Positions 1-64,000 of a DNA stretch of 64,000 nt are shown one piece after another (the stretch's first letter is position 1; every line of letters starts with the position of its first letter). The stretch comes from a virus. Both the position numbers and the translations under genes were made by a program. The notes beneath the pieces are model-generated. The model saw only the letters and a program-made list of their open reading frames with translations, ran no database searches and was not told the origin of the DNA. The stretch lies in IMG/VR virus record IMGVR_UViG_3300017917_004998, positions 32,001 through 96,000 of that record. The stretch is one strand, 5' to 3'.

Positions 1-43
1 TGGAATTGCTGCTAAATTACAGGTTCGAATCCTGTCCTGACTA
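1..43 (+). ncRNA. 3' half of a tRNA-like repeat element (truncated by window edge)
   Basis: ACAGG-TTCGAAT-CCTGT T arm followed by CCTGACT-A, the same 3' end as the full copies downstream. Confidence 0.7.
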
Positions 44-59
44 CTAAAATTAAAAAACT

Positions 60-155
60 ATGGGAGACCTTATAATCGTGAGTTTAGTGATGAATGTATT
101 TTCTTTTTATGCAATTTACCTCCTTAAAAAAGAAGTTGATAAATTAAAAAGGTAA
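60..155 (+). CDS. 31-aa hydrophobic peptide (MGDLIIVSLVMNVFSFYAIYLLKKEVDKLKR)
   Basis: ATG..TAA with A-rich leader, fills the gap between two tRNA-like elements; below the ORF-track cutoff. Confidence 0.55.
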   Translation: MGDLIIVSLVMNVFSFYAIYLLKKEVDKLKR

Positions 156-163
156 AACAAAAT

Positions 164-249
164 AGTCAGGTGGCGGAATTGGTTAGACGCATGCGGTAAC
201 TTTTAAACGGAAGTCTGCTAAACTACAGGTTCGAATCCTGTCCTGACTA
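164..249 (+). ncRNA. tRNA-like element, Leu-type D arm, non-canonical anticodon arm
   Basis: AGTCAGG/CCTGACT acceptor, GCGGAATTGGTTAGACGC D arm, ACAGG-TTCGAAT-CCTGT T arm; middle does not form a 5-bp stem with a 7-nt loop. Confidence 0.7.
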
Positions 250-263
250 CTAAAAATATAATT

Positions 264-446
264 ATGATAGATTTAGATAAAGCGAAATTCATCGGAGAAG
301 GTGAATGGGTTAAAGATTCAGCATATCAGGTATATGAATTGGACGGTAAATATTATTCCGTTATAGTAATTGGGCATGACAATAAAGAAATTATGGATGA
401 TTCGATAACTGAAATTGCTAAAGAAGATATTAGTAAATACATCTAA
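264..446 (+). CDS. small acidic hypothetical protein
   Basis: 60-aa ORF with A-rich leader between tRNA-like elements. Confidence 0.7.
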   Translation: MIDLDKAKFIGEGEWVKDSAYQVYELDGKYYSVIVIGHDNKEIMDDSITEIAKEDISKYI

Positions 447-453
447 ATAAAAT

Positions 454-569
454 AGTCAGGTGGCGGAATTGGATAGACGCTATTAGGGAGTTATAGTAAG
501 TGGGAATTTCTCACCGCAATCGGAGCCTTAACACTTACACTACAGGTTCAAATCCTGTCCTGACTACCA
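454..569 (+). ncRNA. tRNA-like element with ~60-nt expanded middle arm and encoded CCA
   Basis: Same acceptor, D and T arms; ends ACCA; middle has GTAAGTG/CACTTAC and small hairpins. Confidence 0.7.
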
Positions 570-594
570 AAAATCATGAGTTGTTGTTGACTCC

Positions 595-626
595 GGGGCT
601 GAGAGAAATCTCAGCCTCATTTTTTT
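595..626 (+). terminator. intrinsic terminator
   Basis: GGGGCTGAGA-GAAA-TCTCAGCCTC followed by T7. Confidence 0.8.
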
Positions 627-651
627 GAAACGTAGTGGTTTTCTATATTTA
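620..651 (+). promoter_or_regulatory. Bacteroidota-type sigma-A promoter overlapping the terminator T-tract
   Basis: T7G, 16 nt, TATATTTA; near-identical module at 1588-1619 and 2410-2441. Confidence 0.6.
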
Positions 652-671
652 CAGTATCAAACAAAAGAAAT

Positions 672-744
672 AGTCAGGTAGCTCAACGGTGAGCGGGTCC
701 GTAACAGGAGTTGCCGTATGCAGGTTCGAATCCTGTCCTGACTA
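672..744 (+). ncRNA. tRNA-sized element with poorly paired anticodon arm
   Basis: 73 nt; AGTCAGG/CCTGACT acceptor, GCTC-AACGGT-GAGC D arm, GCAGG-TTCGAAT-CCTGT T arm; GGTCC-GTAACA-GGAGT arm is irregular. Confidence 0.65.
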
Positions 745-758
745 CAAAAAATAAAGTT

Positions 759-896
759 ATGAAAAAAGATACAAAAGATACATTAAAAGTTGTTGGCATA
801 ATGATTATGTTTACATCATTACTTCTTTATAGTTTTTATGTGCATAGAAATGAACCACATTGGTTTGAAACAAGATATGTTAAAATTGTAAAATAA
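759..896 (+). CDS. 45-aa single-pass membrane peptide
   Basis: ATG at 759 after A-rich leader; hydrophobic stretch VVGIMIMFTSLLLYSFYV. Confidence 0.65.
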   Translation: MKKDTKDTLKVVGIMIMFTSLLLYSFYVHRNEPHWFETRYVKIVK

Positions 897-903
897 ACAA
901 AAT

Positions 904-1013
904 AGTCAGGTGGCGGAATGGTAGACGCAAGTGAGATATTATTAGAGCGCCTCAAGTAGCATGAGGAGTCGCAAAGTTATAATATCATACAGGTTCGAAT
1001 CCTGTCCTGACTA
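904..1013 (+). ncRNA. tRNA-like element with elongated middle arm
   Basis: Same acceptor and T arm, Leu-type D arm; GATATTAT/ATAATATC stem enclosing CCTCA-AGTAGCA-TGAGG hairpin. Confidence 0.7.
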
Positions 1014-1031
1014 CAAATAATACATCTAAAT

Positions 1032-1235
1032 ATGACAGTTAAAGAGCTCAAAGAAAAATTGGAGGGGCTTGATCCAGATATGAAAGTCGGGGGCAGAGGA
1101 CACTTCGGTGAATTCCTTCAGACATGGGATGCAAGGGTAACCGAGGCTTCCGTAGGAGGTGGCCTATATAGAGAAGGAGTAAAAGAGGAAATATTCTACA
1201 TATCAATCGAGGACGCAGGTCCAGATCCAGATTAA
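1032..1235 (+). CDS. small hypothetical protein
   Basis: 67-aa ORF with MTVKELKEKL start typical of small phage proteins. Confidence 0.7.
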   Translation: MTVKELKEKLEGLDPDMKVGGRGHFGEFLQTWDARVTEASVGGGLYREGVKEEIFYISIEDAGPDPD

Positions 1236-1236
1236 C

Positions 1237-1255
1237 CGAATCCTGTCCTGACTAC
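1237..1255 (+). repeat. 3'-only fragment of the tRNA-like repeat
   Basis: CGAATCCTGTCCTGACTAC with no upstream acceptor or D arm. Confidence 0.8.
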
Positions 1256-1277
1256 AAGCACACTGATATATACAAGA

Positions 1278-1535
1278 ATGAAAACTTACACAGAAGAAGA
1301 GGTTAAGGAATTAATCCATGCAGTGGTTTTAGAAACAGCAAAAGGAGTTAAAGATTGGTTTGAAAAGGAGACTGTCATCAAAAACAAAGAAACTGGAGAT
1401 GTGATAGAAGATGCGAACCTCTGCCTAAAGGAAGATCCAGCAAACCCGCTAAAGGGTTACATCTACCCAAGGCTCGAAAAATTCGGGATCGAGTACAACA
1501 CGGAACTAGGTGCATTTCGACCCACACAGAAGTAA
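1278..1535 (+). CDS. hypothetical protein
   Basis: 85-aa ORF; GATATATA at 1265-1272. Confidence 0.7.
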   Translation: MKTYTEEEVKELIHAVVLETAKGVKDWFEKETVIKNKETGDVIEDANLCLKEDPANPLKGYIYPRLEKFGIEYNTELGAFRPTQK

Positions 1536-1562
1536 AAAAAATCATGAGTTGTTGTTGACTCC

Positions 1563-1594
1563 GAGGCTTAGAATTTTCTAAGCCTCATTTTTTT
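1563..1594 (+). terminator. intrinsic terminator, paralog of 595-626
   Basis: GAGGCTTAGA-ATTT-TCTAAGCCTC followed by T7; compensatory change relative to first copy. Confidence 0.8.
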
Positions 1595-1637
1595 GCCGCG
1601 CAGTTTTATTCTACATTTACAGTATCAAACAACAACC

Positions 1638-2318
1638 ATGGACAAGGCAAGCGCAATCATCACAGTCAGAGACCACTTCTCCTACAACGAAGAGATCTTA
1701 AATGAGATCCTCCAGGACATAGAGTCTTTCAACAGGAAATGGTGTTTCTACGAGTTCGTGACTTCCAAGGTGACACTCATCAGGGAGACCAACTACAAGA
1801 GGGCAAAGATCGGGGAAAAGATCCAGATCGACTCACAGGGATGGAAATACCACGGGGCACAGGTAGTAGTGGAGAAGAAGAGGTTTGGGATGGTAGAGTG
1901 CTACGTTCCAGGAGACGACAAGGTAAGACTCAAGATAAACCCAAGCTCCATCAGGTTCACACCTCAGATGAAGAAGGAGAAGATCAGCTACAAAGTCGGA
2001 GACCTAGTTCTCATCGCTGAAAGCAGGTTCAGACCACGCTACGAAGACGGTGACGTCTTCAGGATCGTCTGGAAGGGAGCGAAGTACGTAAGGGTGGAAC
2101 CAAGAAACCCAAGATGCAAAATCCACACGGACAAAGACCAGGTCGGAGGTCGACCAGGAGACAACATCAGGGAGTACGCAGACTTCGAGGGCAGGAAGGT
2201 CTTCCGAGAGAGTGTCTACTCCATGGATATTCCCAACGACAAACTCCAGCCTGTCAAAGAGTATTACGGGGAGGAAATGGGAGGCCTACTCGGAGACCTA
2301 GACTGCATAGGTCTCTAA
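1638..2318 (+). CDS. hypothetical protein, SH3/KOW-like segments, C-terminal DLxxIGL
   Basis: ATG at 1638 after promoter and CAACAACC leader; ends LLGDLDCIGL. Confidence 0.7.
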   Translation: MDKASAIITVRDHFSYNEEILNEILQDIESFNRKWCFYEFVTSKVTLIRETNYKRAKIGEKIQIDSQGWKYHGAQVVVEKKRFGMVECYVPGDDKVRLKINPSSIRFTPQMKKEKISYKVGDLVLIAESRFRPRYEDGDVFRIVWKGAKYVRVEPRNPRCKIHTDKDQVGGRPGDNIREYADFEGRKVFRESVYSMDIPNDKLQPVKEYYGEEMGGLLGDLDCIGL

Positions 2319-2461
2319 GTACAATCCTCTGCTCTGGTCTTAGCCTTACTCTGTTCACAGTGGTGTACACCTCGACCTAAAAAAAAATCTAAAAAAATTA
2401 GGCCTCGCATTTTTTCTGCTCGAGGCCTAGATCTATATTTACAGTATCAAACAACAACAAC

Positions 2462-2950
2462 ATGATACGCTCAAACGTTAACCCACTCCACCTTCCCCAG
2501 CTTTTCTTCGCTGGACGTGCACTCCTCACTTTCCACAACACCGAGAGAAACACCCACATGACCGTGAAGGTAATCCAAGCAAGGGACAAGGCAGATCGCA
2601 AGATCAAGCTTCCCTACTTCTTCGTCAACATCTCCCTCCTCGGAGACAGCGACCAGGGATTCCGCTACGCCGGCATCATCTACCAGAACACTCTCACCTT
2701 CCGTCCCAACGAAGCAATCCTCCACGACACACAGATGCAGAAAACAATGCTCTTCATCATGGAGGCTATCAAGAACCCTCAGCTCCTCAGGGATCGCAAG
2801 GTGTCTCTGCTCCACGAAGGCAAATGCTGCCGGTGCTCTTTACCGCTTAGCAATCCCCAGTCAATCGACAGAGGGCTAGGAGACGACTGCCACGCCTACG
2901 TCTTCGGCACAGACAATCTCGCACAAAAGAAGAAGCTTGGTCTCTTATAA
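2462..2950 (+). CDS. DUF6011-type zinc-binding protein
   Basis: C-terminal CCRCSLPLSNPQSIDRGLGDDC matches the CxxCxxPLxxPxSIxRGxGxxC pattern. Confidence 0.75.
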   Translation: MIRSNVNPLHLPQLFFAGRALLTFHNTERNTHMTVKVIQARDKADRKIKLPYFFVNISLLGDSDQGFRYAGIIYQNTLTFRPNEAILHDTQMQKTMLFIMEAIKNPQLLRDRKVSLLHEGKCCRCSLPLSNPQSIDRGLGDDCHAYVFGTDNLAQKKKLGLL

Positions 2951-3014
2951 CCAAGCTTCCCATTTTTTCATCACGCACACAGACATTACATTTACAGCAT
3001 CAACAACAAAGAGA

Positions 3015-3959
3015 ATGGCAAGAAAAACATCCACCGGCATACGCAAGCCAATGTCACCAGAGGCTAGGGCAAAGATAGCAGAGGCTGTAAAAAAGTCTGC
3101 GCAGAAGAAGCGCATCGAAGCAGGCCTACCGCCAGACCAGCCACTTCCTGTCGGTCCAGTCAGGCAAAAGCCGATCGACATCATCCAGATGCGCAACCAG
3201 GAATTCGACCAGGACCTGTTCGTGCCAATGTCAACAGGCAGGGAGATAGACTTCCTGTTCTCTCTGGAGGGAGGTATCAACAAGGCAACGAACTACCTCG
3301 TCATCGGAGATCCAGGGGTGGGCAAATCGACAGTCACCCTCGACATCGTCTCAGACCTGGTCAGTCTTGGCTACCAGTGTCTGTTCATCTCAGCAGAGAT
3401 GACCAGGATAGATCTCTTCAAATACGTACAGAGGTTCCCCAAGTTTGGACACGTAGACACTCTCTTCCTTGGTGAGTACTGCGACGACAGCCCAAAGCTC
3501 GTTATCGAGGAGGCTCTGTCAAAAGGTTACGATCTCGTATTAATCGACTCATTCGTCGAGGTACAGGATTCAGTCAAGGAGTCAAACAAGGTGACAAGCT
3601 CATCAGCAGAGAAATGGCTCATCGATCAGATGCTCAAGAACAACCTTGGGGAGAACGACCAGGGGAAAAACACCACCTTCCTCTGTATCCAACAGGTGAC
3701 TAAGGGAGGAGTCTTCTTGGGCTCAAACCGACTCAAGCACAACACCACCGGGATGTTGGAGATCAGGTTCGACGAAGACTTACCAGGTGCTTCCTTCCTG
3801 CACTTCACCAAGAACAGACGTGGACCAACACAGGTTAAGATGTACTTCGAACTTGCCTCAGGCGGACAAGTCATCTACACAGATCCAACCGGACAGACAC
3901 TGGATCCAAAGAATCCGATCGAACAGTTGGCAGCCCTAGTCAACCCATTCGGAAAATAA
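3015..3959 (+). CDS. RadA/Sms-like RecA-fold ATPase with basic N-terminal extension
   Basis: GDPGVGKS Walker A, ISAEM, LVLIDS Walker B, KNRRG (cf. RadA KNRFG); no Zn finger or Lon-like domain. Confidence 0.75.
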   Translation: MARKTSTGIRKPMSPEARAKIAEAVKKSAQKKRIEAGLPPDQPLPVGPVRQKPIDIIQMRNQEFDQDLFVPMSTGREIDFLFSLEGGINKATNYLVIGDPGVGKSTVTLDIVSDLVSLGYQCLFISAEMTRIDLFKYVQRFPKFGHVDTLFLGEYCDDSPKLVIEEALSKGYDLVLIDSFVEVQDSVKESNKVTSSSAEKWLIDQMLKNNLGENDQGKNTTFLCIQQVTKGGVFLGSNRLKHNTTGMLEIRFDEDLPGASFLHFTKNRRGPTQVKMYFELASGGQVIYTDPTGQTLDPKNPIEQLAALVNPFGK

Positions 3960-4006
3960 TCGCATTCCCATTTTTTCAAAACGGAGTCTCACACTACATT
4001 TGTAAT

Positions 4007-4258
4007 ATGGAAAAGGACGTAACGATCACAGAAGGACTCGGACTACCCAACGAGATCTTCGTCCAGACCAGAGACATAGTCCAGGAGCACTGGGGGAATA
4101 GCTCCACAGTCAGCGAAGCCCTGGAAGACATAGCCAGGGGGATACAGGAAGAGGATCTAGGTACCGATGTGCCACTCTCAACCTACGAGAAGAGACTGAT
4201 CCTTGCTGGATACATTACTGGAAGGCACCACCAGGCCCTGAAGGAAATGGGATTTTAA
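4007..4258 (+). CDS. hypothetical protein
   Basis: 83-aa ORF behind TACATTTG at 3995-4002; ends LKEMGF. Confidence 0.7.
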   Translation: MEKDVTITEGLGLPNEIFVQTRDIVQEHWGNSSTVSEALEDIARGIQEEDLGTDVPLSTYEKRLILAGYITGRHHQALKEMGF

Positions 4259-4297
4259 AAACCATCACCAGATCTTCCAACTGCCATTAGGAGATCG

Positions 4298-4325
4298 CCA
4301 AGGCCTAACGAGGCCTTGGTTTTTT
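4298..4325 (+). terminator. intrinsic terminator
   Basis: CCAAGGCCT-AACG-AGGCCTTGG perfect stem followed by T run. Confidence 0.85.
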
Positions 4326-4699
4326 GTGCGGCTAGGCCTCTTAACCCCGGGGCTACCCTAGGCCCCACAAGACCTCCGAGGAGGCCTATAAAACTCCCCG
4401 GGGGGTCTCCTCTTTAATCCCTGCAACTCTAGGGAAATCCCCACCACTTCCTCCCTATAACAACGCATCCCACAGGGGACTTTTGCGGGGGTTTTTGTAC
4501 ATTGGCCCCCTTAGTCCCCCTGGAGGGGGGTTAAAACAGGGGTCCTGCATATAGGTGAGGGTCCCCTATAAAGGGCCCTATGAATACTAGGGGCCGGATT
4601 CGCTTAGGGGACCAGATTAGGGGACCCTCAGAGGTCCAGATTCGGGGGGCCCTCGCGTATGGGGGAATCTGATGGGGGAGGCCCGGCGCTTGCGTTTTT
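4326..4699. other. GC-rich non-coding element (candidate origin or terminus region)
   Basis: No credible ORF; many C4-C5 runs in the left half and G4-G6 runs in the right half; short palindromes AGGCCT, CCCCGGGG, GGGCCC. Confidence 0.55.
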
Positions 4700-4833
4700 G
4701 GGCTGAGTTTTATTAAGAGGTTAGTTGGGCTGAGTTTTATTAAGTGATATCCTATGGGCTGAGTTTTATTAAGAGGTTAGTTGGGCTGGGTTTTATTAAG
4801 AGATTTATTAAGAGCTTTATTAAGAGGTTAGTT
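4700..4833 (+). repeat. iteron-like direct repeats
   Basis: GGGCTG(A/G)GTTTTATTAAG at 4700, 4727, 4756, 4783; TTTATTAAG also at 4804, 4816; AGGTTAGTT three times. Confidence 0.85.
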
Positions 4834-4887
4834 GTGTTGTGCAATCCTATCGAGAGAACACATCTCTACACCAGTCATATAATCATC

Positions 4888-5208
4888 ATGGAAAATAGAG
4901 AGTACAGCGTCAATGAATTCAGAAGGAGAACCAAGGAGGAGAAGGTGATCGATTCTTTTGCTGCCATTATAGACAAGATGTTTGAGATCGGTGGTCACAC
5001 AACCAGGTACAAAGATGTTGTTGGCAGAAAAGATGCATGGTACCAGGAATGGGAGATGACACTGGAGCAGAATGAGATGTGGAAGGCTTGGGGCATCGAT
5101 TTTCTGAAGCGGGAATTGAAGATGAATCAGAGACAGGCATCTATTGAAATGGGAATGATTAGCATGAACTGGGGTTTGACAATTTCTGATTGGAAAGCAG
5201 ATGTTTAG
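4888..5208 (+). CDS. hypothetical protein, paralog of 10206-10454
   Basis: ATG at 4888; shares KMFEI.G....Y.D.V.RKD.W with 10206. Confidence 0.75.
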   Translation: MENREYSVNEFRRRTKEEKVIDSFAAIIDKMFEIGGHTTRYKDVVGRKDAWYQEWEMTLEQNEMWKAWGIDFLKRELKMNQRQASIEMGMISMNWGLTISDWKADV

Positions 5209-5590
5209 GATTTTCCTGTTCTGCATGTTTGCTCTCTGTGGAGTAGCAAGAGCACAGTCCTGTAACTTCGATCCAGTTGGCATGACCGAGCACATTTCTC
5301 ATGGCGATCTTGAAAGGATGTGTGCGGACACTGTCATGTGGATCGTAGAGAAGCCTGGGGATCGTTGGGTGTCGTATGATGTTAGTTCCCGTAGAGCGGG
5401 AAAGAGATTTCGCAGAATGAGCGGTTTGGAGCAGCTGACTCTGGTTGAGTACTACCACACAGACTGCTTCTTTGTCGTTGGTAGGGAATGCTCAGTAGGC
5501 AGATGTCTGCATAGATACAGACTTGTTGTTGATGAGAGGTGTCGCATTGTCTCTATAGAGGTGATACTGTGCCATGACTATGATATATAG
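5201..5590 (+). CDS. hypothetical protein with probable signal peptide
   Basis: Hydrophobic N-terminus ending ARAQ; overlaps preceding stop. Confidence 0.6.
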   Translation: MFRIFLFCMFALCGVARAQSCNFDPVGMTEHISHGDLERMCADTVMWIVEKPGDRWVSYDVSSRRAGKRFRRMSGLEQLTLVEYYHTDCFFVVGRECSVGRCLHRYRLVVDERCRIVSIEVILCHDYDI

Positions 5591-5593
5591 TGC

Positions 5594-6040
5594 ATGTCCA
5601 TTCTTAGATTCTGCGATTACGTTTTAGAGGATGGTCTCATTGGAGATCTTTCTTCTTTGGGATTTGATAGCTATTCTGGATGGATGGTGATGATCTATTC
5701 TGAGTATACCAAAGGGATTGAGATGAAGGCTGGAATTTATGCAGTGGTTGCCAAAAGCGTATTTGATGCATCAGAGATGATTATCGAGAATCTCGGGATC
5801 TTAGACCATTCGGATTCTTTGATTGAACCATTGAGTGGTGACACGTTTGAGGAATGTCTGGAGGAGCCGGCGAAGAGGCACATGAGCAGATTCAAGATAG
5901 CTAGGGTTTATTCAGGTCTTGTCCCTATTAAAGGAGAGGACTATTGTCTTGAGATTGATTGGACAAACCCAAAGCTTGCTATCAAAGATCTCAAAAGCAT
6001 TTTTAGCAACGTGGATGCAGTGCTGGACAGAGGTTTCTAA
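5594..6040 (+). CDS. hypothetical protein with DLxxLGF motif
   Basis: LIGDLSSLGF near N-terminus; ends LDRGF. Confidence 0.7.
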   Translation: MSILRFCDYVLEDGLIGDLSSLGFDSYSGWMVMIYSEYTKGIEMKAGIYAVVAKSVFDASEMIIENLGILDHSDSLIEPLSGDTFEECLEEPAKRHMSRFKIARVYSGLVPIKGEDYCLEIDWTNPKLAIKDLKSIFSNVDAVLDRGF

Positions 6041-6091
6041 TCTTTCGCTTTAACGTTTTTTCTTGCCGTATGCAGTGCTTATATTTGCACT

Positions 6092-6499
6092 ATGGAATCT
6101 TTGATTGACGATCTCGAAGCTATTGGATTCGGTTCTGAGTTCAGCTGCGGAAAGGAGTGGGGTTATGGTGCTGAATTTGGCACCATCCCAGACGGCAGAA
6201 GTGATATGCACTTTTCCGCTAAAGTGGTGGAGAGACTGCTGTTATTGGATGCGCTAGAGGGCAAAATGTGTTTAGGTGGGTCTCTGGTCTTTAGATATTA
6301 TGTTGTGCTGGACGAAAGGCAGGTGAGCTTCTACCTTGTTCCCATTAATGACGATTTGTGCATCTTGATCTGCTCTTATGCTGTTGCCTTTGGCCCGGAT
6401 GCGTTAAGAATGAGGGTTTCAGACCCAGAAGAAGTTAGGAATCTGCATCTGCACCTCGGTCAGCTGGTGAAATGCACATTAAGCAACGTATGGATCTGA
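6092..6499 (+). CDS. hypothetical protein, paralog of 6499-6930
   Basis: TATATTTG at 6080-6087; starts MESLIDDLEAIGF. Confidence 0.7.
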   Translation: MESLIDDLEAIGFGSEFSCGKEWGYGAEFGTIPDGRSDMHFSAKVVERLLLLDALEGKMCLGGSLVFRYYVVLDERQVSFYLVPINDDLCILICSYAVAFGPDALRMRVSDPEEVRNLHLHLGQLVKCTLSNVWI

Positions 6500-6930
6500 T
6501 GGACGAATCTTTGATTGACGATCTTGCATCTCTTGGGCTAAAGTTCGAGTTCAGACGTGGTGTAGACTGGGGCTACGGCAGGAGTCTGGACAAAGAACCA
6601 GATGGCAAACACTACATGTTCTTTACACCAGAGGCAGTTGAGAGACTTAGTGCGATTGGAGCTCTTGCGGGAAAGCAAGGATCTCTTGCTCATAACTTCG
6701 TGTACAATAGTGTCTGGCAGAACATGTATCGCGTGAGCTTCTATTTGCACAGGACTTCTGCAGTGTCCCTTAGTGATCCTCGCTCACGAAAGGATGTAAT
6801 GTATTACCTGGCTGGATCCTGCGGTGACTCTGGATTCGGTGTCGGGTATCTGCAATATCGCTTTCGTCCCAGTACGATCAAGAAGTTTCAGAAGGAGATA
6901 GAAGAATTGGTCTTGTCTCTGAGAGGCTGA
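6499..6930 (+). CDS. hypothetical protein, paralog of 6092-6499
   Basis: TGATG stop/start overlap; ESLIDDL...WGYG...PDG...VERL shared. Confidence 0.7.
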   Translation: MDESLIDDLASLGLKFEFRRGVDWGYGRSLDKEPDGKHYMFFTPEAVERLSAIGALAGKQGSLAHNFVYNSVWQNMYRVSFYLHRTSAVSLSDPRSRKDVMYYLAGSCGDSGFGVGYLQYRFRPSTIKKFQKEIEELVLSLRG

Positions 6931-7004
6931 TCAGATCCGAAAATCTGGTGCCTGGGCCCGTTGAAAATTGGGCGAAAAAATGCCCTTTGTCTGATATATA
7001 ATGG

Positions 7005-7499
7005 ATGAAACATTTGTATGAATATGAAGACTCTGACGTCAGAGATCTGATGCAGAATCTGAAGGACATTGGCATCAATGATCTTCAGTCAGTCTTCATC
7101 CAAACGATTTCCAAGGGCGAGGAATCTTTCGATTGCTGGATCTTGGTTGGCAAAGACGAAGAGCAGATGGTCGAGATGCTGTTGGATGACGACATGGTCA
7201 GTCCAATCCCAGTGTCGTTGAGATCCAGATTTTCTGGCACAAAAACACTCAGTGATCTGTTTTTGTCCTCAAGCAACCTCAGAGTGTCGGACAGCGACCT
7301 GATCCACTTCACATTCTTTAGAGATCTGGAGCTTAGACCTTCAGTAAAAGAACCAATGCTTGTCTGCTTTCACGGCAACGAATTCTACAGGAGCATCAAT
7401 CTTCTTGAGACATATTACACAAACATCCAGGATGTTATGTACGAAAAATTGAGGGCAGACTGGGGCAACAATCTCTACGTTCAAAAATGGGGAAAGTGA
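7005..7499 (+). CDS. putative internal head protein
   Basis: GATATATA at 6993-7000; MKHLYEYE N-terminus then DLMQNLKDIGI. Confidence 0.65.
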   Translation: MKHLYEYEDSDVRDLMQNLKDIGINDLQSVFIQTISKGEESFDCWILVGKDEEQMVEMLLDDDMVSPIPVSLRSRFSGTKTLSDLFLSSSNLRVSDSDLIHFTFFRDLELRPSVKEPMLVCFHGNEFYRSINLLETYYTNIQDVMYEKLRADWGNNLYVQKWGK

Positions 7500-7897
7500 T
7501 GAAGCACTTAAGGGGATATCCGGTTTTCATTAACGAGAAAGGAGATGATAAAGAACTGATGGATCTCCTGAAGGATATGCAGGGACTGGGTCTGACGCTA
7601 ACTGACGAGGAGAAAGACATGCTTGATTTTGTTAATCAATTTGGTGGTGGCATGTCTGCTGAAGACTATGCAGAGACCCTATACGATTACTTCACCAATC
7701 CAGAAGAGTATGAGATAGACAAGGAGGGGGACTACTACGACATGATCTGGTACCTCTTCGAGAACTCGGTAGAGGATCACGCAAGGTGTCCTTCTGCGAT
7801 GGTAGCATATCACAGATGGGATACATCTTCAATAGAGCAGGAACCTTTATACAAGCTCTACATCAAAATGTCGAATTACTACAATAAACGTAAATAA
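7499..7897 (+). CDS. putative internal head protein
   Basis: TGATG overlap; MKHLRGYPVFINE then DMQGLGL. Confidence 0.65.
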   Translation: MKHLRGYPVFINEKGDDKELMDLLKDMQGLGLTLTDEEKDMLDFVNQFGGGMSAEDYAETLYDYFTNPEEYEIDKEGDYYDMIWYLFENSVEDHARCPSAMVAYHRWDTSSIEQEPLYKLYIKMSNYYNKRK

Positions 7898-7901
7898 AAA
7901 A

Positions 7902-8357
7902 ATGAAGCACCTCAAACTCTACGAAGATTATTCAGATGATGAGATCAAAGATCTCATGGGTGATCTCCATAGTGTTGGTTACAGCCCACTGGTGTTTAAA
8001 CTCTACTTTCCAGAAGATTCGTCCGGACAGGGACATCAGAAGAAGGAAGAGGAATATGCAGAAAATTGGAAGTCTGAGATAGATCCCAAGAGACACATTG
8101 TAAAAGTGGAGGGAGCACTAGCAGATGAAACAGATCACGACTGGGTGGATGTGACTCTAAACAATGGTGACTTCATCGAGTACTCCTACCAGTTTGATAG
8201 AAGATGGGGAGACTCCGAATCCAAGTTTAAAATTAACGGAAAAGAATATCCAGAATATGCTGGAGAAATTCATGACGGGATCGTGGACTCCGGAAAAGGC
8301 TATCTAGAACAGATGCTGGCCTGCTACGACAAAGAGATCGGAAAGTTCTACCATTAA
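7902..8357 (+). CDS. putative internal head protein
   Basis: MKHLKLYEDY then DLMGDLHSVGY; acidic. Confidence 0.65.
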   Translation: MKHLKLYEDYSDDEIKDLMGDLHSVGYSPLVFKLYFPEDSSGQGHQKKEEEYAENWKSEIDPKRHIVKVEGALADETDHDWVDVTLNNGDFIEYSYQFDRRWGDSESKFKINGKEYPEYAGEIHDGIVDSGKGYLEQMLACYDKEIGKFYH

Positions 8358-8465
8358 GACAGTATATTCTAGCATATCAATAGGGTGTAAATCAGAAGCC
8401 TTTGTACAAGCTCTATCTAAAAATGTCCGACTACTACAATAAACTGAGAAAGTAATATATAGATT

Positions 8466-9221
8466 ATGAAAATAGCTACTACATTTGAGGATTTCCTGAA
8501 CGAACAGGAGACTGAGATACACAAGATGCTTATTCAATTCCTACACGAAGGTGTTAGAATGGAAAGGGTTTCTTCGAGTATAAACGAAGGCACTGTGTCT
8601 AAGGCTGATTATGAATTGAATAGACTAATTAAGAGAGAAGAGGAAAAGGGTGGGACTCCGATAATCAAAGAATTTTTGCCTGAGGTGAAAGCATTGGTGA
8701 AGAAATTTGCAGACTCTGGACAGAGCGGGGGATCTGCTCCCTTCACAACCTCTGTGATCTTGAATGTGATTGAAAAACTTCTGAAGCAAGAACCATTGGG
8801 TGGAGTTGAGAATACAGAAGATGAATGGTATAGCTTATCCACATTTGGTGACAAAGAAAGTTATCAAAACAATAGACTTAGTTCTGTCTTTAAAGAAGGG
8901 AAGAAAGGAAGACCTTATTATCTAAACGCAATCGTATTTAGAAGTCCGGGTAAAAATTATACATTCACCTCAGGATCTGTTGATCTACAAGATTTGGCTG
9001 GAGATGGGGGTGGTGGCAAAATAGGTTCATCACAGTACATCAAATCATTCCCATTTGAGCCCAAAACATTTGTCATCGACGTTGACGAGAAAGAATATAG
9101 AAAGCTAAAAGACGGAACTCTGGTTGAAGAGGATGGTGGAGGCTGGTGGGAGTCTTGGGTAAAAGACCCAAAACAGCTTGACGAAGTCTGGGAATACTAC
9201 GACAGAAAAAAGACCAAGTAA
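8466..9221 (+). CDS. putative internal head protein
   Basis: AATATATA upstream; MKIATTFEDFLNE N-terminus. Confidence 0.65.
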   Translation: MKIATTFEDFLNEQETEIHKMLIQFLHEGVRMERVSSSINEGTVSKADYELNRLIKREEEKGGTPIIKEFLPEVKALVKKFADSGQSGGSAPFTTSVILNVIEKLLKQEPLGGVENTEDEWYSLSTFGDKESYQNNRLSSVFKEGKKGRPYYLNAIVFRSPGKNYTFTSGSVDLQDLAGDGGGGKIGSSQYIKSFPFEPKTFVIDVDEKEYRKLKDGTLVEEDGGGWWESWVKDPKQLDEVWEYYDRKKTK

Positions 9222-9294
9222 AAGCGTCTTGCTTTTTATTTTTTTAGATTTCATTTTTATTAAACAGTTCATATCCTTACATTTGTGATGGAAT

Positions 9295-9726
9295 ATGAGT
9301 GTACAACCAGACCATGGACAAGAAGATCTCGATAGTCTTTTATCTGATTTAAAATCTATTGGGATGCCAATTCGTGAAAAAATGGAATTTGGCGTGGTGA
9401 AGTTTTCTGTATATAAAAAAATAATTTCGGGGATAGCCTTTGAATTTGAAGCGGTAGATAACATCGAATCAATTCTGGATGCAGTAAACACTAAAGAATT
9501 CATAGATGCAGTCTGTCCGGTTATTCACGGAGGAATTGACTTTAGCAAGAATAGAAAATGGGACCGTTTGGATCAGCTTTTCGATGCTGTTGTCACGGGT
9601 CAAAATGCATATTATATTTTGGTGTACTTAAAAAGCGAATCCAGAGTTATTCATTCAAGAGAAGTTGGGATGGGATACATCAACTTAGGAGGCATTGAAA
9701 ATTTGGGTTTAATTGATTTAATATGA
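9295..9726 (+). CDS. hypothetical protein with DLxxIG motif
   Basis: TACATTTG at 9278-9285; LLSDLKSIGM. Confidence 0.7.
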   Translation: MSVQPDHGQEDLDSLLSDLKSIGMPIREKMEFGVVKFSVYKKIISGIAFEFEAVDNIESILDAVNTKEFIDAVCPVIHGGIDFSKNRKWDRLDQLFDAVVTGQNAYYILVYLKSESRVIHSREVGMGYINLGGIENLGLIDLI

Positions 9727-10139
9727 TAGATATGATGTCACATCAGTACTATCACATGAACACTCTCCAGGACGATTTGGTCAAATTGGGATTCCCTGAC
9801 ATGGATGCTGTTCCGATGATTTTCGAAATGACGTCAGTGTATGAAGATGGCTACACCGATGTTATTGTCAATTTCGAATTTTCTTCAGCGATCAAAGAGG
9901 ATAAGATTATAGAGGAGCTAAACAGTAACAACAGATTTAAGAATACTCTTTCCTCTATTGCTCCATCTGGATATGATTGGCCTTTTGTTAACGATTTCCA
10001 AGACATAGAAAAACTTTTTTGGAAAATTAAGACCTATATCCTAGAACAGAAATACTCATCTCTCCCCATTGTTGAGATAGAGATAAGAACCAAGGAAGGA
10101 CACGTATTTGCAAAGTCTTCCTTTCCCAGGAAATCATAA
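9723..10139 (+). CDS. hypothetical protein with DLxxLGF motif
   Basis: Overlaps previous stop; LQDDLVKLGF. Confidence 0.7.
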   Translation: MIDMMSHQYYHMNTLQDDLVKLGFPDMDAVPMIFEMTSVYEDGYTDVIVNFEFSSAIKEDKIIEELNSNNRFKNTLSSIAPSGYDWPFVNDFQDIEKLFWKIKTYILEQKYSSLPIVEIEIRTKEGHVFAKSSFPRKS

Positions 10140-10205
10140 TCGAAATTTATCTGATCTGACAGATATAAATAGCCCACGGTGATCAAATAACCCGGAGTTA
10201 AAAAA

Positions 10206-10454
10206 ATGGTAGGACAAGAAGAATTGGAAGTTTTATTAAACAAAATGTTTGAGATTTCGGGATATGAAGTCAAATACAGCGATATAGTCACAAGAAAGGA
10301 CAACTGGTTCAACGACTTCCTGATGACAAGAAAGCAGGAGGAGGAGTGGATGAAGTGGGGAAAAAGGTATTTGAAGAAAAAGGTCCACAATCCTGAGATA
10401 ACGATGATTCTTATTAATGCCACCTGGGGGATTAAAGTTCTTGAAAGGGACTAA
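10206..10454 (+). CDS. hypothetical protein, paralog of 4888-5208
   Basis: Shared KMFEI.G and RKD.W motifs. Confidence 0.75.
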   Translation: MVGQEELEVLLNKMFEISGYEVKYSDIVTRKDNWFNDFLMTRKQEEEWMKWGKRYLKKKVHNPEITMILINATWGIKVLERD

Positions 10455-10495
10455 GACATTTTTTTGCGACGTAATTACGCAATAAATTTGTGTCA

Positions 10496-10669
10496 ATGAG
10501 TCAAGAAGAAAAAATCCAGCAAGCTAAAGACGAATATGGCCACGATGTGGTTGGGACTGTATTACAAATGGTTGCCATGGCAGATCCTGACGGAGCTTAT
10601 TCGGCATTTCAAGACAACGAGATGTTCGACCACGCAGAGGTTGTCTCGATGATCTATATCGAGGATTAA
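10496..10669 (+). CDS. 57-aa acidic hypothetical protein
   Basis: MSQEEKIQQAKDEYG...IYIED; behind TAAATTTG at 10483-10490; not in ORF track. Confidence 0.65.
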   Translation: MSQEEKIQQAKDEYGHDVVGTVLQMVAMADPDGAYSAFQDNEMFDHAEVVSMIYIED

Positions 10670-10696
10670 GCTCAATCTTAATTAATTTCTAATCTG

Positions 10697-10722
10697 GCAG
10701 TCCACACAAGGCTGCCTTTTTC
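10697..10722 (+). terminator. intrinsic terminator
   Basis: GGCAGTC-CACACAA-GGCTGCC followed by T run. Confidence 0.65.
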
Positions 10723-10752
10723 TTTGATATATAGACAAAACCAAAACAGTCT

Positions 10753-11463
10753 ATGAAAAGGATCAAACCATTCGTTTTATTTCTAAGAGAACAGAATGAC
10801 ACCGGATACGATGAATATTCATTCGAAGAACTTTCAGATGAAGCGAAAGAGAAAGCTTTAGATGCTATGAGAGATATTAACACAGATCGATCTGGATGGG
10901 ACGAGCCAATTACTACGGACTTCGAGAACGAGATGGGAGAATTTGGATTGGACAACGTTAAGATTAGCTATAGCGGATTTTATTCTCAAGGAGACGGAGC
11001 CTCTTTCACAGGTAACGTCATCGACGCTAAAACTTTCATGGCTAAAGCACTAGATATGAAGGATACAGAATGGATCGATATGAGCAACGACGAAAATCCA
11101 GAAGACGAGGGAAGCAGACTGAGAGCAGATCTCCTTGATATTGGTTTTGATACCAGAGAGAAGTTAACTCCAGATAATTTCTATATTGAGATAGTAAGAA
11201 CTTCCAATAGACATTCTCACGAGAATACGATAGAGGGCAAAGTTTCCATAGAAGATATTCCAGAATCTATAGAAGACGAAATACCGTCACAAGCTATTGA
11301 GAATGAAATACAAGGAAAAGTAACTAATTGGGCTAGAGCCAAATCAAAAGAGCTTTATCGAAATTTAGAAAGATACTATGATGATTTGACATCGGATGAG
11401 GAGGTAAAGGGAACTATAATAGCAAACGAATACAAGTTTGACGAGGACGGCACTCTTATTTAA
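10753..11463 (+). CDS. putative internal head protein, acidic
   Basis: GATATATA at 10726-10733; MKRIKPFVLFLRE; internal LRADLLDIGF. Confidence 0.7.
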   Translation: MKRIKPFVLFLREQNDTGYDEYSFEELSDEAKEKALDAMRDINTDRSGWDEPITTDFENEMGEFGLDNVKISYSGFYSQGDGASFTGNVIDAKTFMAKALDMKDTEWIDMSNDENPEDEGSRLRADLLDIGFDTREKLTPDNFYIEIVRTSNRHSHENTIEGKVSIEDIPESIEDEIPSQAIENEIQGKVTNWARAKSKELYRNLERYYDDLTSDEEVKGTIIANEYKFDEDGTLI

Positions 11464-11529
11464 TCGGAACAAAAATTAGTTATCGTATCTATAACTAAAA
11501 TTAATACCATAAGGTCTTTAATACAAAAA

Positions 11530-11733
11530 ATGAATTCCGCTACATTTATCCCAAGAGGATTGGACCAATTAATCGAAGACTTTAAAGAATCCTCAGGCAA
11601 TTTTTTAAATTTTTACAACGCCATGGATTCTAGAGAAAAATTACTTTTCCAAGGCTGGATTTATAAATTAAGAATCGAAGCAAATTCACCAATTGCAAAC
11701 GGCGACGAAGCATCTTCTTCTAGACTATTCTAA
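11530..11733 (+). CDS. hypothetical protein
   Basis: 67-aa ORF with A-rich leader. Confidence 0.55.
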   Translation: MNSATFIPRGLDQLIEDFKESSGNFLNFYNAMDSREKLLFQGWIYKLRIEANSPIANGDEASSSRLF

Positions 11734-11831
11734 ATTACCAAAATCATATGCACTCTTTAATTTCTATTAGCTTAGATAATAAAACCGGCATTAGCTTTGT
11801 CTATAAAGAACTACTTTCAAATTGTTAATCC

Positions 11832-12068
11832 ATGATAGTTAAATTCCTGTGCACAACAGACGACAAGAAGAATTATTACTCTATCAAGTCGAAAATCAAT
11901 TTCAACAGAGCAACCATAATCAGAGAAAAAGTAAGGGATTTAAAAAATGACTTTTTCACAGAGATAGAGGTTGTCTCGCACGGAAGGACACTTTACAGGG
12001 ATCTCAAGCAATCTGGTCTTTGTAAAAATTTGATCCTAAGATCGAGGTTGGACGATAGTATGGAATAA
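11832..12068 (+). CDS. hypothetical protein
   Basis: 78-aa ORF in co-directional run. Confidence 0.55.
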   Translation: MIVKFLCTTDDKKNYYSIKSKINFNRATIIREKVRDLKNDFFTEIEVVSHGRTLYRDLKQSGLCKNLILRSRLDDSME

Positions 12069-12098
12069 TTTTTTTATTTTTGTCACTATTACAAAAAG

Positions 12099-12383
12099 AT
12101 GAACAGGAGCTCACATAGTCACAGGTACCAAAATGCTGAATCAACTAGCAAAGAGGATTTTGCTAATTACTGTAATGAAGCCTATAACACACTTATCTAT
12201 TTCAAAGGGAAGAAAACCAAAATCAGGCTTAACGAAATAAAGGATTCAAACCTAGCAATCAGGAGAATGCTAGGACTATTTATAGACCGCGAGGAATTTG
12301 AAAAGTGCACAGAATTAAAGGAGTTGCTCGATCTCAATTTCGAAGGAAATAATGAACCAATATTCGACTATAGAGAGTTATGA
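12099..12383 (+). CDS. hypothetical protein with UVR-like helical motif
   Basis: LGLFIDREEFEKCTELKELLD resembles the UvrB/UvrC motif. Confidence 0.55.
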   Translation: MNRSSHSHRYQNAESTSKEDFANYCNEAYNTLIYFKGKKTKIRLNEIKDSNLAIRRMLGLFIDREEFEKCTELKELLDLNFEGNNEPIFDYREL

Positions 12384-12640
12384 CAAAGAAAATTGCTACC
12401 GGTCAAAAACGATCTGGCGAGAATAAAAATTTGCCGTGCAATGAGTGTTCTGCGATCGTTTACAACGTTGATTCAAATACAGAGACAGTAATTTGCTGGA
12501 GATGTGTAAACAAATCAATCAATCCAAATTCACTTATTGCGAGCGATTTAGATTTTGATGCATGGAAAGATTTAGTCAAAAGAAAAATATTTATATCAAA
12601 TGGAAGATCAGAGAACACAAAAGCTGAAGGAGAATTATAA
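12380..12640 (+). CDS. small zinc-ribbon protein
   Basis: CNEC...CWRC. Confidence 0.6.
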   Translation: MTKKIATGQKRSGENKNLPCNECSAIVYNVDSNTETVICWRCVNKSINPNSLIASDLDFDAWKDLVKRKIFISNGRSENTKAEGEL

Positions 12641-12803
12641 TCAACTAGTGTTGAGAGTAGCAAGAAATGTTTATTTGAAACAACAGGAGTGTGTCAGAGA
12701 CCTTAACGAATCCAAAATCAGAGAGGAAGACAAAAATGCTATCAGACTACACATGATTAGAATGATTACCGCAGAGCAAGGACAAAACCCAAACCAGAAA
12801 TGA
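12600..12803 (+). CDS. hypothetical protein
   Basis: 67-aa helical ORF; stop overlaps next start. Confidence 0.55.
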   Translation: MEDQRTQKLKENYNQLVLRVARNVYLKQQECVRDLNESKIREEDKNAIRLHMIRMITAEQGQNPNQK

Positions 12804-13066
12804 TCAACATTGGCAATCGCATTAGGTCAATTTTTGAGAACGCTTCGAGAGGCAGAGAAAAGAGAAAAGCAGAGAGAAGCCTGAGAATCACCAGGATCAG
12901 AGAAAAGAAGAAGGAGATTGCCAGGGATATTGCTGCTGGCCACAATGTTGGTGATTTTTCATTAGATCCAACAGATGTCACTGCAATAATGAAAACCATC
13001 GAGACTGGTAAGGGAATCTGTATTGCTGATCTAAAAAAACTGTACGAAAGATACAGAGGATTTTAA
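12800..13066 (+). CDS. basic hypothetical protein
   Basis: 88-aa Arg/Lys-rich ORF. Confidence 0.6.
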   Translation: MINIGNRIRSIFENASRGREKRKAERSLRITRIREKKKEIARDIAAGHNVGDFSLDPTDVTAIMKTIETGKGICIADLKKLYERYRGF

Positions 13067-13132
13067 TCCTAAAATCTGTAATCGTTTTTTTATTGCGTTT
13101 GGTGTTCTTAAATTTGAGTAAATAAAAGGAAC

Positions 13133-13369
13133 ATGAAGGAAATAAAAGTTGCAGACGAGTACAGAACTAACCCATTAAGTATTCAACCTGGCGGAGACGA
13201 AATCAAGGTTTATTTGGCTGATGGTATGGTTTACACCTACGATAAGATCAAGAGTCCAGCAAAATATATTAACAAGCTGGAGTTTAAGGACAACATTGTA
13301 AGAATCGACATTAACGGCAAACAGGCCTGGGCAAGTATTGATCCTGGTGCTAAATATTGGGAAATCTAA
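13133..13369 (+). CDS. hypothetical protein
   Basis: Behind TAAATTTG at 13109-13116. Confidence 0.7.
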   Translation: MKEIKVADEYRTNPLSIQPGGDEIKVYLADGMVYTYDKIKSPAKYINKLEFKDNIVRIDINGKQAWASIDPGAKYWEI

Positions 13370-13433
13370 AAAATATTAGTTTTCGTTTTTTATCCACAAC
13401 ATTTAGGTATAAATTTACAGTATAGATATAAGC

Positions 13434-13643
13434 ATGTTACAGAAATTATTAAATAAAGTAGGATTTACAGGAGCAATTGCTATCGTGGTATTTCTCGTAT
13501 TAGGATTACTAGTTGTTAGCCCATTGGTATTACTATGGGGATTAAATTCACTCGGCTTTGCCGTACCTTACACAACGAAAACTTTTCTGGGTGCTATAGC
13601 AGTCATTCTAGTTTTAAGATCATCTGGAACTTCACAAAAATAA
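13434..13643 (+). CDS. small membrane protein
   Basis: Two hydrophobic segments; promoter TAAATTTA at 13410-13417. Confidence 0.7.
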   Translation: MLQKLLNKVGFTGAIAIVVFLVLGLLVVSPLVLLWGLNSLGFAVPYTTKTFLGAIAVILVLRSSGTSQK

Positions 13644-13646
13644 ATC

Positions 13647-14111
13647 ATGAGTGGTAAAACAGTAATTTTCGACTTGGACGGAACTTTGGCTGATATCAAA
13701 GAACGTCGAACACTTGCAACCAAAGAAGGTGGTAAAATCGATTGGCCCAAATTTTTTGATCCAAACAACATTTCTCTGGACAAACCAAATACTCCAGTGA
13801 TTGAATCCTTCAAGGCTTTACAGAAAGCTGGTCACCGGATGGTAATCTTTTCAGGACGTAGCGATGCTACAAGGGAGGAAACTGAAAAATGGCTTGCAGC
13901 CAACGGGATTTCCTACGATAAGCTGTTAATGAGACCAGGAACAGGAGAAGGTATGTTTACACCGGACGATCAGCTTAAAGAGGATTGGTTAAACAAGGAA
14001 TTCACAGACAAGAGCCAAATCCTTTGTGTTTATGATGACCGCGATAAGGTAGTAAGCATGTGGAGAAGAAATGGAATAGCTTGTTTTCAAGTAGCACCAG
14101 GTGATTTTTAA
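13647..14111 (+). CDS. HAD phosphatase, T4 polynucleotide kinase-phosphatase (PseT) phosphatase-domain type
   Basis: VIFDLDGTLAD, FSGR, LLMRP, YDDR..VV.MWR..GI.CFQV. Confidence 0.85.
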   Translation: MSGKTVIFDLDGTLADIKERRTLATKEGGKIDWPKFFDPNNISLDKPNTPVIESFKALQKAGHRMVIFSGRSDATREETEKWLAANGISYDKLLMRPGTGEGMFTPDDQLKEDWLNKEFTDKSQILCVYDDRDKVVSMWRRNGIACFQVAPGDF

Positions 14112-14136
14112 TCCCCTTTTTTTGATATATAGTTTT

Positions 14137-14625
14137 ATGAAGCACATTAAATTATTCGAATCCGACCCCGACGATATTTTAGGGGATTTGGAAAAAATCG
14201 GGTTTGAACCTTTTATTGGGTTTATTTGGTGCGCAGGAACAAGTACTAAACAATTGGGTTTTTTAGTTGTCGGCAAAGACGAAGAGGATTGTGTGAACCA
14301 AGTTAAATCACATTTAACTTATTATCTTAACACAATGGGACCTGGCTTTTTTTCTTCAGGTGGTATTGGTGGTACCACGAGGAAGTCGGCGAATACTATG
14401 GAGGAATATCTGACACAGCTTTATGAAGTTGGAAAAATCCGTGACGCCGGACATTACAGATTCAAAGCAAGAAAAAACGAGGCCTTGGTTAAAATATTTT
14501 GGGATGACTACATGATGAACCCGAAGTATGTTTACGACCAAGCCCAAGAATATTTCACGGATGCAGACATTGAGTTCGATAAGGAATATCCACAGGAAGA
14601 AATTTATCTCAAGAAATATAAATAA
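14137..14625 (+). CDS. putative internal head protein
   Basis: GATATATA at 14124-14131; MKHIKLFES then ILGDLEKIGF. Confidence 0.7.
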   Translation: MKHIKLFESDPDDILGDLEKIGFEPFIGFIWCAGTSTKQLGFLVVGKDEEDCVNQVKSHLTYYLNTMGPGFFSSGGIGGTTRKSANTMEEYLTQLYEVGKIRDAGHYRFKARKNEALVKIFWDDYMMNPKYVYDQAQEYFTDADIEFDKEYPQEEIYLKKYK

Positions 14626-14778
14626 GGTGTGGATGATCTACTTATTCCAGGGTTAGTTACCTGGAAGTATCTTGGCGAATCGATGCCTGTCATTTTATCA
14701 GTAATCTTAGAAATAAATCGATAGCGGGTTTCGGTCTGGCCCTACTATTATCGATCACGTCTCTTGATATATAATTGT

Positions 14779-15264
14779 ATGTTTGAGTTTATTTCTAAAA
14801 TATTGGTTACACTTACCCCAGCTCAAAGATTGTGGGCGTTAACGATAGTGTTGACATCCATTGTTATAATTACACTGGGCCCAGGCTGGATAAACAGAAA
14901 CGATTGTTCTGATTTGTACCCGATAGTAAAAACACAAAAACAAGAAATAGCTTCTTTGAATCGAGAAATTCTGGATGTTCAGAAGGAATGCACATCAAGT
15001 AGAACTAAAAGGGAGTCCGAGATAAGAGAGCTAGTTAACCAATTAGAGATCGAGATCTCTAAGCTTGGTGCCGGGCAAAGACAAATCAAAAAAATGGATT
15101 ACTTGACAATAGACACAGTTTTAGTAGATGGTGAGCCTTCGCCAAAAATTGCATCTAAAAAAATAGTAACCACTGTACCAATGGATCTTTCTAAGGTTAA
15201 ACATTCCATCAAATGTCTGAAAGAAAAAATAGGTAAGGATTCACACACGGCGGGTGAAGATTAA
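14779..15264 (+). CDS. membrane-anchored coiled-coil protein (spanin-like topology, unproven)
   Basis: GATATATA at 14766-14773; N-terminal TM helix then coiled coil. Confidence 0.5.
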   Translation: MFEFISKILVTLTPAQRLWALTIVLTSIVIITLGPGWINRNDCSDLYPIVKTQKQEIASLNREILDVQKECTSSRTKRESEIRELVNQLEIEISKLGAGQRQIKKMDYLTIDTVLVDGEPSPKIASKKIVTTVPMDLSKVKHSIKCLKEKIGKDSHTAGED

Positions 15265-15406
15265 TTTCTTGATAGAATAAAAAGAAAATAAAAATCCCAA
15301 CAAAAAAAACCACCAGGTTCTGTCTATAAATTTGATAATTTTACTGTGAATCGATGTTAAGGTTTTCAATGGTTTAATTAGTGATTTTGTTGATATATAA
15401 CTCACC

Positions 15407-15973
15407 ATGAAAAGAATAAAGCTTTTCGAAGAACATTCGGAAAAAGAAACACCAAGGTTTAACCATAAAGAAATTACAGAGGTAATAAATTCTGCTGACC
15501 TTGACAAATTCTTTTCAATTGATGCAGAAAAGGTTAAACTACAAGCCTGGGCAGACACATTAAAAAGCGGTTATGTCCCTTCTGATCCAGGATACATAAA
15601 AACACAATTTGTCTGCTATATTATCGATAGCGGGATCAAATGTGATTTTAAAGGATTTAAGGAAAAAATAAAAGAGTCTTTTCTCAAATCCAAAAAAGGA
15701 AGTCAGAAAGATCTGGATCTTTTGAATGACCTAGGAGAACTTGGTTTTACTAAAAAGTATTATTCACTCCAAACTATCTTAAACTCTATAGATAACGAAA
15801 AAGATTTGTCAGATATGGTTTCTACAACGGACAAGGATTATATTTTGGATACTATGATAGACGATCCAAAAAGTAATCCAGTGGAGGTTTGGACGAAATT
15901 TAAAGAATATGTAGGTGAAATAAAATTCGAAAAAGAAGATTTAATCAAATACATCACTCGTAAAATTTCTTAA
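15407..15973 (+). CDS. putative internal head protein
   Basis: GATATATA at 15392-15399; MKRIKLFEE; LLNDLGELGF. Confidence 0.7.
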   Translation: MKRIKLFEEHSEKETPRFNHKEITEVINSADLDKFFSIDAEKVKLQAWADTLKSGYVPSDPGYIKTQFVCYIIDSGIKCDFKGFKEKIKESFLKSKKGSQKDLDLLNDLGELGFTKKYYSLQTILNSIDNEKDLSDMVSTTDKDYILDTMIDDPKSNPVEVWTKFKEYVGEIKFEKEDLIKYITRKIS

Positions 15974-16053
15974 AAAAATCAGTAAAATTTCGTATTTTCT
16001 TTTTTTATCCTCGGGGATATACCTTACTTTTAAGATGTAAAACAAACACATCT

Positions 16054-16617
16054 ATGAAAAAGACCGTCATCACCCAAATTTTCGCTTTCGTTTGCTTGGC
16101 AGCTTTCGGTCAGGGTAACCAACAAATCGTTCAAACCAAAAAAGAAGGATTTAAAGCTTACGAGGTGGAAGTAGCAGATTACGAAAGTCTTATCAACAAG
16201 ACTCGTTTGGAAGCAGGAGCAGGCAAATTGGTTAGAAAGTCAGAATTAGATTCTTATTGCTACGAACGATGCATCAGGTTAATGAACATCTTTTTGTCAG
16301 ACCCAGAAGCTTACGTTTTGGATTATCACAAAAACACCATCTTCCACAAAGAAGCTCATGCCGGATACAAATTGATGGAAAATGCTACCGAATGGTTAAA
16401 TTGGAAGGTTTCAAATCTTGGCGTAGAAATTAACGATGGATACAACGAATCACCAGGACACTACAAAAATAGGGTAAACCCAGAATGGAAAGCATATGGT
16501 ACTTGCTCTATCGTAATTAATTTTAATGCAATTAACGAGGACTACGATCCTTCAGTTCCAACCTCAAGGAAGTACTTGCCTAAACAACTTTTGTTTAGCT
16601 ACGAGGCTTTCAAATAA
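16054..16617 (+). CDS. secreted CAP/SCP-like domain protein
   Basis: Signal peptide; YNESPGHYKNRVNPEW resembles the CAP W.NSPGH..N..NP motif. Confidence 0.6.
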   Translation: MKKTVITQIFAFVCLAAFGQGNQQIVQTKKEGFKAYEVEVADYESLINKTRLEAGAGKLVRKSELDSYCYERCIRLMNIFLSDPEAYVLDYHKNTIFHKEAHAGYKLMENATEWLNWKVSNLGVEINDGYNESPGHYKNRVNPEWKAYGTCSIVINFNAINEDYDPSVPTSRKYLPKQLLFSYEAFK

Positions 16618-16649
16618 AAAAAGCCAGATCTTTTGGATCTGGCTTTTTT
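16616..16649. terminator. bidirectional terminator
   Basis: A run-GCCAGATC-TTTTG-GATCTGGC-T run between convergent genes. Confidence 0.85.
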
Positions 16650-16658
16650 GTGATTATT

Positions 16659-18269
16659 TTAGAATAAGTCTTTTGTTTGATCGCTCTTGTAAGTCAAGAC
16701 GTTGATAGGTTTGAAAGATAGACCAAACTTTGTCGATGTAGTTTCAGAGAAGCTTGGGCAAGATCCAGGCTTACTTCCTTTTCCTGAAGAAGAATAAGAA
16801 GTAGTAATGGTTGGGATAGGTATTTTTATAGTTGATGTTGAATATCTTCCTGGGATCTGAATCTTTACAGGGTATTTCAAAGCAACAATTTTATCAGAAG
16901 TCAAAGGTTCCTCTGAATCCTTCACTCGATTAACCTTTTCAAATTCAATTTCTATATTATTGTATCTGTATTTGTTGTAATCACCAACGTTAGCTTCTGG
17001 CTCTACCTTTTTAGTTTTAGCACCGTCTGCATTTTCTGCTGTTGGCATTCCCTGGTCGTCAATTGAAATCATGGTAACAGTTGATCTATCCGTTCCGTCG
17101 ATCCATTTAGAAGAATCTCCAGACTTAACGTAGTAACCAAATTTCTTGCCCTCTGGAGGATTTGGCCCAGATGTACCATCTCCGTTTTCTCCCTTTGAAT
17201 AAATAGACGTAACCTTGGGTAATTGCTCAATTAGATCGTCGTCAAGACCAGCAGCTTTTGCTACTCCTTCTATAAGCTTAGACATTGCTATTGCACGAGA
17301 ATAAGCAAGCTCTCCCCAGCTTAGTTTTTCTGCATCTTCAGTATTTCTATAACGATCTGCAGATGTTAAAATACTAATCTTTTTAATTGTTGTAATTTCA
17401 CCGGCTCTGTATCTTTCGAAGATCGAACCTAATTTACCTACCAATTCATCGAAGGAATCCTGCATAAAATCAGGCTGTCCGTTTGCCCCCGTTTTGTTTG
17501 GTTTGAAAACATCAGAAGATTTAGCATCGTCTAGCAAAAATGTTTTTTCTGGTTTTACCTCAACAGGAGGTGCAACCTCGGTTATTTCTTCTCTGTTTAA
17601 GAAAACCATAATAGCAGGATTTGTTAAAGCAGAAGCATCTTCTCTTTTCTTTGCGTTAAAATGCTTATCTATTACATTTTCTAGACCCTCTTTAGTTTCG
17701 TAACCTCTCTTGATAGCAAGCTTAAGGAAATCTTCGTATACCTTTGCCTTATCTGCATCGGATAGCATTCCCCATAGTAAAGGGGTTCTAAATTTGTAAG
17801 GCAAGCTTTCTTTGTAACCTTTCAGACCCAAATCTGCTAATTTCTTAGCTTCAATTTCTGTCATGGATTCAATCTTATCTGCTAATTGCTTTACCTTGTC
17901 TTTTTTATCAGCAGGTTTTGTTTTAGCATCTATATCCAAACCTATTGCCTTCATGGCATCTATCTCATTTGGCGTTACAGAACTAGTCTGTCCAAGTAAA
18001 ACATACAATGCTCCTTTTCCGTATTCCTTATTTCTTAAGGCTTCGATAGCCTTTGCTCCGTATATCTTGGTCGCGCTATCCTCGGGTGCATCGGATTTTT
18101 TCAATGCATTTTGTGCTAAGTCTAGATCTAGTGAGACAATTTTATTTACCAGTTCAGTAGCACCATCAATTTTCAATTCAGTTCCAGAACCTTTGGATGC
18201 TTCCAGTAACGAACCAGAATTCTTAAGAAAGTCTTCAAAGCTTTCAAATACAAATCTATGTTTTTCCAT
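16659..18269 (-). CDS. large putative internal head protein
   Basis: 536 aa; GATATATA on minus strand at 18291-18298; MEKHRFVFESFEDF...LLE. Confidence 0.7.
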   Translation of the reverse strand: MEKHRFVFESFEDFLKNSGSLLEASKGSGTELKIDGATELVNKIVSLDLDLAQNALKKSDAPEDSATKIYGAKAIEALRNKEYGKGALYVLLGQTSSVTPNEIDAMKAIGLDIDAKTKPADKKDKVKQLADKIESMTEIEAKKLADLGLKGYKESLPYKFRTPLLWGMLSDADKAKVYEDFLKLAIKRGYETKEGLENVIDKHFNAKKREDASALTNPAIMVFLNREEITEVAPPVEVKPEKTFLLDDAKSSDVFKPNKTGANGQPDFMQDSFDELVGKLGSIFERYRAGEITTIKKISILTSADRYRNTEDAEKLSWGELAYSRAIAMSKLIEGVAKAAGLDDDLIEQLPKVTSIYSKGENGDGTSGPNPPEGKKFGYYVKSGDSSKWIDGTDRSTVTMISIDDQGMPTAENADGAKTKKVEPEANVGDYNKYRYNNIEIEFEKVNRVKDSEEPLTSDKIVALKYPVKIQIPGRYSTSTIKIPIPTITTSYSSSGKGSKPGSCPSFSETTSTKFGLSFKPINVLTYKSDQTKDLF

Positions 18270-18371
18270 TAGGGAGTTTTAATTTCCCTCTATATATCCA
18301 AAAAATATAATGTTCTTATCCATTTTCATTTTCTATTTCTGGACCTCAAAAGGCAATAGCCTTTATAAATT

Positions 18372-18459
18372 TGGTACCGACGGCCGGACTCGAACCGGCA
18401 CGGAAATTACTTTCCAAGGGATTTTAAGTCCCTCGTGGCTACCTTTACACCACGTCGGC
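18372..18459 (-). tRNA. tRNA-Leu(UAA) with encoded CCA
   Basis: GCCGACG/CGTCGGT acceptor, AGGGA-CTTAAAA-TCCCT anticodon arm, long variable arm, GCCGG-TTCGAGT-CCGGC T arm, ACCA. Confidence 0.95.
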
Positions 18460-18527
18460 ATTTTACACAATCTTATAGATAAAAGAGTGTGTAAAGTTCT
18501 AGATATATAATTAAAATTAATCATTAA

Positions 18528-19658
18528 ATGAAGATCATCACAGATTTTAAAATTCATGCTCTTACAGAAAGCATTAACGAGGCTTTAGATAAAAGCGAAA
18601 TTAAAAGACTCAAATCGCAACTGAAAGTTTATTGCGAAGAGGTTGGATCTGATTTTGATGAAGTCTGCAAGCTACTTAAGTTGCAGTCTGGGGGTCTTTC
18701 AAAATTAAACAAAGATCAAATTGAATGGCTGAATAAAATAGTTGGAAGCAACGGCTCATGGGATCTTAATGACGAAACTGGAAAAATCGACATAGAAATG
18801 CAAAATACTATGTATTTGAAGAAAGAAAGTCTTCCTTTAGGCTCTATTCCTTTTGGTATTCAATTTGGTAGATTTTCCGGAAATCTCTATGCATCAAATG
18901 CTCAATTGGAAAGTCTCGAGGGGTTCCCAGAAGAAGTAACTGGAAGCTTTGTTGTTACAAACAACAAATTCACTTCTTTAAAAGGATGTCCTAAGGTAAT
19001 TAAAGGTGAATTTAACTGCGGTTACAATAATTTGACAACTCTTAAAGGAGGACCAGTCGAAGTTAGATCATCATATGTTTGCAACAATAACATCTATCTA
19101 ACAAATCTGGAGGGAGCTCCAGAATATGTTGGTGGTGATTTCAATGCTAATTCTTGCAACCTGAAAACTTTAGAAGGATCACCGAAAGATGTTGAAGGCA
19201 ATTTTACCTGTGAAGACAACGATCTTAAGACGATGGAGGGAGCTCCAAAAAGAATCGGAGGTTATACTATAGATTGCACTAAAAACCAGCTTTATACTTT
19301 AGAGGGACTTCCATTAGACCATAGGGGTCTGGTAAAATGTGCAAAGAATTTATTCCCAGAGGAAGTACTTAAGACTGTTTATATGAACGCAAAGAAGTAT
19401 GAAAGCTGGGTAGGAGCTTATCTCGTTCTATTAACAACTAAGAAGTTCCAAAGAATGAGCAAGGAGCAAAGAGATCCTATTAGAAAAGCACTTTCTGGTG
19501 ATGTACTAAAAACTAAAAGCTTACAGTTGTCTAAGATTTGGAAGGATCCAATTATGGAAGACCCTGCAGTAAAGAGGATGATTAAAAGAGCAGACCTTGG
19601 GCAGGAAACAGTCCAAGACGTAGAACTTGGATCTGATCTAAGTGATATTGGATTTTAA
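18528..19658 (+). CDS. LRR-like repeat protein
   Basis: ~22-aa repeats NxLxSLxGxPxxVxGxFxC; N-terminal ...INE; ends DLSDIGF. Confidence 0.8.
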   Translation: MKIITDFKIHALTESINEALDKSEIKRLKSQLKVYCEEVGSDFDEVCKLLKLQSGGLSKLNKDQIEWLNKIVGSNGSWDLNDETGKIDIEMQNTMYLKKESLPLGSIPFGIQFGRFSGNLYASNAQLESLEGFPEEVTGSFVVTNNKFTSLKGCPKVIKGEFNCGYNNLTTLKGGPVEVRSSYVCNNNIYLTNLEGAPEYVGGDFNANSCNLKTLEGSPKDVEGNFTCEDNDLKTMEGAPKRIGGYTIDCTKNQLYTLEGLPLDHRGLVKCAKNLFPEEVLKTVYMNAKKYESWVGAYLVLLTTKKFQRMSKEQRDPIRKALSGDVLKTKSLQLSKIWKDPIMEDPAVKRMIKRADLGQETVQDVELGSDLSDIGF

Positions 19659-19664
19659 TTACAA

Positions 19665-19691
19665 GGGGCCACGCAAGGCTCCTTTTTTTTT
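19665..19691 (+). terminator. intrinsic terminator
   Basis: GGGGCC-ACGCAA-GGCTCC followed by T9. Confidence 0.75.
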
Positions 19692-19728
19692 GTTCGTTTA
19701 ATTTTGTTATGTTTGTAGGAATTTAATT

Positions 19729-19959
19729 ATGGCTAAAAAAGAAGTACGCACAAGTGTCTGCAGTTTTTGCATAGAATCATTTCCAACAAAGGAATTATAC
19801 ACTGTAGTAATGCCCATGCATAGATTACAAGACGGAGGTCATTCTGGTGAATATAGAACACCGGCATGCGAAAAATGTCTTACCAAAAGCAAACATAGGT
19901 ACTTATCAGTTTTAGAAAATCCTAAGCCGGACAAGAAGAAGAAAGAAAAGGATATATAA
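19729..19959 (+). CDS. small zinc-finger protein
   Basis: CSFC...CEKC; promoter TATGTTTG at 19708-19715. Confidence 0.65.
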   Translation: MAKKEVRTSVCSFCIESFPTKELYTVVMPMHRLQDGGHSGEYRTPACEKCLTKSKHRYLSVLENPKPDKKKKEKDI

Positions 19960-19975
19960 AAAAAATTAAAATTCT

Positions 19976-20311
19976 GTGAAGCACCTGTCAATTTTTGAAA
20001 GTTATGAGCCATTAGATAAAAAAGATCTGGACCTTTTGAAGAGGATACTCGACAACAGTGAAAGTTGGAGAAAGATACTAAAAGAGGTAAGTGAAAAACC
20101 AAATAGCGATAAATTTGATAGGTTAATTCAACATTTCAGGGTTCTTAAATTCATTCAAAACAAGCCAAAAGAAATGTCTTCCCTTATTGCACCTGTTCTA
20201 AAAGACAATCCAATGCTTATGAAATGGATATCTGCTAATGCTGACAATTTACCCGCAGATTTCCGGGAATCTGTTGGTTTATACAGCGACTTAAAAAATC
20301 TTGGATTTTAA
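19976..20311 (+). CDS. putative internal head protein
   Basis: GTG start; GATATATA at 19951-19958; KHLSIFESY; ends DLKNLGF. Confidence 0.7.
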   Translation: MKHLSIFESYEPLDKKDLDLLKRILDNSESWRKILKEVSEKPNSDKFDRLIQHFRVLKFIQNKPKEMSSLIAPVLKDNPMLMKWISANADNLPADFRESVGLYSDLKNLGF

Positions 20312-20312
20312 A

Positions 20313-21485
20313 ATGAGACATCTTAAAAAATTTGGTGAGCTATTCGAAGGCTATGAAGAATCCTCTGAAATTTTTTCTCCAGAATTCAGAAAAGAACTTC
20401 GTTCAGAATTACCTAATCTGAAAAAAGAAATTAAGTATTACCTAAACAGGGGACTAAATGGGTATTTAGATCTAGTAGAGGTAGACGACAAAACTCATCC
20501 TGCTTTATTTCTTGAAGCGTCAAAAACACCATTGATTTTTAATACGTTTTATGTTGATAACTCAGGAAACCTTAGGATTGTAAAAAATCCTAAGCTTACA
20601 GATGATGCACAGTTAACAAATCTGTTAACAAAAGATTTAAATTCTATAAATGACTTTTTATCGTCAATCGGCAAAAATCCATTACCCAATAGTTTTTTTA
20701 TAGATTCATTTAAAAAAGAGTATTACAACGGAATAAGAAATCAAAACGGTGCAGAGTACATCTCGAAAATAATTTCTTACATATTTGACGACTATAAAGA
20801 TTTTATTAAAAAAACTAAGTCTACTGGTGAGCAAATAACAAAAGAAGCAGTAACTAATCTTCCAGCTTTTAAAGAAATAGAAGGGATCGGTGGAAGTGAT
20901 CAAACATCGGAAAGAATCTGGAGTAATGGAAATTTAAAGATAGTCCACCCTATTTTGCTTAATACAAATTGGAGAGGCGAAAGTTTACAGGATTATATTA
21001 CAGTTTATTCAGGAGGTCCAATCAGAATTACCAGCGATGGAAGACCAGCAATTATGACTGGAGCCCCTGGTGATATTATAGCAAACATCCAAGGATGGAA
21101 CGATAAACTAGATTACGTTTTAAAATATTTGCTTAGAAAGATTGCAAAAGAATATTTTAAGATCACAAGCACAAACGAATTAAAGAAATTGTCTTCTGGT
21201 ACAGTTGGAGATTTTTTTAATTCTATAATTAAAGATTATTCAAGCGATGAATTCTTTAAATGGCTTTCAAGTCAAACTGACAAGGTTCAGGATTTTGTTC
21301 TTAACAGCGGGATTGATCTTAAGGATTACATAGAAAAAGATCCGTCTAAGGCTGCTATCCAAATGAAGAAGGTTTACAGTAATCCTTCACTTAAAAAGTT
21401 ATTGAGTGGGCTCAATCCAGAAACTGCTAAAGTGTTCAACCAAAATCTAGGTCTAGTTGGAAATCTAGGAGATTTAGGTTTCTAA
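20313..21485 (+). CDS. putative internal head protein
   Basis: MRHLKKFGELFE; ends NLGDLGF. Confidence 0.7.
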   Translation: MRHLKKFGELFEGYEESSEIFSPEFRKELRSELPNLKKEIKYYLNRGLNGYLDLVEVDDKTHPALFLEASKTPLIFNTFYVDNSGNLRIVKNPKLTDDAQLTNLLTKDLNSINDFLSSIGKNPLPNSFFIDSFKKEYYNGIRNQNGAEYISKIISYIFDDYKDFIKKTKSTGEQITKEAVTNLPAFKEIEGIGGSDQTSERIWSNGNLKIVHPILLNTNWRGESLQDYITVYSGGPIRITSDGRPAIMTGAPGDIIANIQGWNDKLDYVLKYLLRKIAKEYFKITSTNELKKLSSGTVGDFFNSIIKDYSSDEFFKWLSSQTDKVQDFVLNSGIDLKDYIEKDPSKAAIQMKKVYSNPSLKKLLSGLNPETAKVFNQNLGLVGNLGDLGF

Positions 21486-21489
21486 AATA

Positions 21490-22443
21490 TTAAATGAAAT
21501 TTCCTTTTTGATCCATTGGTACGTGAATGTACCTACCGAATGGCGGTTTGTTGAATTCCTTTGTTGCATTACAGATAAACCAAAACACCTTTTGCTTGTA
21601 TTTGTTTATACCATATTGATCAACTCTTGGATATTCTGCAAAAGAGTCAGTAAGATAAATTACTGCAGATGGGTTAATCTTGTTCTTCTCTATGTAAGCA
21701 AACGGTGGTGCAAATCCACCGGCATTACCTCCTGTTGAAGCATATTTACTCAAATCTGGTTTTTTACCCTTTTTAACTACATCTATACCGTCTATATTAT
21801 CAGAGCAATATATGATGATGGTTTCGTCCATTTCATACTTTGTAGACAGAGACCAGACTTCTTCAAAGAAGACTTTGATTTGAGACTTAGAAATAGAACC
21901 AGACGTATCTACAGCTACAATTAACTTTTTAAGAGTATCCGATCCAACCTTTTTTCTGCCATATAGTACATCACCACGACCAATGTGTCTTCTGCTAGGA
22001 ATAACTTCTTCGTATTGGTTGAAAGCTTGGTCAAAAAATTTCTTTAGTTCTTTCTTCCAATTAACCTTTGGTTTATTGGTGGTCATTTCCATCAGGATTC
22101 TCTTCGCCTTGTCTGAAAGTTGTTTAGCCCCTGATGACATTGCTCTAGATAAAGCTTTGTTCCAGTAATCTGTTAATTCAGCTTTCGTTCCACCTTCACC
22201 TAAAGCTTTTTTACTTTTGTATGTTTTAAGAGAAGGACCTGCTTTTCCTGTAAGGGTTCTTTCGTAGCCAGGACCAATTACAGCATTTGGATCGAATTCT
22301 GGGGTTTCTACATCTTCAGGTGGAGTTTCAAGCTCAGTAGGAGAACTTTTTCCATCTTCTTTATTTTTTTTCCCAACACCATTTTTATTGTCAACTGAAG
22401 TTGGATCCAGTATAATAAATTGTCCTTTTTTAACCTGTGTCAT
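21490..22443 (-). CDS. VWA-domain protein (DUF2201 C-terminal type)
   Basis: VAVDTSGS MIDAS, GGNAGGF, IYLTD. Confidence 0.85.
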   Translation of the reverse strand: MTQVKKGQFIILDPTSVDNKNGVGKKNKEDGKSSPTELETPPEDVETPEFDPNAVIGPGYERTLTGKAGPSLKTYKSKKALGEGGTKAELTDYWNKALSRAMSSGAKQLSDKAKRILMEMTTNKPKVNWKKELKKFFDQAFNQYEEVIPSRRHIGRGDVLYGRKKVGSDTLKKLIVAVDTSGSISKSQIKVFFEEVWSLSTKYEMDETIIIYCSDNIDGIDVVKKGKKPDLSKYASTGGNAGGFAPPFAYIEKNKINPSAVIYLTDSFAEYPRVDQYGINKYKQKVFWFICNATKEFNKPPFGRYIHVPMDQKGNFI

Positions 22444-22445
22444 AA

Positions 22446-23366
22446 TTATTCGATAATAATATCTCCGTTGGGTAATACCCGTTTAATAATCCCTTCCTTT
22501 CCAGCGTCTGGTCCCTCGGTTATTCTTACCTTCTTACCTATTAAGCTAGATTCACCTTCAGAGTCTCCCTCGCCTTCTCCTTGCTTATCTCCAGGTCCAC
22601 CCTTTCCTTCACCAGGCTTGTCGCCAGGCTTGTCACCAGACTTTCCTTGCCCTTCTTCAGATCCACTCCCTAGCTCTTCCTCTTCATCTTCATCTTGGAA
22701 TCTTCTCTGCGCAACGTCTTCTTCGTAATCTGGCTGAGGTAGATTATCACTTGCGTCCTCGACTTCACCGAGATTGTTTTTATCCTTCATTTTTTCGAGC
22801 TGATCTTGCATACTCTGATCTTTCATGATATCGTCGTAGATATCTTCTGCTCTCATACCTGAATACTTTTCTTCGAACAAACCCATTCTGCTGCCATCAT
22901 CTTGAACCGGCCAATCAAATATTCGAGAAGAAACTTCGGCATTTAAAATAGGATTGATTGCGTAATCAGCAGCATAATTCCACAGTAGAGGATTTCTATT
23001 ACCTCTTCTCGACATGTGATCTCCTACGCAATGTAATACCTCGTGACAAAGTACGAATCTGATTGCAGCATCAGATTGTTTTAAAACAAAGTCAGGATGG
23101 TAAACAATATTGAATCCATTTGTACACATTGTCGGAGGATCGATTTTAGAACTCCCGTATATGTTTAGGTTGGATAAAAGCTGTGCAAAAAATCCTCTGT
23201 TAATAGTAATCCAAAGAATTGCTCTTTGAACTTTAATTCTTGCTTGGATTGACTTGTCCCTCATTGAATCCTCAAAAATAAAAGAATCCCTCTCAACTAA
23301 AAAATCTTTAAAGTTTTTAGCAGAGATTTTATTTAGTTGAGAGAAATCTATAAACTTCTTTTTCAA
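22446..23366 (-). CDS. putative metallopeptidase (DUF2201 N-terminal type) with C-terminal KOW motif
   Basis: TMCTNG...FVLCHEVLHC (HExxH), WNYAADYAIN; ends GKKVRITEGPDAGKEGIIKRV; TTG start. Confidence 0.8.
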   Translation of the reverse strand: MKKKFIDFSQLNKISAKNFKDFLVERDSFIFEDSMRDKSIQARIKVQRAILWITINRGFFAQLLSNLNIYGSSKIDPPTMCTNGFNIVYHPDFVLKQSDAAIRFVLCHEVLHCVGDHMSRRGNRNPLLWNYAADYAINPILNAEVSSRIFDWPVQDDGSRMGLFEEKYSGMRAEDIYDDIMKDQSMQDQLEKMKDKNNLGEVEDASDNLPQPDYEEDVAQRRFQDEDEEEELGSGSEEGQGKSGDKPGDKPGEGKGGPGDKQGEGEGDSEGESSLIGKKVRITEGPDAGKEGIIKRVLPNGDIIIE

Positions 23367-23377
23367 GGTCTGTGGTA

Positions 23378-24943
23378 TTAAATTAAACTTTTAGATCTAG
23401 CTCCTGATTGAATCATTTTAGCTGCTTCAATCTTTAACTTAGAATCATCGGTGTCTTTATTTCTTAAAACTTCTTCAGTTACTGCAAACTCAGGGAATTC
23501 GTCAGTAATTCTCTTGTAAATCCAGCTAAGTACTTCTAGCTCTTCGTACTTGTTGAAGTATTCCATAATGCTGAAAAGATCTTTAACTGAAACCTTACCA
23601 TCCTCAGATAGCTCTTCAGCTTTTCTTAACACCATCTCATATAGACCGTACATTACACTAGTGAAGTCACCAGACTTGGCAATGGTTTTAGCTTTCTTAG
23701 GATCTTTAACCATTTCTTCCAAATCTGAATCGGTAAACTTCTTAAGTACACCAAGGTAAGCAACCAATTTTCCAGTAGCATCCGGGCCAAGCTGATCTGC
23801 ATAAATGTTACTGATAACATCCAAAGGAAGCTGTCTCCAAGATTTTACGTCTCTGTCTTCCATCTCATCCTTAAGGATTGCTGCAGCGTCTGTCCAAGAA
23901 CGAGGTGTTGGGAATTTCAATGTTCCCTTCTCGTCATCCAAATAGTGGAATAACTCTTGGTTCTGAGAAACGAAGTTAACAAATTCTGGCTCGAATTTAT
24001 TGCTCTTCTTAGCCCACTCTACCCAATCTTCAACTTTAGGCTCAAGATTCACGATTGTAAAACGGTCTGCTAAAGCGAAATCGAATTCAGCAACATCCGC
24101 TTCTGAAGGTCTGTTACCTGCTGCTACTAAGATCCATTTATCAGGAAGTACGTACTCACCGAGTCTTCCCATTTGAACGAATTGCATTACAGAGTTCAAA
24201 ACTGTCTTGTTTGCTCTGTTCATTTCGTCCATGAATATAATTCCTCCCTTACCGTCGTTTCCATTACTTCTAGGCAACAGAGAAGGTGGATTGGATCTAG
24301 TTGCACCTTGACCTAAAAATCCCTTTTCTCCGGTTTCTTTAAATTTAGCAACATCTGGCTCTTGAATATCTACTACTTTTGGTATACCCAAGAAATCTTC
24401 CGGTGCCATAAACTGAAGATCCAAGTTGATCATAGGAACTCCTAATGAATCTGCTGCTTGCCCAACAATCTGTGTTTTTCCAATACCTGGTGCACCGAAA
24501 ACAAAAATTGGTTTTGCTCTACCACCTCTAACTTTACTTCTATAAAGTTTTTCAATCATCTCTTTCAATTCTTGAGCATCTACGTTTCTAACTGTTTGAT
24601 CCTCACCAGTATATGCCAAAGGAACTTTTGCTTCCTCTAAATCTGATTCGCTGATTGCTGCAGATTCGTATATCTCAACTGGATTTTCTTTTGAGAAAGG
24701 TGTACCTGAGTAAAGTGCATTAATTTGAGAAACAATGCTACCTGCAGAAGGATCGAAATAAGATCCGACAGGAGTTCCTTTTTTAGATCCAGAAGGAATC
24801 ATTTTTACTAAGCCGTCTTTGATACCCTGTACCAAATCTTTAGCCCATGATGCTAATTGTGAAAACTTGTCACTGATGTAACCCTCATTAGCGTTGTACT
24901 CATTAACTACAAAACTTTTGAAGTCGAAAACTTTTTTGCCCAT
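23378..24943 (-). CDS. MoxR/dynein-related AAA+ ATPase
   Basis: GAPGIGKT, IIFMDEMNR, LVAAGNR, ALADRF, PTPRSW. Confidence 0.88.
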   Translation of the reverse strand: MGKKVFDFKSFVVNEYNANEGYISDKFSQLASWAKDLVQGIKDGLVKMIPSGSKKGTPVGSYFDPSAGSIVSQINALYSGTPFSKENPVEIYESAAISESDLEEAKVPLAYTGEDQTVRNVDAQELKEMIEKLYRSKVRGGRAKPIFVFGAPGIGKTQIVGQAADSLGVPMINLDLQFMAPEDFLGIPKVVDIQEPDVAKFKETGEKGFLGQGATRSNPPSLLPRSNGNDGKGGIIFMDEMNRANKTVLNSVMQFVQMGRLGEYVLPDKWILVAAGNRPSEADVAEFDFALADRFTIVNLEPKVEDWVEWAKKSNKFEPEFVNFVSQNQELFHYLDDEKGTLKFPTPRSWTDAAAILKDEMEDRDVKSWRQLPLDVISNIYADQLGPDATGKLVAYLGVLKKFTDSDLEEMVKDPKKAKTIAKSGDFTSVMYGLYEMVLRKAEELSEDGKVSVKDLFSIMEYFNKYEELEVLSWIYKRITDEFPEFAVTEEVLRNKDTDDSKLKIEAAKMIQSGARSKSLI

Positions 24944-25070
24944 TTTTGGTTTTTTTATTTTTTTACTCCTTATATATCACACAGAAATATGAAGTTGTAA
25001 AGATTAACGATCAAATCTCTTTTCTTATCCAGCAATTGAAATATATAGCAGATAAAAATTAAGAAAAACC

Positions 25071-25793
25071 TTGCCACTACTAAAATATTCCGAGTTTGTT
25101 GATAAAGAAATCAACGAGAGTAACATAAACGAACAGGGTATGGCTCCAGTTTGGTGGAAATTTCAAAACTGGTTTAAAAACCTATGGAATAGGAAAAAAC
25201 CTAAAGGTACCATTGCCCCAGCACCTTCATATCTCACAGGTAAGCATTTGCTTTACATTCCACACCAGCAGGGTCCAGTTGGAGCAGCTGCTATTGTAAA
25301 TGCTGCTATGGGAAAAGGTACACTCGAACAAAGGACAAGAAGAAATCTACTCGGAAACGTTCCAACTAATTCAAAGTACTACAAAATCATCAAAGATCCG
25401 CTAAAATCTGATAAAGATGCTGCAATTGCTTTTTTAACCTACTATTCAGACAACTGGAATAAACTAGAGAAACAAGCAATGACATTGATAAACAGCCCTA
25501 AATATTCCAAAGCTAAAAAAGCTATTGATGCTATAAAGGATCCAGAACTTCCTAAAGAATTCTTAACAACGGTTGCTTTTAAAGAATCTAGTCTTAATCC
25601 AAACCCTCCAACGAATAAAACCTACAAAGGATTATTCCAGATTGGACCTAGCGCATGGGCTGAATTGAAAAGGGTCTTACCTTCCAAATATAAGGGATCT
25701 GCAATACCTTTAGACCCAAAAAAGAATGCTCAAGCTGGACACGATTATCTTAAGCTAACTTATGACAGATTCCAGAAAAAAATAGGATCATGA
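25071..25793 (+). CDS. lytic transglycosylase (SLT-like) with capsid-targeting-like N-terminus
   Basis: AFKESSLNP, KGLFQI, NAQAG..YL; TTG start; LLKYSEFVDKEINE. Confidence 0.7.
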   Translation: MPLLKYSEFVDKEINESNINEQGMAPVWWKFQNWFKNLWNRKKPKGTIAPAPSYLTGKHLLYIPHQQGPVGAAAIVNAAMGKGTLEQRTRRNLLGNVPTNSKYYKIIKDPLKSDKDAAIAFLTYYSDNWNKLEKQAMTLINSPKYSKAKKAIDAIKDPELPKEFLTTVAFKESSLNPNPPTNKTYKGLFQIGPSAWAELKRVLPSKYKGSAIPLDPKKNAQAGHDYLKLTYDRFQKKIGS

Positions 25794-26917
25794 TAAGGAT
25801 CAAATCATACAATTCTTTTCTTAACGAATCCAGAGTAGATCTAGATCCTAAGCAGAAAGGCTTCCTGGACAAAGTGTGTAAAGGTGTTAGTAAATGGAAG
25901 CAGAACGAAAAAGGTCTTGTTGATGTCGACGGAAGTTTCAAGGCTGACGGAATGGATTTAAAGGATCTATACGGAATAAAATTCGGAACGATTAAAGGTG
26001 ATTTTAACATTTCCGATAACGATCTTGTAAATCTTGATGGCTGTCCTAAAGAAGTACATGGTTATTTTAGCTGCTCTGCTAATTTTCTAAATAGCTTAGA
26101 AGGTGGGCCGGATAGTGTCAAAGGAGACTATATCTGTACAAACAATAGCTTATTCAACCTAGATTTTATTGCTAAAGATTTTAATGGTCTATATGCATCA
26201 GGAAACGATCTAGAGCATCTAGGTGATTTACCTCAGAATATTAATGGAGATTTCTTCATTAATGATAATGCACTTCTTAAATCACTAGACGGATCTCCAA
26301 AAATTGTGGGTGGGGATTACGATTGCTCAAATTGCAAATTAGAAAGTCTTGGAGGAGGACCGAAAGAAGTTGGTGGAAGTTTTAATTGCGAAAATAACAA
26401 GCTTGATTCACTTGCAGGTGGTCCAGAATACATTGGTGGTCATTTTACATTAAGCTATAATAAAGTTAACAGCTTAGAAGGTATTGCAAGAGGAGCAAAT
26501 ACGATAGACATCGTAAAAAACCCAATATCGTCGTTACAAGGAATAGATTTTAAGTCGGTTAATAAAATTTACCATTCACACAATTTATTGCCAAGAGAGG
26601 TGCTTAATTTTCAACTGGAATACCTAAAAGAAAGAGGAAATCTTAATGGATGGCTTAAAGAATACATAGAAAAAGATCCTAAAAAATTTGCACACTTATT
26701 TAATTTGCCGGATTCGGATCAAAATAGAAAAAAATTAGATTCATTAAATTTAATTGATTTCTCTTTTGAGCATCCGAACGTTCTGCTTAAAATAATAACA
26801 CACGTAGGACCTAATAGCTTACTCTATAATTATTTTAAAGATAACGGTAATAAATTTTCAAAAGAATTCCAGGAAGCTTCCGGTCTTTATTCAGATCTGA
26901 AAGATCTTGGATTTTAA
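25790..26917 (+). CDS. LRR-like repeat protein
   Basis: Repeats NxLxSLxGxPxxVGGxFxC; MIRIKSYNSFLNE; ends DLKDLGF. Confidence 0.8.
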   Translation: MIRIKSYNSFLNESRVDLDPKQKGFLDKVCKGVSKWKQNEKGLVDVDGSFKADGMDLKDLYGIKFGTIKGDFNISDNDLVNLDGCPKEVHGYFSCSANFLNSLEGGPDSVKGDYICTNNSLFNLDFIAKDFNGLYASGNDLEHLGDLPQNINGDFFINDNALLKSLDGSPKIVGGDYDCSNCKLESLGGGPKEVGGSFNCENNKLDSLAGGPEYIGGHFTLSYNKVNSLEGIARGANTIDIVKNPISSLQGIDFKSVNKIYHSHNLLPREVLNFQLEYLKERGNLNGWLKEYIEKDPKKFAHLFNLPDSDQNRKKLDSLNLIDFSFEHPNVLLKIITHVGPNSLLYNYFKDNGNKFSKEFQEASGLYSDLKDLGF

Positions 26918-26957
26918 ATTTTACCAATTGGATATATAATAAAACAAAAATACTTAT

Positions 26958-27356
26958 ATGAAAAATATTAAGATGTACGAGGATTTTGATACTAGCTATG
27001 ATGGCTGGGAAACATCATACTCAAGCAAGTTCGAAGGTCATGATAGAGGAGAACAGAATTACATGTTCTTTCAGCATCTAATGACAATTAAAGATGCAAT
27101 CGACGATCTCCTTCAAATGGATAGAGAAAAAGTCGATATGATTTTATCAGATGGCCACGCATGGGCTAACGACCACATTACAACATCAGCAGATGATATC
27201 GAAGAGGTATACCATTTCATGAAGAACACTATGGCTGAAATGGGTCACTCGTCGCATGGCGAAGAAATGCAGGTTTCTCCAATGAACATCGAAATTCTAG
27301 GTAGCAACGATAAAGTTGAAATCGAGGATGAAGATGGAGAAGGCGAAGACGAATAA
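26958..27356 (+). CDS. acidic putative internal head protein
   Basis: GATATATA at 26931-26938; MKNIKMYEDF. Confidence 0.7.
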   Translation: MKNIKMYEDFDTSYDGWETSYSSKFEGHDRGEQNYMFFQHLMTIKDAIDDLLQMDREKVDMILSDGHAWANDHITTSADDIEEVYHFMKNTMAEMGHSSHGEEMQVSPMNIEILGSNDKVEIEDEDGEGEDE

Positions 27357-27360
27357 AATT

Positions 27361-28221
27361 ATGCAACCCTTAGATCCAAATATTCCAGGTTCGGCAGAGC
27401 CTCAGGTAGGATATGGACCTGAGGTCATCAACATATACCCATTTCTAAATTCACTTTCGAATCTTAAAAAGGTTTTATTTGTTACGACTAGCAACAGAAG
27501 TCCGTATGTTGCTAAACAAGGAGAAAAGGCTAAATCTTCACAACTTGCGGATTATTTAGCATATCTACTAAAACAAAAAGGATGTGACGTTGAAGTAATC
27601 GATGCATCTTCACTTACAATCCACAATTGCTTAGGTTGCGTAAGCGAATTGCACGGAAATCAATGCGGTGTAAAAGCTTCTAAAGTAAAGGACGAAAAGA
27701 AAAACCCAACCGGACATTTAAGGTGTTGGGCTAGTCACGATTTTGAAGATGACGAGCTTTGGAAAATAGTTAACCCGTTGTACGAAAGCGAAGCGGTTGT
27801 TTTCTTTGCTTCCCAAAGATGGGGAAATGCAAATGCAATTTACCAGAAACTGATCGAAAGATTAGATTGGATCGAAAACATGCATTATTCTATGGGCGAG
27901 CCAAGTACAATCTCTGGAAAGAAAGCAGGATTTGTATTGATTGGTCAGAACTGGAGAGTTCAGCAAACAGTTGAAACGCAGAGGGAAGTTCTTGCATTTT
28001 ATGGTTTTGACGTACCAGAGGAACTTTACATGGGTTGGCAATTTACAAGAGACGTTGAAGACGAAAGTGAAGAATCTTACAAAGAGGCACCTTACACATT
28101 TGAGCAAAGCTGGAATATGCAATTATTCATTCCCACGTTAAAAGAGTCGGAATCACAAAGAGAACAGTCTACCTTTAAGGTAAAAGATTTTAACAGCTTT
28201 ATATCAAGGTTATCCTGGTAG
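27361..28221 (+). CDS. flavodoxin-fold (FMN reductase / iron-sulfur flavoprotein-like) protein
   Basis: VTTSNR, IHNCLGC...QC...CW Cys cluster, EAVVFFAS..WG, GKKAGFVLIG. Confidence 0.7.
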   Translation: MQPLDPNIPGSAEPQVGYGPEVINIYPFLNSLSNLKKVLFVTTSNRSPYVAKQGEKAKSSQLADYLAYLLKQKGCDVEVIDASSLTIHNCLGCVSELHGNQCGVKASKVKDEKKNPTGHLRCWASHDFEDDELWKIVNPLYESEAVVFFASQRWGNANAIYQKLIERLDWIENMHYSMGEPSTISGKKAGFVLIGQNWRVQQTVETQREVLAFYGFDVPEELYMGWQFTRDVEDESEESYKEAPYTFEQSWNMQLFIPTLKESESQREQSTFKVKDFNSFISRLSW

Positions 28222-28223
28222 GA

Positions 28224-28433
28224 TTAACCCTTTTTAGCTTCTTCGAAATCTTCTTCTGATAATTTCCAACCTTTAATTTCTCCGCCAATGTATTCCTTAG
28301 CTTCAGAAAAAGTTGCTTTTGGATTTTCCTTTATGTAGTTAACCAATTTTTCTCTAATCGCCGGGTGAATTCCTTCACCTTCAGATAAGTTTGATTCGTT
28401 TACGAAGGTTTCAAAATCTGTAAGGTTTCTCAT
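28224..28433 (-). CDS. small putative internal head protein
   Basis: GATATATA minus at 28455-28462; MRNLTDFETFVNE. Confidence 0.7.
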   Translation of the reverse strand: MRNLTDFETFVNESNLSEGEGIHPAIREKLVNYIKENPKATFSEAKEYIGGEIKGWKLSEEDFEEAKKG

Positions 28434-28506
28434 ATCTGTTATTAATTTTCAATCTATATATCTAGATTATTTTTTTTGATCGTCTAGAGTAATTACATTT
28501 GGACAG

Positions 28507-29043
28507 ATGTTAAAATATTTTATCAACTATTCAAAGGAAAGCTTTCTAAAAACCTTAGCTATTTCTGCGGTCTGTTTGTTTTCTTATTTTGTAGCATGGC
28601 TTGTAGTCATATTTACCGGGGATGCAGATTTTGCTTTAAGGCTTCCGTTTATTTCGCCGTGGATACATTCAGATCTTTCTCACTTTTTGATAAACATAAT
28701 TCCTCTATTCGTTTTAATGCTCAGTGAAAAAAACAGATTTAAGATTTCGTGTCTGTTAATTATACCAATCTTAATCGAAGTGGCTTTTCTGCCATTAATT
28801 TTTTTTGGCACAGCCACAGTTATTGGGCTTTCTAAATTCATTTTCTTCTTGTTTGCGAGATTTATGCTAACGAGAGAAAACAATAAAGTAATTCATCAAT
28901 CCGTATTTGTGTTCATATTTACTTTGGAACTGTTACAAATCGGATCGGGTGACCTTATAAGTCACGAAGGACACATTTTCGGTAGCATCCTTGGAATCAT
29001 TTCAATTTATGCGGAGAAAAAAGGTCTCTTAAAGAGATGCTAA
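28507..29043 (+). CDS. rhomboid-family intramembrane protease
   Basis: Multiple TM helices; WIHSDLSHFLIN, IGLS, SHEGHIFG. Confidence 0.75.
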   Translation: MLKYFINYSKESFLKTLAISAVCLFSYFVAWLVVIFTGDADFALRLPFISPWIHSDLSHFLINIIPLFVLMLSEKNRFKISCLLIIPILIEVAFLPLIFFGTATVIGLSKFIFFLFARFMLTRENNKVIHQSVFVFIFTLELLQIGSGDLISHEGHIFGSILGIISIYAEKKGLLKRC

Positions 29044-29607
29044 AAATTCTTTAAGAACCGACATAATATCCTCGACGTTCCCAATCTCTTCTTTTCTATA
29101 TCCAACGTTTCTATATTTGTCAACAAACTCTTCAAAACTTTTATAAAGGTCTTCGGCTAATTCTTTGTCTAATTCAGTAACCATAGAATTTTTAAAGCCC
29201 TCCATTCCCTTTCCAGTTCCAGATTCTCTAGCTTTATCTGTCGTAAAAGCTTCAATTGCATATTTGTCTGGAGACTTGTATTCATACTCATATTCTTCCA
29301 TTCCCTCTTCATCCTTACCAGCTGGAATCTTTTCGAATTCAACGTAGTCTTCCATTTCATTGGGTTCGAATGCAACAACGAACATTTTGCCAGTTGCTTT
29401 TTCTTTTAGTATAGCATATTCTGAGTAATCTGAAGCAACCAAATCAAATTTGATGTCAGACTGATTCATAGAGATGTTTCTATCTGTTTCCGAATCCTCT
29501 TTATTCCAAGGAGACATCGGATCACTTGCTGTACCCGCTGGGTAGTTCTCTTCGCTTTCTGAAGTATTCCCGTTGAAATAATCTTCAAATGTTTTTATTA
29601 CTCTCAT
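29029..29607 (-). CDS. acidic putative internal head protein
   Basis: MRVIKTFEDYF N-terminus. Confidence 0.65.
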   Translation of the reverse strand: MRVIKTFEDYFNGNTSESEENYPAGTASDPMSPWNKEDSETDRNISMNQSDIKFDLVASDYSEYAILKEKATGKMFVVAFEPNEMEDYVEFEKIPAGKDEEGMEEYEYEYKSPDKYAIEAFTTDKARESGTGKGMEGFKNSMVTELDKELAEDLYKSFEEFVDKYRNVGYRKEEIGNVEDIMSVLKEFLASL

Positions 29608-29624
29608 ATGATTTTTCTTTGTTT

Positions 29625-30137
29625 TTAACGCTTAAGTGTAAGTAAATAATTGATCTTATCCAATAAAGATAAAATTTCGTCTAACTGGTTTAAAATCTCA
29701 GGATCTTTGTCAAATAAAGCTTTACAATCAACTGCATAGCATTTATAAACAGCTTTCATATATGAATTAAGCCCATCCGGAGAATCCGGGTTCATATAAT
29801 TCATAACGCTCATGGTGCATTCTTTGTCAGATAATTCAGGCCTGCAATATTTTCCCATTGCAGATTCAACCAAATCGTCAGTCAAAGAAATAAAAGTATT
29901 AAAAAGCTCATCCAAAGCCTTGTGCTCTGAGAAGGATCTTGTCTGCCAATGTAATAACTTAATTTGTGCAGTGTTTTTTAACACGCTGTGTGTTAAAAAA
30001 TTCACTTTGTCCATATTGCCGTTTTCTGGCATATCGCTCATAGTTTTTCTGAATGAATTGAATGTATAATCACCTCCAGCTGTTCCTGGTTTTTCGATTA
30101 CGTCTCCGAAAGCACTCAAATTTAAAACTTTATCCAC
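29625..30137 (-). CDS. ferritin/Dps-like protein (DUF5856 type)
   Basis: LLHWQT.SFSEHKALDE...D.LVE..MGKY.RP; GTG start; GATATATA minus at 30155-30162. Confidence 0.65.
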   Translation of the reverse strand: MDKVLNLSAFGDVIEKPGTAGGDYTFNSFRKTMSDMPENGNMDKVNFLTHSVLKNTAQIKLLHWQTRSFSEHKALDELFNTFISLTDDLVESAMGKYCRPELSDKECTMSVMNYMNPDSPDGLNSYMKAVYKCYAVDCKALFDKDPEILNQLDEILSLLDKINYLLTLKR

Positions 30138-30265
30138 TTTAATTTTTTTTCTTCTATATATCTAAAGTATAAAATTTTTGTGCTTCAGGATTTAGATAAA
30201 ACAAGGTCTCTATAAAAGATTTGGTGAAAAACTTATTTACATATATAAGGGATCAGAGTAAAATC

Positions 30266-30733
30266 ATGGAAGCACTTAAAAACTGGAAAAGTCTTTCCGA
30301 TAGACAGCCCATCGATCTGGAGACTTATTTAAAAGATTGGATAAAAAAGAACCCAATACATAAATTGTACATCGGTTGCGACTCGCACAACGAGTTAAAA
30401 AACACAACATTTGCGACTGTGATAGTTCTGCATTATGGGATCGGTGGTGGAGGTCACGTTCTATATTCCAGAGACACATATCCTTTAGTTAAGGATCGTT
30501 ACGAAAGATTGTGGAAGGAAGTTGAGTTGAGTGTTACTGTTGCTCAGAACCTAATTGACTTCGGATTGGGAAAACCTGACTACATTGACATAGATCTTAA
30601 TCCAGATCCTAGGTTTAAGTCAAATTCTGTTTTAAGATCTGCTGTTGGGATGATAGAGTCTCTGGGAATAACACCAAGATACAAAACGAAATCACCATGG
30701 GCTATTTCAATTGCTGATTGCATTTGTAAATAA
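30266..30733 (+). CDS. RNase H-like protein (YkuK/DUF458 type)
   Basis: LYIGCDS, FATVIVLH, RLWKEVELS, IDIDLN, SIAD. Confidence 0.75.
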   Translation: MEALKNWKSLSDRQPIDLETYLKDWIKKNPIHKLYIGCDSHNELKNTTFATVIVLHYGIGGGGHVLYSRDTYPLVKDRYERLWKEVELSVTVAQNLIDFGLGKPDYIDIDLNPDPRFKSNSVLRSAVGMIESLGITPRYKTKSPWAISIADCICK

Positions 30734-30763
30734 AGACTTGCGTGGAAATTAAAAATGTAATTT

Positions 30764-31018
30764 ATGGAAGAACAGGTCGAAGTAATAAATCCTGGCTTGG
30801 AAGACATTTCCAAACAGGCAAACCAAATAAAGGATTCAATCAGGAACCTAGAAAGGGAACTTGACGCATTGCAAAATAATTGCAATCACCCGGAATATGA
30901 CATAAAAAACTGTCCTACACAATCGTGCTGTTTCCAATTGAAAAGGGTCTGCAAAAAATGCTTAAGTGAAATAGGATATCCAACATCGGAGGAGACTGAA
31001 GCCTGGGTTTCTTCGTAA
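30764..31018 (+). CDS. hypothetical coiled-coil / Cys-rich protein
   Basis: 84-aa ORF; CNH, CC, CKKC. Confidence 0.6.
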   Translation: MEEQVEVINPGLEDISKQANQIKDSIRNLERELDALQNNCNHPEYDIKNCPTQSCCFQLKRVCKKCLSEIGYPTSEETEAWVSS

Positions 31019-31091
31019 TTTTTTTTATTGTTCAAATTGCGAAAACTTAAAGTTTTGACTTCATATAAGATCTGTGTTAAATCCTAATGAT

Positions 31092-33209
31092 ATGGAAGAA
31101 AATTTGAAAAAATCGCTAGACAATCTATCTGGTGAGATGGGACCTAGTAAGATATCAGCAAGCAGAAGAAGTATGCCAGAAGACGATGACGATGATCTTG
31201 GCGGTGAATTTAAAAATTCTTCATCGAACTCAAAAACACCTGCTCTCGATAACTTTACTCGAGATCTAACCGAGATGGCGATAAAGGGCGAGCTTGATCC
31301 AATCGTTGGCAGAGACGAAGAGATTGAAAGGGTATCACAGATTTTGGCAAGAAGGAAGAAAAACAACCCAGTTCTAATTGGTGAACCTGGTGTTGGTAAA
31401 TCTGCAATTGCTGAAGGACTTGCACTTAGAATTATTCAAAGGAAGGTTTCAAAGAATCTTTTAAACAAGAAAATCCTTACCCTGGATATGGGATCTGTTG
31501 TAGCAGGTACAAAATACAGAGGTCAATTTGAGGAGAGGATCAAGACGATTCTCGACGAACTAAAGAAGAATAAAGATATCATTATCTTCATAGACGAATT
31601 ACATACCATAGTCGGTGCAGGCGGATCATCTGGATCATTGGATGCATCTAATATGTTTAAGCCAGCCTTGGCCAGAGGAGAGATCCAGTGTGTAGGTGCA
31701 ACTACTTTAAACGAATATAGAACAAACATTGAGAAAGACGGTGCACTGGAGCGTAGATTCCAAAAGATCATAGTTGACCCGCCAACACCAGCAGAGACTC
31801 TCACGATCCTCAGAAACATTAAATCAAAATATGAGGATCACCACAATGTTGAATATACAGACGAAGCAATTGAGGTATGCGTCAAGCTCACAGAAAGGTT
31901 TATAACAGATCGCAATTTTCCTGATAAGGCCCTGGATGCTTTGGATGAAGCGGGCAGTAGAGCACAGCTTACTCAGGTTAAAGTTCCAGATAGCCTAATC
32001 AAGCTGGAGCAGAACCTGGAAAAGATCAAAGCAGACAAGAAGGAATCTGTAACAAAACAGGATTATGAAGCTGCAGCTAAATTCAGGGATCTCGAGAGGA
32101 AAGTTAATCTTAGCATTGAGATTGAAACTAAATCATGGGAGCAAAAATTAAAGGAGAAAAGAAAGATTGTTGATGCTGAAAGAGTTGCTGAAGTAGTTTC
32201 AATGATGACCGGGGTTCCTCTAAATAAAGTCACACAGTCAGAAAACCAAAAACTTGCACAGCTTGAAGAAACCCTGAAAGCAGAAGTAATAGGTCAATCT
32301 GTTGCAGTCACCAAAATCTCCAAAGCTATCCTCAGAAATAGACTTGGGTTAAAAGATCCAAACAGACCAATAGGATCGTTTATTTTTATGGGTCCAACTG
32401 GGGTTGGAAAAACAGAGCTTGCGAAGAAACTGGCAGAAAACATATTTGGAGATAGAGATGCTTTAATCCGAATTGATATGTCGGAATACATGGAGAAATT
32501 CAATTCAACCAAATTAATCGGAGCTCCTCCGGGATACGTAGGACACGAAGATGGAGGTCAGTTAACAGAAAAGGTTCGCAGAAAACCATATTCTGTTGTT
32601 CTGTTTGATGAAATTGAAAAAGCACACCCCGACATTTTCAATTCTTTGCTTCAAATATTGGATGAAGGATTTATTACAGATAGCTTAGGTAGAAAGATCA
32701 ACTTTAAGAACTGTTTGATTATTCTAACATCTAATGTTGGACAAAGGAAAGCTTCTGAATTTGGTACAGGCGTTGGTTTTAACTCAGCAGATTCACAACA
32801 AAAAAAGAACGAGGAATCTTCTTCAATTATCAGAAAGGAATTAGCTAAAACATTCTCACCTGAGTTTTTGAATCGTGTTGACGAAGTAATCTATTTCAAT
32901 TCATTAACTAAAGACGATCTGCTTAAAATTATCGAGGTTGAACTTAAAAAGATGTACCCGAGGTTTGAAGAAATAGGATATAAGATTTCCATATCGAAAG
33001 ATCTTAAGGAGAAAATAGCAGAGATTGGGTATGATCCTAAATATGGTGCTAGACCGCTCAAAAGACTTTTGCAGAAATATGTAGAAGATACTATAGCTGA
33101 ATTGGCAATCCAGCAAAAAATTCAGATTGGATCTAAGATTACATTATCACTAGATCCAAAAAAGAATCCAGATGAAGAAAATCCGGTTAAGGTAAAAATA
33201 GTCTTTTAA
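31092..33209 (+). CDS. clpC: ClpC-like Hsp100 ATPase lacking the Clp N-domain
   Basis: Two AAA modules (GEPGVGKS, GPTGVGKT), GTKYRGQFE and GAPPGYVG pore loops, UVR-type M domain QDYEAAAKFRD. Confidence 0.9.
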   Translation: MEENLKKSLDNLSGEMGPSKISASRRSMPEDDDDDLGGEFKNSSSNSKTPALDNFTRDLTEMAIKGELDPIVGRDEEIERVSQILARRKKNNPVLIGEPGVGKSAIAEGLALRIIQRKVSKNLLNKKILTLDMGSVVAGTKYRGQFEERIKTILDELKKNKDIIIFIDELHTIVGAGGSSGSLDASNMFKPALARGEIQCVGATTLNEYRTNIEKDGALERRFQKIIVDPPTPAETLTILRNIKSKYEDHHNVEYTDEAIEVCVKLTERFITDRNFPDKALDALDEAGSRAQLTQVKVPDSLIKLEQNLEKIKADKKESVTKQDYEAAAKFRDLERKVNLSIEIETKSWEQKLKEKRKIVDAERVAEVVSMMTGVPLNKVTQSENQKLAQLEETLKAEVIGQSVAVTKISKAILRNRLGLKDPNRPIGSFIFMGPTGVGKTELAKKLAENIFGDRDALIRIDMSEYMEKFNSTKLIGAPPGYVGHEDGGQLTEKVRRKPYSVVLFDEIEKAHPDIFNSLLQILDEGFITDSLGRKINFKNCLIILTSNVGQRKASEFGTGVGFNSADSQQKKNEESSSIIRKELAKTFSPEFLNRVDEVIYFNSLTKDDLLKIIEVELKKMYPRFEEIGYKISISKDLKEKIAEIGYDPKYGARPLKRLLQKYVEDTIAELAIQQKIQIGSKITLSLDPKKNPDEENPVKVKIVF

Positions 33210-33248
33210 AGCTCTTTTTTCTTTGTCAATCTAGTAAATATATAAAAG

Positions 33249-33446
33249 ATGCTTCATATAGATTTGTCAAAAGAAAAAAACCTAGACTCTGCTTTAAAAA
33301 AGCTAAAGACTAAATTTGATAAGGTTGGGACAAAAAAAGAACTCCTTGCTAGGAAGGAGTTCGTTAAACCGTCGGTTTTAAAAAGAGAGCTTAGACTTAA
33401 AGCATCGTATATCCAACAATTAAGATCTGAAGAGGAAAGAGATTAA
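33249..33446 (+). CDS. rpsU: ribosomal protein bS21, Bacteroidota type
   Basis: NLDSALKKLKTKFDK.G...L.ARKEFVKPSV.KR. Confidence 0.85.
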   Translation: MLHIDLSKEKNLDSALKKLKTKFDKVGTKKELLARKEFVKPSVLKRELRLKASYIQQLRSEEERD

Positions 33447-33763
33447 CTCAAAGGAACCCCCGGGATCTCAATCTTTTTAATCGCACCTAAAGCTTTATCA
33501 ATTACCGTTCCCTTACCTTCGCTGGGCCAATTTCCTGCGAATGCTAACATTGAAGTAGCCTTTTTCCTTACATCTTTTTCAGGAACTATCTTTGCTTTTT
33601 TAACGGCAACTAAAAGATCGTGTGCTAGTTCTTCGCCACTTTTATAAACACTTTCGATCTTCTCTTCTGGTTTGACCCCAAGTAATTTGTGCATCAAACC
33701 TTTGGAAGCCTTAGCTTCGTTGATCTCATCTACAAAGCTTTCGTAAATTTTAATATTTTCCAT
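33443..33763 (-). CDS. putative internal head protein
   Basis: GATATATA minus at 33788-33795; MENIKIYESFVDEINE. Confidence 0.7.
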   Translation of the reverse strand: MENIKIYESFVDEINEAKASKGLMHKLLGVKPEEKIESVYKSGEELAHDLLVAVKKAKIVPEKDVRKKATSMLAFAGNWPSEGKGTVIDKALGAIKKIEIPGVPLS

Positions 33764-33811
33764 TTTTTGGTTTTTATTTCTTTTGATTATATATCTAAAG
33801 TGAATCCTTGT

Positions 33812-33994
33812 ATGGAAGATAAAGAAAATGTAGAATCGAAGAAAATTGAATATGCACTAGGTGTATTAGAAACTACTAATATCCTGCTAAATTCACAAAG
33901 CAAAGAAATACTTCTTTGCAACATAGAGCATCTAAAAAAGATTCTACCTATTGCAATCGACGAGATAAAGCCAGATTCTAATCTCCAACTTTAA
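33812..33994 (+). CDS. 60-aa hypothetical protein
   Basis: ATG at 33812; the upstream part of the listed ORF overlaps a minus-strand gene. Confidence 0.45.
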   Translation: MEDKENVESKKIEYALGVLETTNILLNSQSKEILLCNIEHLKKILPIAIDEIKPDSNLQL

Positions 33995-34535
33995 TCGTTT
34001 TGACTACAGCATCCATGTAGCCTTCTGCTTCTTTTGCTAATTTAAGATTGTCGTCGTTGTCGTCAAAAAAGACAAGATTTTTAAACCCTAGATCTATCAG
34101 GTCTTTAATTGCTAGCTTCTTTCTTTCTGGTATCGTTCCCTTGTGTTTAAACTGCGGGTCATGAATTGCGATTACCAATTCTGGGTGTATGTCAATCCCA
34201 TTTATCAGAAAAAATTCTCTGACTAGCTCGCTTGACGACCTTGCTGTTAAAATAGCAACCGGGATTTTTTTGTGGTAAGCACCCTTAAGTATGTCGAATA
34301 TTTCGTGGATTATCTCTCCTCTCCTTAGAACATCTGGGCTTTCGAAATCGTCAAAATTTAAAAGGTGATTTTTCTTTTTTGTAAAGTTGCTGAATTCATG
34401 TGGAGTTAACTCTTTTATAACCTCGTGAGTACCTTTGCTTAGAATCTTTATCTTAGCATCGGTCTTAACTAGTGTGTCGTCAAGGTCGAAAATTATCAAT
34501 TTGTCCGGCTTTTCTATTCCTTTAATCTTAATCAC
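33978..34535 (-). CDS. HAD-superfamily phosphatase
   Basis: IIFDLDDTLV, ILTAR, FFDD. Confidence 0.8.
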   Translation of the reverse strand: MIKIKGIEKPDKLIIFDLDDTLVKTDAKIKILSKGTHEVIKELTPHEFSNFTKKKNHLLNFDDFESPDVLRRGEIIHEIFDILKGAYHKKIPVAILTARSSSELVREFFLINGIDIHPELVIAIHDPQFKHKGTIPERKKLAIKDLIDLGFKNLVFFDDNDDNLKLAKEAEGYMDAVVKTIKVGD

Positions 34536-34550
34536 CTTTGAGTTTTCTTG

Positions 34551-35222
34551 TTAGATCCTAACCTTTATTAAAGTAGCTTTTTCACTAAATTTTTTAGTAT
34601 CCAAGACTTCGTAAGTAAGATTTGTTATTCCATCAGAATCTATCTTCTTAATTATATCTTCTAGACTGGCACCATTTTTAAACTCAAAGAATTTTCTGAG
34701 GTTCTCGTTGTACAGATCTTGCGTAATAATTCTTTCGTGAGACAAAGAAGAGTATCTTCCAATTTTTCTAAGTGGCTTTATTCCTTTTGCGATGCACCTA
34801 AACATAATGTCATCATCCTCCGCTCCCCATCCCCAGTAGTCATTCGAGTAACCGTTAACCTTAAAAATTGAATGCTTATCAAAAAGTGTAACACCACCAA
34901 AATATCCTGGATAAGGTAGCGTAAAATTGAATTGCTCAGCCTCTGATGCTAAATGTGTTGGCGTATTAACATAGGAATAGTCTGAAGATATCGGTAGCAT
35001 ATCTACATCATGGAAACAATAATATGTCGAATTCTCTGCGTGTACAGCACCTATATTCAATATCTTACCACGATTAAAAGGTTTTCCTTCCTCCTGTTCA
35101 ACAATCAATATCTCGTAATTTATACCTTCCAAAAAATTACCACTCTCCATAGCTGGCAGGAATTTATCCAGGTGATCCTGTCTGTCACGATATGGAACAA
35201 CGATAGTTAATTTTTCATCCAT
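34551..35222 (-). CDS. GT7 (beta-1,4-galactosyltransferase-like) glycosyltransferase
   Basis: VPYRDR, FNRG, FHDVD, YFGGV, NGYSNDYWGWGAEDDD. Confidence 0.88.
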   Translation of the reverse strand: MDEKLTIVVPYRDRQDHLDKFLPAMESGNFLEGINYEILIVEQEEGKPFNRGKILNIGAVHAENSTYYCFHDVDMLPISSDYSYVNTPTHLASEAEQFNFTLPYPGYFGGVTLFDKHSIFKVNGYSNDYWGWGAEDDDIMFRCIAKGIKPLRKIGRYSSLSHERIITQDLYNENLRKFFEFKNGASLEDIIKKIDSDGITNLTYEVLDTKKFSEKATLIKVRI

Positions 35223-35290
35223 TTCAATTTTACGGCACTTTTTTAGAAAGTTTCTGAAATTCCCGCCCTTTCATAAACTACAATTGATTA

Positions 35291-36136
35291 ATGATATCTT
35301 TTAGATCAATTGGTTATATGGGAAGACTTGGGAACCAGATGTTCCAGTTTGCATCTTCTGTTGCAATTGCAAAAAGACTTGGTTATGATGTATTTTTTCC
35401 TATTGAAAATTGTTTTTCCGTTTATCCAAATGGTCCAATTGATCCTAAGACAAATTTACACATCCCGGTCAAATGTGACCTATTAGATTGCTTCGATATT
35501 CCGCTATCTTTTTTTAGAAAATCCGGCGAGATCTCAACACAATCAACTGTACAAGAGAGAACGTTTACTTTCGATCCAGATATGTTTAACATCAGCGATG
35601 GATCGGATCTATCAGGATATTTCCAGACTGAAAAATACTTCAAATCTATCAGGGAAGATATCTTAGAATATTTTTCATTCAAATCTGAAATTTCAGAGAG
35701 AGCTTCAGAATACTGGACAGAAAACATTGGAGTTTTTTTGGACAACTCTAAATCTGTTTCTGTACACGTTAGAAGAGGTGATTATACTCTATATCCTGGA
35801 CATCACCCAGTTTGTTCTGATGAATATTACACCGAGGCTATTTCCAGATTTGACACAGGTCACAAGTTTATTGTTTTCTCTGATGACCTTGATTGGTGCA
35901 AAGAGAAATTTGGGTCAGATCAATTTTTTGTAGTTGATTCTGGTAGCCCCTTTGTCGATCTCATGTTGATGTCGATGTGTGATCATCACATTAATGCTAA
36001 TAGCTCTTTTAGTTGGTGGGGATCCTGGCTAAATCGGAATGAAGACAGGATAACTATTTGTCCTTCTAATTGGTTTGGTCCCATGATAGATAAAAATACT
36101 AAGGATGTATACTGCACAGGATGGGAGATAATTTAA
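35291..36136 (+). CDS. GT11 alpha-1,2-fucosyltransferase-like
   Basis: GRLGNQMFQ, VHVRRGDY, NSSFSWWG. Confidence 0.9.
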   Translation: MISFRSIGYMGRLGNQMFQFASSVAIAKRLGYDVFFPIENCFSVYPNGPIDPKTNLHIPVKCDLLDCFDIPLSFFRKSGEISTQSTVQERTFTFDPDMFNISDGSDLSGYFQTEKYFKSIREDILEYFSFKSEISERASEYWTENIGVFLDNSKSVSVHVRRGDYTLYPGHHPVCSDEYYTEAISRFDTGHKFIVFSDDLDWCKEKFGSDQFFVVDSGSPFVDLMLMSMCDHHINANSSFSWWGSWLNRNEDRITICPSNWFGPMIDKNTKDVYCTGWEII

Positions 36137-36882
36137 AAAATAACTTTTTTAGCATTACGATCAATACTTTCAACCACGAGGATTGGATTGAAAATTGTTT
36201 ATTGAGTTGCTTAAATCAGGACTATGATAATTTTGAGGTAATTGTTATAGACGACATTTCAAACGACAGTACTTTTGAGATATGCAAAAGTGTCCAGGAG
36301 AGATTTCCGGACAGACTGATTGCAATTCAAAACAAAGAAAAAATATACTCACAGGTTAGAAACATACTGGAACTTACCAGATTATCAAAGCCAGGCTCTA
36401 TCGTTATCTCCGCTGATGGAGACGATTGTTTAAAAAACGATCAGGTTTTAAACAAGCTTAATTCTGTTTATAACAGTGGTGAAGTTTGGATGACGTACGG
36501 AAGATACGAAGAGTTTCCATATCGTGACGTCTCGTCTAGCTATTATGCTTATCCTGACATTGTTGTTGAAAAAAATCTTTTCAGAGAACATAGATGGATG
36601 GCTTCACATTTAAGATCTTATAAAAGGGAGCTTTTTTTAAAAATTGACGAGAATGATTTTAAATTACCTGATGGTCAGTGGCTAGACGTTACTGGAGACC
36701 AGGCTTTTATGCTACCAATGTTGGAAATGTCATCTGAAAGAAGCCGGTTTATTGCTGACATTCTTTACGTTTATAATGTTGCAAACCCAACTAGAGACGG
36801 AGCAACAAAGGTAGCTAGGCAAGAAGAGGTTGCAAGGTACATCAGATCTAAACAAAAATACTCAAGATTACAATCACTTTAA
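36121..36882 (+). CDS. GT2 glycosyltransferase
   Basis: FEVIVIDDISND, DGDD. Confidence 0.85.
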   Translation: MGDNLKNNFFSITINTFNHEDWIENCLLSCLNQDYDNFEVIVIDDISNDSTFEICKSVQERFPDRLIAIQNKEKIYSQVRNILELTRLSKPGSIVISADGDDCLKNDQVLNKLNSVYNSGEVWMTYGRYEEFPYRDVSSSYYAYPDIVVEKNLFREHRWMASHLRSYKRELFLKIDENDFKLPDGQWLDVTGDQAFMLPMLEMSSERSRFIADILYVYNVANPTRDGATKVARQEEVARYIRSKQKYSRLQSL

Positions 36883-36883
36883 G

Positions 36884-37594
36884 ATGGACAAAAAATTTTT
36901 TATTGCGATCCTCTCTCACTCCAAAAGTATCCATAGAGAAACGCAAAAGACATTACTCTTTGAAACGAATAGGGATAGATTTATAATTTATTACTTCATC
37001 GGTGATCCCACGTTAGAATGTGAGTACAAGGTTGATGCAGAAAATAATATCGTTTATCTCAACGTCCCTGATAATTATGAGTCCCTACCATACAAAACAT
37101 ACGGAGCAATAAAATTTGCTTATGATAATTTTTCTGACCAGATACACGGGGTTCTAAAAACAGACGACGACATTGCATTGGATTTAGATAAGGTGCACAC
37201 GTACCTGGAGGAAAATAAGGATACAGCATACTGCGGGATTGCAACGGTAATTTCGGATCCTCACAATCTATCAAGATGGCACATGGGAAAATGTGAATCG
37301 CCAATTCTTAATGCTACACCGCAAAGGATTCCATTAACTGTCTATTGTGCGGGAGGTGGATATTATCTTAATCTGAGTTCTATGCAAAAATTTGTCTGGT
37401 CTAAGGACTTGTTAAACGGTATGATCTTCGAAGATGCTGCAACAGGTTATGTTTTGAATTCGAATGGCATATTTCCAAAGTCGATAAATCTAATGGAGCA
37501 TGGCTTTTATTGGGAAGGCATATCGCCGCCAAGAAATTACCAAGTAGTAGCAAGCAGTCAAAGTAACACAGAGGGACCACTGGGATTAAAATGA
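36884..37594 (+). CDS. GT31-like galactosyltransferase
   Basis: LKTDDD, YCAGGGYYL, FEDAATG. Confidence 0.7.
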   Translation: MDKKFFIAILSHSKSIHRETQKTLLFETNRDRFIIYYFIGDPTLECEYKVDAENNIVYLNVPDNYESLPYKTYGAIKFAYDNFSDQIHGVLKTDDDIALDLDKVHTYLEENKDTAYCGIATVISDPHNLSRWHMGKCESPILNATPQRIPLTVYCAGGGYYLNLSSMQKFVWSKDLLNGMIFEDAATGYVLNSNGIFPKSINLMEHGFYWEGISPPRNYQVVASSQSNTEGPLGLK

Positions 37595-38277
37595 TGATAT
37601 CAATTTGCATACCATGCTATGAGATGGGAGGTAAAGGGCAGGAATTGCTCAAAAAATCCTTCGATAAAATTAAAGATCAGACTCATAAAGATTTTGAGGT
37701 TGTAATTTCAGACCACAGCCTGGACGATAGAATCAAGGATCTTTGTGAAGAGTATTCTGTATTTTTTAATATATCATACTTCAGAAATACAAAGGACAGG
37801 GGTAACTTTTCAAGTAATTTAAATAACGCTATCCGCAATGCATCTGGTGAAATAATTAAGCTACTAATGCAGGACGATTACATTATGGACACGGCATTTT
37901 TAGAATCAACAGATCTGATTTTCGCAGACCCTTCAGTGTATTGGTCTGCTTGTGGATGTTTTTCAGGGTGGAATGAAAACGATTACAAAACACTAATTCC
38001 TAGATATGAAGATTTTCCAATCTCCAGATGTGTGAATACTATAGGCAGTCCAAGCGTAATAACTATAAGAAATAAAGATGTACAATACTTTGACGAAGGA
38101 TTAAGCTGGGTAGTTGACCTAGACTATTACAAGAAGATGTACTCAGTCTTCGGAGAACCGCACGTGCTACCACATTATTCCATTTTCGTGCAAAGACACC
38201 CAGACCAGATAACAAACACTCTCTCTGATGCTGAAAAAACTGTCGAGGAGCTAGAACTTAGAAGAAGATATGCTTGA
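37591..38277 (+). CDS. GT2 glycosyltransferase
   Basis: ISICIPCY, EVVISDHS, MQDD. Confidence 0.85.
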   Translation: MMISICIPCYEMGGKGQELLKKSFDKIKDQTHKDFEVVISDHSLDDRIKDLCEEYSVFFNISYFRNTKDRGNFSSNLNNAIRNASGEIIKLLMQDDYIMDTAFLESTDLIFADPSVYWSACGCFSGWNENDYKTLIPRYEDFPISRCVNTIGSPSVITIRNKDVQYFDEGLSWVVDLDYYKKMYSVFGEPHVLPHYSIFVQRHPDQITNTLSDAEKTVEELELRRRYA

Positions 38278-38929
38278 TTTAAAAAACGTAACACTTATTG
38301 CTTTAACTAGTGTGAGAATACCACAAACAGTTAAAGCACTCGAATACAGCTGTCGTGGGATTAACTTCGGATCTGTTAAATTGGCTTCCGATGTTAAGCC
38401 AGACTTTTTACCTGATTATATCACTCACGAGTTCACAGAGAAAAGCTCTAATATCGACGAGTGGAACTATAACATAATTTACAATTTATCCAAACACATT
38501 GAAACCGACTATGCTATTCTGATTCATGACAATGGATTTATAGTTAACCCTGAATCCTGGAGAGACGAATTTCTTAATTATGATTATATTGGTGCTCCCT
38601 GGCCTCTCCCATCAGACGATTTTTCATACAGAGATATAAATGGAGAAATCATTAGACAAGGAAATAGCGTTTCTTTAAGGAGTAAAAAACTAATAGATGT
38701 TCCAAATAAGCTAGATCTCGAATGGAAAGATTTCCACGGGTTTACGAACGAGGACGGGTTTATCTGTGTGAATTATAGACACAGGTATATAGAGGAGGGT
38801 TGCAAATTTGCAGATCTTGACGTTGCAAAATATTTTTCACACGAGACACAGCTGGAAGAAATCAAGGGCATAAAGCCTTTTGCATTCCATAACTATTACG
38901 GGAATAACAGCAATTACCCTAAATTCTGA
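38270..38929 (+). CDS. DUF5672-type glycosyltransferase-associated protein
   Basis: DYDYIGAPW, GN.VSLRS, NED.FI, PFAFH. Confidence 0.65.
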   Translation: MLDLKNVTLIALTSVRIPQTVKALEYSCRGINFGSVKLASDVKPDFLPDYITHEFTEKSSNIDEWNYNIIYNLSKHIETDYAILIHDNGFIVNPESWRDEFLNYDYIGAPWPLPSDDFSYRDINGEIIRQGNSVSLRSKKLIDVPNKLDLEWKDFHGFTNEDGFICVNYRHRYIEEGCKFADLDVAKYFSHETQLEEIKGIKPFAFHNYYGNNSNYPKF

Positions 38930-38932
38930 CAA

Positions 38933-39571
38933 ATGAAAAAAACAAAGCCATTTTTTGTAATCTCTAGATACTCGGAGGATCCTTCGTGGGTAAAAGATAT
39001 AACAGACAACTATATCATCTATAACAAAGGGAACGAGCTATCACCAGAATTTAAACAAAAATTGCTCCCTAATTTTGGAGGAAACCAATACGACATATTT
39101 AGCTTTATTCACGAGAACTATAACGATCTTCCAGAGTTAATGATTTTTGTACAGGGTGACCCTTTCGACCACTGTCTAAAAGAAAGATTTGACATGTTGA
39201 TTAAAAACGATTCTTACACCCAGCTTTTTGGTGACGTGAACTATCCAGATGGTGAATATGATGAACCCAATAACAATTGGTATATAGATCCAGTGCAGAG
39301 AGACAAAAATATCAAATCAAGCATCGGTAGTTTTGACGAGTATGCACAGATGATTTTTGGAGATTACACACCACTGGACAGACTTAAATTTCCTCCAGGG
39401 TCTCAGATATTAGTAGAAAAAGACAGATGCAGATTTTACAGCAGAGAGTTTTGGGAAAAGCTCATGTCTTTAATCCCCAAGGAAATAGGTTTGAACGGTG
39501 GTGTAGAAGCCCACATTATAGAAAGATCTATTGACCTAATTTTCCAAAATAAATATAAAGAGAAAATATAA
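38933..39571 (+). CDS. DUF3431-like protein
   Basis: VISRYSED..W, IIYNKG, FI..NY..LP....FVQG.PFDH, AHIIER. Confidence 0.6.
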   Translation: MKKTKPFFVISRYSEDPSWVKDITDNYIIYNKGNELSPEFKQKLLPNFGGNQYDIFSFIHENYNDLPELMIFVQGDPFDHCLKERFDMLIKNDSYTQLFGDVNYPDGEYDEPNNNWYIDPVQRDKNIKSSIGSFDEYAQMIFGDYTPLDRLKFPPGSQILVEKDRCRFYSREFWEKLMSLIPKEIGLNGGVEAHIIERSIDLIFQNKYKEKI

Positions 39572-39573
39572 AT

Positions 39574-40626
39574 ATGACAGAAAATAAAAAAGTCGAGGGT
39601 AGAAGCTTTACCAGCAATTCAGTTAAGCTACTTAAGCATCTAGATAAACTAAAAAGAATTCAAGATAACGAATCGCCTTCACCTGTGATGGCACACATAT
39701 CTCTGATCAATGCTTGCAACCTAACTTGTTCTTTTTGTTGCTTTGCTAATAGGGATTTATCAGATAGACTTTCTTTAGAAAAAGTAAAACAAGCATTAGA
39801 TTCTTTTAGAAAGATTGGAGTAACTGGTGTGGAATTTACTGGCGGTGGGGAGCCAACTCTACATCCAGACTTTCCAGAGATTGTAGATTATGCACATTCT
39901 TTAGGATTTAAACTTGGACTTTGTACCAACGGAAAAAACCTTGGTACAAAAATTAAAAAAGACACCGTTTCAAAATTCAGTTGGATCAGACTTGGCCTTT
40001 ATGGCTTTTACGAAAACTATGAATATGATCTTAGTGTATTCGAGGGTACTGAAACTTCAATTTCTGCAGCATATGTTTGGGACGAAGCTGTAGAAACATC
40101 AAGTAATCCAAATATTACTGGAAATTGGTCAGATCCCAAGAAAAAGATTTTGGCTAAGAATTTTCAGAAAAGGGAGAATTTTTTAAGAATGATAGATTGG
40201 GTTGAGAATAATAAGATACCAACAAGAATCGCATTTAATGCAATTAAAAATGTAGAAGAGGTAGAAAAGGACATTGCAACAATTCGTGAGGTCTTAGCAC
40301 AGCATGATCTAAGTTACGCTTTTCTATCAGATTTTAATTTTAAAGGAAGCAGAAGAAACGATCACTGCTACATGCACATGGTTAAGCCATTTCTTTTTAC
40401 CGATGGTTATATTTATGCTTGTCCTTCTGCAGAGCTATCTCTCGAAAACAATTACAACTATGTTCCAGAATCACAATTCATGGTTTGTGACATTGATGGG
40501 ATAGAAGAATTTTATAGCAAACCACCATCACTAAGACACCATGCCTGCAAATATTGTAAATATGCGATTCAGAACGAGCTGATAGACGACATAATTACAC
40601 CAACTTCGCACAACGAGTTTGCTTAA
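39574..40626 (+). CDS. radical SAM protein with C-terminal Cys-rich (SPASM-like) region
   Basis: CNLTCSFC, FTGGGEP, CP...CKYC. Confidence 0.88.
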   Translation: MTENKKVEGRSFTSNSVKLLKHLDKLKRIQDNESPSPVMAHISLINACNLTCSFCCFANRDLSDRLSLEKVKQALDSFRKIGVTGVEFTGGGEPTLHPDFPEIVDYAHSLGFKLGLCTNGKNLGTKIKKDTVSKFSWIRLGLYGFYENYEYDLSVFEGTETSISAAYVWDEAVETSSNPNITGNWSDPKKKILAKNFQKRENFLRMIDWVENNKIPTRIAFNAIKNVEEVEKDIATIREVLAQHDLSYAFLSDFNFKGSRRNDHCYMHMVKPFLFTDGYIYACPSAELSLENNYNYVPESQFMVCDIDGIEEFYSKPPSLRHHACKYCKYAIQNELIDDIITPTSHNEFA

Positions 40627-40662
40627 TGTGTGTAAGAACAGATTTTTTTGAAACGAAATAAG

Positions 40663-41295
40663 ATGAAAAAGAAAAATAATTTATTTGACCATGACTATTA
40701 CGAGAATGGTGTAAAACAAGGAATAAGCGGTTATGAGAATTATAAATGGATTCCGACAAGAAGTATTCCAGAAGCTATTACAATCTGCGAAAAAATCGAA
40801 TTTACTTCTGCTTTAGATTTTGGATGCGCAAAAGGATTTTTGGTTCATGCTTTAAGATTAATTAGCGATAAGCCAATCTATGGTGTAGATATAAGTGAAT
40901 ATGCAATAGAATCAAGCATCCCTCAAGTAAGAGATAGCCTATTTTTAATGGATGGAAAGCTTTCAGATTTATCAATTAACGTGGATCTAATTATTGCTAA
41001 AGATGTTTTAGAGCACATTCCTGAGGAAGACATAGATGATGTTTTTGCTGAATTCTATAAAACCTGTAATAAAGCTTTTTTAGTAATCCCGTTGGGCGAC
41101 AACGACTCTTTTAGAATTAGAGAGTATGAAATGGACAGGACACACGTCACCAAAAAAGATGAAGAGTGGTGGTTTGATAAAATAAGAAAGTCTGGATTCA
41201 AACTTAAATTTTTTGATTATTCATTGGGTAATATCAAAGAAAAATGGATTGGCCCACACAAATACGGTAACGGATTTTTTATTATAGAAAAATGA
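40663..41295 (+). CDS. class I SAM-dependent methyltransferase
   Basis: LDFGCAKG, GVDISEYA, DVLEH. Confidence 0.85.
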   Translation: MKKKNNLFDHDYYENGVKQGISGYENYKWIPTRSIPEAITICEKIEFTSALDFGCAKGFLVHALRLISDKPIYGVDISEYAIESSIPQVRDSLFLMDGKLSDLSINVDLIIAKDVLEHIPEEDIDDVFAEFYKTCNKAFLVIPLGDNDSFRIREYEMDRTHVTKKDEEWWFDKIRKSGFKLKFFDYSLGNIKEKWIGPHKYGNGFFIIEK

Positions 41296-42203
41296 TTACC
41301 ACGAATTTAACAGGTAATCTCGGGAACCACATGTGGCAATATGCCGTGTGTAGAGCGGTAGCTGAAAAGGTTGGTTTTGAGTGGGGTATTAATCCTACAC
41401 CAACACACGATTACCACAATGGTATGAATCAGATGTATTTTATGGATGTGGATTTTGGTAAAATTCCAGCTGGTGATTTTACAGATTTTCACGAAAGATG
41501 GATATCATACAAGCACATAGATGATGTGAATATAACTTTGTTGGATCCAAGAGTTTATGAGATAGCAGACAACACAAGGCTAATCGGTCATAACGGTGCT
41601 TTTGGTGGAATCTATCAATGCGAGGATTACCTAATCGAAAGAAAAGATGAAATTTACAATTGGTTTAAGATTGGTGATAGTTACAGAAATAAATATTCGG
41701 ATGAAATTAAAAATCTAGGGTTTACGACAGATGAAAATCTTTGCATCATTAATTTTAGAGGTGGGGAATATGTTGGTTTAACAAACGTAATTCTCAGAAA
41801 AGAATATTGGAGAGATGCTATTAACAGTATGCTTTCGTTAAACCCTAATATGAAATTTCTGGTTGTGACTGATGATGTCAATGCTTCAAAAATGTACATG
41901 CCTTTTGATATTCCGACTATCCACGGAGAAATTGGTTTTGATTTTTTTGTCATCAACGAAGCACATTGGTTGATAATTTCCAACTCCACATTTGGCTGGT
42001 GGGGTGCTTGGCTAAACAGAAAAGCAAAGAAAATTATAGCACCCAAATTCTGGGCAAGACACAACGTTAGCGATGGATATTGGGCAACTGGAGAATCCTA
42101 CACCAGAGGATTTACATATTTAGATAGAAATGGTGAAGAATTCGATTACGAAACCTGCAAAGCAGAAGCTCTATCTTATTATAAATCAAAACAAATTTTA
42201 TGA
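41292..42203 (+). CDS. GT11 alpha-1,2-fucosyltransferase-like (second copy)
   Basis: GNLGNHMWQ, INFRGGEY, NSTFGWWG. Confidence 0.85.
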   Translation: MITTNLTGNLGNHMWQYAVCRAVAEKVGFEWGINPTPTHDYHNGMNQMYFMDVDFGKIPAGDFTDFHERWISYKHIDDVNITLLDPRVYEIADNTRLIGHNGAFGGIYQCEDYLIERKDEIYNWFKIGDSYRNKYSDEIKNLGFTTDENLCIINFRGGEYVGLTNVILRKEYWRDAINSMLSLNPNMKFLVVTDDVNASKMYMPFDIPTIHGEIGFDFFVINEAHWLIISNSTFGWWGAWLNRKAKKIIAPKFWARHNVSDGYWATGESYTRGFTYLDRNGEEFDYETCKAEALSYYKSKQIL

Positions 42204-43129
42204 AATTAAATCTATTGGAATATGAAGAGCTGCAGAGAATCGTAGATTACTCTTTTGGCGACCAGTCGGGGGTTCTTGGCAACGTTCCGAATGCTTATAT
42301 GAAGAAAGCAAATTCAAGCAATAACGAATTTGTAGAAGCTGTAAATCTGCACAACGGAAAAGTAATGACTTTGTTCATAGACAACATCAGACTGTATAGG
42401 AGAAAGATAGATTATTCTGATTGGCTGCACAAAAAACCAATATCAGTGCAAGACAAGAATTGGCTATCTCAATTTGATGACGAGGATCTTCTCGAGCTTT
42501 GTTCTAAATTTCCAACTAAGGAATTTGCAATCTTTACTGCATTTGAGGATACGCCTCTGGACCATTTTATTGAAGGCAGGATTCCAAAGAACGTAAGATC
42601 GATTAATGCAACTAATGCTGTTTATCTTTGCGACAAGATTTTTCCAATGCCACACGGGCTGGAGAGAATAATGAGACCAGGTTACGATCACCACGAGATA
42701 CTCAAAAGGTATATCGATATAGATACACCTGCTACAAAGCTAATGTATGTCAACCATAGGGACGACACTGGAGAAAGAGGTGGTCTTAGAGATATGTTCA
42801 GAGGATGGGCAACAATTTCTGAAAGGTTAACTTATGAACCATACATATCTTCACTAAAGGATCACAAATTTGTTCTATGTCCAAGTGGCAATGGAATTGG
42901 TTCAGCTAGAAATTGGGAAACACTCTATATGAGAAGGGTTCCTGTTTTGGAATGGCATCCTTACAAAGAGGTTGTGTTCAACGGATTCCCTGTTCTTTAT
43001 GTAGAGAGTTATTCGGAGGTTACCCAGGATTTGCTTGAAAAAAATATACATCTTTACGAAACTGCTTTAAATATGGATATGCAAAAACTAGATCTATTAA
43101 AAATTTACAACGAAAGGATCTTAATATGA
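42200..43129 (+). CDS. exostosin-like (GT47) protein
   Basis: HKFVLCPSGNG...RNWETLYM..VPV. Confidence 0.65.
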   Translation: MKLNLLEYEELQRIVDYSFGDQSGVLGNVPNAYMKKANSSNNEFVEAVNLHNGKVMTLFIDNIRLYRRKIDYSDWLHKKPISVQDKNWLSQFDDEDLLELCSKFPTKEFAIFTAFEDTPLDHFIEGRIPKNVRSINATNAVYLCDKIFPMPHGLERIMRPGYDHHEILKRYIDIDTPATKLMYVNHRDDTGERGGLRDMFRGWATISERLTYEPYISSLKDHKFVLCPSGNGIGSARNWETLYMRRVPVLEWHPYKEVVFNGFPVLYVESYSEVTQDLLEKNIHLYETALNMDMQKLDLLKIYNERILI

Positions 43130-43869
43130 TTTACGATTGCTTTACATTTTTTAACGAGCTTGATTTGCTCGAGATACGACTCAACATCCTCGATGAGCAT
43201 GTTGATTATTTCGTTTTAGCTGAATGCGAAGAGACTTTTAGCGGGCTTAAAAAACCTCTGTACTATAGCGAGAACAAAAGCAGATTTTCTAAATGGAACC
43301 ATAAGATAATACACCACGTTAACGATAAACTTGAAACCACAAATTCTTTCGAAAGGGCTTTTCACCAAAAGGAAAATATAATTAAATCAATTGGTCATCT
43401 TGACGATAACGATATAGTTTATTATGGAGATCTTGATGAGATATGGAAACCACAGGATGTTGACGATAAAGTTTATAAATTGCACCAATTGAATTACGCT
43501 TACTATTTGAATTATAGATCAAGTGAAAAATGGATAGGAACTTTAGTTGGTAGATACAAAAACATCAAAGACCCGGGATTCAATCATTTAAGAGCAAATC
43601 CAACCAATTTCAAGCAAGACGGCGGATGGCATTTTACAAGCATGGGTGGTCCAGACCAAATTAGAAAGAAATTAGAATCGTACGATCACCAGGAATACAA
43701 CCTGTCTTGGATCAAGGAAACAATAGAGCAAAGAATGGAATCTGGACAAGATTTTGTGGGCAGACCTCATGATTGGCAAGGAAAGCCGTTTTCATTTAGA
43801 GTGGACGAGACCGATCTACCAGTTTACATTTTAGAAAACAGAGAAAGATATTCAAGTTATTTCAAATGA
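43126..43869 (+). CDS. GT17 (beta-1,4-GlcNAc transferase III-like) glycosyltransferase
   Basis: MIYDCFTFFNELDLLEIRL, GDLDEI, GGWHF. Confidence 0.85.
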   Translation: MIYDCFTFFNELDLLEIRLNILDEHVDYFVLAECEETFSGLKKPLYYSENKSRFSKWNHKIIHHVNDKLETTNSFERAFHQKENIIKSIGHLDDNDIVYYGDLDEIWKPQDVDDKVYKLHQLNYAYYLNYRSSEKWIGTLVGRYKNIKDPGFNHLRANPTNFKQDGGWHFTSMGGPDQIRKKLESYDHQEYNLSWIKETIEQRMESGQDFVGRPHDWQGKPFSFRVDETDLPVYILENRERYSSYFK

Positions 43870-43914
43870 AACTATTTAGATAATAATTCTACTAATCATG
43901 ATAAAACTAAGTAA

Positions 43915-45201
43915 ATGGTAAACACTGAAAATATTAAGGGATTAGTAGGTAATCACGTTTCTCCTTACATCTACAATGCTAAAGAATTCCAGCCAGGTAA
44001 GACACCGATCTATTATTCTGGACCTTATTGGGACAACAGAGAAACTGAAGCAGCAATCGACTCAATTCTAAACGGTAAGTGGATTACCTCTGGAGAAAAG
44101 GTTTTTCTCTTTGAAAAATATTTCAGTAATAAATTCAACTGCAAACACTCGCTGATGGTGAATTCTGGATCATCAGCAAATTTAGTCATGATTACTGCTC
44201 TGAAGAAAAGATTCGGATGGCAGGATGGTGACGAGATTATAGTTTCTCCTGTCGGGTTCCCGACAACAATTTCTGTCTTATATCAGAATAGACTGAAACC
44301 TGTTTTCATTGACATCGAATGGGAAACTTTGAATTTTGATGTCGACCAGATTGAGGATAAAATAACTCCAAGAACCAAAGGAATATTTGTTTCTCCTGTT
44401 TTGGGTAATCCTCCAGATTTCGATAAGTTGATTGCAATTTGCGAAAAGCACAACATTAAGCTTATCGGCGACAACTGCGATAGCTTAGGTTCCAAGTGGA
44501 ATGGAAAATATCTAAATGAATATTATGTTGCTTTTTCCAACTCGTTTTATCCTGCACACCACATTTCTACTGGAGAGGGAGGCATGGTATGTACAGACGA
44601 TGCAGAGCTTAAGAAGCTTCTGGTTAGCATTGCTTGGTGGGGTAGGGATTGCTATTGTGTTGGCTCTGCAAATCTTTTATCTTGTGGAACATGCGGTAGT
44701 AGATTTGACAATTGGTTGGAAACCTACGACGGTGTAGTAGATCACAAGTATGTTTTTTCCAACATGGGCTATAACTTAAAGCCATTGGATTTACAGGGTG
44801 CAATTGGTCTAATCCAGCTAGAGAAGTTCGATGAGATTGAGAGAAACCGTAAGCACTCCAAAAGCACAATCGAAAAGATATTTACAGACAACATCCAAGG
44901 CATTAAAGGTATTAAATCTCTTGAAGGATCAGACGTTAGCTGGTTTGGAACTCCTTTTGTCTGCGAGGAACCAGGCATGAAGCATAGACTGGTTCAATAT
45001 CTCGAGGACAATAAGATACAGACCAGAAATTATTTTGCCGGCAATATCCTTATCCATCCTGGATATAGCTTCCTTGGAGATTACAAGGAATTTCCTGAAG
45101 CAAACAAGGTTTTGGATCGCGTCTTCTTCATAGGAGCTGCTCCACACTACACAGAGCCAGTTTTTGAGTATATTGAAGAAATCGTAAAAGGGTTCAAATG
45201 A
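43915..45201 (+). CDS. rfbH: RfbH/DdhC-type PLP-dependent sugar dehydrase (DegT family)
   Basis: NSGSSANL, DNCDSLG, SFYPAHHISTGEGG, WGRDCYC, RNYFAGN. Confidence 0.8.
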   Translation: MVNTENIKGLVGNHVSPYIYNAKEFQPGKTPIYYSGPYWDNRETEAAIDSILNGKWITSGEKVFLFEKYFSNKFNCKHSLMVNSGSSANLVMITALKKRFGWQDGDEIIVSPVGFPTTISVLYQNRLKPVFIDIEWETLNFDVDQIEDKITPRTKGIFVSPVLGNPPDFDKLIAICEKHNIKLIGDNCDSLGSKWNGKYLNEYYVAFSNSFYPAHHISTGEGGMVCTDDAELKKLLVSIAWWGRDCYCVGSANLLSCGTCGSRFDNWLETYDGVVDHKYVFSNMGYNLKPLDLQGAIGLIQLEKFDEIERNRKHSKSTIEKIFTDNIQGIKGIKSLEGSDVSWFGTPFVCEEPGMKHRLVQYLEDNKIQTRNYFAGNILIHPGYSFLGDYKEFPEANKVLDRVFFIGAAPHYTEPVFEYIEEIVKGFK

Positions 45202-45884
45202 TAGCTATCCTGGGAGACGGGATACTTGGTACAGAACTTAAATCGCAGAGTGGTTGGAACCAGATTAGTAGGTCCAGGAATGGATTTGATCTGACTGATA
45301 CAAACACCTGGGGAAATCTTTTAAAAGGGTACCAATGTATCGTGAACTGTATTGCTTACACAAACACATACGGTACAAGTTTTGATCCGAATTGGCATGT
45401 TAATGTTCAAGGTGTAAAAAATCTAATCGACTATTGCAATCTCAATAACGTTAAATTGGTTCACATTTCTACAGATTACGTCTATGCAAATTCAGTATCA
45501 AAAGCTAGCGAAGCAGATGTACCGGTACACCTTCGTACATGGTACGGCTATACGAAATTAGTTGGAGATGCGCTGGTTCAGCTCGAAAGCAAAAACTACC
45601 TAATCTGCAGGGAATCACATAAACCATTTCCATTTCCGTACGAGAAAGCATGGAACGATCAATTTACTAATGGCGATTATGTTACAACAATTTCTGAGAT
45701 CATCATTAAACTAATAAAGAACGGAGCATCTGGTGTTTTTAACGTCGGAACTGATGTTAAGACGTGGTCAGGTCTTACCGGTTCAGAGCCAATAGAAAGA
45801 CCCGCGGACACACCAGGAGATGTTACGATGGACATTTCAAAATTAAAAGATTTTTTGAATTCAGAGAAAGATCTTTCTAAATAG
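45198..45884 (+). CDS. RmlD-like NDP-4-keto-sugar reductase
   Basis: ILGDGILG, NCIAYT, HISTDYV, YGYTK. Confidence 0.8.
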   Translation: MIAILGDGILGTELKSQSGWNQISRSRNGFDLTDTNTWGNLLKGYQCIVNCIAYTNTYGTSFDPNWHVNVQGVKNLIDYCNLNNVKLVHISTDYVYANSVSKASEADVPVHLRTWYGYTKLVGDALVQLESKNYLICRESHKPFPFPYEKAWNDQFTNGDYVTTISEIIIKLIKNGASGVFNVGTDVKTWSGLTGSEPIERPADTPGDVTMDISKLKDFLNSEKDLSK

Positions 45885-45926
45885 AACAAAATTTCGTAAT
45901 TTTGCTTTACCATCTTAAGAAGCATC

Positions 45927-46775
45927 ATGGCAAGAACTTTAATAAGACTAAACACCAACTCTCTTGGAGATACAATTGGTGCTTCTCCTTACTTTGAAAA
46001 GTATAGAGCTAAAACATCCGATGAAGTTTTCGTTTCGTGTAATCACCATGATCTATTTGCGTCAGTATATCCAAAAATAGATTTCTTACCAAACTCTCAA
46101 AATCCAGGCGGAAAGTTTGATAATTACTTCAATCTGGACTTTAGATTTGACGTCCCGTTGCAAAAAGGTTTTTCTGACCAATTGGGATTGGAGTACGAAG
46201 AGATTAGGCCGAAAGTTGCTTTTTCGCCTTCATTAAGACCATTTGGCAGAAGGTATGTTTGTGTTGCAATGCAATCAACTTCTCAATGCAAATATTGGAA
46301 CCACGATGGCGGATGGGATATTCTTTTTGAGAAATTGAAACGGAGAGGACTGACTCCGATCTGCGTGGATCTATACAATAGTTTTGGAATAGATGGACAT
46401 TTCAACAACACACCAGATTCTTGTATAGACAAGACAGGTCTTTCTATTTCCGATGTAATGCAATATTTACACCACTGTGAATTCTTTATTGGATTGAGCT
46501 CTGGACTTAGCTGGCTTGCGTATGCTATGCAAAAGCATGTTGTATTAATATCTGGTTCAACACATGCCTGGTGCGAGCCGAAAAACGATCTAACCAGGAT
46601 CATAGATAAATCTGTCTGCCACGGATGTTTTAATGAGCCTGCAACCACGCCATTCAATCCTTCAGATTGGCTATGGTGTCCAAGGAATGCAGGAACATCT
46701 GACCAATTTATCTGTACCAAGGCAATTACACCAGATTCAGTTTGGAACGAAATGAAGGAAGTCAAACTTGTATGA
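45927..46775 (+). CDS. TibC/Aah-like protein heptosyltransferase domain (GT-B)
   Basis: FIGLSSGLSWLA, CHGC.N...WLWCP...C.K Cys motif. Confidence 0.7.
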   Translation: MARTLIRLNTNSLGDTIGASPYFEKYRAKTSDEVFVSCNHHDLFASVYPKIDFLPNSQNPGGKFDNYFNLDFRFDVPLQKGFSDQLGLEYEEIRPKVAFSPSLRPFGRRYVCVAMQSTSQCKYWNHDGGWDILFEKLKRRGLTPICVDLYNSFGIDGHFNNTPDSCIDKTGLSISDVMQYLHHCEFFIGLSSGLSWLAYAMQKHVVLISGSTHAWCEPKNDLTRIIDKSVCHGCFNEPATTPFNPSDWLWCPRNAGTSDQFICTKAITPDSVWNEMKEVKLV

Positions 46776-47152
46776 TGGTAGAAATTTCAAACGGAGATTT
46801 GCTGGACAAGCTTAGCATTCTAAGAATCAAGGAGATGTTTATAACAGACACAAAAAAATCTTTGAATATAAAGTCAGAAATCGATACACTTGCTCCCCTG
46901 TGCTCAGATCTTCTTTCAGACGAAAGAATTTCTCAACTTTATCTTAATCTGGTTTCTATCAACACAAATTTGTGGGAAGTTGAGGACCGAATAAGAGCGA
47001 AGGAAAGATTAAACGAGTTTGATGCAGAATTTATAGAACTTGCAAGATCTGTTTATTACACCAACGATAACAGGTCAGCAATTAAAAGGGAAATAAATCT
47101 GATTAGTGGATCTCGTATTATAGAGGAAAAAGATTACCCAGATTACCGATAG
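46772..47152 (+). CDS. DUF6165-type protein
   Basis: EISNGDLLDKLSILRIK...ELARSVY..ND.R..IK.EIN. Confidence 0.7.
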   Translation: MMVEISNGDLLDKLSILRIKEMFITDTKKSLNIKSEIDTLAPLCSDLLSDERISQLYLNLVSINTNLWEVEDRIRAKERLNEFDAEFIELARSVYYTNDNRSAIKREINLISGSRIIEEKDYPDYR

Positions 47153-47209
47153 ATTCTACTTTCTTTTCACTTTCTGTGCTCGATATATAGAGAAAAAAGT
47201 TTCTATATA

Positions 47210-49111
47210 ATGAGAGTTTTAAATTTTGATGATTTTAGTAGGGTATATGAGGCAGAGACTGGCGAACCGCTTTCGGAAGATGCACAATCAATATTGTTGC
47301 AGATCGGTGTCTTGTTTTTCAATGCATATGGTTATATGCTTGCTCTTACCAAAGATTATCCAGATACAGCAAAAGATTTCCAGAGCGTAGTTGCTGCGGG
47401 CGCAGATGAAAAATCAGCAGAATTAAAAAAGATCGCTAATAATGTTGCTGCACAGGTTAGGGAAGAATTTAAAAAGGATGGTGTTGACAAACTGTGGCTT
47501 CAGGCTGCGGTTCTTTCAGCTGATGCTCTTAGTGCTATAATGGCGCAGTTTAAGGATAACAAGGAGGCTCAAGATCTAGCGTCAACTTTATTAAACAAGA
47601 AGATTACTGGCTATCTAGATCAACTTAAAAAATCAAAGGAAGAAATTAAGAAAGAATCTGATTCTTCTGTTGAAGGTGATCAGATATTCGAAGGATTTTT
47701 CACTACCAAGAGAGGTAGCGTTAACAATCTGATTAAACAGGGTGTAGTCGTAGATTCTTTACTTAAGGCAGAAAGTGAAAACGAAGACATCAAACCAGAG
47801 GTTCAAAGACTTCAGACAGAACTTGATGGCATACTTGCTAATCTGGCAAAACTATCAAGAGCTAAAAAGGATGACATCGACCAAAGTCAATTGGATCCTA
47901 TTGCTGATAGACTAACTGAAATACCTTTAGATTTAAATAGAAAGAAAGAAGCACTTGCTAAGACTAACAAATCTTTTGCTGAAGCTAGCACTCTTTTCGT
48001 AAAGGCTTTAAATGCTGCGAATAAAGCGATTGCTAAGGAGAAAGAAGTTAAGGACAGACTTGCTGCTGAAGGTGCAAAGACTAAAGAGGACGAAGAAAAA
48101 GCTGGACAGAGCACAATTAGGTTACCAAGAAACATCACAAGAGCAGCAGTTGGCTCAAAAGAGGATGAAACTGTTGGAAAGGTTCAGCAATTGATAATTG
48201 ACAAGTTCAAGGACAATCCGGATGTTAATACAGTAGAGCTATTCAAAAAGTTCATGAGGTTTGGAGCAGATAAAAGATTTGGTGGAACAACCGCTGGTAT
48301 GATCGTAGCTCTTAAGGCTGGATTTGGATTGGATGACACATCACCAGATATCACGCAGGAATTATTGGACGAATTAACAAAGGTTAAACTTAAGGAATCT
48401 GAAAATGTTATTTCTGACTTTAGTGTGTTCTCATCAGTCTTTGAGGACTTCAATCCAGAAGCTTTTAAAAAGGCATCATTGGGTGCAAATCCAATGGCAA
48501 AGACAGATTTGAAAATCTCTGACATCAACAGATCTGCTGGTAACAAGCAGGGAGGACAGAAGGAGGTTGGAAAGGACACTGCAGCAGAAATTGAGAAATT
48601 GGTTAACAAGAAATTTGACGAGGAAAAGAAAGCTAGAGTTAAACAGCAGCTGATAGATCTAGGGGCTAAAGAATTAACTGACGCTAAGGATGGGGCAATC
48701 GCTTATTACGGAACAATGAGATTCTATCCGAATGGAATATTCTGGAGATCTACAACCGGAAAAAAAGGTAAGTTCCCAAGCGATCTTTCTAAGGGATTGG
48801 ATACTATTATTACCGACGAGGCAGGCAAAGAATCAACTTTGGGCAGAGAGATGAAAAATCCTTTGGGACCTTTGGCTCAAATAGTAAAGAGTGTTTACCG
48901 TGACATCAATAGCATGGGATCTAGAAACAAGGAGCTTTACACCGAGATTTTGCCTTCGTTATCAAGAAGAGAGCTCGCAACTGTATTAAGAGCTTACAAG
49001 GCACAAAGTAAGAGAGGTCTTTTGGATGATCTTGACAACGAATGGACAGATACCAAAGAGATCAGAGAATTCACTAGAAAATTCGAGGATCTACTTAAAG
49101 CAGAAAATTAA
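47210..49111 (+). CDS. large helical putative internal head protein
   Basis: GATATATA at 47182-47189; MRVLNFDDF...VYE; coiled coil. Confidence 0.7.
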   Translation: MRVLNFDDFSRVYEAETGEPLSEDAQSILLQIGVLFFNAYGYMLALTKDYPDTAKDFQSVVAAGADEKSAELKKIANNVAAQVREEFKKDGVDKLWLQAAVLSADALSAIMAQFKDNKEAQDLASTLLNKKITGYLDQLKKSKEEIKKESDSSVEGDQIFEGFFTTKRGSVNNLIKQGVVVDSLLKAESENEDIKPEVQRLQTELDGILANLAKLSRAKKDDIDQSQLDPIADRLTEIPLDLNRKKEALAKTNKSFAEASTLFVKALNAANKAIAKEKEVKDRLAAEGAKTKEDEEKAGQSTIRLPRNITRAAVGSKEDETVGKVQQLIIDKFKDNPDVNTVELFKKFMRFGADKRFGGTTAGMIVALKAGFGLDDTSPDITQELLDELTKVKLKESENVISDFSVFSSVFEDFNPEAFKKASLGANPMAKTDLKISDINRSAGNKQGGQKEVGKDTAAEIEKLVNKKFDEEKKARVKQQLIDLGAKELTDAKDGAIAYYGTMRFYPNGIFWRSTTGKKGKFPSDLSKGLDTIITDEAGKESTLGREMKNPLGPLAQIVKSVYRDINSMGSRNKELYTEILPSLSRRELATVLRAYKAQSKRGLLDDLDNEWTDTKEIREFTRKFEDLLKAEN

Positions 49112-50241
49112 TGAGAAAGATTACTAGCTACCGGGACTTCGTTTCTCTTAACGAGGAGGATTCAACACTATTGTCGAAATTGGATCAATATCGTCCAATT
49201 GCGTCTGGTATTGCTGAAGCCTTTGCTTTGTACGGCTACTTTATTTCATTGGCCGAGGAGAATATAGATTCTGAAGATTGGCAGAGACTGATCTCAGAAA
49301 TTACCGGTGCTAAAGCTTACGATCAGAAATGGAGTAAGATAATTTCTCTCTCGAAAAGCTTGCACAATAACCTTAAGCAGTATTCAGCAGAAAGAAATAG
49401 GTCTGTAGGTAACAGGTACATGGAAATTAAGGACCTTGGTGCAGAAGCCATCGGTATTACTGAAGCTTTAGAAAAGTTCAAAACAGCATCGGACCTCCTG
49501 GTTAAAAACATGGAGCCAGCAAAGGTGCAGACTAGATTAAATATGATAGACAATGCGGTCAAGGGTGTTCAGCCTTTTGGGATCAGCGAGTCTATCTTAA
49601 ACGAGTCACAGGAAAGACCGGCACCTGCTGAAGCTGCTGTTCTTTATTTTGCAGATAATCTGGCTTCACAGGTTGTCAACATGAGACTGACTCTTAGAAA
49701 CCTGGGTGACGTTTACCCTGCTTCAAGATCTTCTGTAGAAGCTACAGAGAACAACATTATAAACCCTTTAGCAGATGACATAAAGGGTATATTGGACATG
49801 GGAATCAAACACAAGGAAAATCTTCCGCTGTCAAAGTCTGTTAAAAAGGCTTATGCAGATAAAGGCTGGAGCGTAGAAAACCAGTTCCAAAAATATATGG
49901 TGGATGCTTTTGAAGAACTATCTTCAATCGAAGCAAGAATCATTGCAGTATATAAAAAGATTGAGGAATACAAAGGAACTATTGTCGACAAATATCAGAC
50001 AAGGACAGATGCTGGTGAATTCATAGAAGCAGGCAACAGAATTCTTAAGGGTGTAAAAGACAAGATATTGAAACAGCTTCAGATAAAAAGACTAGAAAAG
50101 AAATCAGGTCAGATAATTGCTGGCAGCTATGATAGACAAATGAAGAGATCTTTGGACTCTGAAGATCTCAAAACACAAAGTTCTTTGGTCAATGCAGACC
50201 AGCTTAGGGACTACCTAAAGAAGAAATATCAGGTAAATTAA
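49111..50241 (+). CDS. putative internal head protein
   Basis: TAATG overlap; MRKITSYRDFVSLNE. Confidence 0.7.
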   Translation: MRKITSYRDFVSLNEEDSTLLSKLDQYRPIASGIAEAFALYGYFISLAEENIDSEDWQRLISEITGAKAYDQKWSKIISLSKSLHNNLKQYSAERNRSVGNRYMEIKDLGAEAIGITEALEKFKTASDLLVKNMEPAKVQTRLNMIDNAVKGVQPFGISESILNESQERPAPAEAAVLYFADNLASQVVNMRLTLRNLGDVYPASRSSVEATENNIINPLADDIKGILDMGIKHKENLPLSKSVKKAYADKGWSVENQFQKYMVDAFEELSSIEARIIAVYKKIEEYKGTIVDKYQTRTDAGEFIEAGNRILKGVKDKILKQLQIKRLEKKSGQIIAGSYDRQMKRSLDSEDLKTQSSLVNADQLRDYLKKKYQVN

Positions 50242-50345
50242 ATTTTTTTTCAATTTTCCGAAACAAAAAGGCCAAAAGGGGGCTAAAATAATTATCTATG
50301 TTACCCCTGGTTAAGAATATATAGTAACCTATCATCTTAGTGGGC

Positions 50346-50510
50346 CTTAACCAAATCTTTAATTCTTAAGGTTCTTAACCCAAACTTTAGTTCTTAGAGT
50401 GCTTAATCCCAAACTTTAATTTCTAATTAGCTTAATCCCAAACTTTAATTTCTAATTAGCTTAATCCCAAACTTTATTATCTAGAGTGATTAGTCCCAAA
50501 CTTTATTAAT
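50346..50510 (+). repeat. 28-29 bp tandem repeat array upstream of uvsX
   Basis: Units at 50346, 50374, 50402, 50431, 50460, 50489 with core CTTAAT-CCCAAACTTTA; units 3 and 4 identical. Confidence 0.85.
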
Positions 50511-50626
50511 TAAAGAAGTTTGATAAGATATCACTTTGCCCAAGCTTTATTGATTGTTTAATAAAGCATTACTTGGGAAACATCCATTTGCACCAACAGT
50601 ATGATTATTAAAAATAATTAATAATT

Positions 50627-50914
50627 ATGGCAAAGACAACTAAGGAATTTTCATTTTTGGATTTAGACAAGGAACTATCAAAAATTACTGGGTTTGAAAC
50701 TGGATCGATTTTAGCAGACAACACTTTTAGTGAGGTTGATGAATGGATCCCAACAGGCAACTATTTATTGAATGCACAATTATCTGGAACCTTATTTGGT
50801 GGGATCCCAAACACAAGATCCCTCGGTTTGATGGGAGATCCAGGGTGTTTACGAAAAACCCAAAAGGTTAGGGTGTATGTATTAAAAACACAAGGTGAGT
50901 CGGATAGGACCTAA
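50627..50914 (+). CDS. uvsX: UvsX/RecA N-terminal piece plus 22-aa split-intein N fragment
   Basis: IPTGNYLLNAQLSG..FGGIP...GLMGDPG then CLRKTQKVRVY (intein Cys1 at 50846). Confidence 0.88.
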   Translation: MAKTTKEFSFLDLDKELSKITGFETGSILADNTFSEVDEWIPTGNYLLNAQLSGTLFGGIPNTRSLGLMGDPGCLRKTQKVRVYVLKTQGESDRT

Positions 50915-50952
50915 TTATAATCAAAATAGAAAAGTTAAGGATTAATAAAAAT

Positions 50953-52137
50953 ATGATGGATAGAATTCAAATAATTGAAGAGCTTAAGGCTTACCCAGAT
51001 TTTTACAGCGATGTTGATCTAGAGAAATTGACAGAATCTGAAATTTCAGAATTGTTCAATAAACACTGTGAGGAATTTTCGGAAGAGATTGAGATTGGGA
51101 CTGTTTTCAATGATATGAAAGCACAAAGAATTCTGGCAGACACCCCAGATGGATGGATCGAAGTTGGTAAATTCGTAAAAAAGACACCAAGGGATATACA
51201 CAGAGTTATTCTAAACGATGGATCTTTAGTTGAAGCTTCGTGCGATCACATGTTTGAAACTTCTAGAGGATGGGTGATGTCTAAAGATCTTCAAGATGAA
51301 GAACTTATCTTAACAAAAAACGGGTTCGTTGGGGTTAAGGAAAATGAAATTATAGCAAACGAAGAAGTTTATGATTGGGAGATCCTACACGAGAATCACC
51401 GATACTGGGTTGGTAATATGTCTTCACACAACACCGGTAAATCTTTCGTTTGCCTGAACGTTGCAAGAGAAGCTCAGAAAAAAGGATATGATGTAATCTA
51501 TTGTGATACCGAGGGAGCGATCGATAAAAGCTCTGCTATTAAATTTGGTATTGATGCTAACAAGGTAAGATATCAGCCAATCAAGACTGTAACTGAATTC
51601 CAGACCTTTGTAGCTAACCTTTTGGAGCTAGTTAAGAAAGCAAAGGCAAACGGAGCTAATCCTAAGATATTGCTGATTCTGGACTCTTTGGGTATGTTAA
51701 GCACTGATAAGGAATTAAGAGATGCGATCGAAGGTAAGAATGCTGCTGACATGGGAGCTAAAGCTAAGGAATTAAGAAAGTTATTCCGTGTTATCACGTT
51801 GGATCTGACTGCTGCTAAGATTCCACTGGTTTGTACGAATCACGTTTACTGTCTTACAGCAGGTCACAAAATCTTAATGTCCGATGACACATATAAAAAC
51901 ATCGAGGATATTGTAGTTGGTGATGTTGTTAAAACATTGGCCGGCGATAGAAACGTTTGTTCGACTTCTGAGTTTGAAGATAAGGAGGTTATTAAATTGA
52001 CTCTTGAAAACGGTCAAACCATCGAGTGCACTCCCAACCATAAATTTTTGGTTGAAAACGAATGGACCAACGAACAATCATGGAAATGCTCCGATGATTT
52101 GGTAGAGGGAGATTACATTTTAAGAACCAGCGAATAA
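50953..52137 (+). CDS. uvsX: UvsX middle piece flanked by intein-1 C fragment (160 aa) and intein-2 N fragment (95 aa)
   Basis: SCDH, VYD, SHN|TGKS completes Walker A; YCDTE, LILDSLG; NHVY|CLTAGHKI...CTPNH. Confidence 0.9.
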   Translation: MMDRIQIIEELKAYPDFYSDVDLEKLTESEISELFNKHCEEFSEEIEIGTVFNDMKAQRILADTPDGWIEVGKFVKKTPRDIHRVILNDGSLVEASCDHMFETSRGWVMSKDLQDEELILTKNGFVGVKENEIIANEEVYDWEILHENHRYWVGNMSSHNTGKSFVCLNVAREAQKKGYDVIYCDTEGAIDKSSAIKFGIDANKVRYQPIKTVTEFQTFVANLLELVKKAKANGANPKILLILDSLGMLSTDKELRDAIEGKNAADMGAKAKELRKLFRVITLDLTAAKIPLVCTNHVYCLTAGHKILMSDDTYKNIEDIVVGDVVKTLAGDRNVCSTSEFEDKEVIKLTLENGQTIECTPNHKFLVENEWTNEQSWKCSDDLVEGDYILRTSE

Positions 52138-52210
52138 TTAAACCGATTGATGTGGTATATGCACACAAAAGCATATACCATGTTTTCTGTAGAATAACTA
52201 ATATAAAATC

Positions 52211-52861
52211 ATGAAAAAAATAAAGATAATCAAAAAAGAAGTACTAGAGGAAAGAAAGAAAGTTTATGACGTAACTGTAGAGGGAGCACATCATTATTTC
52301 CTAGAAAATGGAGTAATCTCTCATAATACAGGGAGTGGATATATGCCAACTAAAGAATCTTCAGGTGGTGACGGACCTATTTTTGCAATGTCTGTAATCT
52401 CTTTCCTTTCTAAAGCACAGTTAAAAGAAGGTAATAGCACAACTAAGACTGGTATCGTTGTTACATCAAATCTTAAGAAAAGCAGATTCACAATCCCAGA
52501 GCCTGTTAAGTTTCACATCTCATTCCTAAACGGTATGAACCCTTATGTTGGTTTGCAAGATTTCGTTTCTTGGGAAGCTTGCGGAATTGGCAAAGGAAAG
52601 TTTGAAGAAGTGAAAAACGAAAGCGGAGTCAAAGAAACTGTCTTTATACCAAGCGAAAGTGCACAAGCCAGATGGGCGGTTAAACACTTGGGAAAAACTA
52701 TTACGTCATCACAGCTATTCACACCTGAAGTTTTCACCGATGAGGTTCTCAGACAACTTGACGAGAATGTTATTAAGAAGCATTTCATATTGCCAACAAT
52801 GGGAAACAATGATGAGATTGCAAACGCTTTGGAAGCTGATTTAGAAGATGAACAGGAATAA
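52211..52861 (+). CDS. uvsX: 39-aa intein-2 C fragment plus UvsX C-terminal piece
   Basis: VYDVTVEGAHHYFLENGVISHN|TGSGY..SSGG, KSRF, GMNPY.GL. Confidence 0.9.
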   Translation: MKKIKIIKKEVLEERKKVYDVTVEGAHHYFLENGVISHNTGSGYMPTKESSGGDGPIFAMSVISFLSKAQLKEGNSTTKTGIVVTSNLKKSRFTIPEPVKFHISFLNGMNPYVGLQDFVSWEACGIGKGKFEEVKNESGVKETVFIPSESAQARWAVKHLGKTITSSQLFTPEVFTDEVLRQLDENVIKKHFILPTMGNNDEIANALEADLEDEQE

Positions 52862-53144
52862 GATCAAGTTTAAGTATCTAATGAATCTGTGGAAGTCCCT
52901 TCCTTCATACCCTACCCAGGAAGATGTCATTTTTGAACTGACCTCTTACCTGGAAAAGGATGGTAGACCAAATGGAGAATTTTCGCTGCAAACCTTTAAT
53001 TCTATACTAGGTTCTAAATGGATGGAAACCAAACATTATGAACTAGTACAAAATATGATTTCTTCCGGGCAATTTATTGAAGTGTCTGGGCAAGGAACGA
53101 ATAAGGTAAAATATAAACTAAAGGAAAAACCAGAATACATTTAA
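52848..53144 (+). CDS. hypothetical protein in replication operon
   Basis: 98-aa ORF overlapping uvsX end. Confidence 0.65.
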   Translation: MNRNKIKFKYLMNLWKSLPSYPTQEDVIFELTSYLEKDGRPNGEFSLQTFNSILGSKWMETKHYELVQNMISSGQFIEVSGQGTNKVKYKLKEKPEYI

Positions 53145-53145
53145 G

Positions 53146-54447
53146 ATGGATTTATCACATTCGGAGAATATAATTCTAAGATACATTATCACACAGCCTG
53201 CCTATCTTGAAACATGCAGAGCGGAATATTTCAAGAATAGTGGATTTCAGGAGGTGTTTGTCATGTCTAAGAAGTTCTGGGAGAGATACCATGAAGTACC
53301 TACTCCAGACCAGCTCAAGGAAAATGTTAAATTGGAGGGTAAGACAGACAAAGTATCGCCGGGAGAAATACAAGCGATCTTTGATGTTGATCTTGCAAAA
53401 TATCAGGATGATTGGCTTACGGAAACGACTGAACTCTTTATTGAATACAAAAATCTTGTAACAAGTGCTGTAGATGGTGTTAAATATATCCAGGCAACAC
53501 CAGTCACTTCTGATAACATCAAAGAGGTTATTAACACCTTTAAGAATATTGTTGTTGAGAGAAATAATATAGATTTCTCGTTCGATGAGGGCTTGGATTT
53601 TTTCCATCCTGATAACCACAAACAGCTTACACACACAACATTCTCTTCTGGCTATCCTTTTATTGATACAGTATTGGGTGGAGGTTTTTCTGCCAAGTCA
53701 CTGTACGTCTTTATGGGGATGCCAAAAGTTGGTAAATCGCTATGGCTTGGTAATCTTGCAGCTCAAGCAGTAAAGTCAGGACACAACGTAGCAGTTATTT
53801 CACTAGAGATGAACGACAGAAAGTATGTCAAGAGGCTAGGTGCAAACCTGCTTGGTATTCCTGTCAATGAGTATGGCAACACAGCGGAGGATGAACAGAA
53901 GATGAAAAAGAAGATCAGTTCTCTTACATATTCAAATCTAAGTGTTCCTGGTAGACTGTTTGTAAAAGAATTCCCGACTTCTCAAGCTTCTGCTCTTGAT
54001 GTTGAACGATATCTTAGAAAAGTTGAAGAGCAGAATGGAATTAAATTCAAGGTAGTTGTCATAGACTACATCAACATCATGAAAAACTGGAGGAATCCAA
54101 ACTCGGAAAACACCTATATGAAGATTAAACAGCTTGCCGAGGATATTCGCGGTGTGGCGATGCTTAACGGCTGGGCAATTTTGACTGCAACACAGACTAA
54201 GCAAAGCGATTTTGACTCCACAGATCTTAGCATTAACTCGGCAGCAGAATCGTCCGGTCTAGTTGCAACTGTAGATGGACTTTTCGGAATCATACAGGAT
54301 CCAATGATGTATGCAAACAGAGAATATAAACTCAAACTGATTGCGAACCGAGACGATGGATATAAAAATGCATACAAAATGTTTAATGTAGATTATACAT
54401 ACATGAGGATCATTGAAAACGGAGTTCCGATGCACGCAGAGGGTTAA
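53146..54447 (+). CDS. T4 gp41-like replicative helicase (DnaB family)
   Basis: GMPKVGKS, ISLEM, VVIDY, TATQ; no intein. Confidence 0.9.
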   Translation: MDLSHSENIILRYIITQPAYLETCRAEYFKNSGFQEVFVMSKKFWERYHEVPTPDQLKENVKLEGKTDKVSPGEIQAIFDVDLAKYQDDWLTETTELFIEYKNLVTSAVDGVKYIQATPVTSDNIKEVINTFKNIVVERNNIDFSFDEGLDFFHPDNHKQLTHTTFSSGYPFIDTVLGGGFSAKSLYVFMGMPKVGKSLWLGNLAAQAVKSGHNVAVISLEMNDRKYVKRLGANLLGIPVNEYGNTAEDEQKMKKKISSLTYSNLSVPGRLFVKEFPTSQASALDVERYLRKVEEQNGIKFKVVVIDYINIMKNWRNPNSENTYMKIKQLAEDIRGVAMLNGWAILTATQTKQSDFDSTDLSINSAAESSGLVATVDGLFGIIQDPMMYANREYKLKLIANRDDGYKNAYKMFNVDYTYMRIIENGVPMHAEG

Positions 54448-54463
54448 AAAAAATAACAAAAAA

Positions 54464-54955
54464 ATGGAAGAAGAAATTGACAATAATATCGAAGAGAATG
54501 TAGACTCTGGTGGTGAAAAAAAACAGCAACTTGGAGACAAGATCTTTGGTGCACACAACAATCCAACATCAGACAACGACTTCAGAGAGAACTTTGAACT
54601 TGATACGCAGCACAAATTTCTGGAGGATAGCTTTGATGAGGAAGAGTATTTGCATAGAAAAAAATTAGAGGAAACTGTTTTTGCAGCATTCCAAAGCTCT
54701 AGGTGGTATCCACTGTCTTACAAAAAGAAGATACCAAAAGATCTAATACCTCATTTGTTTCAGGATGTGCTTGAGAAACTTGAGGACACTGAATTTGGAT
54801 TCTCTGAGAAATTTGTAGTCATCTGTGATTTTGTTTCCATTCCGTATACGAAGGCGTACGAGCTAATCCCTGCCAAATACAAGGAAATAATTATTAACGA
54901 GCTAGAAATAAAGTTTGGCATTCTTTCGCGTAGAAAGATTAAAAGATTATTTTGA
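54464..54955 (+). CDS. acidic hypothetical protein
   Basis: ATG at 54464; between helicase and gp47. Confidence 0.7.
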   Translation: MEEEIDNNIEENVDSGGEKKQQLGDKIFGAHNNPTSDNDFRENFELDTQHKFLEDSFDEEEYLHRKKLEETVFAAFQSSRWYPLSYKKKIPKDLIPHLFQDVLEKLEDTEFGFSEKFVVICDFVSIPYTKAYELIPAKYKEIIINELEIKFGILSRRKIKRLF

Positions 54956-56073
54956 TGGAATCTGTTTTTCCTAGCATAAAAAACGAAAAAGCAAAGAGAG
55001 TATGGTTAATAACCGATACCCATTTGGGCGTAAAAAATAGCTCAAATGAATGGATAGAAATCATCGATACCTATTTCAAGGATTTCTTTTTTCCACTGGT
55101 TAAAAAGCACTACAGACCTGGGGATGTTCTTATCCACTTAGGTGATTGGTACGATTCTAGACAGAGCGTCAATCTAAGAGTATTAAATCTAGGTGTTGAG
55201 ATTGCAGAGAAGATGTCGCTCACGTTTCCAGATGGCATTTGGATTCTAATCGGCAACCATGACATATTTGGGAAAAACACAAACGATGTGAATTCGTTAA
55301 AAAGCATCAAATGGATTCCTTCTATTACAATTTGCGAAGAACCTGCCAGCATCCAATTGGGAGAAAAGTCATTCTTTATGATGCCATGGAGAAAAGACTC
55401 AGAGACCGAAGAGTCCTGCTTGGATAGTGCAGAATACCACGACTATCTTTGTTGTCACTCTGATATCAGAGGACTTAAGTTTAACAGGTACGTGAACGTT
55501 GAGCACGGCTCAGATTCAACTAAGTTTAGAAAATTTGGCAGGGTTTATTCCGGACACATTCATTATGCACAAGAGTCTGGAAATATAAAAATGCTTGGCT
55601 CACCTTATGAGCTAACTAGATCTGATATGGACAATCCGAAGGGTATTACTCTTTTGGATTTAGAAACCGGGCAAGAAACGTTCTTTGAAAATGATATTTC
55701 TCCGAAGTTCAAAAGATATCAGTTTGAAGAAATTCTAGAGAAAACCATAGATGATGTCAATTCAGATTTCGAGAACAACTTTGTTGATATCATGATAGAT
55801 CCAAGAATGGCTTTAAAGGCACCACTGAACATTCTAACGGACTCTATAGTAAATCCAAGAAAGATATCTTTCCATCCCTACGATCCTAATCAGGCTTCTT
55901 CGCTAGAGGAAAGAATGAGATCTACCGACGAGAGACAATTCGATGTGCTTGACTTCATCGAGGAATATGTCTCACAGATGGATCATGACAAGGAAACCAG
56001 AGATAGAATACTTTCAACAATCAATAAATTGCATTCAATTGTAATTACACAGGATCAGGACAAAAAGATATGA
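54952..56073 (+). CDS. T4 gp47-like (Mre11/SbcD) nuclease subunit
   Basis: ITDTHLG, LGDWYD, GNHD, SGHIH. Confidence 0.92.
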   Translation: MMESVFPSIKNEKAKRVWLITDTHLGVKNSSNEWIEIIDTYFKDFFFPLVKKHYRPGDVLIHLGDWYDSRQSVNLRVLNLGVEIAEKMSLTFPDGIWILIGNHDIFGKNTNDVNSLKSIKWIPSITICEEPASIQLGEKSFFMMPWRKDSETEESCLDSAEYHDYLCCHSDIRGLKFNRYVNVEHGSDSTKFRKFGRVYSGHIHYAQESGNIKMLGSPYELTRSDMDNPKGITLLDLETGQETFFENDISPKFKRYQFEEILEKTIDDVNSDFENNFVDIMIDPRMALKAPLNILTDSIVNPRKISFHPYDPNQASSLEERMRSTDERQFDVLDFIEEYVSQMDHDKETRDRILSTINKLHSIVITQDQDKKI

Positions 56074-56264
56074 AAATAACAAAAATTGAGTGGAGAAATT
56101 TTTCCTCTTACGGAAACAGAACCCAGGAATTAAATCTGGGTAATGAATCAAGTCTATTTCAGATAAACGGAGAAAATGGTACGGGTAAGTGTCTTTATCC
56201 CGATACAATTCTAAAAGTTAAGGTATCCAAAGAAACTTTAGCCAAAATAAACAACTTACGTTAA
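56070..56264 (+). CDS. gp46 (Rad50/SbcC) N-terminal piece plus 24-aa split-intein N fragment
   Basis: KIEWRNFSSYGN...INGENGTGK then CLYPDTILKV (Cys1 at 56190). Confidence 0.88.
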   Translation: MKITKIEWRNFSSYGNRTQELNLGNESSLFQINGENGTGKCLYPDTILKVKVSKETLAKINNLR

Positions 56265-56312
56265 CCACTTCAGGGAACACCAATATACTTAGAATTTTTT
56301 AAGAACTGACAA

Positions 56313-58232
56313 ATGGAGGAAATTGAAATCACTATTAAGGATCTGCATGATTTTTTAACACTACACCCAGAAGAGAAGGGAAATATTTTAATCGAAGGAA
56401 AGGATGGATGGTGCGAGATTGATGAATCTGCAATCACTGCTCCAGATTCAGTTTTTTACACTATTCGAACTGAGAATGGAAAGGAAGCAAAGTGTTCTCC
56501 TGATCACCAGTTCTATAATGACACCTGGATTAAATGTAAATACCTAAATGTTGGCTATCCAATTCTAACCGATCTTGGATATTCTAAAATAACACATCTG
56601 GAGTTAGAAAAAGAAAAAGCAGACCTTTATGATATTGAAGTGAGAGATTCCCACAATTATTATGGAAATGGAATACTCTCCCACAACTCATCCATCTCGC
56701 ATGCTATTTCGTATGGCCTATATGGAAAGGTTGAAGGAAAAAAACTAAAAGATATACCAAACAGGATCAATGGTAATGCCTGGGTAAGAATAACACTAGA
56801 TCATCTGGGATCTTCCGTTGTAATAGAAAGAGGAATAGATCCGAATCTTTTCAGGCTTTTTATCGATGGCAAGGAGTTTGATCAAGCAGGAAGCAGATCA
56901 CTCCAGGATTATCTTACTGATGATATTCTCGGTATTCCATATTACGTGTTCAACAACACGATATCTCTTTCCATCAACGACTTCAAGAGCTTTATTAAAA
57001 TGACACCTCAGGATAAAAGAGGAATCATAGATAAAATATTCGGATTCCACATCCTGAATCAGATGAGGGAGATCCTTAAATCCGAGACCAAGAAGATAAA
57101 GGAATCACTTGATACACTTTCAGGGAAACTTATTTCACTAGACAGCTCAATCAAGAGCTCTTCAGCCGAAATGGAATCCCTAATTAATGAAATAGAGGAG
57201 GAATCTGTAGCCCTAATCGAAGATCTTACATCTAAGATTACAACATTCGAAAATCTACAAACACTCCACAATCAGAAGATGTCTGAATTCAGAATCGGAG
57301 AAAGTGAGCTAAATCAGAAAACCAGAAACACCAATTCTCTTTTGATAAATGCGCAGTCCAAATTGAGAGATCTGGAGAGAAAGCTAAAACTTTATGATCA
57401 GAACATTTGTCCGACTTGTGAGGGATCCCTGGAAACCGATTTTCACGCCAATATGAAATCGTCTATGTTATCTGAAAAAAAATCTATTGATGACAACATA
57501 GCAGAGATAGAGAAAACGCTAGGAGAACTTAGAATTCTCGAATTAAATTGCGTTACAACCAGAAACGAACTTGTTGAAAAGGGAATGAAAATAAAGAATA
57601 AGCTTGATTCAATCCATCAAGAATTAAAGCTTCTAAAATCTAAAAAGGGAGACAAACAGGCACAGTCTTTACAAAGAATCATAGATTCTCTTACTTCAGA
57701 TCAGGAAAATACAATCTCGATCAAATTCAAAGAGGAAGAAAAACACAATTGGCTTAAAACTATCGACGAAATACTTGGCGAGAAGGGTGTTAAACAGATG
57801 GCGATTAGAACCATTCTACCTTCTCTAAATTCAGAAATTCTAGAGCTTCTGAGAAAGATGAATCTAAGCTACCAGGTAGTTTTTGACGAGGAATTTAATG
57901 CCATGATATATCAGATGGGAATTGAGGTTCCGTCGCAGACATTAAGCACTGGTGAAATGAAAAAAATAGATTTCGTTGTTCTGGTTGCGATTATGAAGCT
58001 TATGAAGCTTAAATTTAGCTCGATAAATCTTCTTTTCCTCGATGAGCTTTTCAGCTCTGTTGATCCAGAAGGTGTTCATTCGATCCTTGGGATTCTCAAA
58101 AATTCCTGCTCTGAACTTGGACTAAATATATTCGTCATTAATCACGCACCTATGCCACATGAGATATTTGATTGGAAAATAGATGTTCAGAAAAAGAACA
58201 ACTTCTCGTCTTTTACACTCGAGAAAATTTAA
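56313..58232 (+). CDS. 125-aa intein C fragment plus gp46 remainder
   Basis: CSPDH, LYDIEV, GILSHN|SSI; CPTC zinc hook; LSTGE signature; FLDELFSSVD. Confidence 0.9.
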   Translation: MEEIEITIKDLHDFLTLHPEEKGNILIEGKDGWCEIDESAITAPDSVFYTIRTENGKEAKCSPDHQFYNDTWIKCKYLNVGYPILTDLGYSKITHLELEKEKADLYDIEVRDSHNYYGNGILSHNSSISHAISYGLYGKVEGKKLKDIPNRINGNAWVRITLDHLGSSVVIERGIDPNLFRLFIDGKEFDQAGSRSLQDYLTDDILGIPYYVFNNTISLSINDFKSFIKMTPQDKRGIIDKIFGFHILNQMREILKSETKKIKESLDTLSGKLISLDSSIKSSSAEMESLINEIEEESVALIEDLTSKITTFENLQTLHNQKMSEFRIGESELNQKTRNTNSLLINAQSKLRDLERKLKLYDQNICPTCEGSLETDFHANMKSSMLSEKKSIDDNIAEIEKTLGELRILELNCVTTRNELVEKGMKIKNKLDSIHQELKLLKSKKGDKQAQSLQRIIDSLTSDQENTISIKFKEEEKHNWLKTIDEILGEKGVKQMAIRTILPSLNSEILELLRKMNLSYQVVFDEEFNAMIYQMGIEVPSQTLSTGEMKKIDFVVLVAIMKLMKLKFSSINLLFLDELFSSVDPEGVHSILGILKNSCSELGLNIFVINHAPMPHEIFDWKIDVQKKNNFSSFTLEKI

Positions 58233-58284
58233 CCATCATAAGCGAACAGCTACTCTGGATATATAAAAGAAATATCCAGAGGGT

Positions 58285-59163
58285 TTGAAACCGTTACCAA
58301 AGCTTAGTAGACAGAAGAACTTGCAGATCAATAGGGTAAACCTTAATGATAAGGGTTTGCCTGGAGTTGCTTCAACCTTGATAGTTCCAGAAACACAAGG
58401 ACTGGGTTTACTTGGAATCGGCAAGCTTGCTCCTCTGCCGGTTAAGGTTCCTGGCTATGATCCAGTTGTAAACGATAAAAACAAACCTGTAATTTCAACC
58501 AGAACTATATTAACTTATTCTTATCTGTTTGTACAGTATGAAAATACATACATACCTGCAGGTGACGAAAAATTGTACTCTTTTGCAGTAATACTTCCTT
58601 TGCAGCCGATGACGGTCAACGAATGTGCATCACAGCTTGGGGTTTTAGCAAAAAACGTCACAGGACTGACATTAGATCAATATCAAACTGGAACCTTTCA
58701 GCATCCTGTTTACACTAATCAAAACAACACACCTTTGGTTTTAAGGTATTCTGAACTTCCTGTTGTTCCGCAAACAACACCAGGTAGACTCGATAACGTT
58801 CCTCTTGGCTATCCGAATTTCATCTATCAGAAATCTCCAATCACCACCCAACAAGGACCTATACCTTCCCCACCACTCCCTGATTTTATTACGAGCAGAG
58901 GAAATACTGGAGCGACAGCAATCAATGTTGGCGGAACAGTAGGATTTATCGATGCATCGGTAAGGAATCCGTATTCATGGAGACCCACTGCTTGGTCTTG
59001 GGATTTTGGTGGAACAGGAGCCAGTGCAGGTGCAACCGGATTAACTGCAGAAAATCCAATAGTTCTTTTCTTGTCTACTGGAACGTACACAGTTACTCTA
59101 ACAGCAAGTAACGCATACGGTTCTGCAAGCATCACAAAAAATAGCTTTGTTACTGTCACATAA
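58285..59163 (+). CDS. virion protein with C-terminal PKD domain
   Basis: F.DAS....TAWSWDFG...NP.......GTYTVTLTASN..G; GATATATA at 58258-58265; TTG start. Confidence 0.75.
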   Translation: MKPLPKLSRQKNLQINRVNLNDKGLPGVASTLIVPETQGLGLLGIGKLAPLPVKVPGYDPVVNDKNKPVISTRTILTYSYLFVQYENTYIPAGDEKLYSFAVILPLQPMTVNECASQLGVLAKNVTGLTLDQYQTGTFQHPVYTNQNNTPLVLRYSELPVVPQTTPGRLDNVPLGYPNFIYQKSPITTQQGPIPSPPLPDFITSRGNTGATAINVGGTVGFIDASVRNPYSWRPTAWSWDFGGTGASAGATGLTAENPIVLFLSTGTYTVTLTASNAYGSASITKNSFVTVT

Positions 59164-59166
59164 TTT

Positions 59167-59913
59167 ATGGCACAATTCTTAGAAAAATATAATATTGACG
59201 AGGTCTTCCTAAGGAATGTCATTGTCGGAATGCTGAAAACATTAAACGACAAACTAACCTACACACAGATCAACGAACAGCAGGAAGTCCTTGAAGTTTT
59301 TGTACCATTTTTCTATTCTATGTCTGGCGATGAGAGTTTTCTACAGGATTTCTATATGGACTATATAGACTGTGATGGACAATCGCCTTTTGCAGAGGGA
59401 AACTATGACGTTGTACCAAGAGGAATTCTAAACCTAAATGGCGTAAATATAGAAACGAATGCCATAACGAATGGCTTTGTTAGAGCAACGTACAACACTG
59501 AGGATCTTCAGGGCCAAATGAAAGCCCTTTCTGCATATACAAATTTTATTCCTCTTTCTCTAAGCTTTGATATTACTATTAGGACAGATACACTCTTAGA
59601 CACGTTCAAGATATTCCAATCATCAATTCAATCTTTTTATAAGGTCTACTCCTTCTCTGTTGAATTTGGTGGTATGAGAATCCCTGTTCAAGTTGGATTT
59701 CCTGAGCAATATCCAAACGATAAACAAATAGAATTTTCTTATGGCTCAACCCAGAAATGGATTGAAACTAAGTTTTCTATTACCGTTGAAACATACTTCC
59801 CTCAGAAAAATCTAAACACAGAAAGATTCAGAGGCAATCTCATGCAAGCTGGCATTAGATTACAGATCAACATTGACGATCCTATTCCGAGAAACGACAG
59901 CTCTTTATTCTAA
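59167..59913 (+). CDS. probable tail completion / sheath stabilizer (T4 gp15-like)
   Basis: Size, VPFFY, P..LSFD...R, TKFS...ETYFP pattern and structural context; weak. Confidence 0.5.
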   Translation: MAQFLEKYNIDEVFLRNVIVGMLKTLNDKLTYTQINEQQEVLEVFVPFFYSMSGDESFLQDFYMDYIDCDGQSPFAEGNYDVVPRGILNLNGVNIETNAITNGFVRATYNTEDLQGQMKALSAYTNFIPLSLSFDITIRTDTLLDTFKIFQSSIQSFYKVYSFSVEFGGMRIPVQVGFPEQYPNDKQIEFSYGSTQKWIETKFSITVETYFPQKNLNTERFRGNLMQAGIRLQINIDDPIPRNDSSLF

Positions 59914-59989
59914 TCCTGCAATTGGCTTACAAGCAGATTTTGGTTTTCGGCTATCGATATATAGTTGAAAGAAATCCTGATTTTTTGCT

Positions 59990-60304
59990 ATGCCTAACAA
60001 TTATCCAAATAGTCCTATTATAGATCCCGGATTAAGCGTTAGAATTATCGACGGATCAACAAGCCAGACCTTAGATCAGCTCTATTTCATCGGAACTGCT
60101 AACAATTACGTTACTAAAACTAGCAAGACTGAAATACAGAACTATTCAACATTTGGCAATTTCTGGCTGAAAGAAGCAAACTACATAGATTCTTTCAGAG
60201 ACATCCTAGACGGTGGTGATTCTGAGAACACTACAGCCCAATTTACCGGACCGATAATAGGTGGTGAATTCCCAACAAAAACATCACTGTTAAATCAGAT
60301 TTAA
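59990..60304 (+). CDS. probable structural protein
   Basis: GATATATA at 59956-59963; DGG motif; precedes fibre-like genes. Confidence 0.55.
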   Translation: MPNNYPNSPIIDPGLSVRIIDGSTSQTLDQLYFIGTANNYVTKTSKTEIQNYSTFGNFWLKEANYIDSFRDILDGGDSENTTAQFTGPIIGGEFPTKTSLLNQI

Positions 60305-60307
60305 GAT

Positions 60308-60490
60308 ATGGCTTTTAGAATACAAATAAGAAGAGACACCACAATAAATTGGGCAGCAGTTAACCCAATTCTGCTGGAAGGAGAAATGGGACTAGATACC
60401 ACACTAAACTGCCTGAAGATAGGCGACGGAGTTACCTCATGGAATAGTCTACCTTATTTCATGTGTCAAGGAGCAACCGGACCGGCATAA
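60308..60490 (+). CDS. stand-alone Mtd-N/hyaluronidase-N-like domain
   Basis: RIQIRRDT..NW...NP.LL.GE.G...T....KIGDG...WN.L.Y then GATGP. Confidence 0.75.
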   Translation: MAFRIQIRRDTTINWAAVNPILLEGEMGLDTTLNCLKIGDGVTSWNSLPYFMCQGATGPA

Positions 60491-60514
60491 ATACAAAAAG
60501 AATCAAAAGAGAAA

Positions 60515-61237
60515 ATGGCTTTTAGAATACAAATAAGAAGAGATTCAGCATTAAACTGGCAAATCAACAACCCAGTACTTTTGCAAGCAGAAATGGGATA
60601 CGTTACTGATACCAATCAAGCAAAGTTTGGTGATGGTATGAGCCCATGGAATGATCTTGATTACTTCACACCAGAGGGAAATCCTGGACCAACCGGAGCA
60701 ACAGGACCCAGCCTAGCAGTACTTGATAATGGCGTACAGATAGTAACCGGTGCAACAGGTATAGATTTTTCGGGTCCTGGATTTACCGTAACAAATGTCG
60801 GATCAAAAGCAACAGTTACATTGGATGGAAATGTACCAACTACTGCAACACCTACATATGTACTAAAAGTAAAATATTCATCAGGTATTATAGATTCATC
60901 TGAACCCTTTCCTGCAGCACAAGGTCCTACTGGTGCAAGTCTAATCGGAGCATCAGGATGGACATTTACTAGAAATTCAACATCTGAATTAACGATTAAC
61001 CATCCTTTAAATAATTTTGCTGTTAATTTAATGACACATGCTGAGACTAGCTCAGGTACTTATATCTCCAGATCTATAAGCGGGGTTACAGCAGGAAATT
61101 ATATAAATCAACTATCGTCTCTCGGTACTATAAATATAAAAGGATTAGATGGAACAAATACAGGTATAAATACGAACAGTGGGCCATTTTACATGTTCTT
61201 AACATGGCAATTTCCAACAGCTAGTATATTTATATAA
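60515..61237 (+). CDS. tail-fibre-like protein: Mtd-N domain, short collagen repeat, C-terminal head
   Basis: Same N-domain; GNPGPTGATGPS. Confidence 0.75.
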   Translation: MAFRIQIRRDSALNWQINNPVLLQAEMGYVTDTNQAKFGDGMSPWNDLDYFTPEGNPGPTGATGPSLAVLDNGVQIVTGATGIDFSGPGFTVTNVGSKATVTLDGNVPTTATPTYVLKVKYSSGIIDSSEPFPAAQGPTGASLIGASGWTFTRNSTSELTINHPLNNFAVNLMTHAETSSGTYISRSISGVTAGNYINQLSSLGTINIKGLDGTNTGINTNSGPFYMFLTWQFPTASIFI

Positions 61238-61408
61238 TTTTTTTGCTCACTTTAAAATAGATTTCTTGAATTTCTTAAATTATAGTTAAATTTAAAATTA
61301 AGATTTTCGCATTTAGTTAACATATTGTTTTATCTTTTCGTGTGGAACAATCCATAGTGATTTGTTCTAAAAAGAACTAGCCTAATAGTTTTTTAGAACA
61401 TCCATTAT

Positions 61409-62065
61409 ATGCGCAAAGTTTTAATTGGAACACCTTCGTATGACGGAAAGATAGATGTCTGGTTTGCAAACTCTTTGGTTTCAACCGTCAAAGAGTCCAT
61501 AGAAAAAGATATCCACGTTCATGCTATATACACAAGTTATGACTCTCTAGTACAGAGAGCAAGGAATTCCCTTGTGAAACTAGCTCTTGATGGTGGATAT
61601 GACGATCTGTTTTTCATAGATGCAGACGTTGAATGGGAAACCGAATGGTTCTTCAATCTTTTGGAAAGACCCGAACCGGTAGTAGGTGGTGCTCTAGTTA
61701 AGAAAACAGATAAGGAAGGTTACACAGTAAAACTTGTAGACAAGGATCTTAAATGGTCAAACGATGGAAAAATCTTAGAAGTCGACGGTGTCGGAACTGG
61801 ATTTCTAAAAATCTCTCGTTTTGCACTTGAAAAACTCTGGGAGATGTCAGAAGAGTACGAGAGCGAGAAAGAAAAGCATCGAATGGTTTTCGACATTAAG
61901 GTTGAGAATGGTGATCTAATTAGTGAAGACTATATAATGTGCAACAAGTGGAAGAGTCTAGGATATAAAGTATGGCTAGATCCAACTATTACCTGCAATC
62001 ACGTTGGTATAAAAAAATTCAAAGGAAATTTCTCACAATACATTAAACAAAATGGATACATTTGA
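61409..62065 (+). CDS. GT-A fold glycosyltransferase-like protein
   Basis: RARN, LFFIDAD, GTGFL.I, SED...C. Confidence 0.75.
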   Translation: MRKVLIGTPSYDGKIDVWFANSLVSTVKESIEKDIHVHAIYTSYDSLVQRARNSLVKLALDGGYDDLFFIDADVEWETEWFFNLLERPEPVVGGALVKKTDKEGYTVKLVDKDLKWSNDGKILEVDGVGTGFLKISRFALEKLWEMSEEYESEKEKHRMVFDIKVENGDLISEDYIMCNKWKSLGYKVWLDPTITCNHVGIKKFKGNFSQYIKQNGYI

Positions 62066-62990
62066 TAGACCCCTCGGAGGTACCGAACTGATGTTCGATG
62101 AGCTCCAATCCAGATTAACTGAAGAACATAAAGAAACGTTCAGCATCTTCAATTACCTGCCTGATGCTGACTTCAGTAAATTTACAATATTTTGGAATCA
62201 GCTTTCTTATGACCAAGAGGCAGTATCTTTTTTGAAAGATCCTGAGATGGTAGAGAAGATCGGACATTTCGTTTTCGTTAGCCATTGGCAAGCGGAAAAG
62301 TTCAGACAGATCTTTAGTATACCTGGTTACAAAACAAGCGTAATCAAAAATGCTGCTCTACCAACAGTAAGAAGACAGACTGGAAAAAGAGAAGTTGTGA
62401 AGCTTTGCTATACCTCAACACCTTGGAGAGGATTAAATGTGTTGCTTGCAGCTTGGGAAACACTACAGCCAAAAGATGCTGAATTACATGTTTTCTCTTC
62501 TTGCAACATTTACGGTCCAGAGTTTGCAAAAAATGACGAAAGCTATCAAGAACTTTACGATAAATGCAACGAGCTGGAAGGTGTAGTATACAGAGGAAGC
62601 GTTAGCAATTTCAATCTTAGAAAAGAATTGCCAGCATTCGATATTTTAGCTTATCCAAGCACATTCGAAGAAACCTCGTGCATATCTGTAATCGAAGCAT
62701 TATCATGTGGTCTTAAAGTAGTTACCAGCAATATTGGTGCTTTGCCTGAAACAACAGAGGGCTGGGCACGAATGTACCCGATCCTGAATTCTCCCGAATT
62801 GCACGCAATGAGGTTCGCAAACATCTTGAACGACGAGATCCAAAAAATCAGAAACAACGAAGAGGAACAACATCTAACATCACAGACGAAAATCTATAAC
62901 CAACGTTGGACCTGGGATTTTAGAATTAAAGAATGGAACGAATTACTGGATGAATTATCAGCAGCTGTTCTTGCAAGTCAACCCCAATAA
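62052..62990 (+). CDS. GT4-like glycosyltransferase
   Basis: GGTE, YTSTPWRGL, YPSTFEETSCISVIEA...G. Confidence 0.85.
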   Translation: MDTFDRPLGGTELMFDELQSRLTEEHKETFSIFNYLPDADFSKFTIFWNQLSYDQEAVSFLKDPEMVEKIGHFVFVSHWQAEKFRQIFSIPGYKTSVIKNAALPTVRRQTGKREVVKLCYTSTPWRGLNVLLAAWETLQPKDAELHVFSSCNIYGPEFAKNDESYQELYDKCNELEGVVYRGSVSNFNLRKELPAFDILAYPSTFEETSCISVIEALSCGLKVVTSNIGALPETTEGWARMYPILNSPELHAMRFANILNDEIQKIRNNEEEQHLTSQTKIYNQRWTWDFRIKEWNELLDELSAAVLASQPQ

Positions 62991-63564
62991 CTTTTTAGAC
63001 ATTGGAGCTCACGTTGGTGATTTCACTCTAAATGTCAAAAAAGCATTTCCTCAATGCCAAACCGTAATGGTTGAGGCAAACCCTTTCTGTGAAGAGCACC
63101 TGCAAAAGCTTGGGTTACCGTATGAAATGATTGCACTATCTAGTTTTGCCGGCAGTTCGGAATTGTTTATCGAAACGAGAAATAGAATAGGCAGCGGAGC
63201 TTCGATTTTTAAAGAGAATACCGAATGGTACTCTGAAAATAATTTCGAAAAAGTCTCAGTGTCAACGGATACTCTAGACAATAGAAACTATTTCGCAGAT
63301 CAGATGATAGATCTTGTCAAAATTGATGTTCAGGGTTCTGAACTTGAGATATTGAATGGAGGGAGAAAAACAATAAGACGATCTAAATTTGTTCTACTTG
63401 AGGTATCAACTTTACAGTACAATCTGAATGCCCCTCTCATGGATAAGATAGTAGAAAAGATGAAGGAATACGAATTTAAGATCGACGAAATTCTTGACTA
63501 CAACAGATTGAGCAACGGCCAAATTTTCCAAATGGACATACTTTTTAAAAATACCTACGCATAA
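62950..63564 (+). CDS. FkbM-family methyltransferase
   Basis: LDIGAHVG, VEANP, VKIDVQGSEL. Confidence 0.88.
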   Translation: MNYQQLFLQVNPNNFLDIGAHVGDFTLNVKKAFPQCQTVMVEANPFCEEHLQKLGLPYEMIALSSFAGSSELFIETRNRIGSGASIFKENTEWYSENNFEKVSVSTDTLDNRNYFADQMIDLVKIDVQGSELEILNGGRKTIRRSKFVLLEVSTLQYNLNAPLMDKIVEKMKEYEFKIDEILDYNRLSNGQIFQMDILFKNTYA

Positions 63565-64000
63565 TGATAAAAAAAATATTCTACAATAGCTCGATGCCAA
63601 GGTCTGGATCGACGCTAATGCAAAACATATTGGGACAAAACCCTGATATGTTTACCACTCCGACTTCGGGACTGTTCGAGATGTTAGCAGCATCAAGAAC
63701 CATCTTTACCGACGGTTTAGAATTTAAAGCACAGGACGAACAGCAAATGCTTGCTGGATTTAAAGGATACCTAAAATCAGGACTTTATGGATTCTACAGC
63801 AACATTACGGATAAACCATACGTTGTTGATAAGTGTAGAGGATGGAATTCCGAATGGGAATTTGTAAATGCTTTCGATCCAAATCCAAAGATGATCTGTA
63901 TGATCAGAGACATTAGAGCAGTCTACGCATCTCTTGAGAAGAAATTCAGAAAGAATCCACTGTTAGACCACCACTTGGCAAACTGGGGTAATTTATCTGG
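63564..64000 (+). CDS. sulfotransferase (partial, runs off window)
   Basis: MIKKIFYNSSMPRSGSTLMQNIL (PAPS-binding PRSGST); later IRDIRAVYAS. Confidence 0.8.
   Translation, partial: MIKKIFYNSSMPRSGSTLMQNILGQNPDMFTTPTSGLFEMLAASRTIFTDGLEFKAQDEQQMLAGFKGYLKSGLYGFYSNITDKPYVVDKCRGWNSEWEFVNAFDPNPKMICMIRDIRAVYASLEKKFRKNPLLDHHLANWGNLS

Follow-up and report, generated by a model that had tools for sequence, protein, structure and literature searches.

Encapsulin cargo-loading peptides are short terminal peptides on flexible linkers that use hydrophobic anchors and a glycine to place unrelated cargo on the inside of an HK97-fold shell; they occupy either terminus, depending on the system, share a G-S-L-type consensus and are bound in extended form. 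In the SSB tip, the clamp-binding/PIP motifs and the T4 gp45-binding tails, one short acidic-hydrophobic peptide is carried by many proteins and received by one hub pocket, often from the extreme C-terminus with an aromatic end, with a flexible position in the case of PIP. The capsid-targeting leader (CTS) of T4 IPI-III and Alt is found only at the N-terminus, where it spans about 10 residues up to a terminal protease site and is later taken off; it alone suffices for packaging (PMC3012670).

Here, we describe a motif that about two dozen accessory proteins of an uncultured giant-phage contig (123 kb) carry at their start, at their end or in a loop. The window is the whole stretch of DNA that was analysed, 64,000 nt from IMG/VR record IMGVR_UViG_3300017917_004998, and all coordinates refer to it. 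The probable host of the phage belongs to the Bacteroidota. The motif looks like an undescribed docking label; literature searches returned nothing on it, only papers on T4 and SPN3US.

Like the T4 CTS, it is a short portable peptide on diverse, fast-evolving accessory or anti-defence proteins, and many of the motif proteins additionally bear a CTS-like leader. However, its sequence is different, and it also occurs at C-termini, behind the leader, in loops and on leaderless proteins. We rejected a T4-type CTS because the motif neither keeps to the extreme N-terminus nor contains a prohead-protease site (L/I-x-E): no Glu is conserved at a fixed position and there is no L-x-E site. With the encapsulin peptides it shares the position of a short terminal peptide behind a flexible linker, judged from its flanking linkers and the falling pLDDT of an LRR protein model, but it lacks a G-S-L or L-x-I-G-S-L-type consensus, is a predicted helix and has no adjacent shell gene (no encapsulin-shell-like gene was found among the Pfam and PHROG matches of neighbour genes), and capsid binding is only hypothetical in its case. 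From the hub-binding tails it differs in consensus (D-D-D-I-P-F and Q-L-x-L-F), its bearers are not replication proteins and more than half of all copies are not C-terminal, which argues against an SSB-tip or clamp-binding tail.

Results

The initial annotation had reported a shared DLxx[LI]G[FLY] peptide. This core is present, but the conserved unit is longer than stated and reads L-h-(G/S)-D-L-x-x-(I/L)-G-(F/Y), an acidic, amphipathic stretch of 10-12 residues. All 16 quoted peptides exist in frame; the positions given for them mark gene starts, not the motif, and one site had been overlooked (core start 7574, in gene 7487-7897). The copies in the window are listed below with their core starts; each C-terminal core is directly followed by TAA, and the N-terminal cores begin within the first 30 residues.

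2286-2315, + strand: gene 1593/1638-2318, which stops exactly with the extended motif and shares a ~17-aa tail only, without the C-terminal module; core 2295
19386-19655, + strand: C-terminal ~85-aa helical module with the motif at its end, gene 18528-19658, LRR body; core 19635
20039-20308, + strand: C-terminal module with terminal motif, gene 19976-20311 (111 aa), little beyond leader and module; core 20288
21213-21482, + strand: C-terminal module with terminal motif, gene 20301/20313-21485, non-LRR body; core 21462
26645-26914, + strand: C-terminal module with terminal motif, gene 25790-26917, LRR body; core 26894
5636-5665, + strand: N-terminal motif, gene 5594-6040, in one family with 7005 and 14101; core 5645
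6101-6130, + strand: N-terminal motif (residues 4-13), leaderless gene 6092-6499, preceded at 12 nt by a TAnnTTTG box; core 6110
6511-6540, + strand: N-terminal motif, gene 6472-6930 (previously given as 6499), paralog of 6092; core 6520
7047-7076, + strand: motif behind an MKHL.. leader, gene 7005-7499; core 7056
7565-7594, + strand: motif (D-M variant) behind a leader, gene 7487-7897, retained in the L032 homolog
7953-7982, + strand: motif behind a leader, gene 7902-8357; core 7962
9337-9366, + strand: N-terminal motif, leaderless gene 9295-9726; core 9346
9765-9794, + strand: N-terminal motif, gene 9723-10139, distant paralog of 9295 with the motif in register; core 9774
11119-11148, + strand: internal motif in an acidic insertion, gene 10753-11463 (phrog_5162 family); core 11128
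14176-14205, + strand: motif behind an MKHIK.. leader, gene 14137-14625 (start also 14101); core 14185
15719-15748, + strand: internal motif at residue 108 of 188, leader-bearing gene 15407-15973; core 15728
4235-4255, + strand: weak C-terminal look-alike (..LKEMGF), gene 4007-4258, without the acidic residue and Leu -9, a doubtful member of the set
3354-3374, + strand: probable chance match in the P-loop ATPase 2937-3959, left out of the tag count

About 11-12 further sites lie outside the window on the same contig: six tandem LRR genes with the motif at the end, three internal copies and three weaker N-terminal ones. Overall, 11 proteins have the motif at the C-terminus and at least four have it internally; in the rest it is located 7-30 residues in from the start.

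Frequency and conservation of the motif

The motif is more frequent than background. The core pattern matched 31 times in 198 ORFs (37,050 aa), compared with 3.5 +/- 1.9 matches (maximum 15) in 2000 within-protein shuffles of the contig proteome, and the strict pattern 27 times with 1.4 expected from shuffles; reversed or permuted patterns yielded 0-4 matches in the same proteome. A 16-position profile had 24 hits on this contig; four records of related phages (2.2 Mb in total) yielded no hit, and scans of IMG/VR for further motif-bearing genomes returned only one, G001, with seven tagged proteins.

Much of this count reflects paralogy, and the bearers had been described too generously as about 15 otherwise unrelated proteins: four of the five C-terminal cases share a homologous module, and the N-terminal cases fall into about six groups, with paralogs in 5594/7005/14101, 6092/6472 and 9295/9723. 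After paralog grouping, about 12 sequence-unrelated groups are left, a number well in excess of chance (binomial P about 2e-5). In a profile-profile comparison of four tag-bearing families, only the 13-18 motif residues aligned, which together with freely varying codons upholds a portable peptide beyond plain paralogy. The motif Leu is encoded by all six codons on this contig, indicating that the motif is maintained at the protein level; a DNA-level repeat or recombination cassette was thereby ruled out.

Leu -5, Gly -1 and Phe 0 hardly vary among the aligned motif sites, and Asp -6, Leu -9 and Leu -5 are near-invariant across families whose bodies do not align; position -9 lay outside the search pattern, yet 22 of 23 sites have Leu there. 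The motif 16-mer carries a net charge of -3.2 on average, and the flanking linkers are hydrophilic or acidic. Leu -9, Leu -5 and Ile -2 fall on one face of the helix, which ends in a Gly-aromatic cap. With a hydrophobic C3 (Leu -5), Gly at C' and a hydrophobic C'' (Phe 0), the sequence corresponds to a Schellman-type glycine helix C-cap, a match that describes the shape of the motif and not its function. A helix-Gly-Phe loop of the UBA, SAP or HeH type was discarded, as no further helices follow and the chain stops at the aromatic residue in 11 proteins; Pfam matches to these domains above cut-off were absent from the motif proteins tested.

Structure models agree with a helix. AF2 renders the motif helical both in an LRR protein and in a protein of the N-terminal class. 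In the former, the body is modelled at pLDDT >90 with a repeated strand pattern, leader residues 1-14 fall below 50, and the tail helix (212-223) stops just before Gly-Phe; pLDDT is ~75 for residues 211-220 and drops to 44 in the final six. The latter model (mean pLDDT 50) is too poor overall to place the motif as exposed or buried.

A C-terminal module that ends in the motif

Genes 18528, 19976, 20301 and 25790 and the LRR array share the homologous C-terminal module, which is present in 10 proteins on the contig, and in 11 of 11 C-terminal cases the chain stops exactly after the aromatic residue. Homologs were found in 147 metagenomic clusters (50% identity), at the extreme C-terminus in nearly all; 103 of these clusters end in the strict pattern and 132 in the loose one, and the bodies are LRR in 93 and other bodies or fragments in 54. 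Among the best 120 LRR homologs, the chain of 90 stops exactly with the motif. Three tail types were distinguished between lineages, namely this motif, a ..ELGLF variant and ..NIKGYL. Tail types were mixed within one locus in 0 of 74 cases; uniform tails within a locus can also be explained by gene conversion among tandem paralogs.

The module had no match among 50,697 GenBank phage records, nor in Pfam and PHROG on the proteins tested, and seems to represent a domain family that is new to description. The LRR bodies, those of the largest tagged family, fit a solenoid of tandem ~21-22-residue LxxLxLxxN-type repeats, and their homologs have precomputed Pfam LRR_4/LRRNT matches. Fold searches with the LRR model gave weak matches, nearly all to LRR proteins, and none for the C-terminal module; an ESM Atlas search gave no usable match.

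N-terminal and internal copies

Positional conservation extends to orthologs, in which the motif stays in register (LRR, 14137 and 9295 families). Two orthologs of gene 9295 are 58% identical overall, with the motif unchanged in the better match and the core unchanged in both, while the motif is kept in 10 of 11 orthologs of gene 14137 and degenerate in one distant ortholog. The phrog_5162 family is widespread, and the acidic insertion that bears the motif is restricted to this phage lineage and absent in homologs from six motif-less phages; no useful match came from a PDB sequence search with the phrog_5162 member. Local rearrangement is evident from one motif copy that survives as an out-of-frame remnant.

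Leader, promoters and virion links

The motif had been said often to follow a capsid-targeting-like leader directly. An association exists, with an odds ratio of 13.5 that is inflated by paralogs: of 27 motif proteins, 13 fit the leader pattern, but at least seven motif proteins have no leader. Three of the leaderless genes have a host-type TAnnTTTG box 12-17 nt upstream, and thus the motif is not strictly tied to late, leader-bearing cargo. The element GATATATA precedes most motif-gene operons as well as the tail sheath gene and an 848-aa gene, probably structural, with a head-closure-like PHROG match. In a relative with a complete genome, genes for a T4-type prohead protease and for gp23 are present. 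Head genes were not found on this contig, which is explained by the fragment being about 52% complete, and neither was a receptor for the motif. A Tad3-like anti-Thoeris gene is located in the same block as the tagged genes.

Discussion

The explanation we favour, at a little under even confidence, is that the motif is a portable docking handle for one receptor, most likely in the prohead interior, that helps to load or hold head-travelling proteins. A 10-12-residue acidic amphipathic helix on hydrophilic linkers, placed at the N-terminus, the exact C-terminus or in a loop of unrelated accessory proteins, would be read in all copies by one common receptor. This receptor would most likely be a component of the scaffold core or the inner capsid surface, possibly encoded on the missing half of the genome, and the handle would work beside the T4-like capsid-targeting-type leader, which is present on many of the same proteins; its bearers would be carried in the head and delivered to the next cell. 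Of the previously proposed helix tag that docks cargo on one partner, the portability, protein-level selection, in-register conservation and predicted helix stand, whereas the shared partner is what we infer. By precedent, a second packaging signal is not required, because the T4 leader alone suffices (PMC3012670).

If one receptor reads the helix, sequence alone would mark the deliverable or co-localised accessory proteins of the phage, a set that would include LRR effectors and probable anti-defence proteins, and would offer a route to finding them in uncultured megaphages. The helix could then also serve as a small tag that can be moved onto foreign proteins to load them, a use to which the T4 leader is already put. 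A broader idea, possible but rather unlikely in our view, is that the megaphages of this clade use interchangeable lineage-specific address labels, here an acidic helix of 12 residues that works irrespective of its position and would bring dozens of unrelated accessory proteins, whether packaged or newly made, to a single receptor. If true, the virus would encode a sorting code for proteins that goes beyond the T4 leader and has the ~85-aa C-terminal module as its dedicated carrier.

In an unlikely alternative, the motif addresses a hub in the infected cell, a host or early phage protein that packaged and early-made effectors share as a target. In T4, RNA polymerase is a comparable target for Alt, which is packaged, and for ModA/ModB, which are made early, and short acidic hydrophobic tails that bind hubs have precedent in the SSB tip and the clamp-binding motifs. 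The boxes upstream of leaderless genes, the conservation of the motif in the leaderless family 9295, the effector-like LRR solenoids among the tagged bodies and the Tad3-like neighbour would all suit such a target. However, late-type promoters are located upstream of the leaderless genes and on their strand, so that expression of these genes may not be early only, some 25 proteins would compete for one site, and the motif is missing from relatives that presumably infect similar hosts.

Quite improbable is the absence of any common reader, with a generic glycine-C-capped helix spread by paralogy and recombination and kept as a stabiliser of each fold. The 10 proteins with one C-terminal module and the small paralog groups account for much of the raw count, the sequence obeys the Gly-cap rule with the AF2 helix stopping at Gly, a family with ..LKEIGFDEPCF retains its copy in a phage without other tags, and the out-of-frame remnant points the same way. 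Yet near-invariant Asp -6, Leu -9 and Leu -5 in families with non-aligning bodies do not follow from a generic cap, nor do the chain ends exactly after the aromatic residue, the insertion in the phrog_5162 loop and the lack of profile matches in 2.2 Mb of relatives.

We also consider it very improbable that the helices bind each other or the N-terminal leader, giving head-to-tail linkage or an inner-body-like mass. The leader is basic and aromatic and the tail acidic and hydrophobic, and hence complementary; both protein ends have low confidence in the monomer model, and leader and motif are adjacent in the N-terminal class and at opposite ends in the LRR class. Against this, a leader that works like the T4 signal should be cleaved from the protein, and leaderless tagged proteins exist.

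Least probable of all is that a phage AAA+ machine recognises the motif as its handle or degron and unfolds, remodels, cuts or time-limits the tagged proteins. The candidate machines are the ClpC-like double-ring ATPase (31074-33209) and a trio of MoxR, DUF2201 VWA-like and metallopeptidase-like proteins (21490-24943). The motif is terminal at either end, as degrons typically are, and the trio sits within the cluster of C-terminal-module genes and is found in G001 too, but in G001 30 kb separate it from the tagged genes, and there is no sign of cleavage. ClpC and AAA+/VWA, both named as partners in the initial annotation, found no support, as homologs occur in motif-less phages. The ClpC-like ATPase was rejected as a specific reader with homologs 61% identical in the motif-less LR756502 and LR745206, and the MoxR/DUF2201 trio with DUF2201_N homologs in four motif-less phage genomes and a neighbourhood not conserved in G001; MoxR/VWA showed no specific co-occurrence with the motif, and G003, a complete relative without the motif, yielded no MoxR ATPase. 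The KaiC/RecA-like ATPase 2937-3959, considered as a co-occurring gene, is present in G003.

Recurrence of an acidic peptide in the accessory-gene region

The stretch covers positions 32001-96000 in a linear IMG/VR viral sequence of 123,063 bp, with 38% G+C and a completeness of ~52% (CheckV). We found no near relative of this contig among GenBank phages; its tail sheath and ClpC-like ATPase group it with huge T4-related phages (the LR7565xx records, the Lak phages and Flavobacterium phage MaF61), and the complete relative G003 (348 kb) encodes a T4-type prohead protease and gp23. We infer a Bacteroidota host, which would fit the TAnnTTTG promoter boxes and the signal peptides of Bacteroidota type. 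G+C is 45-46% in window 1-8000, which contains a tRNA-like array and several small tagged genes, versus 35-38% across the remaining window.

All peptides that the initial annotation had proposed as a portable docking tag were recovered in a six-frame scan, although its coordinates were gene starts rather than motif positions and a further site at 7574 had been overlooked. In the 198 ORFs of the whole contig, the pattern [DNE][LM]xx[LIVM]G[FLYIMV] matched 31 times, against 3.5 +/- 1.9 in within-protein shuffles, confirming an excess over background; reversed or permuted patterns gave 0-4 matches. Four of the 31 look like chance matches (the ATPase at 2937-3959 and ORFs at genome positions 65978, 96382 and 100528, counted on the whole contig), and the credible sites all lie within genome 5-59 kb, the accessory-gene region.

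The aligned sites (A3) revealed a unit longer than the core pattern. Counting back from the final residue at 0, Leu occupies -9, a position outside the search pattern, in 22 of 23 sites. Position -8 is hydrophobic, -7 is Gly/Ser, -6 is Asp/Asn and -5 is Leu; the unit closes with Ile/Leu/Val (-2), Gly (-1) and Phe/Tyr/Leu (0), and its mean net charge is -3.2 across 16 residues. The profile built from these sites detected 24 sites in the contig, one in G001 (IMG/VR, 154 kb) and none in the phage genomes G002, LR756501, LR756502 and LR745206 or in a Vibrio phage. All six Leu codons are used within the motif and the Gly, Ile and Asp codons vary too; conservation therefore acts on the peptide, and a DNA repeat as its source is ruled out.

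Independence of the motif-bearing proteins

The bearers had been described as otherwise unrelated, which holds for ~12 groups that are left after merging paralogs but not for several paralog groups and the sharers of a common C-terminal module. An HMM of six tandem LRR genes (genome 7566-11925, minus strand) matched 25790-26917 and 18528-19658 across the LRR and C-terminal parts, 20301-21485 in the last ~90 residues only and 19976-20311 weakly. Ten proteins, the six LRR proteins and four encoded in the window, have in common an ~85-aa helical C-terminal module ending in the motif (A5), and 1593-2318 is the only C-terminal case with nothing in common beyond the ~17-residue tail. The N-terminal cases include three paralog groups (5594/7005/14101, 6092/6472 and 9295/9723), and genome 5370/6274/6928 form an internal-motif group. 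Profile-profile comparison covered four groups: the N-terminal family with a leader (A4), the family without one (A7), the C-terminal module (A5) and phrog_5162 (A6). The alignments between them were confined to the motif, over 13-18 residues.

Outside the window, at L001:6031-6090 (+, genome coordinates), gene 5370-6080 overlaps at its 3′ end with an out-of-frame motif remnant. This remnant is almost identical to the copy in the relative L019 and seems to be what a rearrangement between paralogs left behind.

Portability and conservation in register

Gene 10753-11463 belongs to phrog_5162, a widespread phage family (232 GenBank phage records). When aligned with homologs of Cronobacter, Escherichia and Acinetobacter phages and of three related megaphage contigs, its motif and acidic linker fell within a ~25-30-residue insertion found only in the present phage and two metagenomic relatives from its lineage (A1, A6). 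All megaphage members have an N-terminal leader-like extension (A6), which is absent from the compared homologs of the other three phage groups.

Searched against 1.84 billion representatives, the C-terminal module profile matched 147 clusters, in nearly all of which it forms the extreme C-terminus; 103 end exactly in the motif by the strict pattern and 132 by the loose one. The bodies are LRR in 93 and other or fragmentary in 54. One sub-lineage ends in ..ELGLF and further ones carry a different tail; GenBank phages yielded no match to the module. The metagenomic protein P0235 combines a subtilase-like G-H-G-T-H-V-A-G active-site signature with module and motif, and thus the module is attached to an enzyme too.

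Positional conservation in homologs was borne out for the LRR family and for the orthologs of 14137-14625 and 9295-9726. Among the 120 top-ranking LRR homologs, the motif is the exact end of 90 (~110 if Gly-for-Asp variants count), and nearly all of the homologs start with MK(H/Y)LKTYxLFE. Ten orthologs of 14137-14625 retain both leader and motif, and a distant one has a degenerate copy. The leaderless 9295-9726 has two orthologs, 58% identical overall; the motif stretch is identical in the better match and varies only upstream of an unchanged core in the other. More non-LRR proteins with an N-terminal or internal motif occur on related metagenomic contigs. The 9295 family (window 9700-9723; orthologs P0276 and P0277) has a conserved hydrophobic end, ..(N/D)LGLI(D/N)LI, which may be a second terminal element.

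Seven leader-bearing proteins of G001, with LRR and non-LRR bodies, end in DLx(D/E)LGF, and this genome has no N-terminal copies. The same LRR family has the ending ..NIKGYL in several metagenomic contigs as well as in G002 and G003; in the sister lineages L010, L012, L013 and L081-L094 the end ..Y.NIKGYL sits on a different C-terminal region. In LR756501, another tail, ..KRTKLIDKMLNE, is common to about a dozen small proteins, an analogous phenomenon with a different peptide; in this 735-kb phage (L009:33000-40200) the tail of the ~12 proteins reads ..(K/R)RTKL(I/M)D(K/R)MLNE. None of 74 loci mixed tail types, a uniformity that may owe something to gene conversion between tandem copies.

Predicted structure

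For one LRR member, AF2 gave a model (mean pLDDT 88; alignment of 30 sequences) that comprises an LRR solenoid and then a five-helix domain, both above 90, with leader residues 1-14 below 50 and a tail helix (212-223) at ~75 that drops to 44 in the last six residues. A conserved tail of low confidence, attached to a body modelled with high confidence, would be expected of a peptide that binds another partner. The N-terminal-class model, poor overall (pLDDT 50), places a helix on the motif, followed by a strand.

Leader and putative promoters

The leader, an N-terminal peptide resembling the T4 capsid-targeting sequence, had been linked to the motif. A pattern for such a leader matches 13 of 27 motif proteins (odds ratio 13.5, inflated by paralogs), but leaderless motif genes exist. 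The box GATATATA occurs 30 times in the whole contig. At a distance of 11-35 nt it precedes the tail sheath gene, most leader-bearing operons and a probable structural gene (848 aa, PHROG match of head-closure type). By analogy with TATAAATA of T4, it is likely a late promoter.

Examples of GATATATA
Window 5576-5583
Window 10720-10727
Window 18496-18503
L003, upstream of 11499

A TAnnTTTG box, fitting a host-type promoter, lies 12-17 nt upstream of leaderless motif genes (window 6092 and 9295; genome 6274) and of other small genes as well. As leaderless motif genes carry these boxes instead, motif and leader are not coupled. Late-type promoters are also present upstream of these genes, on the same strand, and early-only expression does not follow.

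Window 8466-9221 (+) encodes 251 aa matching Pfam Tad3 (type I Thoeris inhibitor) at 6e-20. Because of its leader-like N-terminus and a GATATATA 11 nt upstream, it may be an anti-defence protein that is packaged.

Proposed role

We tentatively class the motif among viral protein-sorting or docking peptides. It would act as a short linear docking motif: linkers would present a glycine-capped, acidic amphipathic helix to a single receptor, which would differ between lineages. A receptor in the prohead interior is favoured because of the leader association, the promoters of late type and the bodies that resemble effectors, and a docking handle with a virion role is our tentative choice, held at somewhat less than even confidence. 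Among described systems, the T4 capsid-targeting sequence (PMC3012670) comes closest, though the motif lacks its defining N-terminal position and protease site. The motif would work like encapsulin cargo-loading peptides or hub-binding tails (SSB tip, PIP box) without matching any of their consensus sequences, and a literature search found no published description of it.

An address for an intracellular hub is unlikely. We consider it improbable that there is no reader and that only a structural cap spread via paralogy. Slightly more doubtful is association of tags with each other or with the leader. We give least credence to a handle for phage AAA+ machines. The two such readers suggested initially, the MoxR/DUF2201 trio (through its DUF2201_N member) and the ClpC-like ATPase, gain no support, as they have homologs in motif-less genomes. 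In the trio (window 21490-24943, minus strand), a MoxR-type AAA+ ATPase adjoins a DUF2201 protein divided between two genes, one with a metallopeptidase-like N-domain and KOW and the other with a VWA-like domain; in other phages this protein is a single gene (phrog_1314).

Follow-up and report, generated by a model that had tools for sequence, protein, structure and literature searches.

The window analysed here, a stretch of 64,000 nucleotides from the record of an uncultured T4-like phage (IMGVR_UViG_3300017917_004998, positions 32,001 to 96,000), carries the recombinase gene uvsX as three genes on the plus strand, with intein fragments at the ends where one gene breaks off and the next begins. 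The features of the locus are as follows.

50627-50914, plus strand: ORF1, 95 aa, N-terminal part of UvsX and IntN1
50627-50845, plus strand: UvsX N-extein, residues 1-73, ending in GDPG, the first half of Walker A
50846-50914, plus strand: IntN1 (CLRKTQKVRVY...), 22 aa (Cys plus 21 residues), charge +4, then TAA
50915-50952, plus strand: gap 1, 38 nt, 58% A
50953-52137, plus strand: ORF2, 394 aa, IntC1, RecA core and IntN2
50953-51432, plus strand: IntC1, ORF2 residues 1-160, charge -19, C-terminal SSHN
51433-51849, plus strand: middle extein (RecA core), 139 aa, TGKS of Walker A through NHVY, ORF2 residues 161-299
51850-52137, plus strand: IntN2 (CLTAGHKIL..., block B TPNH), ORF2 residues 300-394, 95 aa, then TAA
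52138-52210, plus strand: gap 2, 73 nt
52211-52861, plus strand: ORF3, 216 aa, IntC2 and C-terminal part of UvsX
52211-52327, plus strand: IntC2 (MKKIKIIKK...VYDVTV...ISHN), ORF3 residues 1-39, charge +2
52328-52861, plus strand: UvsX C-extein, ORF3 residues 40-216, 177 aa, beginning with the +1 Thr, then stop

ORF1, ORF2 and ORF3 lie in frames 1, 0 and 1, respectively, and the stops at 50912 and 52135 are followed by fresh ATG codons at 50953 and 52211, such that the two halves of each intein are encoded on separate ORFs of one genome. The net charge of IntN2 is -11, and partner fragments carry opposite charges in both pairs (IntN1 +4 vs IntC1 -19; IntN2 -11 vs IntC2 +2). A preliminary description of this DNA had placed UvsX in three genes with intein fragments of 22, 160, 95 and 39 aa, the partners being oppositely charged and the gaps of 38 and 73 nt free of endonucleases; the coordinates, the translations and the ORF scan agree with it on each of these points. 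Neither gap contains a plus-strand ORF of at least 25 aa, and the homing endonuclease gene that Dassa et al. require between the split-intein halves of a fractured gene is absent from both the 38-nt and the 73-nt gap. The motif AAGGA is present at 50937-50941, 11 nt 5' of the ORF2 ATG, and no clear Shine-Dalgarno motif was found ahead of ORF1 or ORF3. Gap 2 folds into a 14-bp hairpin (52149-52184; fold z-score -4.27, with 0 of 200 shuffles folding as well) that could reduce expression of the third piece, while a promoter and terminator scan of 50200-53300 gave results no better than shuffles.

Removal of the inteins in silico and joining of the exteins yields a product of 389 aa in which GDPGTGKS is restored, and this product aligns to abundant intein-free homologues of the same 389-aa length with 94% identity and 0 gaps, as anticipated by the earlier claim that splicing would regain Walker A. 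Junction 1 of the product is identical to that of intein-free alleles, whereas at junction 2 the +1 Thr stands in place of the Ala of those alleles. The N-extein matches the phrog_97 UvsX-like recombinase (E 1.4e-8) and aligns with residues 2-63 of 9gbg and 20-76 of 7z3m; the middle extein matches phrog_97 (E 3.9e-30) and 7z3m (E 2.4e-25); and the C-extein matches the phrog_18112 recombinase and aligns with residues 215-305 of 7z3m and 183-316 of T4 UvsX (3io5). The exteins are collinear on 7z3m, where residue 73 of ORF1 pairs with residue 76 of the chain and residue 161 of ORF2 with residue 77. Judged by these alignments, the predicted spliced product is a recombinase of the UvsX/RecA family.

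The first intein belongs to an unusual structural type. IntC1 matches VidaL (PDB 6vgv) in sequence (E 6.4e-8), and its AF2 model consists of a helical extension (residues 1-55) and a HINT β domain (residues 60-158) for which 6vgv is the best Foldseek match (E 2.6e-9, TM 0.74). Against the PT-HINT profile, IntC1 is borderline, scoring 27.6 bits with a cut-off of 27.7. The catalytic set of intein 1 comprises C1, SCDH, VYDWE and SSHN/T, with the block B Thr replaced by Ser. Residues C74, L75, V81, Y84 and K87 of the IntN1 segment are invariant among seven homologous first pieces, as are H98, D140, H158 and N159 of IntC1 across eight clusters of middle pieces (P0001 numbering, which begins one residue later than ORF2). 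The probable position of the split, after the first HINT β-strands, was viewed through a contiguous relative, P0012, rather than the pair in the window itself. In the model of P0012, the segment equivalent to IntN1 forms the first strands of a VidaL-like fold, and residues 68-261, including the IntN1-like strand 77-86, superimpose on the whole of 6vgv with a Z score of 20.9 and an rmsd of 1.8 Å (143 of 145 residues aligned). The 22 aa of IntN1 and 160 aa of IntC1 agree with the short-IntN/long-IntC pattern (IntN of about 15-37 aa), of which VidaL, split at the S1 position, has an IntN of 16 aa (PMC13014065). On the strength of its sequence and of these models, intein 1 is assigned as a VidaL-type atypically split intein.

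Intein 1 shares with VidaL (6vgv/6vgw) the HINT variant, a split near the N-terminus, probably past the first strands, and a dependence on Cys at position 1. Their identity is only about 27-35%, however, and the 16-aa IntN of VidaL compares with 22 aa here. IntC1 also carries about 35 additional residues that form a conserved, acidic helical extension, and the +1 residue of intein 1 is a Thr located inside Walker A. An Atlas search with IntC1 residues 1-58 returned weak leads only, to SAP/Rho_N-like helices (TM 0.5-0.63) that span about 40-47 residues with feature scores of at most 0.79. VidaL inteins are reportedly those called T4Lh-1 and UvsX-2 by Neugebauer et al. in 2017.

The second intein is of the conventional kind. 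IntN2 matches the profiles PF14890 (53.4 bits, cut-off 35.8, E 3.4e-14) and TIGR01445 (35.3 bits, cut-off 24.5, E 1.7e-8), and IntC2 matches TIGR01443 (32 bits, cut-off 15.6, E 1e-7). The Hint profile check proposed in the preliminary description has placed three profiles above their curated cut-offs, with PT-HINT borderline for IntC1. The catalytic set comprises C1, TPNH, VYDVT and ISHN/T; C299 and H362 of IntN2 (P0001 numbering) are invariant across the eight middle-piece clusters, and IntC2 is conserved among seven homologous third pieces. From its profile matches, intein 2 is classed as a canonical split mini-intein. The earlier proposal that one of the two split inteins is atypical and the other conventional is supported by the VidaL match of the former and the intein profiles of the latter. 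The two inteins are only about 21% identical to one another, and both contain Cys1, the block B His, the block F Asp and the C-terminal His-Asn, followed by Thr at +1, a less common nucleophile at this position.

Relatives of the locus display a broad array of allelic states. Of 120 database hits, 81 lack inteins, 14 have intein 1 alone, 8 have intein 2 alone and 8 are middle pieces, and forms in which one or the other intein is contiguous also occur among them. Relatives with contiguous forms are P0012, P0026, P0011 and gene 204 of SCTP-2. At least ten other three-piece uvsX loci were found in other metagenomes, with breaks at the same two positions. Most of these have endonuclease-like genes in one or both gaps, in varied combinations, whereas the window has one in neither. 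At the position of gap 1, relatives carry an endonuclease-like ORF of 380-432 aa, and at that of gap 2 a DUF7487 ORF of 334-355 aa; gap ORFs of the Vsr-like and DUF7487 types are found in the relatives L069, L006 and L007.

Taken together, these features suggest that uvsX was invaded at two sites by different inteins, both of which are now split and free of endonucleases, and that trans-splicing yields UvsX (probability roughly 0.85). The three co-oriented and closely spaced genes would be translated separately, as N-extein with IntN1, IntC1 with the core and IntN2, and IntC2 with the C-extein. The basic, 22-aa IntN1 would provide the first β-strands missing from the acidic, 160-aa IntC1 in a VidaL-like split of the S1 type, and the acidic, 95-aa IntN2 would pair with the basic, 39-aa IntC2 in a canonical split at the site of endonuclease insertion. 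Each rebuilt class-1 intein would then join its flanks by means of Cys1, the block B His, the block F Asp, the His-Asn pair and the +1 Thr, leaving a UvsX of 389 aa in which Walker A (GDPG-TGKS) is whole and NHVY-TGSG runs uninterrupted. Anatomy, homology, conservation and selection are established by the data, and we infer trans-splicing with its order and efficiency. Points against this reading are the less common +1 Thr, the want of clear Shine-Dalgarno motifs at ORF1 and ORF3, the gap 2 hairpin and a weak RecA-superfamily ATPase located elsewhere in the window, at 2937-3959. That the splicing is obligatory, as the preliminary description proposed, is less secure, because with about 52% of the genome in the contig an intact second uvsX may lie outside it. 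The two intein pairs are also presumed not to cross-react, which matters because a middle piece of the form IntC-cargo-IntN would otherwise cyclise or concatenate. Recombination-dependent replication in this phage lineage probably relies, by the same reading of the genes, on two post-translational ligations.

Separate polypeptides do not have to be ligated in order to function together, and the intein halves could conceivably serve as docking domains through which the three pieces assemble non-covalently into a recombinase. The opposite charges of the partners would favour such tight association, and a phage ribonucleotide reductase offers a precedent, its large subunit being reported as split by a mobile element and assembled by interaction domains (PMC3045599). 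Docking alone would not require the conservation of splicing residues, and yet Cys1, the block B His, the block F Asp, the His-Asn pair and a +1 Thr, Ser or Cys are invariant among relatives of 46-80% identity, those of the eight middle pieces included. The first break also cuts into the loop of Walker A, and a bulky intein there would be expected to block the ATP site; we consider docking without ligation improbable. The possibility of a decaying, non-functional uvsX, a remnant of intein and endonuclease invasion whose part in recombination has passed to another gene or to the host, appears slighter still. With the contig only about 52% complete, a further copy of uvsX could lie elsewhere, and the loss of both endonuclease genes is what would be expected late in the homing cycle. 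Against decay, the seven segments contain no frameshift or internal stop, and pN (0.03-0.35) is far below pS (0.48-0.97) in all of them, with synonymous sites saturated in most segments and formal dN/dS available for only a few; all seven segments are under purifying selection. The middle extein shares 100% of its protein sequence with intein-free alleles (e.g. P0039), although their DNA is only about 82% identical, and the three-piece architecture is retained in lineages with as little as 45% identity.

Contiguous versions of both inteins in the relatives named above raise the further question of whether the stops and gaps arise from an assembly or sequencing artefact, or are bypassed by recoding, the inteins being truly contiguous as in SCTP-2. 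Each break is composed of a stop, 38 or 73 nt of non-coding DNA and a new ATG, and the first also changes frame, a pattern at odds with such an explanation. The preliminary description had called for confirmation of the junctions in raw reads; independent assemblies show the same breaks, ten of them sharing both positions, most with whole endonuclease genes in the gaps, and a second contig of different origin (P0001, Logan) encodes an identical ORF2 protein. An artefact or recoding is, in light of these data, highly implausible.

The individual parts of this trans-splicing locus have known counterparts. In the fractured genes of Dassa et al. 2009 (PMC2677866), a split intein likewise divides a phage gene for replication or recombination; the halves lie on the same strand, separated by short non-coding spacers, and their local charges are opposite. 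The gp41-7 locus in that study also lacks an endonuclease gene. Each of those genes is split once and has, by definition, an endonuclease gene between the halves, whereas uvsX in the window is split twice, with differing topologies, and lacks endonucleases; UvsX appears in that work only as an intact neighbouring gene (PMC2677866). The UvsX-like recombinase of the cultured Pseudomonas phage PA5oct is encoded by an 81-aa ORF, a 477-aa ORF and then gp274, and has the same insertion site (G/SGKS) and the same atypical split as intein 1, its IntN being 17 aa long (CLPETAKVKIRL...). It differs in having the 477-aa ORF, probably an endonuclease, within the gap, and in consisting of two pieces with no second intein. 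The PA5oct record flags the UvsX piece as detected by ESI-MS/MS. Gene 204 of Salicola phage SCTP-2 also contains two inteins in UvsX, the first of which occupies the Walker A site seen here, but both are contiguous within one ORF of 661 aa and the second is inserted elsewhere, behind ...ISGG and about 16 residues past NHTY. T4-like phages of the Gelderlandvirus type, of which Salmonella phage CF-SP2 (uvsX_2, endonuclease, uvsX_1) is an example, have a fractured uvsX whose canonical split intein interrupts the L2-loop region, the N-piece ending in IntN and the C-piece beginning with IntC. Their site is ...TGG/C rather than NHVY/C, a NUMOD-containing endonuclease lies in the gap and there is no Walker A intein.

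In design, the locus is also like engineered IntA(C)-cargo-IntB(N) constructs made for protein transposition and the ligation of three fragments, whose logic is identical and in which an atypically split intein (VidaL or Cat) is placed on the N-side and a canonical one (Cfa) on the C-side of a middle cargo, the pairs being necessarily orthogonal (PMC11185735; PMC7090010). These constructs are man-made, whereas the locus described here is natural and conserved. The novelty of the parts that was implied at first was overstated, as VidaL-type inteins and fractured uvsX genes are already represented in structures and in cultured phages. Searches of the literature, in a collection short of most subscription journals, turned up no natural host protein whose coding sequence is divided among three genes by two split inteins. 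The parts are of known kinds; combined in three pieces without endonucleases, they form a rare natural counterpart of an engineered design for protein ligation.

Protein ligation, labelling and gene-therapy vectors all draw on split inteins as core tools, and the assembly of multiple fragments requires orthogonal pairs. The present locus supplies a pair that evolution had to keep compatible within one protein, namely a canonical intein and an atypical one with a short IntN, each followed by Thr at +1. A comparative series of uvsX in intein-free, single, double, contiguous and split states, with and without endonuclease genes, is further available in public metagenome and phage data and could reveal how inteins invade, become split and lose their endonucleases. 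It is also conceivable, although we regard it as unlikely, that the three-piece, endonuclease-free form is a domesticated control device in which the recombinase becomes active only once three pieces have met and two orthogonal splicing reactions have ended. The acidic helical extension of IntC1 might then help to catch the basic IntN1, or hold the core off DNA prior to ligation, and the differing split topologies might have been selected against cyclisation of the IntC-core-IntN middle piece. If such domestication were true, this locus, together with the split inteins of gp46, whose fragments lie at 56070-56264 and 56313-58232, and of the terminase, would give four mutually orthogonal natural split inteins in the phage.

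The uvsX gene of the window is distributed over three ORFs that lie in succession on the + strand (50627-52861), in reading frames 1, 0 and 1, respectively:

50627-50914, + strand: ORF1, 95 aa; ends in ...GLMGDPG, then Cys and 21 further residues (IntN1)
50953-52137, + strand: ORF2, 394 aa; 160 residues to SSHN (IntC1), the core TGKS...CTNHVY (139 aa), and a last 95 residues beginning CLTAGHKIL (IntN2)
52211-52861, + strand: ORF3, 216 aa; 39 residues to ISHN (IntC2), then TGSGY... up to the C-terminus

The fragment lengths, the gaps of 38 and 73 nt and the opposite charge of partner fragments given in the preliminary description were all reproduced by script, with net charges of +4/-19 for intein 1 (IntN1/IntC1) and -11/+2 for intein 2 (IntN2/IntC2), and in-silico removal of both inteins yields a 389-aa product. 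Gap 1 is 58% A and bears an AAGGA located 11 nt upstream of the ATG, and no ORFs were found within either gap of the window. The ORF2-ORF3 gap also features a 14-bp hairpin (52149-52184) followed by UUUUCUGU, with a z-score of -4.27 and an equally good fold in 0 of 200 shuffles; it may serve as an attenuator or an RNA-stability element, or be a scar left when an endonuclease was lost.

Pfam and NCBIfam models place intein splicing regions, above curated cut-offs, in ORF2 and ORF3 with a RecA core between them. At the sequence level, the first 160 aa of ORF2 match the VidaL crystal structure (6vgv; E 6.4e-8). The AlphaFold model of ORF2 (mean pLDDT 73.6) displays a confident helical stretch (residues 1-55) and a β-rich domain (residues 60-158); its top Foldseek match in the PDB is VidaL (E 2.6e-9, TM 0.74), after which come gp41-1 and further inteins and, for the core, phage UvsX. 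In P0012, a natural contiguous relative, CLRGTQEVRVF... is linked to an IntC1-like domain by a linker; the AlphaFold model of P0012 has a confident strand at the segment resembling the 22-aa IntN1, and residues 68-261 of this predicted model superpose on the whole VidaL structure (Z 20.9, rmsd 1.8 Å, 143/145 residues aligned). The exteins match the PHROG UvsX family and tile the solved recombinase structure 7z3m without overlap, with ORF1 18-73, ORF2 159-300 and ORF3 37-128 covering chain residues 20-76, 75-216 and 215-305, respectively. Intein 1 and intein 2 share only ~21% identity across 126 residues and are two distinct inteins.

Residues 1-58 of IntC1 (window 50953-51126) form a helical extension (pLDDT 82-91) that is conserved and strongly acidic, with invariant E9, L10, E29, F34 and H37 (numbering of the homologue P0001). 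Compared with PA5oct and VidaL it is longer by ~35 residues, and it bears only a weak structural likeness to SAP/Rho_N-like helix motifs.

When ORF2 was searched against 5.8 billion proteins, every conceivable allelic state was represented among the 120 matches listed:

Allelic states of uvsX (clusters among the 120 matches listed)
Intein-free, mostly 389 aa: 81
Only intein 1, split: 14
Only intein 2, split: 8
IntC1-core-IntN2 middle piece as in the window, 45-100% identity: 8
Both inteins, with 1 split and 2 contiguous: 4
Both inteins, with 1 contiguous and 2 split: 1 (P0012)
Intein 2 contiguous only: 1 (P0026)

The in-silico spliced product is 94% identical to intein-free alleles with 0 gaps. 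Junction 1 (GDPG|TGKS) is identical in these alleles, whereas junction 2 reads NHVY|TGSGY in the window and NHVYAGGGY in the intein-free alleles, and thus Ala of the empty allele corresponds to a nucleophile Thr in the intein-bearing one. The middle extein must be strongly constrained, since its protein is 100% identical to the homologue P0039 while DNA identity of the window to the nearest intein-free loci fetched is only ~82%.

The best explanation of this arrangement is double protein trans-splicing, in which the three co-expressed polypeptides would be joined by two reactions into a single UvsX. The middle piece has an IntC-cargo-IntN topology, and cross-reaction of its own intein fragments would yield a cyclised or concatenated core; the low intein similarity and different split positions are as expected if such cross-reaction were selected against. 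The double splicing had been described as obligatory; its three-piece anatomy holds, and its obligate nature stays putative because the linear viral contig is estimated to be 52% complete. The only other RecA-superfamily match within 123 kb, and the second RecA-fold protein of the contig, is a 340-aa P-loop ATPase (2937-3959) with weak KaiC/DnaB-like matches and a RecA score of 19.5 bits, below cut-off; it is not a UvsX-family member.

Contigs of IMG/VR and of JGI metagenomes were scanned and yielded 148 loci, 10 of which, the window not counted, are split at both sites. Many gaps hold a homing-endonuclease-like ORF (HEN):

Gap contents of related three-piece loci
L069 (middle piece 80% identical): gap 1, 426-aa HEN; gap 2, 334-aa HEN
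L006 (= L010): gap 1, 380-aa HEN; gap 2, 345-aa HEN
L070, L080: gap 1, empty; gap 2, HEN
L007, L082: gap 1, HEN; gap 2, empty
L090: gap 1, HEN; gap 2, 97-aa remnant

Among the loci examined, the window is the sole case bearing no HEN in either gap. The gap-2 ORFs of relatives (L069:3725-4729, L006:4692-5729, L090:3720-4013) are members of Pfam DUF7487 (E 2.8e-36 and 2.6e-15), whose position between split-intein halves suggests a homing-endonuclease family; a faint Vsr-like match was obtained for one gap-1 ORF. Catalytic residues are invariant across 8 middle, 7 first and 7 third pieces. Between the window and L069 and L070, non-synonymous divergence across all seven segments is 0.03-0.35 against a synonymous divergence of 0.48-0.97, and the intein fragments are thus being preserved at the protein level. 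Intein 2 (51850-52327) differs from its L069 counterpart by a synonymous divergence of 0.48, compared with 0.82-0.97 in the flanking exteins, and its DNA identity of 86-89% exceeds that of the surrounding exteins, which suggests a more recent horizontal transfer of intein 2 between lineages.

VidaL-type atypical split inteins are already known, as are fractured uvsX genes in cultured phages; fractured genes in general have been described (PMC2677866). What sets this locus apart is that a single gene combines an atypical with a canonical split, that both endonucleases have been lost and that some intein-free alleles are very close to it. No description of a natural protein made from three genes via two split inteins was found among the papers that could be searched. 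In Pseudomonas phage PA5oct, Walker A is split as in the window; the IntN there has 17 aa, and the gap contains a 477-aa ORF. Salicola phage SCTP-2 has a single UvsX ORF that carries two contiguous inteins, and the Gelderlandvirus CF-SP2, a Salmonella phage, has the gene order uvsX_2, endonuclease, uvsX_1. Across 50,697 phage records, SCTP-2 alone reached a coverage of 80% or more of ORF2, and no double split was found in cultured phages among the matches listed from these records. UvsX inteins occupy at least three insertion sites:

Insertion sites of UvsX inteins
(a) G|[TSC]GK within Walker A
(b) immediately after NH[VT]Y; used in the window
(c) after ...GG, ~16 residues beyond (b); CF-SP2, L019 (a related locus), SCTP-2

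A third split intein, likewise atypical, interrupts a gp46/Rad50-like ATPase (56070-56264 and 56313-58232), whose N-extein ends in GENGTGK before a 24-aa IntN (CLYPDTILKVKV...), a 48-nt gap and a 125-aa IntC to LSHN|S; its C-terminal part is ~25% identical to that of intein 1 and ~30% to that of intein 2. An IntC1-like segment past the window end (G000:C1:105642-105947; 32% identity across 105 aa) brings the contig to at least four split inteins. On other viral contigs, an ORF of ~590 aa downstream of intact or fractured uvsX (L023:5687-7447, L028:4631-6397, L035-L039) contains IntC1-like and IntN2-like segments and is probably a helicase with inteins of both UvsX intein families.

Follow-up and report, generated by a model that had tools for sequence, protein, structure and literature searches.

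Atypically split inteins are cut N-terminal of block B and have an IntN of about 15-37 aa (PMC13014065). The break in AceL TerL and GOS TerL falls at the S2 split site, after helix alpha1, with IntNs of 25 and 37 aa, respectively; VidaL and PolB16 are divided at the S1 split site, and VidaL is cut right after strand beta2 to give a 16-aa IntN (PMC13014065). Fractured genes, in which the halves of an intein flank a Vsr-like free-standing homing endonuclease, were described by Dassa in 2009 (PMC2677866). In the model proposed in that study, step III (locus gp41-7) is one of endonuclease loss, and the break was at the canonical site in all inteins but one; from a terminase locus, a C-part of 122 residues was reported in which motif N1 alone is missing (PMC2677866). 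The host types listed there exclude gp46/SbcC, and an SbcD-like gene that is fractured by a Vsr-like ORF is intein-less (PMC2677866).

We analysed a stretch of 64,000 nucleotides (the window), from the 123-kb record of an uncultured virus that is distant from cultured phages. Our results support the presence of an atypically split class 1 intein in the Walker A loop of its gp46 (Rad50/SbcC-like) gene, for which trans-splicing is predicted. The gp46 locus gave no blastn match to cultured phages; the closest gp46 matches, at 35% identity, are from metagenomic huge phages, and the annotated SbcC-like genes of T4-like phages match the gp46 protein at about 27% identity. The features of T4 gp46, Rad50 and SbcC were all identified, namely the Walker A motif, the CxxC zinc hook, signature motif and Walker B contained in the C-extein, and a neighbouring gp47/Mre11-like gene, whose stop codon overlaps the ATG of ORF1 (Table 1). 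A gp47 homologue likewise lies directly upstream of gp46 in the relatives. Our alignment shows CPTC to be invariant in gp46, with full or almost full conservation of STGE and DE. Pfam matches of the exteins were weak and below cut-off, being to the N-termini of SMC_N and AAA_23 for ORF1 and to SbcC_Walker_B for the C-extein.

Table 1. Positions in the window of the split gp46 gene, its intein and the adjoining nuclease gene.
Feature	Position	Strand	Description
gp47/Mre11-like nuclease gene	54952..56073	+	Pfam Metallophos, E 1.7e-8; adjoins gp46 upstream
ORF1	56070-56264	+	64 aa: 40-aa N-extein and 24-aa IntN, then TAA
gp46 N-extein	56070..56189	+	40 aa; ends in the Walker A residues GENGTGK
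IntN	56190..56261	+	24 aa; Cys1 first, CLYPDT to NNLR
TAA stop of the N-fragment gene	56262..56264	+	stop position kept in L023, P0122 and P0123
Spacer between intein halves	56265..56312	+	48 nt; frame shared with ORF1 and ORF2
Endonuclease gene 3' relic (see text)	56289..56309	+	six codons (LEFFKN) and TGA stop
ORF2	56313-58232	+	639 aa: 125-aa IntC and 514-aa C-extein
IntC	56313..56687	+	125 aa; block B SPDH, block F DLYDIEV, block G NGILSHN
gp46 C-extein	56688..58232	+	514 aa; Ser+1 first, stop included

All of the residues expected of a class 1 intein were found. Cys1, which directly follows GENGTGK, is invariant across 10 N-fragments, and the block B histidine is invariant across 22 sequences, with SPDH having a serine in the threonine position of the TxxH motif. 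The junction SHN/S (a slash marks the intein boundary or insertion point) is invariant, providing the terminal His-Asn and the Ser+1 nucleophile, and the DLYDIEV block is invariant among the relatives. Ser+1 (56688) doubles as the Ser/Thr residue of the Walker A motif. ORF2 matches the Pfam family Intein_splicing (PF14890) above cut-off (E 8e-10). The assignment to class 1 is based on Cys1, the block B histidine, the His-Asn pair with its +1 residue, the predicted HINT fold and the colinear host protein. We consider the intein naturally split, as its halves are separate genes that keep a separate start and stop in the relatives, and atypically so, as the IntN is only 24 aa long and blocks B, F and G all lie in the IntC. 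From these sequences we infer that the products of ORF1 and ORF2 would be joined by trans-splicing.

The structure was predicted for a single-chain read-through fusion of IntN, spacer and IntC, with both stop codons read as residues. The model has a mean pLDDT of 89 and a pTM of 0.84; the residues encoded by the spacer are disordered (pLDDT below 50), and the rest is ordered. In structure it is closest to VidaL (6vgv; E 3.6e-11, TM 0.83 on target), which also gives the best PDB match to the IntC by sequence (E 1e-7), and the top PDB matches listed for the model are all inteins or other HINT-type domains. The predicted HINT fold thus resembles that of solved inteins, showing compatibility with splicing rather than activity. 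In the model the IntN forms one strand and helix alpha1, the helix residues 19-29 being residues 14-24 of the IntN, so that the predicted break directly follows helix alpha1 and corresponds to the S2 split site.

We investigated the distribution of this arrangement by a homologue search covering 5.8 billion proteins. An identical IntC starting position is shared by about 20 metagenomic clusters (633-643 aa), with intein identities to the window from 83% down to 36%. Three N-fragments from other samples (P0122, P0123 and L023) are also 64 aa long, with a 24-aa IntN and a stop at the same codon. Hundreds of intein-less homologues measure exactly 554 aa, which is the length of the predicted splice product (40 + 514 aa), and one of these, P0032, closely matches the N-extein in its first 40 residues and is 85% identical to the C-extein over 514 aa. 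Its P-loop reads GENGAGKT, as compared with GENGTGKS in the window after splicing. This match in length to intein-less homologues and the recurrence in independent metagenomes indicate that the architecture is not due to chance. Comparison of the IntC with three relatives gave pN values of 0.10-0.19 against pS values of 0.74-0.96, synonymous sites thus being near saturation, and the IntN gave a dN/dS of 0.26 against L023, indicating that both intein halves are under purifying selection, which is strong in the IntC. On this sequence evidence, the split is both real and conserved.

These results bear out the main proposals of an earlier note made from the window alone. The coordinates, residue counts, 48-nt gap, second in-frame TGA and HN/S end of the IntC that it gave all hold, and its identification of an atypically split intein in the gp46 Walker A motif agrees with the catalytic residues, the conserved split, the purifying selection and the VidaL-like model. 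It also held that splicing restores GENGTGKS, and the length and C-extein identity of the intein-less homologues fit such a colinear product, splicing itself being predicted. Finally, the search of gp46 homologues for other alleles at this site, which it had suggested, recovered both split and contiguous forms.

The origin of the spacer could be traced through these relatives. We recovered 33 loci with a degenerate DNA pattern placed on the end of the IntC; a corresponding pattern for the GK/CLYPDT junction had no match in viral contigs, and a single-protein search for related loci gave mainly intein-less exteins. Six distinct gp46 loci (L023, L025, L029, L024=L034, L047=L052=L054 and L026) have an ORF of 315-377 aa between the intein halves, with a C-terminal domain that matches DUF559, MTES_1575 and Vsr. 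By these matches, the ORF is a putative Vsr-like free-standing homing endonuclease, as in the fractured genes of Dassa. In five of these loci, no more than 21 nt separate its stop codon from the start of the IntC downstream, and in four of the five (L023, L025, L029 and L047) the distance is a single codon; in the sixth locus, L026, the endonuclease ORF and the IntC start overlap. The endonuclease C-termini in those five loci are LEFLKN, IDFLKN, LNFLKY, LDFLNN and IKFINN.

At its 3' end, the spacer of the window reads LEFFKN, the stop TGA (56307-56309) and CAA, followed by the IntC ATG, and the DNA from about 56288 through this ATG is near-identical to the end of the L023 endonuclease gene. 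This near-identity indicates that the second in-frame stop is the old stop codon of the endonuclease. The earlier note had read the two stops as an argument against a single-base error, which is right as far as it goes; the fuller cause is that the second belonged to the lost endonuclease gene. About 21-25 nt of the spacer are derived from the endonuclease. We dropped the 5' half (56265-56287, 23 nt) as a candidate endonuclease or leader remnant, its local alignment to the endonuclease regions of the relatives being no better than that of shuffled sequences. One possible, as yet unsupported, route of deletion, noticed by eye, is through a shared TAGAA microhomology.

The terminase gene (TerL) of the same genome is fractured by an intact, related endonuclease of 370 aa (34% identity, E 3e-25), which ends in KCLDYLLI, indicating that the C-terminal motif is a trait of the endonuclease family and not of the gp46 locus. 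The gp46 gene of the window has only the relic between its halves, and so, with no free-standing endonuclease, does not itself count as a fractured gene; it is a derivative of one, in the state that follows endonuclease loss, and not a case of ancestral absence. We additionally identified an independent endonuclease loss in a distant clade, in L050, where a larger relic of about 135 nt is left.

Unbroken mini-inteins occupy the same site, running from GK/C to HN/S, in L049, P0016 and L048. The stop of the N-fragment in L025 comes only after a stretch of residues with homology to the linker in the contiguous L049 intein, which fits the expectation for an endonuclease gene inserted into a contiguous intein. 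Contiguous, fractured and endonuclease-less alleles were therefore all found, so that a single gene family displays each of the stages, three in number, that the 2009 model comprises. The C-extein of the window is 85% identical to that of intein-less alleles, as against 62-63% for those alleles that share 78-83% intein identity with the window. This contrast suggests that the intein arrived horizontally, presumably by homing, and that the endonuclease was lost later; the direction of spread (gain by homing as opposed to loss in the intein-less lineage) is read here from identity contrasts.

Taken together, we propose, with a probability of roughly 85%, that a naturally split class 1 intein interrupts the Walker A motif of gp46, that its halves trans-splice, and that the locus has passed through a fractured-gene stage with subsequent loss of the endonuclease. 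The IntN and IntC products would associate, the HINT fold being completed by Cys1, the strand and helix alpha1 from the IntN, and trans-splicing would then join the exteins into a 554-aa gp46 with an intact GENGTGKS P-loop, the P-loop serine acting as the +1 nucleophile. The gp46 ATPase would be inactive until spliced. Historically, a contiguous mini-intein would have been invaded by an endonuclease gene to give a fractured gene; the fractured element would have spread by homing into the gp46 lineage of this phage; and the endonuclease gene would have been deleted, leaving its tail beside the IntC start codon.

It is unlikely that the gene is instead a decaying pseudogene, in which gp46 is non-functional, either because expression of the C-half suffered from the endonuclease deletion or because the intein has ceased to splice. 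Such decay would agree with the endonuclease-less 48-nt spacer, which was seen in this one assembled record only, and with the structure of ORF2, which lacks a Shine-Dalgarno sequence and has lost, along with the endonuclease gene, any translational coupling to that gene upstream. However, ORF1 and ORF2 are both intact with every catalytic residue present, the sequence immediately upstream of the IntC ATG is preserved, and the C-extein aligns to the intact P0032 without a stop or frameshift. Moreover, only 5 of the 56 long ORFs in the window have a Shine-Dalgarno sequence, so that its absence from ORF2 is weak evidence against translation, and we rejected it as an argument to that effect. An assembly or sequencing artefact, by which variants would have been collapsed to give the spacer, and the intein of the true genome would be contiguous or have its halves separated by a complete endonuclease gene, might be suspected in a metagenome-assembled virus fragment with an estimated completeness of 52%. 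We regard it as very unlikely, since the N-fragment stop and the IntC start recur in independent samples, and about 1.1 kb would have to be removed and yet an in-frame relic left. The gene is split even if an endonuclease gene is present, and the main claim would thus survive an artefact in the spacer.

Translation as one polypeptide followed by cis-splicing, through stop read-through or through ribosome bypassing of the kind known from the gap in T4 gene 60, is scarcely credible and was rejected. ORF1, the spacer and ORF2 do share one frame, and the fusion model folds well with a disordered linker; but the ribosome would need to get past a TAA as well as a TGA, and the spacer offers no landing codon to match CGT, the last sense codon. 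The other genes of the window are normal under the standard code, and neither process could operate in the relatives that keep the same halves around an out-of-frame endonuclease gene of 1.1 kb. Returning to the split, trans-spliced gene, it is conceivable, if doubtful, that selection has kept the split after the endonuclease was lost. As the P-loop exists only once the halves meet and splice, trans-splicing would then gate the Mre11-Rad50 nuclease post-translationally, maybe in coordination with the split TerL, and the endonuclease tail would serve as the IntC start region.

The gp46 family thus offers a series from a contiguous mini-intein through a fractured gene to a split gene with an endonuclease relic, with the endonuclease independently lost on two occasions along with signs of horizontal spread, and this series gives direct sequence support to the gene-breaking model proposed in 2009. 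In annotation, three of the four clusters of the 64-aa gene are without a source name, and the source name of the 639-aa gene is that of an SbcC ATPase subunit only, with the intein in this C-half unremarked.

In the literature searched, we found no paper linking a split intein to gp46, SbcC or Rad50, consistent with the earlier statement that none was known in a gp46/SbcC gene. These searches fit gp46/Rad50 being new as a host and Walker A GK/S being new as a site; the arrangement itself is already known, as atypical split sites, fractured genes, Vsr-like endonucleases and endonuclease loss have all been reported. The natural atypically split inteins, a small group, gain a gp46/Rad50 member at GK/S, and such inteins are prized for protein semisynthesis, since an IntN of 24 aa can be made as a peptide.

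Among the known systems, AceL TerL and GOS TerL share with the window a phage origin, a Cys1-dependent class 1 type, a short IntN with a long IntC and, by the model, a break after the first helix, and the PDB sequence matches include 6dsl, an engineered TerL consensus intein (E 2.5e-5). They differ in their host, a terminase in place of a gp46/Rad50-like protein, in that the window element is inserted at Walker A GK/S and has low identity to them, and in that splicing of the window element is predicted. VidaL (6vgv/6vgw) is likewise a natural atypical split, with an IntC start that aligns near that of the window, but its 16-aa IntN contrasts with the 24-aa IntN of the window, which includes helix alpha1, and the identity is about 23%. 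The intein-less gp46/SbcC alleles, such as the 554-aa P0032, correspond to the window in the length of the predicted splice product and in the residues of the N-extein. Finally, the fractured genes of Dassa are matched by the relatives of the window, which run from N-half through Vsr-like/DUF559 endonuclease gene to C-half, and step III (gp41-7) is matched by the window itself, in which the endonuclease is lost; in contrast to those loci, which do not include gp46/SbcC among their hosts, the window keeps a recognisable relic of its endonuclease.

A second, very divergent SbcC-like ATPase of other metagenomic phages carries, in its P-loop (..GGK|C or ..SGK|C), an intein related to that of the gp46 (Rad50/SbcC-like) locus; this was found at loci L022, L027, L028, L031, L033, L038-L046 and L053, retrieved by a degenerate DNA pattern for the IntC end. 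Most copies have the same atypical split site, with an IntC starting MKKKIT.., and the copy in L027 is contiguous. This suggests that inteins of the gp46 type have repeatedly settled in the P-loops of Rad50-like genes. The DNA pattern also caught GC-rich inteins with DLYDIEVE..NGIxSHN|T (L035, L036 and L044), which lie in an unrelated host protein of other organisms and are no kin of the gp46 locus.

In the window, a RecA-type (UvsX-like) recombinase is apparently encoded by three ORFs, with a pair of split inteins linking them. In the first intein a short IntN follows GDPG|C, whereas the break in the second is at the usual site; Pfam intein matches were identified at 51967-52327.

Many start codons in the window are preceded, by about 5-10 nt, by a GATATATA-like box (for example ORFs 14137, 14779, 15407 and 7005), and a similar box was found in the leader of the relatives' endonuclease genes. 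Shine-Dalgarno motifs are rare (5/56 long ORFs in the window), and together these features suggest SD-independent initiation and a phage-specific promoter.

Coordinates of the apparently split recombinase gene and the fractured terminase gene
Feature	Position	Strand	Location
UvsX-like recombinase, whole locus	50627-52861	+	window
UvsX-like ORF, first	50627-50914	+	window
UvsX-like ORF, second	50953-52137	+	window
UvsX-like ORF, third	52211-52861	+	window
Fractured terminase large subunit (TerL) gene, L055	G000:C1:103363-107007		same genome, past the window's end

Finally, in the fractured TerL gene, the N-part ends in RQVGK|C with a 44-aa IntN, followed by an intact gene for a 370-aa Vsr-like endonuclease, and then by the IntC and the TerL C-part. 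This endonuclease shares 34% identity with that of the gp46 locus of L023, a relative in which a free-standing endonuclease gene lies between the intein halves.
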